In this document: piece by piece, positions 1 through 24,362 of the stretch
How the letters are laid out: each line of letters begins with the position of its first letter
Numbering within the stretch: position 1 is the stretch's first letter
DNA from: a virus
Lineage: Duplodnaviria; Heunggongvirae; Uroviricota; Caudoviricetes
Length of the DNA: 24,362 bases
IMG/VR virus record: IMGVR_UViG_2595698945_000001
Strand: one strand, 5' to 3'
Notes under the pieces: model-generated
Told to the model about the DNA's origin: nothing
What the model saw: only the letters and a program-made list of their open reading frames with translations
Databases searched by the model: none
Translations under genes and position numbers: made by a program

Positions 1-95
1 AATATATACGGAAGCAGGTTCTGAATACTCCCCAGCCCGGTTTTAAACACCCAGAAAACAAATTGGTTAGGCACAGAATTAAACAAGTTGTTTAG

Positions 96-113
96 GAGCG
101 CAAGGATGCGCTC
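96..113 (+). promoter_or_regulatory. GGA-loop hairpin (candidate CsrA site) in the terS leader
   Basis: GAGCGCA-AGGA-TGCGCTC, a perfect 7-bp stem; CAAGGATG matches CANGGANG. A second GGA lies in the SD (AGGGA, 126-130) 21 nt downstream. Confidence 0.6.
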
Positions 114-133
114 TGAGTGTTTTAGAGGGATCT

Positions 134-775
134 ATGACTGTAGAAAAAGACGAGAGCAAAACTCGCCTGACACCAGCTGAGTGGGCAGAAGCCGAAGCGA
201 AGTGGACTTCCGGCGAATACACACTCTCCAAGCTGGAGGAAGAGTACGGCATTCGTCGTGAAACGCTCTCCAGACATTTCAAAAAGCGTGGATTGGAGAA
301 AGGCGCGGACTCCGTTGGGAAGATGGTGCGCGAGTCGCTCAAATCCGACGCAGAGCTGCGTGCGAAGGCGCGTGCAGAGAAAATCGAAGAGCGCCGGACT
401 CGTTACGACGATTGGGCGTTCGCACTCGGTCGTATGGTGATGCATGAGGTGGCCACAGCCAAGAAGGACGGCAGGCCACTGGCAGCCATCGAAGATGACC
501 TGAAGAGTCTCCAGCGTGCCAGCGGCACACTCGCTAAGTGCTTCGAAATATCGTCGAAAGCGCTCGGTATGGATCGCGTGGAGAACGAGGACGACGAAAT
601 CCCGAACCTGGTATTTGGCGAACTTACGCCTTCCCAGGTGGCGCAGCTGCGTAAGGAAGATGATGAGCCGGATCTGATTGATGACGATCTGCTTGAGTCA
701 CTCGAAGAGGAAGCACTGAGCGAAGCTGAGGGCGATTCTGACGCGTCTGGTGATGAAAGTGATGGGAGCGTTTAA
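134..775 (+). CDS. terS: Terminase small subunit (N-terminal HTH, acidic C-terminal tail)
   Basis: 213 aa directly upstream of TerL (2-nt gap); HTH-like YTLSKLEEEYGIRRETLSRHFKKRG; helical core; SD AGAGGGA. Confidence 0.75.
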   Translation: MTVEKDESKTRLTPAEWAEAEAKWTSGEYTLSKLEEEYGIRRETLSRHFKKRGLEKGADSVGKMVRESLKSDAELRAKARAEKIEERRTRYDDWAFALGRMVMHEVATAKKDGRPLAAIEDDLKSLQRASGTLAKCFEISSKALGMDRVENEDDEIPNLVFGELTPSQVAQLRKEDDEPDLIDDDLLESLEEEALSEAEGDSDASGDESDGSV

Positions 776-777
776 CT

Positions 778-2034
778 ATGGCCATCCCGTCGTCTCTGAG
801 TCTCGTACAGCTGCATTCTGGGCAGATGCAAGTCTTCCAGTCGCCACATCGTTTCAAAGTGGTGTGTGCGGGTCGACGCTGGGGTAAATCCCGGTTGTCG
901 ATCTCCACCATCATCCGCGCGGCAGCCAAAGAGAAGAAGCAACGTGTCTGGTACGTCGCACCGACTTACCAGATGGCTCGCCAGATCTTGTGGGATGACC
1001 TGCAGGAAGTTCTGCCGCGTAAATGGGTTCGTAAGAAAAACGACACCACGATGACCATCGTGTTGAAGAACGGCTCTGAAATCGCGCTGAAAGGTGCGGA
1101 TAAGCCCGATACGCTTCGTGGTGTGGCACTGCACTTTGTGGTGCTCGATGAATTTCAGGATATGAAGCCGGACACCTGGTACAAGGTACTACGTCCGACA
1201 CTGTCCTCTACCCGTGGCGGTGCGCTGATCATCGGTACGCCAAAAGGCTTCTCCGAGTTCCACAAGCTGTGGACTATCGGTCAGAACAAAGATTTGCAAC
1301 GCAAGGGGCAGTGGAAAAGCTGGCAGTTCGTTACGGCTGATTCTCCGTTCGTACCGAGCGCGGAAATCGAAGCAGCGAAGAACGATATGGACCCTAAATC
1401 GTTCGCACAGGAATACCTGGCCAGCTTCGAAAACATGTCCGGACGCGTTTACTACCCGTTCGACCGCAATGTGCATGTGAAGCCACTCCAGTTCAATCCG
1501 AAACTGCCGATCTGGGTTGGTCAGGACTTCAACATCGACCCTATGTCATCGGTCATCCTGCAGCCGCAGCCAAATGGCGAGTTGTGGGCCGTGGACGAGG
1601 TTGTGCTGTTCTCTTCCAACACGGCTGAAGTGTGTGATGAGCTGGAGCGCCGTTTCTGGCGCTGGAAGTCTCAGGTCACTATCTTCCCTGACCCGGCTGG
1701 TGCGTATCGCCAGCACGCACGCGGCGAATCGGACGTCGATATCTTCAAGGAAAAAGGTTTCCTTCGAGTCGATTATCCGAAGAAGCACCCGCCGATCGCA
1801 GACCGTGTGAATGCAGTGAACCGCATGTTGATGAGTGCCTCGGGCGAAACACGGTTGTACATCGATCCGAAGTGCAAACACCTCATCGACTCGCTGGAGA
1901 AGGTGATCTACAAGCCAGGCTCACGCGATATGGATAAGACTGGCGGCATCGAACACAGTGCGGATGCGTTGGGTTATCCGGTTCATCGTAGGTATCCGGT
2001 GAAAAATCGTGTTATTCTTGGTGGATCTAGATAG
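778..2034 (+). CDS. terL: Terminase large subunit (Terminase_6-like ATPase plus RNase H-like nuclease)
   Basis: Walker A AGRRWGKS, Walker B VVLDE, coupling motif IIGTPKG, nuclease acidic residues in GQDFNIDP and EHSADALGY. Confidence 0.95.
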   Translation: MAIPSSLSLVQLHSGQMQVFQSPHRFKVVCAGRRWGKSRLSISTIIRAAAKEKKQRVWYVAPTYQMARQILWDDLQEVLPRKWVRKKNDTTMTIVLKNGSEIALKGADKPDTLRGVALHFVVLDEFQDMKPDTWYKVLRPTLSSTRGGALIIGTPKGFSEFHKLWTIGQNKDLQRKGQWKSWQFVTADSPFVPSAEIEAAKNDMDPKSFAQEYLASFENMSGRVYYPFDRNVHVKPLQFNPKLPIWVGQDFNIDPMSSVILQPQPNGELWAVDEVVLFSSNTAEVCDELERRFWRWKSQVTIFPDPAGAYRQHARGESDVDIFKEKGFLRVDYPKKHPPIADRVNAVNRMLMSASGETRLYIDPKCKHLIDSLEKVIYKPGSRDMDKTGGIEHSADALGYPVHRRYPVKNRVILGGSR

Positions 2035-2049
2035 GTAAGTGCTTACCTA
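2032..2049. promoter_or_regulatory. 18-bp palindromic operator-like site, copy 1 (before portal)
   Basis: TAGGTAAG-TG-CTTACCTA, a perfect 8-2-8 inverted repeat overlapping the terL stop codon. Confidence 0.7.
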
Positions 2050-2066
2050 ACGTAAAGGAAAAGCAA

Positions 2067-3641
2067 ATGGAATTGACTGACAAGCAAATCAAAGACCTTG
2101 TGGCACGACGCCACCCTGAATATGAGAAGAAAAAAGAACATTGGGACTTCCTCGCCAGCACCTACGCTGGCGGGCGTGCCTGGTTCAACGACAATATCTT
2201 CCGTTACTTCAAAGAGGGCGATCAGGAGTTCAAAGAGCGCCTGGAACGCGCTTATCGCTTCAACCATACGCGCGAAGTGGTAAACCTCATCAACAAATAC
2301 CTCTTCAAAGAGGTCATTCACCGCAACACTGATGAAGCACCGGAGCAGATCCGCAATTTCTGGAAGCGAGCCACGCGCCAGAACGCCTCCATCGATGCGT
2401 TTATGGCGGCTATCGATCTGCAATCATCCATTTATGGCCGTATCTGGGTTGTCGTGGATAGCACGATGAACGTCGATGTTGAGTCTGTTGCAGACGAGAA
2501 GAAAAATGATGCGCGTGCCTACGCTTACTGGATTTCGCCGCAGCAGCTGCTTGATGTTGCCTGGGATGAAGACGGCAATATGTTGTGGGCGCTGATTGTT
2601 GAAATCGCGCGCGACGACGAAGATCCGTTCACGTCAACCGGGCAGGAATACCAGCGTTACCGTCTGTGGACGCAAAACGAGTGGTATCTGTTCCGTGAAG
2701 AAGTGAAGAAAGGTTCCGGAAATAGCGGTCGCCGTCAGGCCAAAGTCGTTCTGGAGGATAGCGGCCAGCATAATCTGGGCGTGGTGCCGGTGTTCCCGGT
2801 GGATTGCATTGGTGAAAGCGAGTCTCCGTATTTCAGCCCGTCGTTGATTGACGATATTGCCTATCTTGATCGCGCCGTGGCCAACTACCTGTCGAACCTT
2901 GACGCGATTATTCAGGATCAGACATTCAGCCAGCTGGCGATCCCGGTTCAGTCATTGCTGCCGGGCGATGAAAACCACACCAAAGTGCTTGAAATGGGGA
3001 CAAAGCGCGTCTTCACCTTCGACTCTGAGAGCGGTAATCAGCCATTCTACCTGTCTCCGGACCCGAAACAGGCCCAGATGATTATCACCACGATTAAGAC
3101 GGTGATTAACGAGATCTACCATTCTGTTGGCGTGGCAGGTGAGCGAACCAAGCAGGATAACGCACAGGGCATCGATAACTCTTCGGGCGCAGCGAAGATG
3201 TACGACTTCCAGCGCGTTAACAGTCTGCTGGTGACGAAAGCAGAACGTCTCGAAAGGGCAGAGCGCCAGATGATGCAGCTGGCAGCGAAGTGGATGGGTG
3301 TCGAACTGAATGAAGACCACTCTCTGATCGCGTACCCGGAAAGTTTCGACATTCGCGGTCTGACTGACGAGTTTGCCGTTGCCGAGAAACTGTCGCTGCT
3401 CCAGGCGCCTGATTCTGTTCGTCGTCATCAGATGGAAATGCTCATCGAGAAGGTCTTCCCGAACATTTCCGAGGCGATGCAAAAGGAATTTCAAAAAGAT
3501 CTCTTGAAATTTCCTCCAAAAAATGATCTTAACACCCTTGAAAATAAGTCAGTACTTACTTATGATCGAGATACAGCCCAAGAAAGCGGGCAAGATCAAC
3601 CCCGAGGGAATGGGGACTCATCTACTCAAGAGACCGAGTGA
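2067..3641 (+). CDS. Portal protein
   Basis: 524 aa directly after TerL; largely helical with motifs typical of SPP1/DUF4055-like portals (N-terminal RHPEY, clip-region SGAAKMYDF); SD AAAGGA. Confidence 0.85.
   Translation: MELTDKQIKDLVARRHPEYEKKKEHWDFLASTYAGGRAWFNDNIFRYFKEGDQEFKERLERAYRFNHTREVVNLINKYLFKEVIHRNTDEAPEQIRNFWKRATRQNASIDAFMAAIDLQSSIYGRIWVVVDSTMNVDVESVADEKKNDARAYAYWISPQQLLDVAWDEDGNMLWALIVEIARDDEDPFTSTGQEYQRYRLWTQNEWYLFREEVKKGSGNSGRRQAKVVLEDSGQHNLGVVPVFPVDCIGESESPYFSPSLIDDIAYLDRAVANYLSNLDAIIQDQTFSQLAIPVQSLLPGDENHTKVLEMGTKRVFTFDSESGNQPFYLSPDPKQAQMIITTIKTVINEIYHSVGVAGERTKQDNAQGIDNSSGAAKMYDFQRVNSLLVTKAERLERAERQMMQLAAKWMGVELNEDHSLIAYPESFDIRGLTDEFAVAEKLSLLQAPDSVRRHQMEMLIEKVFPNISEAMQKEFQKDLLKFPPKNDLNTLENKSVLTYDRDTAQESGQDQPRGNGDSSTQETE
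3538..3566 (+). promoter_or_regulatory. Sigma70-like promoter inside the portal 3' end, pointing at scaffold and capsid genes
   Basis: TTGAAA (3538-3543), 17 bp, TATGAT (3561-3566); each hexamer matches consensus at 5 of 6 positions. Confidence 0.7.
3545..3562. promoter_or_regulatory. 18-bp palindromic operator-like site, copy 2 (fills the promoter spacer)
   Basis: TAAGTCAG-TA-CTTACTTA, one mismatch from a perfect palindrome. Confidence 0.7.
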
Positions 3642-3663
3642 TAAGTAACGAAAAGGAATTTCT

Positions 3664-4560
3664 ATGAATCTGTGGCAAATGCTTATGGCCCGTCGTGGCC
3701 TGATGGATGTAGCTGAAGCGCATGAGCGCGGCGGCGCTGGTGGCAGTGCTCCTGCTGGAGACAATGAGCAGAGCAATCAAGACCCAGGCAAACAGGGCGA
3801 GCAAAAAGAGCAACCGAAGGGTGACGACGACGAGTATGCCGGTATGACTCAGGAAGAGTTGCTGGCAGAACTGCGTAAGTCCAAGAAAGCCGGTGCTGAC
3901 CTGCTGAAAGAGAACATGAAGCGCAAGGAGAAAGAGCGCACATTGGCCGATCAGCTGGCTCAGTACGGTGATATTGACCCGGCGCGTGCTCGCCAGCTTC
4001 TCGAAGCTGAACAAGCCGCAGAAACCGCACGTCGGGAGGCGGAGCAGGCTGAACTGGAACGCCGTGGTGAGTTCGATGCTGTGAAAAAGCAGATGATCGA
4101 AGCGCACCAGGCTGAACTGGCACAGCGCGACGAACGCTACTCCGCTCTGGAGAGCGAGAACGCCGCACTGAAGGCTCAACTGGTCGAAATGACGGTTGGC
4201 GCTTCCTTCAGCGGCTCTGCCTTCCTGCGTGACAAAGTTCTGATGACTCCGGCTAAGGCTCGCGTTATCTACGGCTCTCATTTCGAAGTGGGTGAAGACG
4301 GTAGTGTTGTGGGCTTTGATAAGCCAGCCGGTCAGAAAGAACGTGCAGTTCTGGTTGACGGTGAAGGCAAACCGTTACCGTTCGAATCCGCGATTGAGCG
4401 CATTCTGCGTGCAGATCCGGAAGCTGACGCACTGTTGCGCAGCGAAGCCAAGCAGGGTGCTGGTTCCAATAGCAAACCGACCCACAAAGTAAACCAGCCG
4501 AAGAGCAAGTCGACTATGGATAAGTTGACCTCCGGTCTGGGGAAAATCGGACTCAAGTAA
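3664..4560 (+). CDS. Capsid scaffolding protein
   Basis: 298 aa between portal and capsid; low-complexity acidic N-terminal region, long E/K/A/R-rich coiled coil, basic C-terminal tail; no protease motif. Confidence 0.75.
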   Translation: MNLWQMLMARRGLMDVAEAHERGGAGGSAPAGDNEQSNQDPGKQGEQKEQPKGDDDEYAGMTQEELLAELRKSKKAGADLLKENMKRKEKERTLADQLAQYGDIDPARARQLLEAEQAAETARREAEQAELERRGEFDAVKKQMIEAHQAELAQRDERYSALESENAALKAQLVEMTVGASFSGSAFLRDKVLMTPAKARVIYGSHFEVGEDGSVVGFDKPAGQKERAVLVDGEGKPLPFESAIERILRADPEADALLRSEAKQGAGSNSKPTHKVNQPKSKSTMDKLTSGLGKIGLK

Positions 4561-4586
4561 CATCTTAAATCATAGGGAAATGAAAG

Positions 4587-5462
4587 ATGCCATTACTGCG
4601 TGATGAAGCTGAAAAGCTGTCTAACAACGAACTTGAGCAGGGTGTGATCGAGACCATCATCGATCGCGATGACCTGTTCGCTGTTCTGCCTTTCATGAAG
4701 ATTAATTCTAAGGCATACCTCTACAACCGCGAAGCTACCCTGAGCGAAGCAACCTTCATTGATGTGAACGACACCATCACCGAAGGCGCTGCAACCTTCA
4801 CCGAACACGTTGCGAAGCTGCGTATCCTGGCAGGCGACGTAGACGTCGACAAATTCCTGGCGACCACTATGTCCGACACCAACAACCAGCTGGCAATCCA
4901 GGTTCGTCAGAAGGTGAAAGGTCTGGCTCGCGCATTCCGCCGCAACCTGATTCTGGGCGACTCCAGCACCAACACCAAAGCGTTCGACGGCATTCCGAAG
5001 CTGATGCACGACGATCAGAAGATCGACATCGAAGGCGCTTCCATGACCTTCTCCATGTTCGACGAGCTGGTCGACGCGGTGAAAGATCTGGGCGCAGACT
5101 GCATCATGATGCGTTCCGAGCACCTGCGTGCTTATCGCGCTCTGCTGCGTACCGTTAGCCTCGGCCCGTCCGAAATCATGATGGAAAACTTCGGCCGTCC
5201 GATGCTGTGCCACAACGGTGTACCGTTCATCGTGAACGACTTCATCCCGACTGACGCGGGCAAAGCAAGCATCTACTGCCTGCACCTGTCCGAAGAGAAC
5301 GGTGTGACTGGTCTGTATGGCGGTGAAAACGCCGGTATCGTTGTTGAGAACATCGGTACTGTTCAGAACAAAGACGCAACTCGTACCCGCGTTAAGTGGT
5401 ACTGCTCTCTGGCGAACAAGCACGACAAGGCTATCGCCGCGCTGACCAACGTAAAAATTTGA
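4587..5462 (+). CDS. Major capsid protein (HK97 fold, no delta domain)
   Basis: 291 aa after scaffold; strongly biased codon usage; capsid-like motifs (LFAVLPF, LILGDS..NTKAFDGI, P-domain HNGVPFIVNDFIP); followed by a terminator. Confidence 0.85.
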   Translation: MPLLRDEAEKLSNNELEQGVIETIIDRDDLFAVLPFMKINSKAYLYNREATLSEATFIDVNDTITEGAATFTEHVAKLRILAGDVDVDKFLATTMSDTNNQLAIQVRQKVKGLARAFRRNLILGDSSTNTKAFDGIPKLMHDDQKIDIEGASMTFSMFDELVDAVKDLGADCIMMRSEHLRAYRALLRTVSLGPSEIMMENFGRPMLCHNGVPFIVNDFIPTDAGKASIYCLHLSEENGVTGLYGGENAGIVVENIGTVQNKDATRTRVKWYCSLANKHDKAIAALTNVKI

Positions 5463-5471
5463 TCAGTATAG

Positions 5472-5489
5472 TAGGTAAGTAATTATCTA
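5472..5489. promoter_or_regulatory. 18-bp palindromic operator-like site, copy 3 (after capsid gene)
   Basis: TAGGTAAG-TA-ATTATCTA, flanked by a complementary G and C. Confidence 0.6.
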
Positions 5490-5495
5490 CCGTTT

Positions 5496-5524
5496 AAGGG
5501 TGGGCTATACGCCCACCCTTTTTG
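5496..5524 (+). terminator. Rho-independent terminator after the capsid gene
   Basis: AAGGGTGGGC-TATAC-GCCCACCCTT followed by TTTT. Confidence 0.8.
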
Positions 5525-5536
5525 TAGGAGCGAGAA

Positions 5537-6460
5537 ATGCCAGAACAAAAGATGAAGATCACGGAAGAGGCGTTTGCGGATTTCACGGGGCATATGTGCC
5601 GTGCCGGATTCACCAATTCCATCTCCAACGAGCCTCTGAGCGAGCGCCAGCAGAACCATCTTGCGGCTTGCTTCCGGGCAATTCCGTTCACTCAGTCTGT
5701 CACCATTACACCGGCTGCGCCGTCCGTATTGGTGGGTAAAACCGTTCAACTTAGTGCAGGTATCACCATGAGCAAAAGCGCAGATTCATTCACCTGGACG
5801 TCGGCCAATGACCAGGTCGCCACAGTCAGCGGTACGGGTCTGGTTACTGGCGTGACCCCGGGAAAAGTGAAGATCACCGCCACCGATAAGCAGACTCAGC
5901 TTTCTGCGTCAGTCGAAGTGACCGTTAAGCCTGTCAGCGTGGAGTCCGTTACGGTAACGCCAGACTCTACCTCTGTTGAGAAGGGGAAATCGGTCAAGTT
6001 GCGCGTTGATGTACAACCGTCAAACGCAACCAATAAAAGAGTCACCTGGACTTCCAAAAATAGCGACAAAGCGACCGTTGACCAGAACGGTAACGTAGCT
6101 GGCGTAGCCGTTGGTACGGCAACCATTGAAGTGGTTTCGCAGGATGGCAGCCATAAAGCTACTGCTACGGTTGAAGTCACTGAGCCTGTCGTTGCTGTTA
6201 CTGGCGTCTCTGTCGATCCGAGCACCACCAGCGTTGAAGCCAACAAAACGGTACAGCTGACCGCGAACATCGAACCGGCTGGCGCAACCAATAAGCGCGT
6301 AACCTGGGCGTCAAAAAATGCCGAGTTCGCGACGGTTGATAGCGCAACTGGACTTGTGACCGGTGTGGCTGCAGGTACTGCCACTATCGAAGTCACCACG
6401 GAAGACGGTAGCCACAAAGCCACTGCGACCGTTGAAGTGACCGCAGCACCGGCTGCGTAA
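5537..6460 (+). CDS. Ig-like (Big_2) domain virion protein: about 50-aa N-terminal domain plus three Ig repeats
   Basis: Three repeats of the pattern V..V.V.P....V..GKTVQL.A.I.P..ATNKRVTW.S.N...ATVD..G.V.GVA.GTATI.V; repeats 2 and 3 are also similar at DNA level. SD TAGGAG. Confidence 0.85.
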   Translation: MPEQKMKITEEAFADFTGHMCRAGFTNSISNEPLSERQQNHLAACFRAIPFTQSVTITPAAPSVLVGKTVQLSAGITMSKSADSFTWTSANDQVATVSGTGLVTGVTPGKVKITATDKQTQLSASVEVTVKPVSVESVTVTPDSTSVEKGKSVKLRVDVQPSNATNKRVTWTSKNSDKATVDQNGNVAGVAVGTATIEVVSQDGSHKATATVEVTEPVVAVTGVSVDPSTTSVEANKTVQLTANIEPAGATNKRVTWASKNAEFATVDSATGLVTGVAAGTATIEVTTEDGSHKATATVEVTAAPAA

Positions 6461-6467
6461 CCAACAC

Positions 6468-6488
6468 ATGGGCGGCGATGCCGCCCAT
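6468..6488 (+). other. Intergenic hairpin (stability element, pause or weak terminator)
   Basis: ATGGGCGGC-GAT-GCCGCCCAT, a perfect 9-bp stem with no U tract. Confidence 0.5.
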
Positions 6489-6503
6489 TAAGTGAGAAGA
6501 AGA

Positions 6504-6938
6504 ATGAAACCAGCAAAAATTCGTTTATTGGAGCCTCAATTTTTGGGGTACACGGGCATTCTCTGCGGTATCCAGTTTGTCGACGGCATCTCGGTTGCCG
6601 AACTGCCATTCATCGATCAGCAGCGGATTTGTGCCTCCATGCGTGCCACTACCGTTGAAGGCAAAAATGTATCTCCTTCTGCCGCGTACAGCAGCCGCAA
6701 TGATTTAACTGCGGACGACATTGTCGAGACGGCGGCCCCGGATATTGTGCCAATGAAACGTGGTACGGCTGAAGTGGAAGCCAAACCGGTACAGCGCTTT
6801 ACTCGTGAAGAGCTGGAGTCGATTGCGGACTGTGAAGGTATTGCGGGTCTGCGTCAGATCGGCAACCAGATTGGCGTGAAAGCCAAAGGTATCGTTGAAA
6901 TGATCGAAGGCATCCTGAAAGCACAGGGCGGTGAGTAA
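6504..6938 (+). CDS. Uncharacterised 144-aa virion-associated protein; N-terminal domain paralogous to the Ig protein, C-terminal HeH/Rho_N-like helical domain
   Basis: The ATG at 6504 aligns residue-for-residue with the start of the 5537 protein. The C-terminal FTREELESIADCEGIAGLRQIGNQIGVKAKGIVEMIEGILKAQ resembles helix-extended-loop-helix domains (inference). Confidence 0.65.
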   Translation: MKPAKIRLLEPQFLGYTGILCGIQFVDGISVAELPFIDQQRICASMRATTVEGKNVSPSAAYSSRNDLTADDIVETAAPDIVPMKRGTAEVEAKPVQRFTREELESIADCEGIAGLRQIGNQIGVKAKGIVEMIEGILKAQGGE

Positions 6939-7771
6939 TGGCGCAGATCGACACGTACCGTAGCGGGGAAGCAGTTTCCCTGTCGTTTGCATTTAACGTT
7001 CTGGATATTGAGTCGGCCACGTATACCGTCAGAGATGGCGCAGGTGCGATCATCGTCGATAACGAACCTCTCGATATTACTGAGGGGCAGATGTCCATTC
7101 CGGTTGTCGTGTCGGCCGAACACAACCTGCTTTCAGATAAAGAGCGCGATCTGCGACACGTCATTGTCAAAGCGGTGGCATCCGGGCTGACGCATGAAGA
7201 GCGCAAGATGTACGTTCTGCTGAATAGCTTCGAGCTGTCAATTCCAGGCCAGTCATTCGCAACGGTCGCAGACGCCCAGATGCAAGCTATCGATATGCTG
7301 AACGGCGACACCCTGTTAGCTGATGGCGAAGGGCTGATGCGCAAACGTCTCATTGAGGCTACCAGACGCGTCAAAACGCTGCCGTTCTCAATCCGCAAAG
7401 TCCTGCGTATCGACTTCGACCGGTACGATCGCCCGCAAAACATGCTGAACGTCTATGACATTCCGTGGGGCGCTGACGGGGCATATCGTCACGATCTGAT
7501 CGATTGGGAGCAGATGACGCCTGAGAAATTCGACGAGTTCCCGGACTACTTCAAACAGGCATTAATGCTGGCCGTGGTTAATGAAGCCTGCGAAATCGCT
7601 AACGGTAATGACGTAGCGGCAGCCCGCGAGGACGGCATTCTGTCTGAGTCCATTGGTGAAACGACCAATATGTACCGCACCGGCAAAGCGGCAAATGTGC
7701 ATGTGGCTCGCAGTACCTGGCGACTGCTGGTCAGTTACATCAATAACCGCATGATTGTTCGCCGTGCGTAA
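6938..7771 (+). CDS. Head-tail adaptor protein with an extra N-terminal beta domain
   Basis: TAATG coupling to the upstream gene; position in the neck module; C-terminal half has an SFATVADA...ILSESIGETTNMY pattern like phage adaptor (DnaT-like family) proteins. Confidence 0.6.
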   Translation: MAQIDTYRSGEAVSLSFAFNVLDIESATYTVRDGAGAIIVDNEPLDITEGQMSIPVVVSAEHNLLSDKERDLRHVIVKAVASGLTHEERKMYVLLNSFELSIPGQSFATVADAQMQAIDMLNGDTLLADGEGLMRKRLIEATRRVKTLPFSIRKVLRIDFDRYDRPQNMLNVYDIPWGADGAYRHDLIDWEQMTPEKFDEFPDYFKQALMLAVVNEACEIANGNDVAAAREDGILSESIGETTNMYRTGKAANVHVARSTWRLLVSYINNRMIVRRA

Positions 7772-7868
7772 CGCCAGTCGCATTATTTACTTCTGGTCGA
7801 AAGGCTCAAGACGAGCAATCGCGCCTTCGCCTGGTAATGAGTGCGGCTGCCAACCACAGGGAGAGTGC

Positions 7869-8213
7869 ATGAACATTTCATGGCAAGCAGAGATAGCGAT
7901 TTACCGTCTGGGTTCGAAGAACGTCTACGGTGAAGCGCAATTGCAGTTCGTCAGGAAGACGAACGTCGGCGTCGTTAAGTTTGAGCAAAGTAACGAGAAG
8001 TCATCGGTACGTGCGGACAGCTCCGGCAGTCGCGGTAAAGCGAATCTGGAATTGTTCGATGCTGTTCTGGTGATCCCACTTGAGGCCGCAGTGCAGCTTG
8101 ATGACGTTCTCATTCTGGAGGGGCAAAAGCTGAAGGTATCCAGCGTGCATCGTCGCTGGGGACTGCGTGGGCGCCCTGGGCATCTGGAAGTAGGGGCAAA
8201 CATATGGGTCTGA
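7869..8213 (+). CDS. Head closure (stopper) protein
   Basis: 114 aa from the ATG with SD GGGAGAG; beta-rich; ends in the stopper-like VQLDDVLILEGQKLKVSSVHRR...HLEV. The track's TTG start at 7755 lacks an SD. Confidence 0.6.
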   Translation: MNISWQAEIAIYRLGSKNVYGEAQLQFVRKTNVGVVKFEQSNEKSSVRADSSGSRGKANLELFDAVLVIPLEAAVQLDDVLILEGQKLKVSSVHRRWGLRGRPGHLEVGANIWV

Positions 8214-8677
8214 AGTACGACGCGCATCAGTTTAAGCGTGCTGGCGACAGACTCAATAACAGCCAGAAAGCCTTTAAGCGCTATCTCATCCGTGACATGG
8301 AGAAGCTGGCGCGTCTGGTTGAGCGTCTGGCGCGGGCAATGGCCCCGCTGGAGACTGGCTCACTCGAAAGCGCGATCTTCGCGAGAGTGGTCAAAGAAGG
8401 CTATACAGGGCTGCGTATTGAGTTATCGGTATCTGGAGCCAAACCACGCGAAGGGCATCCGGGCGTTGAGGTTGGTGATTATGCGGAGTACATGGAGTTG
8501 GGCAAGTATCGTCTAGGCTATCTCTCCCGCATGAAGAGCGTCACCAACCCGCCAGTCGCTGGTGTGAAGCCACGAGTTGGGCCTTTGTTCCTTGAGAGAG
8601 CCGTGCAGATCAGTGAGAAGCAGTTCACTCAGACGATAGCAGAAGCGGCAAGGAAAGCAGGTTTTACGAGAGGTTGA
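8204..8677 (+). CDS. HK97 gp10-like tail completion/neck protein
   Basis: Motifs APLETGSLESAI, DYAEYMELG and PLFLERAV; position between stopper and tail terminator. Confidence 0.75.
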   Translation: MGLKYDAHQFKRAGDRLNNSQKAFKRYLIRDMEKLARLVERLARAMAPLETGSLESAIFARVVKEGYTGLRIELSVSGAKPREGHPGVEVGDYAEYMELGKYRLGYLSRMKSVTNPPVAGVKPRVGPLFLERAVQISEKQFTQTIAEAARKAGFTRG

Positions 8678-8678
8678 T

Positions 8679-9062
8679 GTGTTTATTGAAGCATTTGCGA
8701 GCCTGATGCAGAAGGCGAAGATCGGTACAGTCGGCACTGACATTTTCTGTCACTACATGCCAGCCAATGTGAAGTCCGGTGTTCTGTTGGTTACTCCCAA
8801 TACGGGGATCACCATTGACCATGAGTTAAAAGGCTTCTATCACGACTCTTTCACCGTCATCGTGCGTAATGCGACGATCACAAAGGCGGTGGCGAAAGCC
8901 AATAAGATCATGGACATGTTCCCGGTCGAAGAAACCGTGTCAGAGGGCGTTTACTTCCGGTTGGTTCGGCCAATGTCGATGCCGATTACTTATCCCAAAA
9001 ACGAAGGTTCGTTGATTGAAGCGGGTATCCCGATTGAATTTGCGGGCTATTTATTGAATTAA
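8679..9062 (+). CDS. Tail terminator protein
   Basis: 127 aa, GTG start with SD GAGAGG, immediately before the tail tube gene; alpha/beta pattern typical of gpU/DUF3168-like terminators. Confidence 0.65.
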   Translation: MFIEAFASLMQKAKIGTVGTDIFCHYMPANVKSGVLLVTPNTGITIDHELKGFYHDSFTVIVRNATITKAVAKANKIMDMFPVEETVSEGVYFRLVRPMSMPITYPKNEGSLIEAGIPIEFAGYLLN

Positions 9063-9083
9063 TAAAATAAGTAAGTATATACT
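9054..9083 (+). promoter_or_regulatory. Sigma70-like promoter for the tail tube operon
   Basis: TTGAAT (9054-9059), 18 bp, TATACT (9078-9083); the predicted start near 9090 coincides with a small hairpin GGCACC-GTGAA-GGTGCT (9091-9107). Confidence 0.5.
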
Positions 9084-9086
9084 TAC
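9068..9086. promoter_or_regulatory. 18-bp palindromic operator-like site, copy 4 (over the -10)
   Basis: TAAGTAAG-TA-TATACTTA (9068-9085), which also contains the perfect 16-bp palindrome GTAAGTATATACTTAC (9071-9086). Confidence 0.6.
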
Positions 9087-9136
9087 CATTGGCACCGTGA
9101 AGGTGCTGATTTAACGGAAAAAGGAGTTTTCCAACA

Positions 9137-9883
9137 ATGTCCAATACCCATGTAAAAAACATCAAACTTGGCGCCTGCAAAGTGTCGTTTGGTGGCGTTG
9201 ATCTGGGTTACACCAAAGGCGGTGTTCAGGTTGAAGTTGCGACCGAAACTCTGAAAGTCACCGTAGACCAGCTGGGGCAGACCACCATCTCCGAGCTGGT
9301 ACAGGGTCGTAACATCACTATCACTGCACCGCTGGCCGAGTCTGTGTTGAAGAATATGGTCGATCTGATGCCGGGTTCTACCCTGAGCGAAGAAGATAAC
9401 TCTGTGACCATCACTTCCGCACAGGGTGTCAACCTGATCGACGTAGCCAAAGAGCTGGTTCTGACCCCGCAGGATACTACCGACTATGTCCTGACCATTC
9501 CGAAAGCTGCAACCGCAGGTAACTTCACCATGACCTACCAGTCTGATGATGTTCGCGTGTTCTCCGTTCAGTTCACCGCTTACCCGGATGACGACGGTGT
9601 GCTGGGGAAAATGAGCGGCCCAAAGCCGGTTAAAACCGTCTCTATCTCTCCGGAATCTCCGGAAGTTAAAGCCGGTGAGACAGTGCAACTGGCTGCGCAG
9701 ATCACCCCTGCAGATGCCGGCGACAAAACCGGTGTGTGGGAATCCGACAATCAGGAGAAAGCAACCGTTGACCAGACTGGTCTGGTTCGCGGAGTAGCTG
9801 AAGGTTCGGCAAATATCTCCTTCACCAGCAATAGCGGCGGAAAGAAAGCGACCAAAGCAGTAACGGTTAATTCTGCCCAATAA
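9137..9883 (+). CDS. Major tail tube protein with an in-frame C-terminal Ig-like domain
   Basis: About 160-aa tube domain (DLGYTKGGVQVEV) followed by a Big_2-type repeat; biased codon usage; SD AAGGAG. Confidence 0.85.
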   Translation: MSNTHVKNIKLGACKVSFGGVDLGYTKGGVQVEVATETLKVTVDQLGQTTISELVQGRNITITAPLAESVLKNMVDLMPGSTLSEEDNSVTITSAQGVNLIDVAKELVLTPQDTTDYVLTIPKAATAGNFTMTYQSDDVRVFSVQFTAYPDDDGVLGKMSGPKPVKTVSISPESPEVKAGETVQLAAQITPADAGDKTGVWESDNQEKATVDQTGLVRGVAEGSANISFTSNSGGKKATKAVTVNSAQ

Positions 9884-9900
9884 TCGCGACGTAACTAAGC

Positions 9901-9926
9901 AGAGGCTCAGGAAGAGCCTCTCTTTT
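9901..9926 (+). terminator. Terminator-like hairpin with a GGA loop (also a candidate CsrA site)
   Basis: AGAGGCTC-AGGAA-GAGCCTCT then CTTTT; CAGGAAG matches the CsrB repeat CAGGA[UAC]G; SD GGA 18 nt downstream (9931-9933). Confidence 0.65.
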
Positions 9927-9942
9927 AAAAGGACTTTAACCA

Positions 9943-10260
9943 ATGACCAAATTACTCGATCTCGACTCCATTCTGCCTCCGAAGAAAAGCATCAAGTTCG
10001 GTGGTCAGGAATACCCCATCGTTGAAATGACTGTTGGCCTGTTCGTCTCCATTAAGCAGATGGAAGGCAAAGACCTCCAGAGCATGTCGCCTGTTGAGCA
10101 GGTTACCGCTTACGCCGAACTGGTTCGCAAGGTCATCCCATCCGTGCCGGACGCTGTACTGGAAAAACTGACTGTCCCGCAGCTCCAGCAGATCTTCACC
10201 TTCGCTATGGAAGTGATTGATGAAGAGAACGAAAAAGCGGCTGGTGAAGGGGCAAAGTAA
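9943..10260 (+). CDS. Tail assembly chaperone (lambda gpG-like)
   Basis: 105 aa between tail tube and tape measure genes; ends GGG GCA AAG TAA at a candidate slippery site. Confidence 0.8.
   Translation: MTKLLDLDSILPPKKSIKFGGQEYPIVEMTVGLFVSIKQMEGKDLQSMSPVEQVTAYAELVRKVIPSVPDAVLEKLTVPQLQQIFTFAMEVIDEENEKAAGEGAK
10251..10257 (+). other. Programmed -1 ribosomal frameshift site G GCA AAG
   Basis: The -1 frame has TGA at 10245-10247 and the zero frame has TAA at 10258-10260, so any shift is confined to 10248-10257. The -1 frame is then open to 10610. Confidence 0.75.
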
Positions 10261-10610
10261 TTTCCCGCGATGAATCCGGGGTAAAGACCGTATCGATAGA
10301 TCTCGGATTCTATTTCAGTCGTGTAGTTGCTCACTACGCCGTGTCGCCATTAGAGCTGCTGGGCGTCCCTCTAACGATGTTCTGGATGCTCAGTCGCAAC
10401 ATCGACCGTCTGCGCGCGGAAGAGGATGTCCGCAACCTGCAAGTCGCTCGCGCTGCCCAGGCAGATGGCGAGGGCGTGAAGGCGTTCATGGAGGGTTTGC
10501 AACTCAGGATTGGAAGACCAGTCGTAACCGATAAAGTCTACGATCCACGCAAAGATAAGGCAGACCCTGACGCCAAAGAGCAACTGATGCAAATTTTTGG
10601 CAGAGGATGA
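10257..10610 (+). CDS. C-terminal part of the frameshifted chaperone (gpGT-like, fusion about 222 aa)
   Basis: The -1 frame reads VISRDESGVKTVSIDLGFYFSRVVAHYAVSPLELLGVPLTMFWML...QIFGRG and continues into the track ORF 10341-10610, which has no good SD of its own. Confidence 0.75.
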   Translation, partial: VISRDESGVKTVSIDLGFYFSRVVAHYAVSPLELLGVPLTMFWMLSRNIDRLRAEEDVRNLQVARAAQADGEGVKAFMEGLQLRIGRPVVTDKVYDPRKDKADPDAKEQLMQIFGRG

Positions 10611-10617
10611 CAAGGGA

Positions 10618-13600
10618 ATGTCACAAAACGTAGAGTTTATCCTGTCGCTGGAAGACAAGCAGTTTACAGCGTCAATCGACCGGGCGGGTAAGCTACTTAC
10701 CAGATTCGGGGAGCAGGCCACAAAGCCAGCTCAGAAAATTAACAATCTGGAACGCTCGTTGGGTTCGGTCTCCCGCATCATCGGCGTTCTGGAGTCCAAG
10801 CTCGATGCCACGGCAGACAAACTACAGGATGTAGCTGCCGGCTTCGAGCTTGTGTCTGATGTTTCGCGCAAGACGCGAGGCAACATTACCAGCCTCAATT
10901 CAGGTCTCAAAACTCTGATTGAGCGCGTCGACACAACCACCTCATCCGTTAATAAACTCACCACATCGCTGCGCAAGGTTCAGTCTGAACTCAATGAGTT
11001 TTCCGATTGGGCAACGTTCGCTGGTAAGAGCGCCAGCCGCTTCGGTACGGAGGTAAAAGAAGCCTCTGCATCCGTGAGTGGCATGAATACGCGCCTTAAC
11101 ACCACGACGAAGCGTCTCAGCAATTGGGGCGTCACAACGAGCCAGGCTGCCGAGGGGCTGAAGAAAGTCCGCGATCAGATGGATGCGGTGATTGGCCGCC
11201 AGCAACTGATCAGTAAGCCGGTGCGTGTGCGCACCAGCGGCTACGGTGAGGGCGGTGGTAATGGCGGTGGCGGTCGACACAGCGGTTCCTATGGCCACGG
11301 CGGGCGCGGTGCTGAAAATGGCGTGTTCTCTGGTCTGCGCGGCAATATTTTCCTGCTGGGCGAGATTGGTGATGCGGCAAGAACGGTAACTGACATCCTG
11401 TTCGGCTGGCAGAAGCCAATCGTCGAAGCTGCCTCCGAAATGGAGCGTATGCGCGTCATGTTGCGCGGGCTGAACAAGGACAAGGCCAACCCTGGCAAAG
11501 CAGCCGCAGAGGATATGCAGTACATCGTGGATATGGCGCAAAACGCCCCGTTTGCGATGCAGGCGCTGACCGATTCCTTCGTTAAATTCCGCTCGGCAGG
11601 TCTCGATCCTACTGACGGATCGCTGAAAGCGCTGGTGGACTCCGTTGCACGCTTCGGCGGCGATAGCGAGCTGCTTAAACGTGCTGCCGTGGCTGTTCAG
11701 CAGATGTCCGGTAAGGGCGTCGTGTCGATGGAAGAACTGCGTCAGCAATTAGGTGAAGCCGTTCCTAACGCGATGAAGGCGATGGCAGACGCTGCCGGTA
11801 TCACTATGGGGGAACTGACCAAAGCAGTCTCCACCGGTACTGTGGAAGCGAAACAGGCGCTATCGCTGATGTTCGTTGGTCTGCGTGCAGAGAACGAAAA
11901 CGCCGCCAAAGACATGATGCAGACCTACACCGGTGCTCTGGCGCAACTGCAAACCTCCTTTACGCTATTTGCTGATCGCGTCGGTCAGGCGGGCTATCTG
12001 GATTCTCTCTCAAAGGGAATGAAAGAGCTGGCCTCCATCATGAACAGCGCTGAAGGCATTTCGTTCGCTAACTCATTAGGTTCCGGACTTACCACCGCAA
12101 TCGACAGCTTACGTGAGCTGGCGCAGTGGCTGGCGAAAAACCAGGAGTTGATTGTCAACCTGGGCAAAGTAGTGGCCGCTATGGTGGCGTTCAAACTGAT
12201 GCGTGCGGGCATCATGGGCGTGATTGGCACTGCCGGGCAGATGGTTAACACGTTTGCGACGATGTCGACTGTCATCCAGGCGCCGTTCAATCTGGGCGCG
12301 ACAGCTGTCACTCGCTTTAATCGTGCGGCTCGTATGGGTCTGGCTCCACTCCCATCGCTGATCTTCGCTATCCGTGGCGCGATTACGGGGCTACAGGGGG
12401 CATTCGCTGGTCTTACTGCGTTCATCGCAGCAAACCCAATTGGCGCAGCGTTTACCGTCGCTACCGTGGCTGTGGCTGGGCTGATCACGTATATGACCAT
12501 GCTCCGCAGCGAAACGTCAAAAGTCGTTGACGAGATCCGCAAAATCCCGGAGGCGATGACGGCGGCTAAACGTGCGCAGATGGCAGAGCGTGCGGAAAAG
12601 CTCGAAAAAGAGATCATCGCAGACCAGCGAGCGCTCAAAACAGGCGAAAGCGTGAGCTATGTGTCCAACTCTGTTGGCGCTGTCACTCACAAAGAGTCAA
12701 AAGCCGATATTGAGGCTCGCCTGAAGAAGAATCAGGAAGAGTACCAGAAGATTACCGGCACCATTGCGCTGGGTGACGGGGCTGTAGCCAAACGTCTGGC
12801 TAAAGAGGCAGCAGAATCCCAGATTGAGAAAATCCGGGCCGACAATCAGGTCTTCTCTGCGACATTTGTGAAAGCACGTCAGGAGGCTCTGGACAAGATC
12901 CAGAAAATCAATGACGACAAATCACTGTCCGACGATGAGAAGAACAAACTTCTCGCACCGCTCCGTGAAACGGTGAATAAGTCATACCTGGAACCGGCGC
13001 AAAAACTGGTCGATTCCCTGTCCTCCCGTAAAAACGCGACCGAGAAGCAGATTGCCCACTACAACGATCTGCTCGAAAAAGCGAAGAAAGAGGGCAATAC
13101 AGAGCAGATTCAGAAGCTACAAGGCATTATTCGAGGCTATCAGGAGCATCTGGAAGCTGTCGCTCAGGAGTTGACTCAGGCCGAGTTTGAGCGTGATAAC
13201 GCTGCCAAAACTGGTAAGGGCGTCATGTCCAACCAGGGAACCGTTTTGGGGCTTGGTACGAGCGACAAGGCGGCCCAGAAAGCTTTGGCGCAGTACATGC
13301 GCAACCAAATGGACTCCGCAACCTATCAGCGCACGTTGCCAGACGGTACGGCGATGCTGGACTTCGAAGGTAAGCCGATCATTGGGCCGAAGCAGCTCAA
13401 AACCCAGCTGAACCTGCAGAAAGCCTCCAGCGCCAGCTCTCTGGAGAAAATGAGCGACGAGGAACGTGCAGCAGCGATCGCCGCACTAACCAAAGCGCGT
13501 GAGCAGGATGCAGCAGCAGCGGAAAAAGCCGGCCAGCGCACTGCCAATGCTTCTCAGCGTGCCGCGAGGAAGGAAGAAAATGCGCAGCGTAAGCTGGCGG

Positions 13601-15198
13601 CCGGCTACCAGAAAGCGCTGGATAAAGCCGATCAGCTTATGGGGCAGATGGGTGAAAGCTCTAAAGCGACCGTGTCGTTTGACCAGTCTCTACGCGATAC
13701 CACCAAATCGCTGACCGAACTGGCCAACGCCGTACCGAATGAGTTCATCACTCAGGAGATGATCGACAAAGCCAAGTCACGCCTTGCTGATCTGGCTAAC
13801 GCGAGCGACGACTACCGCGAGATGTTCAACCGCCGCAACGTCGAGCAGATGATCTCCACCTGGGCGCCGGAATCCGATTCCATCATTAGCGCGGGTTACA
13901 AGCCGTCTCGTGAAGAGAAGGTGGCCGATTTCAACGACACCTACAACCGTAACCTGAAAGCGTTGATGGATCTGCGTGACCAGGCTTCTGATCCGAAAAT
14001 TGTGGCGCTGTACACCAAGCAGATCAATCAGCTTGTTGCCGCTGGCAATACCGCGCTCATCAAAGAGACCGGCACGGCCACGCAGAAGCTGGCGCTTGAG
14101 TATGAAAATCTGGCCGAGCAACTGGAAAATAGCTGGAGCAATCTGTTCAGCAGTCTCACCGATACGCTCACCGACTTCGTTATGAAGGGAAAAATGGACT
14201 TCTCCAGCCTGGCAGAATCCATTCTCCGCGACATCACCAACATGGTTGTGAAGACGCAGATCACCCTGCCTCTCATGAACATGCTGGGGATGGGAACGAC
14301 GGCAGCTGGCAGCTCTCAGAGCGGCAATCTGCTTTCTGGTGTCGCGTCAGCGGTTGCCAATCAGGGCGTCCGTATGAATGCGGTCAACGGTGACAAGTCA
14401 GTAGGTGAAGCGACGAAAGAGACCTCCAGTTCTGTGTCCGGATTGGGTCAGACGACTCAGCAAACGACCAGCGCTATCGGTACGGCAACCAACGCGATTG
14501 GGAGTTGGGTGTCGGGGCTGTTCAGTAGCACCGAGGCCAAAGAAGCTGAAACTAAAGCAGTGAAGACCTCCATCTTCTCAATGCAGAATCTCAGCTCTGT
14601 TACTGGCGCACTCTCCGCTGCGTTCGCCATGTTGGGGGCAAATGCTTCCGGATCAGGCAACAAGTGGTTGAGTTTCGGTTCGACAGTGGTTTCCGGATTG
14701 GTATCAGCCTGGGCTGGTGGCGGGTTTGATAGTCTGATGTCGGGTTCCTCTGGCAGCTCGGGGTTTAACAATCTGACTGGTTCCGCGGCAGATGGTACGA
14801 ATGGCATTCCTTCAATTCCGAAGTTCGCTAAAGGCGGCATTTTCGGGAAAGACGGAGTGGTTCCGCTCCGGGCGTACCAGAAAGGTGGCATCGCGGACTC
14901 CCCACAGCTGGCGTTGTTTGGCGAAGGAGACATGAACGAAGCCTACGTTCCGCTTCCGGATGGTCGTTCCATCCCGGTCACGCTCAATGCAGAGAGTGTT
15001 AAAGGCGGTGGCGGCGGCGTGTTCTCCCCCGTCAGCATTGAGATCAACGTCAACAGCGACGGCAGTGTCACGGAGAACAGCAATTCCGAAGGCGCATGGA
15101 GTCAGGCCGCACAGCGCATGAAGGCGATCGCGCTTGAAACCATCGCTCAGGAGAAGCGACCAGGCGGTTCGCTCAACCCTAACTCTCAACGTAACTAA
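10618..15198 (+). CDS. Tape measure protein, 1526 aa
   Basis: SD AAGGGA before ATG 10618; tape-measure N-terminal domain (AQNAPF...QQMSGKGVVSMEELRQQLGE), hydrophobic segments, lambda-type C-terminal FAKGG...GEGDMNEAYVPL. Confidence 0.95.
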   Translation: MSQNVEFILSLEDKQFTASIDRAGKLLTRFGEQATKPAQKINNLERSLGSVSRIIGVLESKLDATADKLQDVAAGFELVSDVSRKTRGNITSLNSGLKTLIERVDTTTSSVNKLTTSLRKVQSELNEFSDWATFAGKSASRFGTEVKEASASVSGMNTRLNTTTKRLSNWGVTTSQAAEGLKKVRDQMDAVIGRQQLISKPVRVRTSGYGEGGGNGGGGRHSGSYGHGGRGAENGVFSGLRGNIFLLGEIGDAARTVTDILFGWQKPIVEAASEMERMRVMLRGLNKDKANPGKAAAEDMQYIVDMAQNAPFAMQALTDSFVKFRSAGLDPTDGSLKALVDSVARFGGDSELLKRAAVAVQQMSGKGVVSMEELRQQLGEAVPNAMKAMADAAGITMGELTKAVSTGTVEAKQALSLMFVGLRAENENAAKDMMQTYTGALAQLQTSFTLFADRVGQAGYLDSLSKGMKELASIMNSAEGISFANSLGSGLTTAIDSLRELAQWLAKNQELIVNLGKVVAAMVAFKLMRAGIMGVIGTAGQMVNTFATMSTVIQAPFNLGATAVTRFNRAARMGLAPLPSLIFAIRGAITGLQGAFAGLTAFIAANPIGAAFTVATVAVAGLITYMTMLRSETSKVVDEIRKIPEAMTAAKRAQMAERAEKLEKEIIADQRALKTGESVSYVSNSVGAVTHKESKADIEARLKKNQEEYQKITGTIALGDGAVAKRLAKEAAESQIEKIRADNQVFSATFVKARQEALDKIQKINDDKSLSDDEKNKLLAPLRETVNKSYLEPAQKLVDSLSSRKNATEKQIAHYNDLLEKAKKEGNTEQIQKLQGIIRGYQEHLEAVAQELTQAEFERDNAAKTGKGVMSNQGTVLGLGTSDKAAQKALAQYMRNQMDSATYQRTLPDGTAMLDFEGKPIIGPKQLKTQLNLQKASSASSLEKMSDEERAAAIAALTKAREQDAAAAEKAGQRTANASQRAARKEENAQRKLAAGYQKALDKADQLMGQMGESSKATVSFDQSLRDTTKSLTELANAVPNEFITQEMIDKAKSRLADLANASDDYREMFNRRNVEQMISTWAPESDSIISAGYKPSREEKVADFNDTYNRNLKALMDLRDQASDPKIVALYTKQINQLVAAGNTALIKETGTATQKLALEYENLAEQLENSWSNLFSSLTDTLTDFVMKGKMDFSSLAESILRDITNMVVKTQITLPLMNMLGMGTTAAGSSQSGNLLSGVASAVANQGVRMNAVNGDKSVGEATKETSSSVSGLGQTTQQTTSAIGTATNAIGSWVSGLFSSTEAKEAETKAVKTSIFSMQNLSSVTGALSAAFAMLGANASGSGNKWLSFGSTVVSGLVSAWAGGGFDSLMSGSSGSSGFNNLTGSAADGTNGIPSIPKFAKGGIFGKDGVVPLRAYQKGGIADSPQLALFGEGDMNEAYVPLPDGRSIPVTLNAESVKGGGGGVFSPVSIEINVNSDGSVTENSNSEGAWSQAAQRMKAIALETIAQEKRPGGSLNPNSQRN

Positions 15199-15204
15199 CC
15201 ACGG

Positions 15205-15240
15205 CTGCCCCGGAAGGGGCAGTCTCACAAGGATGTGAGA
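15205..15240 (+). promoter_or_regulatory. Tandem GGA-loop hairpins; the second encloses the SD and first base of the gpM-like gene
   Basis: CTGCCCC-GGAA-GGGGCAG (15205-15222) and TCTCACA-AGGA-TGTGAGA (15223-15240). ACAAGGATGT matches the core of the CsrA SELEX consensus RUACARGGAUGU. Confidence 0.7.
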
Positions 15241-15575
15241 TGGAAAGACTGACTTTTAACTGGTATCCCGACTACGAGTCGGAAAAGACCGTGAAGCCTA
15301 ACGTGGCGGTTCTGAATTTTGGTGACGATTACGAACAGCGCCAGGCCAAAGGTCTCAATCGCATCAAAGAAGAGTGGAGCCTGACATTTACGCGCTCTTA
15401 CGACGTCATCAATGCCGTCGATGACTTTCTAACGGCACGCGCGGCCGTTGAGTCGTTCTACTGGACGAACCCTCGTGGCAAAAAGATTGTTGTGGTGTGC
15501 GACAGCCATACGGTCAAACGTTACCAGGGCTATCAGGTTCTCACTGCGACCTTCAGACAAATTTATGAAGGATAA
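15240..15575 (+). CDS. Minor tail protein, lambda gpM-like (distal tail)
   Basis: 111 aa; FGDDYEQRQAKGLN, FL.AR.AVESFYWT.P and LTATFRQ motifs; follows the tape measure gene. Confidence 0.9.
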   Translation: MERLTFNWYPDYESEKTVKPNVAVLNFGDDYEQRQAKGLNRIKEEWSLTFTRSYDVINAVDDFLTARAAVESFYWTNPRGKKIVVVCDSHTVKRYQGYQVLTATFRQIYEG

Positions 15576-15585
15576 TTTAACCCAC

Positions 15586-15614
15586 TAGATAAGTAAGCAC
15601 TTATTTACTATTAT
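15586..15614 (+). promoter_or_regulatory. Sigma70-like promoter for the L-K-I-J genes
   Basis: TAGATA (15586-15591), 17 bp, TATTAT (15609-15614). Confidence 0.5.
15590..15607. promoter_or_regulatory. 18-bp palindromic operator-like site, copy 5 (in the promoter spacer)
   Basis: TAAGTAAG-CA-CTTATTTA. Confidence 0.7.
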
Positions 15615-15618
15615 TTAT

Positions 15619-15643
15619 AGGCGCTGACAGGATGTTGGCGCCT
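15619..15643 (+). promoter_or_regulatory. GGA-loop hairpin (candidate CsrA site or attenuator) in the gpL-like leader
   Basis: AGGCGCTGAC-AGGAT-GTTGGCGCCT, a 10-bp stem with two G-U pairs and ACAGGATGT at the apex; SD CAAGGAAG has its GGA 22 nt downstream; followed by CTTTATTT. Confidence 0.65.
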
Positions 15644-15664
15644 CTTTATTTCAAGGAAGAAACG

Positions 15665-16363
15665 ATGGGTATTAAAGCTGATATTCAGAGCTTGTCGCCC
15701 TCCGCGCTCATTGAGTTGTTCGAACTTGATATGTCGAACACCACCTCTGGGGGCAAGCTGTTTTTCCACGCCGGCACAAACGAACTGATGGAGCCAGTCG
15801 TTTGGCAGGGTGTGTCCTACGAACCGTGGCCAATCAAAGCGTCAGGCTTTGATAAGACTGGTCAGGGTACTTTGCCGCGTCCAAAAATCCAGGTCTCCAA
15901 CTTTGCCGGAACTGTCTCCGCTGAAGTTCAGGCAAACGACGATCTGGTGGGTTGCCGCATCATCCGCAAGATGACGCTGGCGCGTTTTCTCGATGCGGCC
16001 AACTTCAAAGACGGGAATCCAACCGCAGATCCAAATCAGCACTTCCCGGATGAGATGTGGTTCATCGAACAGAAGACTCTCGAAACTCATGAGGTCGTCG
16101 AGTTTGAGCTGTCGAGTGTGTTCGATCTGATGGGCGTGCAGCTGCCGTACCGCCAGATCATCAAAAACACCTGCCCGTGGAAATACCGCGGCCCAGAGTG
16201 CGGCTACACCGGCCCATATTTCGACAAAAACAACCAGCAAACCACCATGTCAGGCGCGGATTACTGCACGAAACGCTACGACTCATGCAACGCTCGCCGT
16301 AACTACTTTGCCAATGGCGTAATCCACTTTGGCGGGTTCATCGGAGCAACGCGTTATGGGTAA
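15665..16363 (+). CDS. Minor tail protein, lambda gpL-like (4-Cys Fe-S motif)
   Basis: 232 aa from ATG 15665 (SD AAGGA); ALIELFELD and C-terminal C-x8-C-x22-C-x6-C; the track start at 15632 lies inside the leader hairpin. Confidence 0.9.
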   Translation: MGIKADIQSLSPSALIELFELDMSNTTSGGKLFFHAGTNELMEPVVWQGVSYEPWPIKASGFDKTGQGTLPRPKIQVSNFAGTVSAEVQANDDLVGCRIIRKMTLARFLDAANFKDGNPTADPNQHFPDEMWFIEQKTLETHEVVEFELSSVFDLMGVQLPYRQIIKNTCPWKYRGPECGYTGPYFDKNNQQTTMSGADYCTKRYDSCNARRNYFANGVIHFGGFIGATRYG

Positions 16364-17153
16364 TAAGGCGCTCCCTGAGCTTGGCTCGGACGTTATGCAA
16401 CAAATCTATCTGACAGCCATCAAACGCTACCCGAACGAAGCGTGTGGCTTTCTGGTGCGTACCACTGGCGAGAAATATCGCTTCATTGAAGCCCGGAACG
16501 TGTCGGAGTACCCGGAAAACACGTTTGTTATGCACGCTGACGACATTATCACTGCGGAAGATGCGGGGGACGTGGTTGCCATCTGGCACTCCCACACTGA
16601 CGAATCAGCTGATGCGTCAGACGCCGATCGCGCCGGATGCGAGGCAACGGAAGTTCCGTGGCTGATTCTGGCTGTTCGCAAGAACGTCGAGGGCGATGCG
16701 CCATTTCACTTCAGTGAGATGAATGTGATCACCCCAGACGGCTTTGAGATGCCTTATCTGGGGAGACCCTATGTGTTCGGTGTCTTCGACTGCTGGATGC
16801 TTTGCCGCGACTATCTCAAGCGCGAGTTTGGTGTTGAGCTGAATCCGAATGCGCACCTGCATATCCCGTCATGGTACACGGGCGACAACGACATTCTCGA
16901 CCAGAACTATCGAAATGAAGGGCTGGTGCGTCTTGCGCCAGGGACGGAACCGCAGCGCGGCGATGTCTTCTTCATCCAGTACGGAAAAATGCCTGACCAC
17001 TGCGCGGTGTATATCGGAGACGGCATGATCCTGCATCATCAGATCGACCGCCTGAGTTGTCGCGCTTATTACGGTGGCATGTACCAGAAACACACGACGC
17101 ACCACCTGCGTCACAGAGACTTACTCAAGGGAGATGAGACGTGTCTGAGTTAG
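16356..17153 (+). CDS. Tail tip assembly protein, lambda gpK-like (JAB/MPN plus NlpC/P60)
   Basis: EACG and WHSH..S..D JAMM motif; FDCW and DHCAVYIGDGMILH NlpC/P60 motifs; the ATG overlaps the gpL-like stop, SD GGAG. Confidence 0.9.
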   Translation: MGNKALPELGSDVMQQIYLTAIKRYPNEACGFLVRTTGEKYRFIEARNVSEYPENTFVMHADDIITAEDAGDVVAIWHSHTDESADASDADRAGCEATEVPWLILAVRKNVEGDAPFHFSEMNVITPDGFEMPYLGRPYVFGVFDCWMLCRDYLKREFGVELNPNAHLHIPSWYTGDNDILDQNYRNEGLVRLAPGTEPQRGDVFFIQYGKMPDHCAVYIGDGMILHHQIDRLSCRAYYGGMYQKHTTHHLRHRDLLKGDETCLS

Positions 17154-17731
17154 TTCATGTGCAACTTGGCGGCCCTATGGCCAAACACTTCGGTCGTCAC
17201 TGGCATTTGAAGGTTCGCAACACCAAGCAGGCTCTGGATTTGATTGAGGCTAATCGCCCCGGATTCAAAGCCTGGATGAAGCGAAACCTCAAAACCTACG
17301 ACAAATACCACATCCAGATCACCAACAAGCAGGGCCACAAATGGTCGGTCGACGAAGGTGAGTACCAGATGATGGGGCAGTCCGACAACATCGCGAAGAT
17401 CCGAATTACGCCAGTTCCTCGCGGTAGTGGCGGCTCTGCGTTTGGTTGGTTTCAGACGGTGGTGGGTGCTGTTTTGATGGTCGCCTCCATCTGGGTTCCA
17501 GCCCTGGCTCCGCTCGGTTTGTCATTAATGATGGGCGGCGTCGCGCAACTCATTTCGCCACAGGCGACGAACGACAGTGTGAGACAGGCGGATAACTCCG
17601 ACTCGTTCTATTTCGATGGGCCGCAGAACACCACTAACCAGGGAAACCCGGTGCAGCTCATCTATGGAGAGGAAATTTTGGTTGGCTCGCAGGTTGTGAG
17701 TTCTTCTATCACCATCGACCAGCTTATGTAA
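17141..17731 (+). CDS. Tail tip assembly protein, lambda gpI-like (ubiquitin-like N-terminal domain, hydrophobic segment)
   Basis: 196 aa, GTG start; IRITPVPRGSGG, hydrophobic stretch, QGNPVQLIYGE.LVGSQVVS. Confidence 0.9.
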   Translation: MSELVHVQLGGPMAKHFGRHWHLKVRNTKQALDLIEANRPGFKAWMKRNLKTYDKYHIQITNKQGHKWSVDEGEYQMMGQSDNIAKIRITPVPRGSGGSAFGWFQTVVGAVLMVASIWVPALAPLGLSLMMGGVAQLISPQATNDSVRQADNSDSFYFDGPQNTTNQGNPVQLIYGEEILVGSQVVSSSITIDQLM

Positions 17732-17748
17732 TAAGGGATTTTTTGAAC

Positions 17749-20700
17749 ATGGAACAGTTCAAGAAGAAAAGGCTGCCTCTCCTGATCGCAGGTGCAGGCG
17801 GCAAGAAAAGCAGCAGCTCCAGCCGCACGCCGGTTGAAGCCGATGATACCGTTAACTCGCGTGCTATGGCGTCTATCCTCGACTTGCTCGGGGAAGGCGT
17901 TATTGGCGGTCTTGTCAACGGGGCAAAGTCGATTTTCATCGACGACCTGCCGATTCTCAATGAAGACGGCTCTGCCAACTACAGCGGTATTACTTGGGAC
18001 TTTCGTGACGGCTCGCAAGACCAGACGCCGATGGACGGTTTCGATTTTGTTGAAACGCCCAAATCCATCAACATTCAGCTGAAAAAGACACATGAGGTGA
18101 CAGTCTCCATCGATAACGATGAAGCTGACCGCGTTCGAGTCATCCTCAAATTTCCCTCTCTGCGTAGCGTGGATAAGAAATCGGGTGACACCAACGGCAC
18201 AGCAGTCAAATACAAGTTTCAGATCGCCAATGGCGATGGAACATTTGCTGATGTAGTTGCTGAAGGCGAGAAAAGTGTTGAAGTTGCCCTGACAGCGAAG
18301 AAGACAGGTGTTTACTACCGCAGCTACGAACTCAAACTGCCGAAACCTGGCCGTGCATACAAGGTTCGTGTCATACGCCTAACCGACGACAGCAAAACTC
18401 AGTATCTCTATAACGATACGTGGGTGGACTCCATCGGTGAAATCGTCGATACGCCAATGAACTATCCGAACTCTGCGCTTGTTGGACTCAAGGTTAACTC
18501 CGAGCAGTTCGGTAGCTCTATGCCTTCTCGTTCGTATCTGGTGCGTGGTTTGAAAATCCGCGTGCCGTCAAACTACAACGAGAATACCAATACCTATGTT
18601 GGTGTTTGGGACGGTACGTTTAAGCTGCTGTCATCCTCTAACCCAGCCTGGATTCTCTTCGACGTTCTGACCAACGCTCGATATGGCCTTGGGCAGTTTG
18701 TCTCTGAGTCCATGATTGATCTTGGACAGATGTATCAGATCGGTCGCTATTGCGACGAAGAGGTTGTCGATGGTTTCGGCGGCAAGGAGAAGCGTTTCGC
18801 CATCAACACCCAGATAACCAGCCGGCAGGATGCCTATCGACTGATTCAGGATATCGCTGGCGCCTTCCGCGGTATGGTCTTCTGGGCTGGTGGAATGGTC
18901 AACGTCATGCAGGACAGCCCGTCAGATCCGGTCATGATGTTTACCAACGCAAACGTCAAAGATGGCCTGTTTAGCTATAAAGGTTCAGCTCGTAAAGATC
19001 GTCCTTCCGTTGCGCTTGTCACCTATAACAACAAAGAAGACGGCTACAAACAGAACATCGAGTACGTCGAAGACCAGGAGGCGATGCGTCGTTATGGCGA
19101 GCGCAAAACCGAAGTGGTTGCGTTCGGTTGTACCAGCCGTGGCCAGGCGCATCGTGTCGGTTTGTGGTTGCTGTATACCGCTCGCATGGAGTCTGACGTT
19201 ATTACCTTTACTGCAGGTCTTGACGCTTCGTTCTTAATGCCTGGTGAAACCGTGCTGATCCAGAACAAGTACCGTTCGGGCAAGCGCAACTCCGGTCGCA
19301 TTATGTCCTTTAACAAGAACAGCATCACATTAGACGCACCAGTATCGTTGAAGAAAAGCGGCAGCTACATTCGCATCTTGAACCAGGAAGGCAAGATCGT
19401 CGAACGCGACATTCTGGAGACGGGGGAGAATATCACTAAAGTGACGTTCTCGAAGTCTCTGGCATCCGGCGAAATGCCAGTAATGAATGGCATCTGGACT
19501 ATCACCGAACCAGACCTGGAGCCAATGCGAGTACGCGTTATCAACGTTGCGCAGGGTGATGCTCAAGGGTCTTTCGATGTGACGGTCGTCCAGAATAACC
19601 CTTCGAAGTACGAAGCGATAGACAATGGGGCGACGCTGATTCCGGAGAACAACACCGTTCTCGATCCAACATACTCGAAGCCGACAAACCTGCAGGTGAC
19701 GGAAGGAACGTATATTTCCAGCCCTGGCAACCTTTCCATCAAGCTTATTGCGACCTGGGAAGGTAAGTCTGCTGAATATTGGATCAGTTGGCGTCGCTCG
19801 GACGAGAACAACGTTTCTAACTGGCAGTCCGCGCGTGTCACTGAAGAGCAGTACGAAATCATCAATATTGCCGAGAATGGCCAATATGATATCCAGCTTT
19901 ATGCTGTGTCATTCAGCGGCAAAAAGACTGAGATCATCAGTACAGTCTATAAAGTTCAGGGAACGATGACACCGCCAGGCGCACCGACTGCGTTGACAGC
20001 CGTGGGTGACTATCGCAACGTGATTCTGAATTGGGTTAACCCTGATTCAATCGATCTCGACCACATCAACGTGTATGCGTCACAGACCAACGACCTGGAC
20101 ACCGCAAAACTGATTGCCGAGGCCGCCAGTACTACTTTCACCCATGCAGGTCTGGGGGATAGCGAAACGTGGTTCTATTGGGTTCGCGCGGCAAATAAGA
20201 GAGGCATGTTGAGTCCGCCAAACTCCAATTTGGGTACCGAGGCGATGACAAAGGATGTTCTCTCATTCCTGACAGGGAAAATCACATCTTCTGAGTTGGG
20301 ACAGGAGTTGCTTGAGGAAATCGACTCTAAGGTTTCTCAGGAGGCTGTTGATTCTATCTATCAGCAGATGGAAGAGAGCCTCAAAGATCTCGATGACAAG
20401 TTGACGGCGGCAGATCAGAGACTAGAAGAAGCGCAAAACGGGCTTAAAACGGAAGTGTCCGGCACTTTGGATAAGGTCAATGACGCTCTGCAACAGGTTG
20501 AAGATTCCAATGCGGCTTTAGTTGAGTTACAGGAAACTGTATCCGAGCAGGGCAAAGCCGTAGCTGGCGCGGTCGAAGCAGCTCATGCAGCACTCGATAA
20601 TGCCTCTGCATTGATTGCCGAAGAACGTGAGGCCCGAGTAGAAGGCGATATGGCGAACGCCAAACAGATTGAGGCGATGAAGTCTTCTGTTGACGATAGC

Positions 20701-21906
20701 GTTGCTGCTGTTGAAGAGATGAAGAAAACTGTGGCCGAAGTCGAGCGAGCCAGCGCGGAAGTGACCACCAATATTGAGGCATTGGCCAAAACCAATATCG
20801 ATCTTGCTCTGCGTCAGGATGAAGACCAGCACAAGCAGATGGTCAATAACGCGAAGATTGCCACCACTCAGAAGACGTTTGCCGACGATATGTCTGCAAT
20901 GGCCTCGAAAGTGGAAGAGATCCGCGCAGAAATTGGTGAAGATATTCGCGCTTCTATCACTGAAGAAACGACGGCTCGTGTTGAGGCTGATAAGGCTATT
21001 GCGACCCAAATAACCAAGCTTGAAGCTCAGATTAACGACGATATCGCTGCGGCAATTGTGACCGAACAAGAGGCTCGTGCAACAGCGGATGAGTCGTTGT
21101 CGAAGCAGATCACAACATTGCAAGCGAAGGTTGAGGGAGATATCAGCGCGGCGCTGGCCGAAGAGCAGATTGCAAGAGCGACCGCCGACGAATCGTTGGC
21201 GCAACAAATCACAACACTAAAGGCCCAAACAGGCGCCGACATTAAGGCGGCTGTTGCGGAAGAAACGAAAGCCAGAACCGATGCCGACTCTGCGCTGGCA
21301 GGGCAAATCACCGATTTGCAGGCTCAGACAGGAAAAGATATCAGTGCCGCAATTACTTCTGAAGCAACTGCACGCGCGGAAGCCGATAAAGCACTAGGTG
21401 GTCGTATTGATACGATTAAGGCTGAAGTAGACGGCAACTCGGCCACTATCCAGCAGCAGGCCCAGGCAATTGCCGATACCAACAAAAAGGTTTCGACAGC
21501 GTGGACGCTTAAAATGGAGACTTCCACGAGCGGTGGCCAGAAATATGTTGCCGGTATCGCGCTGGGCATTGATAGCACAGGTCTTTCTCAGTTCCTTGTT
21601 CAAGCAGACCGCTTTGGTCTTGTGAACTCGGTTAACGGGAAAATCACCACACCGTTTGTGGTCGAAAACAGCGTTGCTTACATGAACGGCGCTTTTATCA
21701 AGGATGGAACAATCACCAACGCCAAAGTTGGCGACCTACAGTCCACCAACTTTGTCTCTGGCCGTTCGGGATGGCGCTTTGGGAAAAATGGCGTGCTGGA
21801 GATCAACGGTAATAGTGGCGGTAACGGTCGTCTGGTCATCAACGGCCAGCGTATCGACGTCTATGACGACAACAACGTTCTCCGAGTGAGGATTGGGCTT
21901 CTTTGA
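17749..21906 (+). CDS. Central tail fibre / tail tip protein, lambda gpJ-like, 1385 aa
   Basis: N-terminal DLLGEG.IGG, SSNPAWILFD, fibronectin-III-like repeats, long coiled coil, DUF1983-like SQFLVQADRF and C-terminal RVRIGLL. Confidence 0.92.
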   Translation: MEQFKKKRLPLLIAGAGGKKSSSSSRTPVEADDTVNSRAMASILDLLGEGVIGGLVNGAKSIFIDDLPILNEDGSANYSGITWDFRDGSQDQTPMDGFDFVETPKSINIQLKKTHEVTVSIDNDEADRVRVILKFPSLRSVDKKSGDTNGTAVKYKFQIANGDGTFADVVAEGEKSVEVALTAKKTGVYYRSYELKLPKPGRAYKVRVIRLTDDSKTQYLYNDTWVDSIGEIVDTPMNYPNSALVGLKVNSEQFGSSMPSRSYLVRGLKIRVPSNYNENTNTYVGVWDGTFKLLSSSNPAWILFDVLTNARYGLGQFVSESMIDLGQMYQIGRYCDEEVVDGFGGKEKRFAINTQITSRQDAYRLIQDIAGAFRGMVFWAGGMVNVMQDSPSDPVMMFTNANVKDGLFSYKGSARKDRPSVALVTYNNKEDGYKQNIEYVEDQEAMRRYGERKTEVVAFGCTSRGQAHRVGLWLLYTARMESDVITFTAGLDASFLMPGETVLIQNKYRSGKRNSGRIMSFNKNSITLDAPVSLKKSGSYIRILNQEGKIVERDILETGENITKVTFSKSLASGEMPVMNGIWTITEPDLEPMRVRVINVAQGDAQGSFDVTVVQNNPSKYEAIDNGATLIPENNTVLDPTYSKPTNLQVTEGTYISSPGNLSIKLIATWEGKSAEYWISWRRSDENNVSNWQSARVTEEQYEIINIAENGQYDIQLYAVSFSGKKTEIISTVYKVQGTMTPPGAPTALTAVGDYRNVILNWVNPDSIDLDHINVYASQTNDLDTAKLIAEAASTTFTHAGLGDSETWFYWVRAANKRGMLSPPNSNLGTEAMTKDVLSFLTGKITSSELGQELLEEIDSKVSQEAVDSIYQQMEESLKDLDDKLTAADQRLEEAQNGLKTEVSGTLDKVNDALQQVEDSNAALVELQETVSEQGKAVAGAVEAAHAALDNASALIAEEREARVEGDMANAKQIEAMKSSVDDSVAAVEEMKKTVAEVERASAEVTTNIEALAKTNIDLALRQDEDQHKQMVNNAKIATTQKTFADDMSAMASKVEEIRAEIGEDIRASITEETTARVEADKAIATQITKLEAQINDDIAAAIVTEQEARATADESLSKQITTLQAKVEGDISAALAEEQIARATADESLAQQITTLKAQTGADIKAAVAEETKARTDADSALAGQITDLQAQTGKDISAAITSEATARAEADKALGGRIDTIKAEVDGNSATIQQQAQAIADTNKKVSTAWTLKMETSTSGGQKYVAGIALGIDSTGLSQFLVQADRFGLVNSVNGKITTPFVVENSVAYMNGAFIKDGTITNAKVGDLQSTNFVSGRSGWRFGKNGVLEINGNSGGNGRLVINGQRIDVYDDNNVLRVRIGLL
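20941..21435 (+). repeat. Five tandem 99-bp (33-aa) repeats in the J-like shaft
   Basis: Units start at 20941, 21040, 21139, 21238 and 21337; consensus DI.AAI.EE..AR..AD.ALA.QIT.L.AQ.G. Confidence 0.85.
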
Positions 21907-21937
21907 CAGTAGAAATATTTCTTCATATCGGTAAAAA

Positions 21938-21955
21938 TAAGTAGGTACTTACTTA
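21938..21955. promoter_or_regulatory. 18-bp palindromic operator-like site, copy 6 (before the side fibre gene)
   Basis: TAAGTAGG-TA-CTTACTTA, one mismatch from a perfect palindrome. Confidence 0.7.
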
Positions 21956-21957
21956 AT

Positions 21958-21977
21958 GGCGGGCGGGGATGCCCGTC
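21958..21977 (+). promoter_or_regulatory. GGA-loop hairpin (candidate CsrA site) in the side fibre leader
   Basis: GGCGGGC-GGGGAT-GCCCGTC; SD CAAGGAG has its GGA 15 nt downstream. The loop lacks the A of ANGGA. Confidence 0.5.
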
Positions 21978-21993
21978 TTATCAAGGAGCGAAT

Positions 21994-24362
21994 ATGTGGT
22001 ACAGGGAAGGTACTATCACATTTACACAGGGGAGTGACACACTCACCGGCACTGGTACGTTCTGGAACGTTACCGCGAATGGTGTGCTGCCGGGCATGAT
22101 TGTCATTGGCCCTGACAACAAATTGTACGAAATTAAGCGCGTAATCAGCGACACAAGCCTGATTCTCGCGGAGCCGTACACGGGCGAGACCCAGACGGAC
22201 GTTCCGTGCCGCATCATCACAACCTATGAAGGCGACTTAACGCAGTTCAGCGCACGCTTTACCGCGCTCATGACCCGAATGTCAGCCGACTCGAAGACGA
22301 TGCGCACCTGGTTGACGGCAGTTGATGAGGTAACGCTTGAGCGTGAAGACGGTACGGAAGTGACCGTGAAGTCGCTGGCGCAGATCGTCGATGAGCATAA
22401 CGCAAACCAGAAATGGTATACGGATAACGCCGACGTTATCAATGCCGCTGGCGACAAGGCCAGGGAAGCTGCTGGCAGTGCCGCGGCCGCTGCGGAAAGC
22501 GCCAATACAGCGTCTACCAAAGCCACCGAAGCAAGCCAGAGTGCTGCCGCAGCTGCTACATCAGAAAACGCTGCCGATGCAAGCGCTTCCGCCGCAAAAA
22601 CGTCTGAAACCAATGCTGAGAGCTTCAAGGTAGATGCTGCTGCGTCTGCCGCGACAGCGTCTACCAAAGCGACTGAAGCGGGAGAATCAGCCACGAGTGC
22701 CGCGGCATCCAAAGATGCGGCGAAAGCATCTGAAGCACAGGCTGCGACCAGTGCATCCGAAGCCTCTGCTTCAGCGTCTGCTGCGTCTGACTCTGCTGCT
22801 GCTGCAAAAACCTCTGAAACCAATGCCTCTGCCTCAGAGCAGGCCGCCGCTGGTAGTGCAGCTGATGCGCTGGCTTCGAAAAATGCGGCTAACGAGTCAG
22901 AAATTCATGCTGCTTCGAGCGCCGGGGAGTCGGTGGCCAGTGCTGCTGCGGCCAAAGCTTCAGAAACCAACGCCGACGCATCGCAGAAGGCTGCTGCTGG
23001 GAGTGAATCTGCCGCAGGTCTGAGTGCCGAGGCTGCGGCTAATAGCGCTACGGCGTCTGGCGAATACGCTGATGCTGCGTTAGCAAGCAAAGAAGCCGCT
23101 GCATTGAGCGCAGGTGAAGCTAAGAAGTCAGAGACGAGTGCAGCTGCGTCGGCAACAACAGCGGCAGATTCTCTGGCTGGGATAGAAGTCAAAGCGAATG
23201 AGGCAGCTGAGTCCGCTGTGCTCGCATCGAAGAAGGCAACCGAGGCGTCAACCTCCGCGGGTGAAGCCAAAATATCCCAAACAAAAGCGAAAGAGTCTGA
23301 GGATAAGGCGTATGAGTATGCTCAGAATGCCCAATCAAGTGTAGCGAGCGTGAAGTGGAAAGGGACTTCCGCAGAGATGGACCTAACTACCGATTCGCCT
23401 AAATGGGTGAAGATTTCGCGCGCACGTATGCCTCAGTCGACCAGCACCGTATACATCGAAGTGATTGGCGGGGCAGGGTACGAAGCCGGGCAGCCAGAGC
23501 TTGCTGCAATGGCCGATATCGTGTTGCGAACTGCTGCAGGCGATCCGAAATCGGTGAATGCGGTCGCTTATCGCACTATGGAATCGGCCGTGCTGTCGGT
23601 AGCTACCGTTAACACGTCTGACGACAACTACGATATTTACCTCAAAGCAGGTGCTGGCTCTCAGAAGCTGGTCGTCAACCTGCAATCAGCCGGTGCGACG
23701 GTCGAAACTCTGGAAGTACTGGAAGTTGTGGATGCGCTGCCTGAAGACACTGTCGAGGGGACTGTCTACCATCGCGTCATTTCCGATCAGGATGGCTCCA
23801 TTACCGGTTCGCTGGTGGGTAATGCCAGCACTGCGACCGTACTTCAAACCGCCCGCCGTATTGGTGGGGTAAGCTTTGATGGCTCTGCCGATATCAATCT
23901 GCCTGGCGTTAACATCCAGGGCAATCAGAACACGACGGGCAATGCTGCTACTGCAACCAAATTACAAACGCCGCGGACAATCAACAGCGTAACGTTCGAT
24001 GGCTCTGCTGACATTGCTATCCCGACGCTGGTGTCTCGTGGACCTATTACTGCACTGGAGGGTCATGCCCAGGGCGCACTGCCGGGTATTCAGATGTACG
24101 AAGCCTACAACAATGGCTACCCGACAACCTACGGCAACATCTTGCATATGAAAGGTGCAGGAGCGGTTGGTGAGGGCGAGCTACTTGTCGGCTGGAGTGG
24201 AACAGATGGTGCTCATGCGCCGGTTTATGTTCGTTCACGCCGTGATACTTCGACAGCAAACTGGTCTGGTTGGGCGCAGGTCTACACTACTGCTCATAAA
24301 CCCACAGCGAAAGATGTTGGGGCCGCGCAAGCTTTTAGCGCATCGTACAGCACAGGGGCTGG
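21994..24362 (+). CDS. Side tail fibre protein (lambda Stf-like), 3' truncated by the window, at least 789 aa
   Basis: Translated by hand with no stop from ATG 21994 (SD AAGGAG): N-terminal anchor MWYREGTITF, Ala/Ser coiled coil, MPQSTST knob, two GNA.TAT.LQT.R.I..V.FDGSADI repeats and a W..W..VYT..HKPTA.DVGA fibre repeat. Confidence 0.92.
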   Translation, partial: MWYREGTITFTQGSDTLTGTGTFWNVTANGVLPGMIVIGPDNKLYEIKRVISDTSLILAEPYTGETQTDVPCRIITTYEGDLTQFSARFTALMTRMSADSKTMRTWLTAVDEVTLEREDGTEVTVKSLAQIVDEHNANQKWYTDNADVINAAGDKAREAAGSAAAAAESANTASTKATEASQSAAAAATSENAADASASAAKTSETNAESFKVDAAASAATASTKATEAGESATSAAASKDAAKASEAQAATSASEASASASAASDSAAAAKTSETNASASEQAAAGSAADALASKNAANESEIHAASSAGESVASAAAAKASETNADASQKAAAGSESAAGLSAEAAANSATASGEYADAALASKEAAALSAGEAKKSETSAAASATTAADSLAGIEVKANEAAESAVLASKKATEASTSAGEAKISQTKAKESEDKAYEYAQNAQSSVASVKWKGTSAEMDLTTDSPKWVKISRARMPQSTSTVYIEVIGGAGYEAGQPELAAMADIVLRTAAGDPKSVNAVAYRTMESAVLSVATVNTSDDNYDIYLKAGAGSQKLVVNLQSAGATVETLEVLEVVDALPEDTVEGTVYHRVISDQDGSITGSLVGNASTATVLQTARRIGGVSFDGSADINLPGVNIQGNQNTTGNAATATKLQTPRTINSVTFDGSADIAIPTLVSRGPITALEGHAQGALPGIQMYEAYNNGYPTTYGNILHMKGAGAVGEGELLVGWSGTDGAHAPVYVRSRRDTSTANWSGWAQVYTTAHKPTAKDVGAAQAFSASYSTGA
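22441..23340 (+). repeat. Ala/Ser-rich heptad coiled-coil repeats of the side fibre
   Basis: AKTSETNA-like motifs at 22594, 22804, 22951, 23119 and 23266 (spacings 70, 49, 56, 49 aa, all multiples of 7); ACAGCGTCTACCAAAGC repeated at 22507 and 22654. Confidence 0.8.
23818..24024 (+). repeat. Two copies (120-bp period) of a 29-aa tail fibre motif
   Basis: GNASTATVLQTARRIGGVSFDGSADINLP (23818-23904) and GNAATATKLQTPRTINSVTFDGSADIAIP (23938-24024). Confidence 0.8.

Follow-up and report, generated by a model that had tools for sequence, protein, structure and literature searches.

The window, by which we mean the whole 24,362-nt stretch of DNA analysed here, is an SSU5/pHCM2-type phage-plasmid and carries small, evolutionarily maintained RNA hairpins between several of its virion genes. 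Four to five of these intercistronic hairpins in the late operon, which precede terS, the chaperone gene G, L and the side fibre gene or coincide with the gpM SD, appear to be selected elements with A(N)GGA in the loop of a short GC stem, and we put at roughly one half the probability that they are so and that the most likely reader is the host CsrA dimer. This interpretation draws on the form of the motif, its enrichment, the retention of the loop against turnover of the stem, the precedent of ColE7 cel and the presence of csrA in a host-like genome.

Hairpin inventory and fit to CsrA site motifs

A sequence-only reading of this DNA had pointed to six leader hairpins with GGA in the loop. All six are present (Table 1), the loop strings it quoted are correct, and the GGA is unpaired in each, whether the hairpin is folded alone or in its local context with RNAfold. 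The distances it gave from loop GGA to SD GGA are also exact, for terS, G, L and the side fibre gene as listed and for M at 16 nt, and GGA is indeed absent from the loops of the three further hairpins at 5496-5520, 6468-6488 and 9089-9110. The capsid, decoration and tube genes have no such upstream loop-GGA site in this phage.

Table 1. Hairpins and start regions of the late genes in the window
Feature	Position	Strand	Sequence and remarks
Pre-terS leader hairpin	95..114 (core 96-113)	+	GGAGCGC-AAGGAT-GCGCTCT; C-ANGGAN-G hexaloop type
terS SD GGA 128-130 and start codon 134-136	128..136	+	SD GGA 21 nt after loop GGA
Control: terminator after capsid gene	5496..5520	+	Loop TATAC, then T-run
Control: hairpin after Ig gene	6468..6488	+	Loop GAT; ATA, GAAA or TCT in relatives
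Hairpin before tube gene	9089..9110	+	Loop GTGAA in this phage
Tail tube gene / chaperone G hairpin	9901..9921	+	AGAGGCTC-AGGAA-GAGCCTCT; CsrB-type CAGGAAG, then CTTTT
G SD GGA 9931-9933 and start codon 9943-9945	9931..9945	+	SD GGA 18 nt after loop GGA
Hairpin after tape measure stop codon	15203..15224	+	GGCTGCCCC-GGAA-GGGGCAGTC; core 15205-15222 CTGCCCC-GGAA-GGGGCAG
gpM ribosome-binding hairpin	15222..15242 (core 15223-15240)	+	TCTCAC-AAGGAT-GTGAGA
M-L hairpin	15619..15643	+	AGGCGCTGAC-AGGAT-GTTGGCGCCT, then CTTTATTT; carries ACAGGAUGU / CAGGAUG
gpL SD GGA 15655-15657 and likely start 15665	15655..15667	+	SD GGA 22 nt after loop GGA; equivalent start used in RefSeq relatives
J / side fibre gene hairpin	21958..21977	+	GGCGGGC-GGGGAT-GCCCGTC
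Fibre SD GGA 21985-21987 and start codon 21994-21996	21985..21996	+	SD GGA 15 nt after loop GGA

The loops, written with their closing pair, are C-AAGGAT-G (twice), C-AGGAA-G, C-AGGAT-G and C-GGGGAT-G. They were compared with an extended consensus consisting of RUACARGGAUGU, or the CsrB repeat CAGGA[UAC]G, or a C-G-closed hexaloop ANGGAN, a form which reportedly comes from work on RsmE and hcnA. The first of the three is the CsrA SELEX ligand, in which the GGA lies in a hairpin loop (PMC2896534, PMC4347634). Matches are found at 15223-40 (ACAAGGATGT), 96-113 (CAAGGATG), 15619-43 (ACAGGATGT) and 9901-21 (CAGGAAG), while 21958-77 (CGGGGATG) has one mismatch and reads CAAGGATG in relatives, and 15205-22 (CCGGAAGG) is a poor match. 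The pattern conserved before terS, at the gpM SD, at M-L and at J-fibre, C-A-N-GGA-N-G or C-AGGA-N-G, corresponds to the two classical forms of CsrA site, and the loops resemble those in the CsrB and CsrC hairpins of the host-like genome (atCAGGATGat, gatCAGGAAGatc and ttATGGATgaa).

Enrichment over chance

GGA occurs in the loop of 6/9 intergenic sense-strand hairpins here, the intergenic regions being assigned from the annotation of relatives and not from naive ORF calls. Among the 24 intercistronic hairpins annotated for N15, HK97 and T1, none has a loop GGA (hypergeometric 84/1,107,568 = 7.6e-5). In 680 kb of a host-like chromosome, a loop GGA is seen in about 3.5-4% of hairpins. Hairpins of the strict form C-[ANGGAN or AGGAN]-G number five on the + strand of the window and none on the - strand; at the chromosomal rate of 0.96 per 100 kb strand, ~0.23 would be expected (Poisson P ~5e-6). 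The same strict search returned none in the lambda late region, P2, N15 and T1, and one in HK97. The loops of the hairpins considered here are, however, generally rich in purines, so that the chance rate of GGA within them is above 1/64.

Conservation of the loops across relatives

About 90 relatives, mostly 80-98% identical, and a distant clade were compared; PLSDB contains ~800 relatives in all. At four sites (pre-terS, the M SD, M-L and J-fibre) A(N)GGA is kept, with stems replaced or covarying and the N positions free. The check proposed with the sequence-only reading, that a loop GGA should persist under stem covariation, is borne out at these four, holds in part at 9901-9921 and fails at 15205-15222. 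Stems were replaced outright at pre-terS, M-L and J-fibre, and at several sites N1 is A, T or G and N2 is T, A, C or G.

Before terS, GGA is kept in all 85 loci, comprising 24 distinct variants, with loops AAGGAT, ATGGAC, AAGGAA and AGGAA on stems as different as gagcAc/gTgctc, ggcgtc/gatgcc and cggcgc/gcgccg. The loop A and GGA are 100% conserved in the profile, compared with 60% for N1 and 40% for N2, and the terS SD AGAGGGATCT is invariant in the relatives. A boxA/boxB-like nut site at this leader was also considered and was rejected, since the L011 clade and the distant clade have not retained the CGCTCT of the 3' arm. The gpM SD hairpin has AAGGAT, AAGGAA or AAGGAC on covarying stems (atcac/gtgat, tctc/gaga) and is missing from the L034/L039 variants and the distant clade. 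Between M and L the loop is AGGAT, AGGAA, AGGAG or AGGAC, and of 92 loci only two singletons have lost it. The Klebsiella clade has an unrelated stem there (caacgtcAC-AGGAT-GTgacgttg), as does the distant clade (gccccc-AAGGAT-gggggc). At J-fibre, GGA is present in 21/24 distinct variants, whose loops include AAGGAT, ATGGAT, AGGGAT and GGGAAT as well as AAGGAC, AAGGATA and ATGGAAC. Stem pairs 4, 5 and 7 there show double compensatory changes, counted with a register-aware script, MAFFT having put the 7-nt-loop variants out of register.

The remaining sites behave less uniformly. Loops between the tube gene and G are AGGAA, AGGAT, ATGGAT (with a covarying stem) and, in the distant clade, AGGAC, and the GGA was lost three times: the 10 loci of the Cronobacter clade have AGGCA, L171 has ATGAT and L011 has ATGAC. 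The hairpin before the tube gene at 9089-9110 has CGGAAT in the Klebsiella clade and C-AAGGAAT-G in the distant clade, a distribution which reads as site turnover. At 15205-15222 the loops in relatives are GACC, GGTC, GTAA, TCTTCG (of UUCG type), TTAGC and TTAT, with ACAGGAAGU at that position only in the L011/L086 clade. With its loop unconstrained, this hairpin was dropped as a CsrA site and is regarded as an ordinary stable tetraloop hairpin.

It could be argued that the other hairpins are likewise ordinary intercistronic terminators or mRNA stabilisers, their loop GGA being a by-product of shared ancestry and of stable, purine-rich loops that nothing reads. The 15205-15222 hairpin behaves exactly so, the tube-G loop tolerates loss of its GGA, and the high identity of most relatives means that part of the conservation is inertia. 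A terminator consensus scan moreover flags 15619-43 and, weakly, 95-114, and passes over 9901-21 (4 T), 15205-22, 15223-40 and 21958-77. We nevertheless consider this explanation very improbable, since the equivalent hairpins of N15, HK97 and T1 have no loop GGA, the loops of adjoining control hairpins in the same genomes change freely, the strict matches all lie on the sense strand, and the GGA outlasts complete stem replacement at three sites and is kept in a clade with 50-80% protein identity. By analogy with ColE7 T1, the roles of terminator and candidate CsrA site are not exclusive.

The SD GGA and the case of gpM

According to the sequence-only reading, each of five leaders is a two-site target, with a second GGA in the SD. 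The second GGA does lie in the SD at the given distances; it adds little, since an SD-region GGA is found in 15/20 genes here and the two-site feature is thus weakly informative beyond the hairpin itself. For gpM, the second GGA is that in the loop of the 15223-15240 hairpin, whose AAGGA serves as the true SD at a distance of 6 nt from the ATG. The stem ends on the A of this ATG (15240) as its closing base, and ACAAGGAUGU of the SELEX consensus is matched. The tube gene also has its SD (AGGAG) in a hairpin loop, at 9116-9132, with the stem GGAAAA/TTTTCC, and this arrangement is invariant in 87 loci.

These observations bring in a positive role for the loops that needs no CsrA, in which a loop AGGA keeps the SD accessible (at gpM, and at L in some clades) or otherwise serves as a 30S standby site or enhancer. 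The gpM loop fits this description directly, the L gene of the L011/L086 clade is built likewise, AAGGA is a good SD core, and the tube gene is highly expressed. The upstream hairpins, on the other hand, lie 15-22 nt before the true SD and have no start codon at SD spacing. The recurrent loops ATGGAC, ATGGAT, AGGGAT and AGGAC are retained although they have no more than 3-4 nt of anti-SD complementarity, and the base following GGA is free and is not G. ATGGAC or ATGGAT variants have appeared independently at three sites, and their keeping ANGGAN with anti-SD complementarity of only 3 nt speaks against a simple SD mimic. Conserved standby hairpins of this form have, as far as we know, no established precedent, and taken together we hold such ribosome recruitment to be unlikely as the general explanation. 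Small upstream ORFs for which the loop GGA would be the SD were discarded as candidates, the upstream hairpins being followed by no start codon at the required spacing.

Candidate readers of the loops

Another RNA-binding protein of the phage, hitherto unrecognised, could also read the hairpins, either to repress translation or for antitermination of the boxB/N kind; alternatively, a loop-loop RNA contact might require A(N)GGA. Dozens of genes in the phage-plasmid family have no known function, each hairpin is part of a cassette that recurs with a stop codon, an AT-rich palindrome, the GC hairpin and an SD, and two of the hairpins are terminator-like, so that an antitermination or processing factor could act there. 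This proposal comes without a candidate protein, and it would need a coincidence to account for a motif that agrees in detail with both classical CsrA forms and with the host CsrB hairpins, which makes it, in our judgement, improbable.

As to where CsrA itself would come from, the suggestion that the phage encodes a CsrA-like protein found no support, a six-frame PF02599 search (E<=1) giving no match in six complete genomes of the phage-plasmid family (NZ_CP133340.1, Cyrano, NZ_CP097685.1, NZ_CP097387.1 and two complete IMG/VR genomes). The companion suggestion of a CsrB-like sponge RNA on the replicon fared no better: scanned in full at the Rfam gathering thresholds, the closest plasmid gave a tRNA only, which rules out a CsrB/CsrC-type sponge of the known families on that plasmid. 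GGA hairpins are most densely clustered in an mRNA leader downstream of rnhA, which has two of them. In the host-like genome G001, csrA is present once (92 bits), together with CsrB (333 bits) and CsrC (206 bits). With neither csrA nor a known sponge RNA on the replicon, the reader, if there is one, would be host CsrA.

In the host CsrA interpretation that we prefer, one face of the dimer would dock on the loop GGA and the other would capture the SD GGA 15-22 nt downstream, except at gpM, where CsrA would sit directly on the SD in the loop. Translation initiation of the low-copy packaging, chaperone, tail-tip and fibre genes would be lowered as a result. We infer that CsrA would bind, that the outcome would be repression rather than stabilisation or altered termination, and that there may be a link to carbon status or stoichiometry. 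Several points weigh against this. The 15205-15222 hairpin is not conserved and the tube-G loop GGA was lost three times; the frequency of SD GGA makes the bridging geometry nearly free; and the SD-in-loop of the abundant tube protein's gene means that such a placement may be a general translation-promoting design and not a repressor site. Nor is it evident what a phage would gain from having its virion genes damped by a host repressor that is abundant.

A more far-reaching scenario can be envisioned in which a whole family of enterobacterial phage-plasmids lacking csrA (SSU5, pHCM2, pMT1-related elements, Cyrano and Klebsiella phage-plasmids) has put its packaging, tail-tip and fibre genes, and one or more early leaders as well, under the host Csr system. 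As long as the element persists as a plasmid, late transcripts that leak through would be kept silent by host CsrA, a safety lock at the post-transcriptional level. Induction would bring a flood of late mRNA, each transcript having at least five putative high-affinity sites, and CsrA would be titrated. The synthesis of virion proteins would then start once a threshold is passed, with derepression of the host's own Csr regulon as a side effect. We regard this lock and titration model as quite unlikely.

Significance

The literature on CsrA in connection with late genes of phages, prophages and phage-plasmids, with pMT1 and SSU5 and with CLIP-seq was searched and gave no paper on such control. 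If the interpretation is true, the stoichiometry or the timing with which virions are assembled would be under the direct control of a global host regulator of carbon and stationary-phase physiology, in a widespread phage-plasmid group that also carries resistance and defence cargo. It would add a post-transcriptional layer to phage late-gene control and extend the ColE7 cel case from a lysis gene to a structural operon. Should CsrA not bind them, the A(N)GGA loops, being conserved, would still mark an unexplained RNA signal. The relative Cyrano, in E. coli LF82, makes virions and is induced by ciprofloxacin (PMC9928086).

Comparison with known systems

The single units of CsrB and CsrC are short stems with CAGGAUG, CAGGAAG or AUGGAU loops, to which the hairpins here are alike; about 20 units are packed in a non-coding RNA in that case, whereas the late operon has one candidate site per junction in coding mRNA. 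The range over which CsrA bridges two sites is about 10-63 nt, with an optimum near 18, and the 15-22 nt seen here falls inside it. In the glgC leader of E. coli, CsrA is held by a hairpin-loop GGA upstream and contacts the SD GGA with its other surface (PMC2896534). The combination of loop GGA and SD GGA is shared, although the putative targets here are viral structural genes and, except for terS, are intercistronic and not in a 5'-leader. Some phages encode their own CsrA, and a phage csrA homologue with a fitness effect has been described (PMC11879866); the family studied here differs in that none was found in the six complete genomes, so that the host protein would be needed.

The closest precedent, by analogy, is the repression of the lysis gene cel on plasmid ColE7, where gel shifts show CsrA on two sites, a GGA in the loop of the intercistronic terminator T1 (BS1) and a GGA overlapping the cel SD (BS2), and translation of cel is repressed (PMC2896534). 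Both are inducible polycistronic operons on mobile elements, and the M-L hairpin, a terminator look-alike with a CAGGAUG loop followed by an SD GGA, has the same anatomy. The ColE7 case concerns one lysis gene with CsrA binding shown, whereas the present one, read from sequence, would involve five junctions of a 24-kb virion operon.

Loop-GGA hairpins of the late operon

The window (24.4 kb) belongs to an SSU5/pHCM2/pMT1-type phage-plasmid and comprises its late (virion) operon, every gene of which is on the + strand. Its nearest records are Enterobacter hormaechei IncFIB plasmids (98%), and the operon is common to ~800 PLSDB plasmids from Klebsiella, Escherichia, Enterobacter, Yersinia, Salmonella and others. 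An inducible relative, Cyrano of E. coli LF82, makes virions (PMC9928086).

Gene order of the late operon, with coordinates in the window
Feature	Position	Strand
terS	134-775	+
terL, portal, scaffold-like genes	between terS and capsid	+
capsid	4587-5462	+
Ig decoration and connector genes	between capsid and tube	+
tube	9137-9883	+
G	9943-10260	+
T	between G and tape measure	+
tape measure	10597-15198	+
M	15240-15575	+
L	15665-16363	+
K, I	between L and J	+
J	17743-21906	+
side fibre	from 21994	+

The sequence-only reading had described six leader hairpins with GGA in the loop, five of them paired with a second GGA in the Shine-Dalgarno (SD) region. All six (96-113, 9901-9921, 15205-15222, 15223-15240, 15619-15643 and 21958-21977) carry GGA in loops that were correctly quoted, and RNAfold retains every one in its local context; the three hairpins named as lacking it, after the capsid gene (5496-5520), after the Ig gene (6468-6488) and before the tube gene (9089-9110), indeed have none. 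The gaps from loop GGA to SD GGA are exact at 21, 18, 16, 22 and 15 nt (terS, G, gpM, gpL, side fibre), but an SD-region GGA is present in 15 of 20 genes, which makes the second site of the proposed layout nearly automatic. For gpM, the downstream GGA is the real SD and itself lies inside a hairpin loop. An ATG at 15632, within the M-L hairpin loop, is in frame with gpL, and the Cyrano annotation starts gpL there; no SD lies at a workable distance from this upstream ATG, and RefSeq relatives begin gpL at the position matching 15665, behind a proper SD.

As background, 680 kb of a host-like chromosome was scanned for GC-rich hairpins, and just 3.5-4% had a loop GGA, coding and intergenic alike. 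Counting only strict hairpins, those with five or more stem base pairs, a C-G closing pair and an ANGGAN or AGGAN loop, five occur on the + strand of the window and none on its - strand, against 0.23 predicted from the chromosomal rate of 13 per 1.36 Mb of strand (P ~5e-6); the same definition finds none in the lambda late region, P2, N15 or T1. The most direct control came from the intercistronic terminators annotated in the N15, HK97 and T1 late regions, whose hairpins have a loop GGA in 0/24 cases vs 6/9 in the window. In the closest complete plasmid, 9/9 strict hairpins lie on the transcribed strand. The observed hairpin pattern is confirmed and statistically robust. HK97 has the sole strict CsrA-type hairpin among the five control phages (35828-35843, loop ACGGAT), directly after the Q gene in the late leader region.

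Conservation of the loops

Junctions were compared among 11 annotated relatives, ~300 IMG/VR loci and one distant complete genome (50-80% protein identity), and the proposed check, that loop GGA should persist while stems covary, gave a different answer from site to site. Before terS, no GGA is lost among 85 loci: the loops read AAGGAT, ATGGAC (E. coli clade), AAGGAA (Klebsiella and the distant clade) or AGGAA, on stems with compensatory substitution or replacement (gagcAc/gTgctc, ggcgtc/gatgcc, cggcgc/gcgccg), and by column the loop A and GGA are 100% conserved, the two N positions 60% and 40%. The M-L loop (AGGAT, AGGAA, AGGAG or AGGAC, on three unrelated stems) is missing only in two singletons of 92 loci. 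At J-fibre, GGA is retained in 21/24 distinct variants with more than 10 different loops, and the stem shows double compensatory changes at pairs 4, 5 and 7. The gpM SD hairpin is also retained with covarying stems, which is less telling because SD conservation is expected anyway. Tube-G has GGA in four clades and three losses (AGGCA, ATGAT, ATGAC). The hairpin at 15205-15222 was rejected as a conserved site, its loop being free in relatives (GACC, GTAA, UUCG-type, TTAGC) as in an ordinary hairpin. These results counsel caution: of the claimed sites, one lacks conservation and three lineages do without another, and the loops are purine-rich in general.

The control hairpins after the capsid and Ig genes swap loops, none with GGA. 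In two other clades the pre-tube hairpin has acquired a loop GGA (CGGAAT or C-AAGGAAT-G), apparently through site turnover. In one IMG/VR relative (L063, ~1060-1125), a tandem (GATGGT)n repeat replaces the M-L hairpin. The distant-clade genome (L367/L368, reverse strand) has two extra GGA-loop hairpins (AGGAG, AGGAT) between its I and J homologues, before the latter, and two more before the fibre gene.

Other hairpins and palindromes

Beyond the window, a 164-aa hypothetical gene has a leader (NZ_CP133340.1 ~89,690-89,800; L366:2190-2300, - strand) that lies between rnhA on its upstream side and a Rha-family regulator on its downstream side and carries two CsrB-like hairpins (ttcgtCAGGATGacgaa, gttccAGGATggaac), as well as two further hairpins and a GGA in the SD. 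Cyrano and a Klebsiella plasmid, where the second loop is AAGGAT, share this layout, and the GGA-hairpin theme therefore reaches past the late operon. A hairpin at 7946-7964 (gttcgtc-AGGAA-gacgaac), with a stem nearly identical to that of the first rnhA-leader hairpin, lies inside the head-closure gene, whose coding constraint accounts for its conservation; in Y. pestis the copy reads GAA. An AT-rich palindrome, TAAGTA..TACTTA, recurs at 2035-2050, 5470-5490, 9068-9088, 15588-15608 and 21935-21956, just past stop codons and just 5' of GC hairpins, and conservation among relatives is good. The terS leader hairpin is immediately preceded by a short palindrome, AAACAAGTTGTTT (80-92), which is near-invariant across clades and may mark a protein site in the late promoter or leader.

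Discussion

The retained loops follow C-A-N-GGA-N-G or C-AGGA-N-G. The CsrA SELEX consensus is RUACARGGAUGU, with GGA placed in a hairpin loop (PMC2896534, PMC4347634), and, judged by sequence, the retained patterns are the known CsrA-ligand forms, the SELEX consensus and the CsrB repeat. CsrB and CsrC of the host-like genome carry the same units (atCAGGATGat, gatCAGGAAGatc, ttATGGATgaa). Display of the SD in a loop may instead be a general pro-translation design of the phage-plasmid, as for the tube, the most abundant tail protein, whose SD AGGAG occupies the loop of a weak AU hairpin (9116-9132, GGAAAA/TTTTCC) that does not vary among 87 loci. At the upstream hairpins, recurrent ATGGAN and AGGGAN variants leave the consensus intact with only three bases of anti-SD complementarity, which argues against a plain SD mimic there.

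A phage-encoded CsrA-like protein, one of the readers first suggested, was rejected, since a six-frame search of six complete family genomes with the CsrA Pfam model gave no match; a replicon sponge RNA of a known family was likewise discarded, the Rfam scan of the closest plasmid returning only a tRNA. The host-like genome has csrA, CsrB and CsrC, and therefore any CsrA-type reader would be the host protein. A csrA homologue with a fitness effect is known in another phage (PMC11879866); full-text literature searches turned up no account of CsrA acting on the late genes of phages, or of such control in the SSU5-type group.

CsrA reading of the conserved loops is the best available interpretation, to which we give about even odds. 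Host CsrA would use the loop GGA as its docking site and from there bridge to the GGA of the SD, or at gpM sit directly on the SD, and translation of terS, G, M, L and the fibre gene would be initiated less often; docking, bridging and reduced initiation are all steps that we infer beyond motif conservation. In ColE7 cel, CsrA binds both the SD GGA and a GGA in the loop of T1, an intercistronic terminator, and represses translation four- to five-fold (PMC2896534). The window leaders share this anatomy of loop GGA plus SD GGA, and two of the hairpins (15619-15643 and, weakly, 95-114) are also flagged as terminator-like in a scan, T1 being a terminator too. On these motifs, the leaders would belong to the known CsrA-type hairpin-plus-SD class, and their location is unusual.

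Follow-up and report, generated by a model that had tools for sequence, protein, structure and literature searches.

The window, a 24,362-nt stretch of DNA, is the structural module of an approximately 109-kb SSU5/pHCM2-like phage-plasmid. NZ_CP133340.1 is a complete, nearly identical replicon (97.9% identity), and 799 plasmid records match the window. Phage-plasmids of the SSU5/pHCM2/pMT1 type are frequent in clinical Klebsiella, E. coli, Enterobacter, Salmonella and Yersinia, and they carry resistance genes. Full-text literature searches yielded no described mode of lysogeny maintenance for this family, and literature searches returned no description linking the 18-bp motif considered here to an SSU5/pHCM2/pMT1 operator or repressor, or to SlmA.

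Palindromic sites in the structural module

The first-pass annotation reported six 18-bp palindromes in the window, starting at 2032, 3545, 5472, 9068, 15590 and 21938, and a degenerate pattern search recovered exactly these. The chance expectation for this six-site pattern in the window is 0.05 matches, and none of 100 shuffled sequences reached 10 strand-matches. When checked on the list of open reading frames, the sites lie relative to the genes as reported, and reading of the sequence located the additional half site. The features are as follows.

2032..2049, no strand assigned: candidate operator copy 1, TAGGTAAGTGCTTACCTA; the terL reading frame terminates at its first TAG
3545..3562, no strand assigned: candidate operator copy 2, within the 3′ end of the portal ORF, ~100 nt upstream of the scaffold gene
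3642..3649, + strand: isolated half site TAAGTAAC, directly 3′ of the portal stop codon, with no partner arm
5472..5489, no strand assigned: candidate operator copy 3, 9 nt 3′ of the major capsid gene
9068..9085, no strand assigned: candidate operator copy 4, upstream of the tail-tube gene
15590..15607, no strand assigned: candidate operator copy 5, between the M-like and L-like tail genes
21938..21955, no strand assigned: candidate operator copy 6, between the J-like tail-tip gene and the side-fibre gene

Copy 1 ends 17 nt before the portal ATG at 2067, and a palindrome is also present at the terL/portal junction in Cyrano, a Klebsiella relative and an Acinetobacter relative. The position of copy 3 is kept in Cyrano and the Klebsiella relative, and that of copy 4 in all three. 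A terminator-like stem-loop at 5498-5514, extended to about 5522 by a T run read from the sequence, follows copy 3, and a second terminator-like hairpin with an 11-bp stem lies 3′ of copy 5 at 15619-15643.

A consensus scan bore out that three sites, at 3545, 9068 and 15590, overlap promoter-like hexamer pairs. Copy 2 occupies the 17-bp spacer between TTGAAA (3538-3543) and TATGAT (3561-3566), and this whole promoter–operator block is kept in Cyrano and the Klebsiella relative. Copy 4 overlaps the spacer and -10 of the pair TTGAAT (9054-9059)-18-TATACT (9078-9083), while the pair over copy 5 is TAGATA-17-TATTAT (15586-15614). The TTGACA noted at 21903-21908 is present, ~30 nt upstream of copy 6. 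Only at 3545 is there a strong promoter conserved in two relatives, and the window total of promoter-like matches is at chance level (7 versus 6.9; 5 versus 7.3). Overlap of operator and promoter is clear at 3545 and plausible at 9068; the sites as a group show neither a common promoter signature nor a directional one.

The head of the structural block holds an element of another kind, outside the main finding. Two copies of a second dispersed palindrome, (T/A)AAACAA-N-TTGTTT(T/A), lie upstream of terS at 55-69 and 80-94 (+ strand), directly followed by a hairpin at 95-114. This palindrome occurs in about 20 copies per enterobacterial genome and is the more promoter-like element.

Distribution over the phage-plasmid and its relatives

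The six palindromes belong to a set of ~30 copies spread over the whole phage-plasmid. The motif is TA(A/G)GTAAG-NN-CTTAC(C/T)TA, an 18-bp dyad with symmetric flanks and a weak extension to about 24–26 bp. In NZ_CP133340.1 there are about 27–30 copies, among early and late genes (27–28 at ≤3 mismatches, versus 1.4 in shuffles); in the host chromosome of the nearest genome, matches occur only at control level. Although this replicon is 87% coding, just 3 of 27 sites fall inside an annotated CDS (binomial P about 1e-18). The motif sits in the short spaces between genes of co-directional blocks, usually just 3′ of a stop codon; by estimate, the median distance is about 14 nt from the stop codon before it and about 45 nt to the next start. 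Boundaries with the motif include those of nrdA, thyA, dam, rnhA, primase and phoH. Scanning of the full replicon and its relatives, as the first-pass annotation had proposed, found the motif widespread and conserved at orthologous junctions in relatives with portal identities of 93%, 72% and 52%. A reading of TAAG-TAAG/CTTA-CTTA as four units offset by 4 bp, a 'dimer of dimers', was rejected as not general because GTCA-type clades do not have the periodicity.

That distribution divides the original proposal, in which a single phage regulator controls structural genes from many internal promoters. The sites do look like operators for one dimeric HTH protein that the element itself encodes. A late-region regulon that works through internal promoters in place of one late transcript is not supported: the same palindrome lies at about 30 boundaries replicon-wide, early genes included. 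No directional -10 signature was found across six genomes, and a late-specific promoter regulon is therefore unsupported.

The same counts bear on the suggestion that the palindrome is an activator site for a phage-specific class of promoters that lack a -35, which is improbable. The model for this would be the P1 late promoters, in which an inverted repeat lies upstream of the -10. In many copies the terminal TA runs into TCAT, TGAT or AAAT, so that a -10-like hexamer starts at motif position 17; several Massilia sites share this geometry, with TATAAT starting at the last T, and the three promoter overlaps in the window also fit. However, the hexamer occurs in sense versus antisense orientation 10 versus 16, 7 versus 6, 4 versus 12, 2 versus 2, 8 versus 6 and 3 versus 4 times in the six genomes, and this absence of sense bias marks the flank as a symmetric extension of the dyad. 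Furthermore, several sites are only 2–18 nt from the next start codon, too close to fit a promoter and a leader of normal length, and the terminator-like hairpins directly after two window sites run counter to activation. Virulent relatives express the same modules in the same gene order without motif or regulator, which makes the activator role entertained in the first-pass annotation unlikely; repression, the sign it favoured, is the likelier of the two.

Location between co-directional genes, just 3′ of stop codons, would also suit RNA hairpins, serving in processing or as weak termination signals, or parS sites for ParB-like proteins, and dispersed centromere sites are known from N15. Either role is very improbable here. 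The sense-strand deviations are G·U-compatible in all window copies, but the genome-wide sense-strand counts of G·U versus A·C are 5 versus 13 and 11 versus 11, on which a structured RNA element was rejected. The stem is AU-rich with a loop of 2–4 nt, and positions 3 and 16 are mixed in 16 of 45 sites, neither of which favours a hairpin. ParB/Srx genes are kept in all three motif-less relatives (nickie, JGB6 and BUCTxx99), and ParB/Srx was for that reason rejected as the binder.

An XRE-family protein as the candidate binder

The most likely binder, and the best-supported candidate, is a conserved 128-aa XRE-family HTH protein, a homologue of Cyrano CYRAN_45. Its gene lies outside the window, adjoining the integrase and divergent from a cobT-AAA-dnaE block, and the order dnaE-AAA-cobT-XRE is kept in all four elements checked. 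It is the only small HTH regulator common to the enterobacterial, Acinetobacter, Massilia and Magnetospirillum elements, which span alpha-, beta- and gamma-proteobacteria. A sequence search of the protein against solved structures gave no significant match.

The first-pass annotation had proposed looking for HTH genes with the motif upstream, and the XRE gene is one: its promoter, TTTACA-N16-TAATAT, is followed by the palindrome GGTAAGCACTTACC at about +1. Two genomes with about 80% similarity elsewhere share this promoter–palindrome block without a difference, and in the Klebsiella, Acinetobacter, V1VFA-S and RHEph10 genomes the XRE gene is likewise preceded by motif-like palindromes.

Repeated palindromes accompany the gene. 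In all 15 of the XRE-bearing relatives examined, one palindrome is highly repeated, the commonest perfect dyad with 6-nt arms being present in 4–30 copies compared with 1–2 in shuffles. The virulent relatives without XRE (nickie, JGB6 and BUCTxx99) have no repeated palindrome (maximum 2 copies), while retaining ParB/Srx, an ABC-type ATPase, a DEAD helicase and the dnaE block. As these three come from related host groups (Pseudomonas, Xanthomonas and Stenotrophomonas), they may represent a single loss, in which other lysogeny genes would have gone along with XRE.

The half-site changes by clade, from GTAAG to GTCA, ATCA or GTGA, and provides a natural series for studying how specificity evolves. 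Correspondingly, the third residue after the HTH-turn glycine of XRE, which opens the presumed recognition helix, is Asn in 7/7 GTAAG-type genomes and K, S or Q, with Asn in 0/8, in the other genomes with an assigned motif. Massilia copy 2 XRE has Pro at this position. Contrasting sister pairs are V1VFA-S versus Ancylobacter (93% SH-aLRT) and Acinetobacter versus Massilia copy 2 (94%), in an XRE tree that is poorly resolved (1 starred branch). With at most four independent contrasts, a sign test on the association between Asn and half-site cannot reach significance.

In a Cyrano lysogen, CYRAN_45 is transcribed 10-fold over background while most genes are silent, and ciprofloxacin induces Cyrano 39-fold (PMC9928086). 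The XRE protein has no LexA-like cleavage domain, so that its assignment leaves the SOS induction route unexplained. Also counting against XRE, the palindrome reaches up to 26 bp, a long site for a single dimer of this protein.

It is conceivable, though rather unlikely, that a different element-encoded protein binds the sites and was lost together with XRE in the virulent relatives, XRE merely adjoining one copy. Genes lost together are not separable by co-occurrence, and ~87% of phage protein families are without known function (PHROGs description). On the other hand, tblastn with the CP133340 proteins gave no other small DNA-binding candidate common to the Acinetobacter, Massilia and Magnetospirillum elements, and the association of Asn with the half-site points at XRE. 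Four further candidates, a FljA-like 175-aa 'transcriptional regulator', Rha, the 88-aa protein encoded before terS and a 185-aa 'DNA-binding protein', were rejected as not conserved beyond the enterobacterial clade.

With moderate confidence, it is proposed that the 18-bp dyad is the operator of an element-encoded regulator, most likely the XRE protein, that would silence lytic genes in the plasmid-prophage. XRE, as a dimer or higher oligomer, would bind about 30 gene boundaries and thereby silence early and late lytic genes in the plasmid-prophage state. We infer that repression proceeds by promoter occlusion where the site sits in the spacer or over the -10, as at 3545 and 9068; elsewhere the bound protein would probably act as a roadblock or a cooperative anchor. 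XRE may also limit its own synthesis through the palindrome at its own promoter. With a probable master repressor named, together with its operator and a residue that may set specificity, the regulon becomes predictable from sequence, and curing and induction become open to study.

Host SlmA and comparison with known systems

The motif also resembles the binding site of a host protein, the TetR-family nucleoid-occlusion factor SlmA. The SlmA 12-mer GTGAGTACTCAC depends on its bases at positions 1, 2, 4 and 5 but accepts either purine at position 3 and either pyrimidine at position 6 (PMC3020112). These rules, written as GTRAGY-RCTYAC, all hold for the consensus core of the phage sites, GTAAGTACTTAC, and the core of copy 1 in the window is a perfect 12-mer by the same rules. 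The 18-mer equals a ChIP-derived consensus oligonucleotide for SlmA-binding sites (SBSs) at 14 of 18 positions, TAA/TTA flanks included (PMC4423959). A reporter is repressed by an SBS inserted into the spacer of its promoter, and SBSs carried on a multicopy plasmid block cell division (PMC3573117).

SlmA could accordingly be the main protein on the sites, silencing promoters or loading the FtsZ antagonist on the plasmid. The nearest host genome encodes it, and the 109-kb replicon holds 4 perfect SlmA 12-mers, as many as 5.4 Mb of chromosome. This identification is nevertheless unlikely. Perfect 12-mers make up only 1 of 6 window sites and 4 of ~28 replicon sites, albeit that natural SBSs are degenerate too (PMC4423959). 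Rhizobium phage V1VFA-S has the identical consensus in 37 copies and Acinetobacter elements a near-identical one in about 25, while neither the element-bearing A. geminorum genome nor Magnetospirillum gave an SlmA-like_C match; SlmA is thus probably not the primary partner. Conversely, the Photobacterium relative, from an SlmA-bearing host, has a GTCA-type dyad that violates the SlmA rules. The motif follows the presence of the XRE gene, not of host SlmA, and no element encodes an SlmA-like TetR protein. A TetR protein in Acinetobacter was rejected as an SlmA-like binder, being IS-linked, AcrR-type cargo beside IS5 without similarity to SlmA.

The match to the SlmA consensus does allow a second binder in enterobacteria besides the XRE protein. 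It is possible, if doubtful, that the operators double there as high-affinity SlmA sites, with competition with the repressor, titration of SlmA or loading of the FtsZ antagonist as outcomes. If so, ~30 sites in each of about 5 plasmid copies would outnumber the chromosomal SBSs, and plasmid copy number or lytic replication would be coupled to a division block, in effect a cis-encoded division inhibitor. As the motif is ancestral to the phage lineage, such use would be an exaptation and not the origin of the sites. The identity of the two consensus sequences provides a concrete and cheap hypothesis on cross-talk with host cell division.

Several known systems share features with the sites described here. 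E. coli SBSs have nearly the same 18-bp sequence, are dispersed and are bound by a dimeric HTH protein. They number 24-52 per 4.6 Mb of chromosome and avoid promoters (PMC3020112, PMC4423959, PMC3573117). The phage-plasmid, in contrast, has ~30 sites per 109 kb, almost exclusively between genes, and the motif also occurs in phages whose hosts have no SlmA. The IncP plasmid RK2 likewise carries one palindrome in many copies: a dozen KorB operators (OB) serve a single global repressor. KorB is a ParB-family protein, whereas the ParB-like genes here persist in relatives without the palindrome.

The gp71 stoperators of mycobacteriophage L5 and other cluster A phages, thought to halt elongating polymerase in the lysogen, are similar in number (about 30) and setting, lying in the short gaps between genes of long co-directional transcription units. 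They are asymmetric 13-mers in fixed orientation to transcription; the present sites are palindromic, so that their orientation cannot matter, and their function as roadblocks is our inference. Late promoters of the P1 Lpa type differ in that here the -10-like hexamer has no sense bias and sites also flank early genes.

Other phages are known to use control of this dispersed-operator kind, but for the SSU5/pHCM2-type family it has apparently not been described. The scattered C1 operators of phage P1, to which the first-pass annotation had pointed, are a fair analogue. In this phage-plasmid of about 100 kb, the C1 immunity repressor binds a score of scattered operators, many at promoters, and one operator controls the c1 gene itself. 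The operators of P1 are 17-mers that are asymmetric and unrelated in sequence, and its repressor is not of the XRE type, whereas the present site is a perfect-type dyad with most copies directly 3′ of stop codons without a recognisable promoter. What the two elements have in common is one operator sequence present many times over the genome, far above chance, with a copy at the promoter of the repressor, here a candidate, itself.

Distribution of the palindrome

The window spans the structural module, from terminase to tail fibre, of an SSU5/pHCM2-like phage-plasmid. Matches were obtained to 799 plasmid records from Klebsiella, Escherichia, Enterobacter, Yersinia, Salmonella and other genera, the best being Enterobacter plasmid NZ_CP133340.1 (97.9% identity); identity to phage Cyrano of E. 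coli LF82 is ~80%. Statements about whole replicons are based on such relatives rather than on the window's own replicon.

The first-pass annotation described six 18-bp palindromes starting at 2032, 3545, 5472, 9068, 15590 and 21938. The dyad reads TA(A/G)GTAAG-NN-CTTAC(C/T)TA, and a degenerate pattern matches exactly these six (0.05 expected; no shuffle comes near). Comparison with the ORF list confirmed that five lie at gene boundaries and that the copy at 3545 lies within the portal ORF. The terL stop codon is the first TAG of the copy at 2032. An extra half site (3642–3649) and a TTGACA hexamer (21903–21908), both reported earlier, are present in the sequence.

The dyads had been regarded as a feature of the late region, which was not borne out. 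On scanning a full replicon and relatives, as had been suggested, the motif proved to be repeated in NZ_CP133340.1, with 27–28 copies (≤3 mismatches) against 1.4 in shuffles, at the boundaries of early genes (nrdA, thyA, dam, rnhA, primase, phoH) and late genes alike. Given this spread and the early-gene boundaries, the six sites are members of a genome-wide set. The core falls inside an annotated CDS at 3 of 27 sites, in a record of which 87% is annotated coding, the annotation being incomplete (binomial P ~1e-18), and the median site lies ~14 nt from the upstream stop codon and ~45 nt from the next start (our estimate from the listed distances). A search of the chromosome of the nearest genome returned motif matches at control level only. 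Orthologous copies are kept for 6/6 window sites in Cyrano and 5/6 in a Klebsiella relative, whose portal is 72% identical; an Acinetobacter element with a 52% identical portal keeps the terL–portal and pre-tube copies, and there the palindrome is the only alignable spacer block.

The phage-plasmids encode a 128-aa XRE-family helix-turn-helix (HTH) protein (XRE, the homologue of Cyrano CYRAN_45). Dispersed palindromes, together with an XRE gene, also occur in lineage relatives at ~1.88–2.00 Mb of a complete 4.2-Mb Halomonas chromosome and at 340–420 kb of a 450-kb Paraburkholderia contig. Some members may therefore be integrated prophages, not plasmid prophages.

Architecture of the sites

Promoter overlap had been claimed at three copies. 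A consensus scan does place hexamer pairs over 3545, 9068 and 15590, but their number in the window does not exceed that in shuffles. At 3545, the motif occupies the spacer of a strong, conserved TTGAAA-17-TATGAT promoter within the portal gene, and 9068 has a similar arrangement; a convincing promoter is absent at 2032, 5472, 15590 and 21938. Terminator-like hairpins within ~10 nt downstream of both 5472 and 15590 suggest partial termination points inside the late block. These hairpins, and a second, unrelated dispersed palindrome, are located as follows.

Further features of the window
55–69 and 80–94: two copies of (T/A)AAACAA-N-TTGTTT(T/A), upstream of terS (134)
95–114: terminator-like hairpin, heading the structural block with these two copies
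5498–5522: terminator-like hairpin and T run after the capsid gene, directly downstream of the copy at 5472 (scanner stem-loop 5498–5514; the end at 5522, with the T run, is our reading)
15619–15643: terminator-like hairpin and T run between the M-like and L-like tail genes, directly downstream of the copy at 15590

The second palindrome occurs in ~20 copies per enterobacterial genome, typically at a fixed promoter-proximal position, flanked by a conserved GATAAT...CACCAACAAG block on one side and the ribosome-binding site on the other; it does not rank among the most repeated dyads of the Acinetobacter element. Conserved within the enterobacterial clade only is a 175-aa protein (NZ_CP133340.1 72315–72842) matching Pfam Flag1_repress (FljA, phase-1 flagellin repressor; E 4.5e-97), possibly a moron acting on host flagellin.

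An RNA hairpin was considered and rejected: all symmetry deviations in the six window copies are G.U-compatible on the sense strand, but this fails genome-wide, where G.U and A.C cases number 5 and 13, respectively, in one genome and 11 each in the other. Of 45 sites, 16 are mixed at positions 3 and 16. Sense-oriented alignment reveals a weak, symmetric extension of the dyad to ~24–26 bp (ATGA...TCAT), and the −10-like hexamer that this extension creates at the motif edge is as frequent antisense as sense in six genomes. Together, the symmetric flanks and edge hexamers favour a symmetric protein site over a directional promoter element.

Candidate binding proteins

In a tblastn census, XRE was the only small HTH regulator common to the enterobacterial, Acinetobacter, Massilia and Magnetospirillum elements. 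It matches Pfam HTH_31 weakly and PHROG 8 ('transcriptional regulator') more clearly, and the order dnaE-AAA-cobT-XRE is kept in those elements checked (n=4). XRE itself carries the motif upstream, a feature that the first-pass annotation had suggested looking for: its promoter, TTTACA-N16-TAATAT, is followed directly by GGTAAGCACTTACC, within a block identical in two genomes otherwise ~80% alike. The gene is preceded by related palindromes in Klebsiella, Acinetobacter, V1VFA-S and RHEph10. In the Cyrano lysogen, CYRAN_45 transcription stands at 10-fold background, and ciprofloxacin induces Cyrano 39-fold (PMC9928086).

Perfect dyads were counted de novo in 18 related genomes, 15 with an XRE homologue and three without. 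One much-repeated palindrome was found in 15/15 XRE-bearing genomes (4–30 perfect copies vs 1–2 in shuffles), and no dyad exceeded two copies in the XRE-less three (Pseudomonas phage nickie, Xanthomonas phage JGB6 and Stenotrophomonas phage BUCTxx99). The latter have 41–45 proteins in common with the enterobacterial element, among them ParB/Srx, an ABC-type ATPase, a DEAD helicase and the dnaE block; retention of ParB/Srx rules out ParB-like proteins as binders. That these phages run the same modules in the absence of the motif speaks against an essential role as promoter or as activator, the latter having been entertained previously.

Half-site types in the lineage
GTAAG: enterics, Acinetobacter, V1VFA-S, Chelativorans, Halomonas
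GTCA: Massilia, Magnetospirillum, Chitinibacter, Methylocystis, Paraburkholderia
ATCA: RHEph10, Phyllobacterium
GTGA: Ancylobacter

Three residues past the HTH-turn glycine, at what is probably the start of the recognition helix, 7/7 GTAAG-type XRE proteins have Asn, and 8/8 others with an assigned motif have Lys, Ser or Gln. The XRE protein tree is weak, with one starred branch only; on the best tree, 4/4 contrasts run in the same direction, including the sister pair V1VFA-S/Ancylobacter (93% SH-aLRT), n=4 being too few for a significant sign test.

The host division (nucleoid-occlusion) factor SlmA, a TetR-family protein, is a rival candidate. The SlmA site of Tonthat et al., GTGAGTACTCAC, requires G, T, A and G at positions 1, 2, 4 and 5 and accepts any purine at position 3 and any pyrimidine at position 6, and the phage core conforms to every published rule (PMC3020112). 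Furthermore, a ChIP-derived consensus oligonucleotide equals the phage 18-mer at 14/18 positions, flanks included (PMC4423959), and four perfect 12-mers occur in the replicon, equal to the number in the entire host chromosome. On these matches, SlmA should be able to bind at least the best phage copies. A SlmA-binding sequence (SBS) represses a reporter when placed in a promoter spacer, and division is blocked by multicopy SBS plasmids (PMC3573117).

However, Acinetobacter elements carry ~25 copies of TTAGTAAGCGCTTACTAA, and no SlmA-like_C match was found in an A. geminorum genome bearing such an element (genome completeness not reported). In Rhizobium phage V1VFA-S, the identical consensus, TAAGTAAG-NN-CTTACTTA, recurs in 37 copies, and a Photobacterium relative has a GTCA-type dyad, against the SlmA rules, yet its host encodes SlmA. 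By these sequence comparisons, the motif is separated from SlmA, and its SlmA likeness is older than life in SlmA-bearing hosts. The enterobacterial elements searched encode no TetR-family protein. The one TetR of the Acinetobacter element is IS-linked AcrR-type cargo without similarity to SlmA; in NZ_CP082891.1 (47753–57020), IS5-flanked cargo comprises a TetR/AcrR regulator, an alkene reductase, alcohol dehydrogenases and formaldehyde-detoxification genes.

A proposed operator set and known systems

The best reading of the palindromes is a dispersed operator set of a lysogeny repressor, with XRE as the candidate. It is proposed that operator occupancy within the promoter spacer at 3545 would keep RNA polymerase out, by analogy with the published SBS-in-spacer reporter, and that 9068 would act in the same mode. 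At the other four window copies, the bound protein may be a roadblock or may anchor cooperative binding. The candidate repressor is without a cleavage domain; in phages with such repressors, an antirepressor is the usual solution to SOS induction.

Full-text literature searches found no description of this operator system. Three elements are new: the test of XRE presence/absence, the candidate specificity residue and the demonstration of the age of the SlmA likeness. The comparison with phage P1 drawn earlier is a fair one. Dispersed operator sets are of a known kind, represented by P1 C1 operators, L5 stoperators and RK2 KorB sites. Here the sites are palindromic, unlike P1 C1 operators and L5 stoperators, and the system differs from all three in the XRE-type protein proposed as binder and in its clade-specific half-sites within a phage lineage across three proteobacterial classes.
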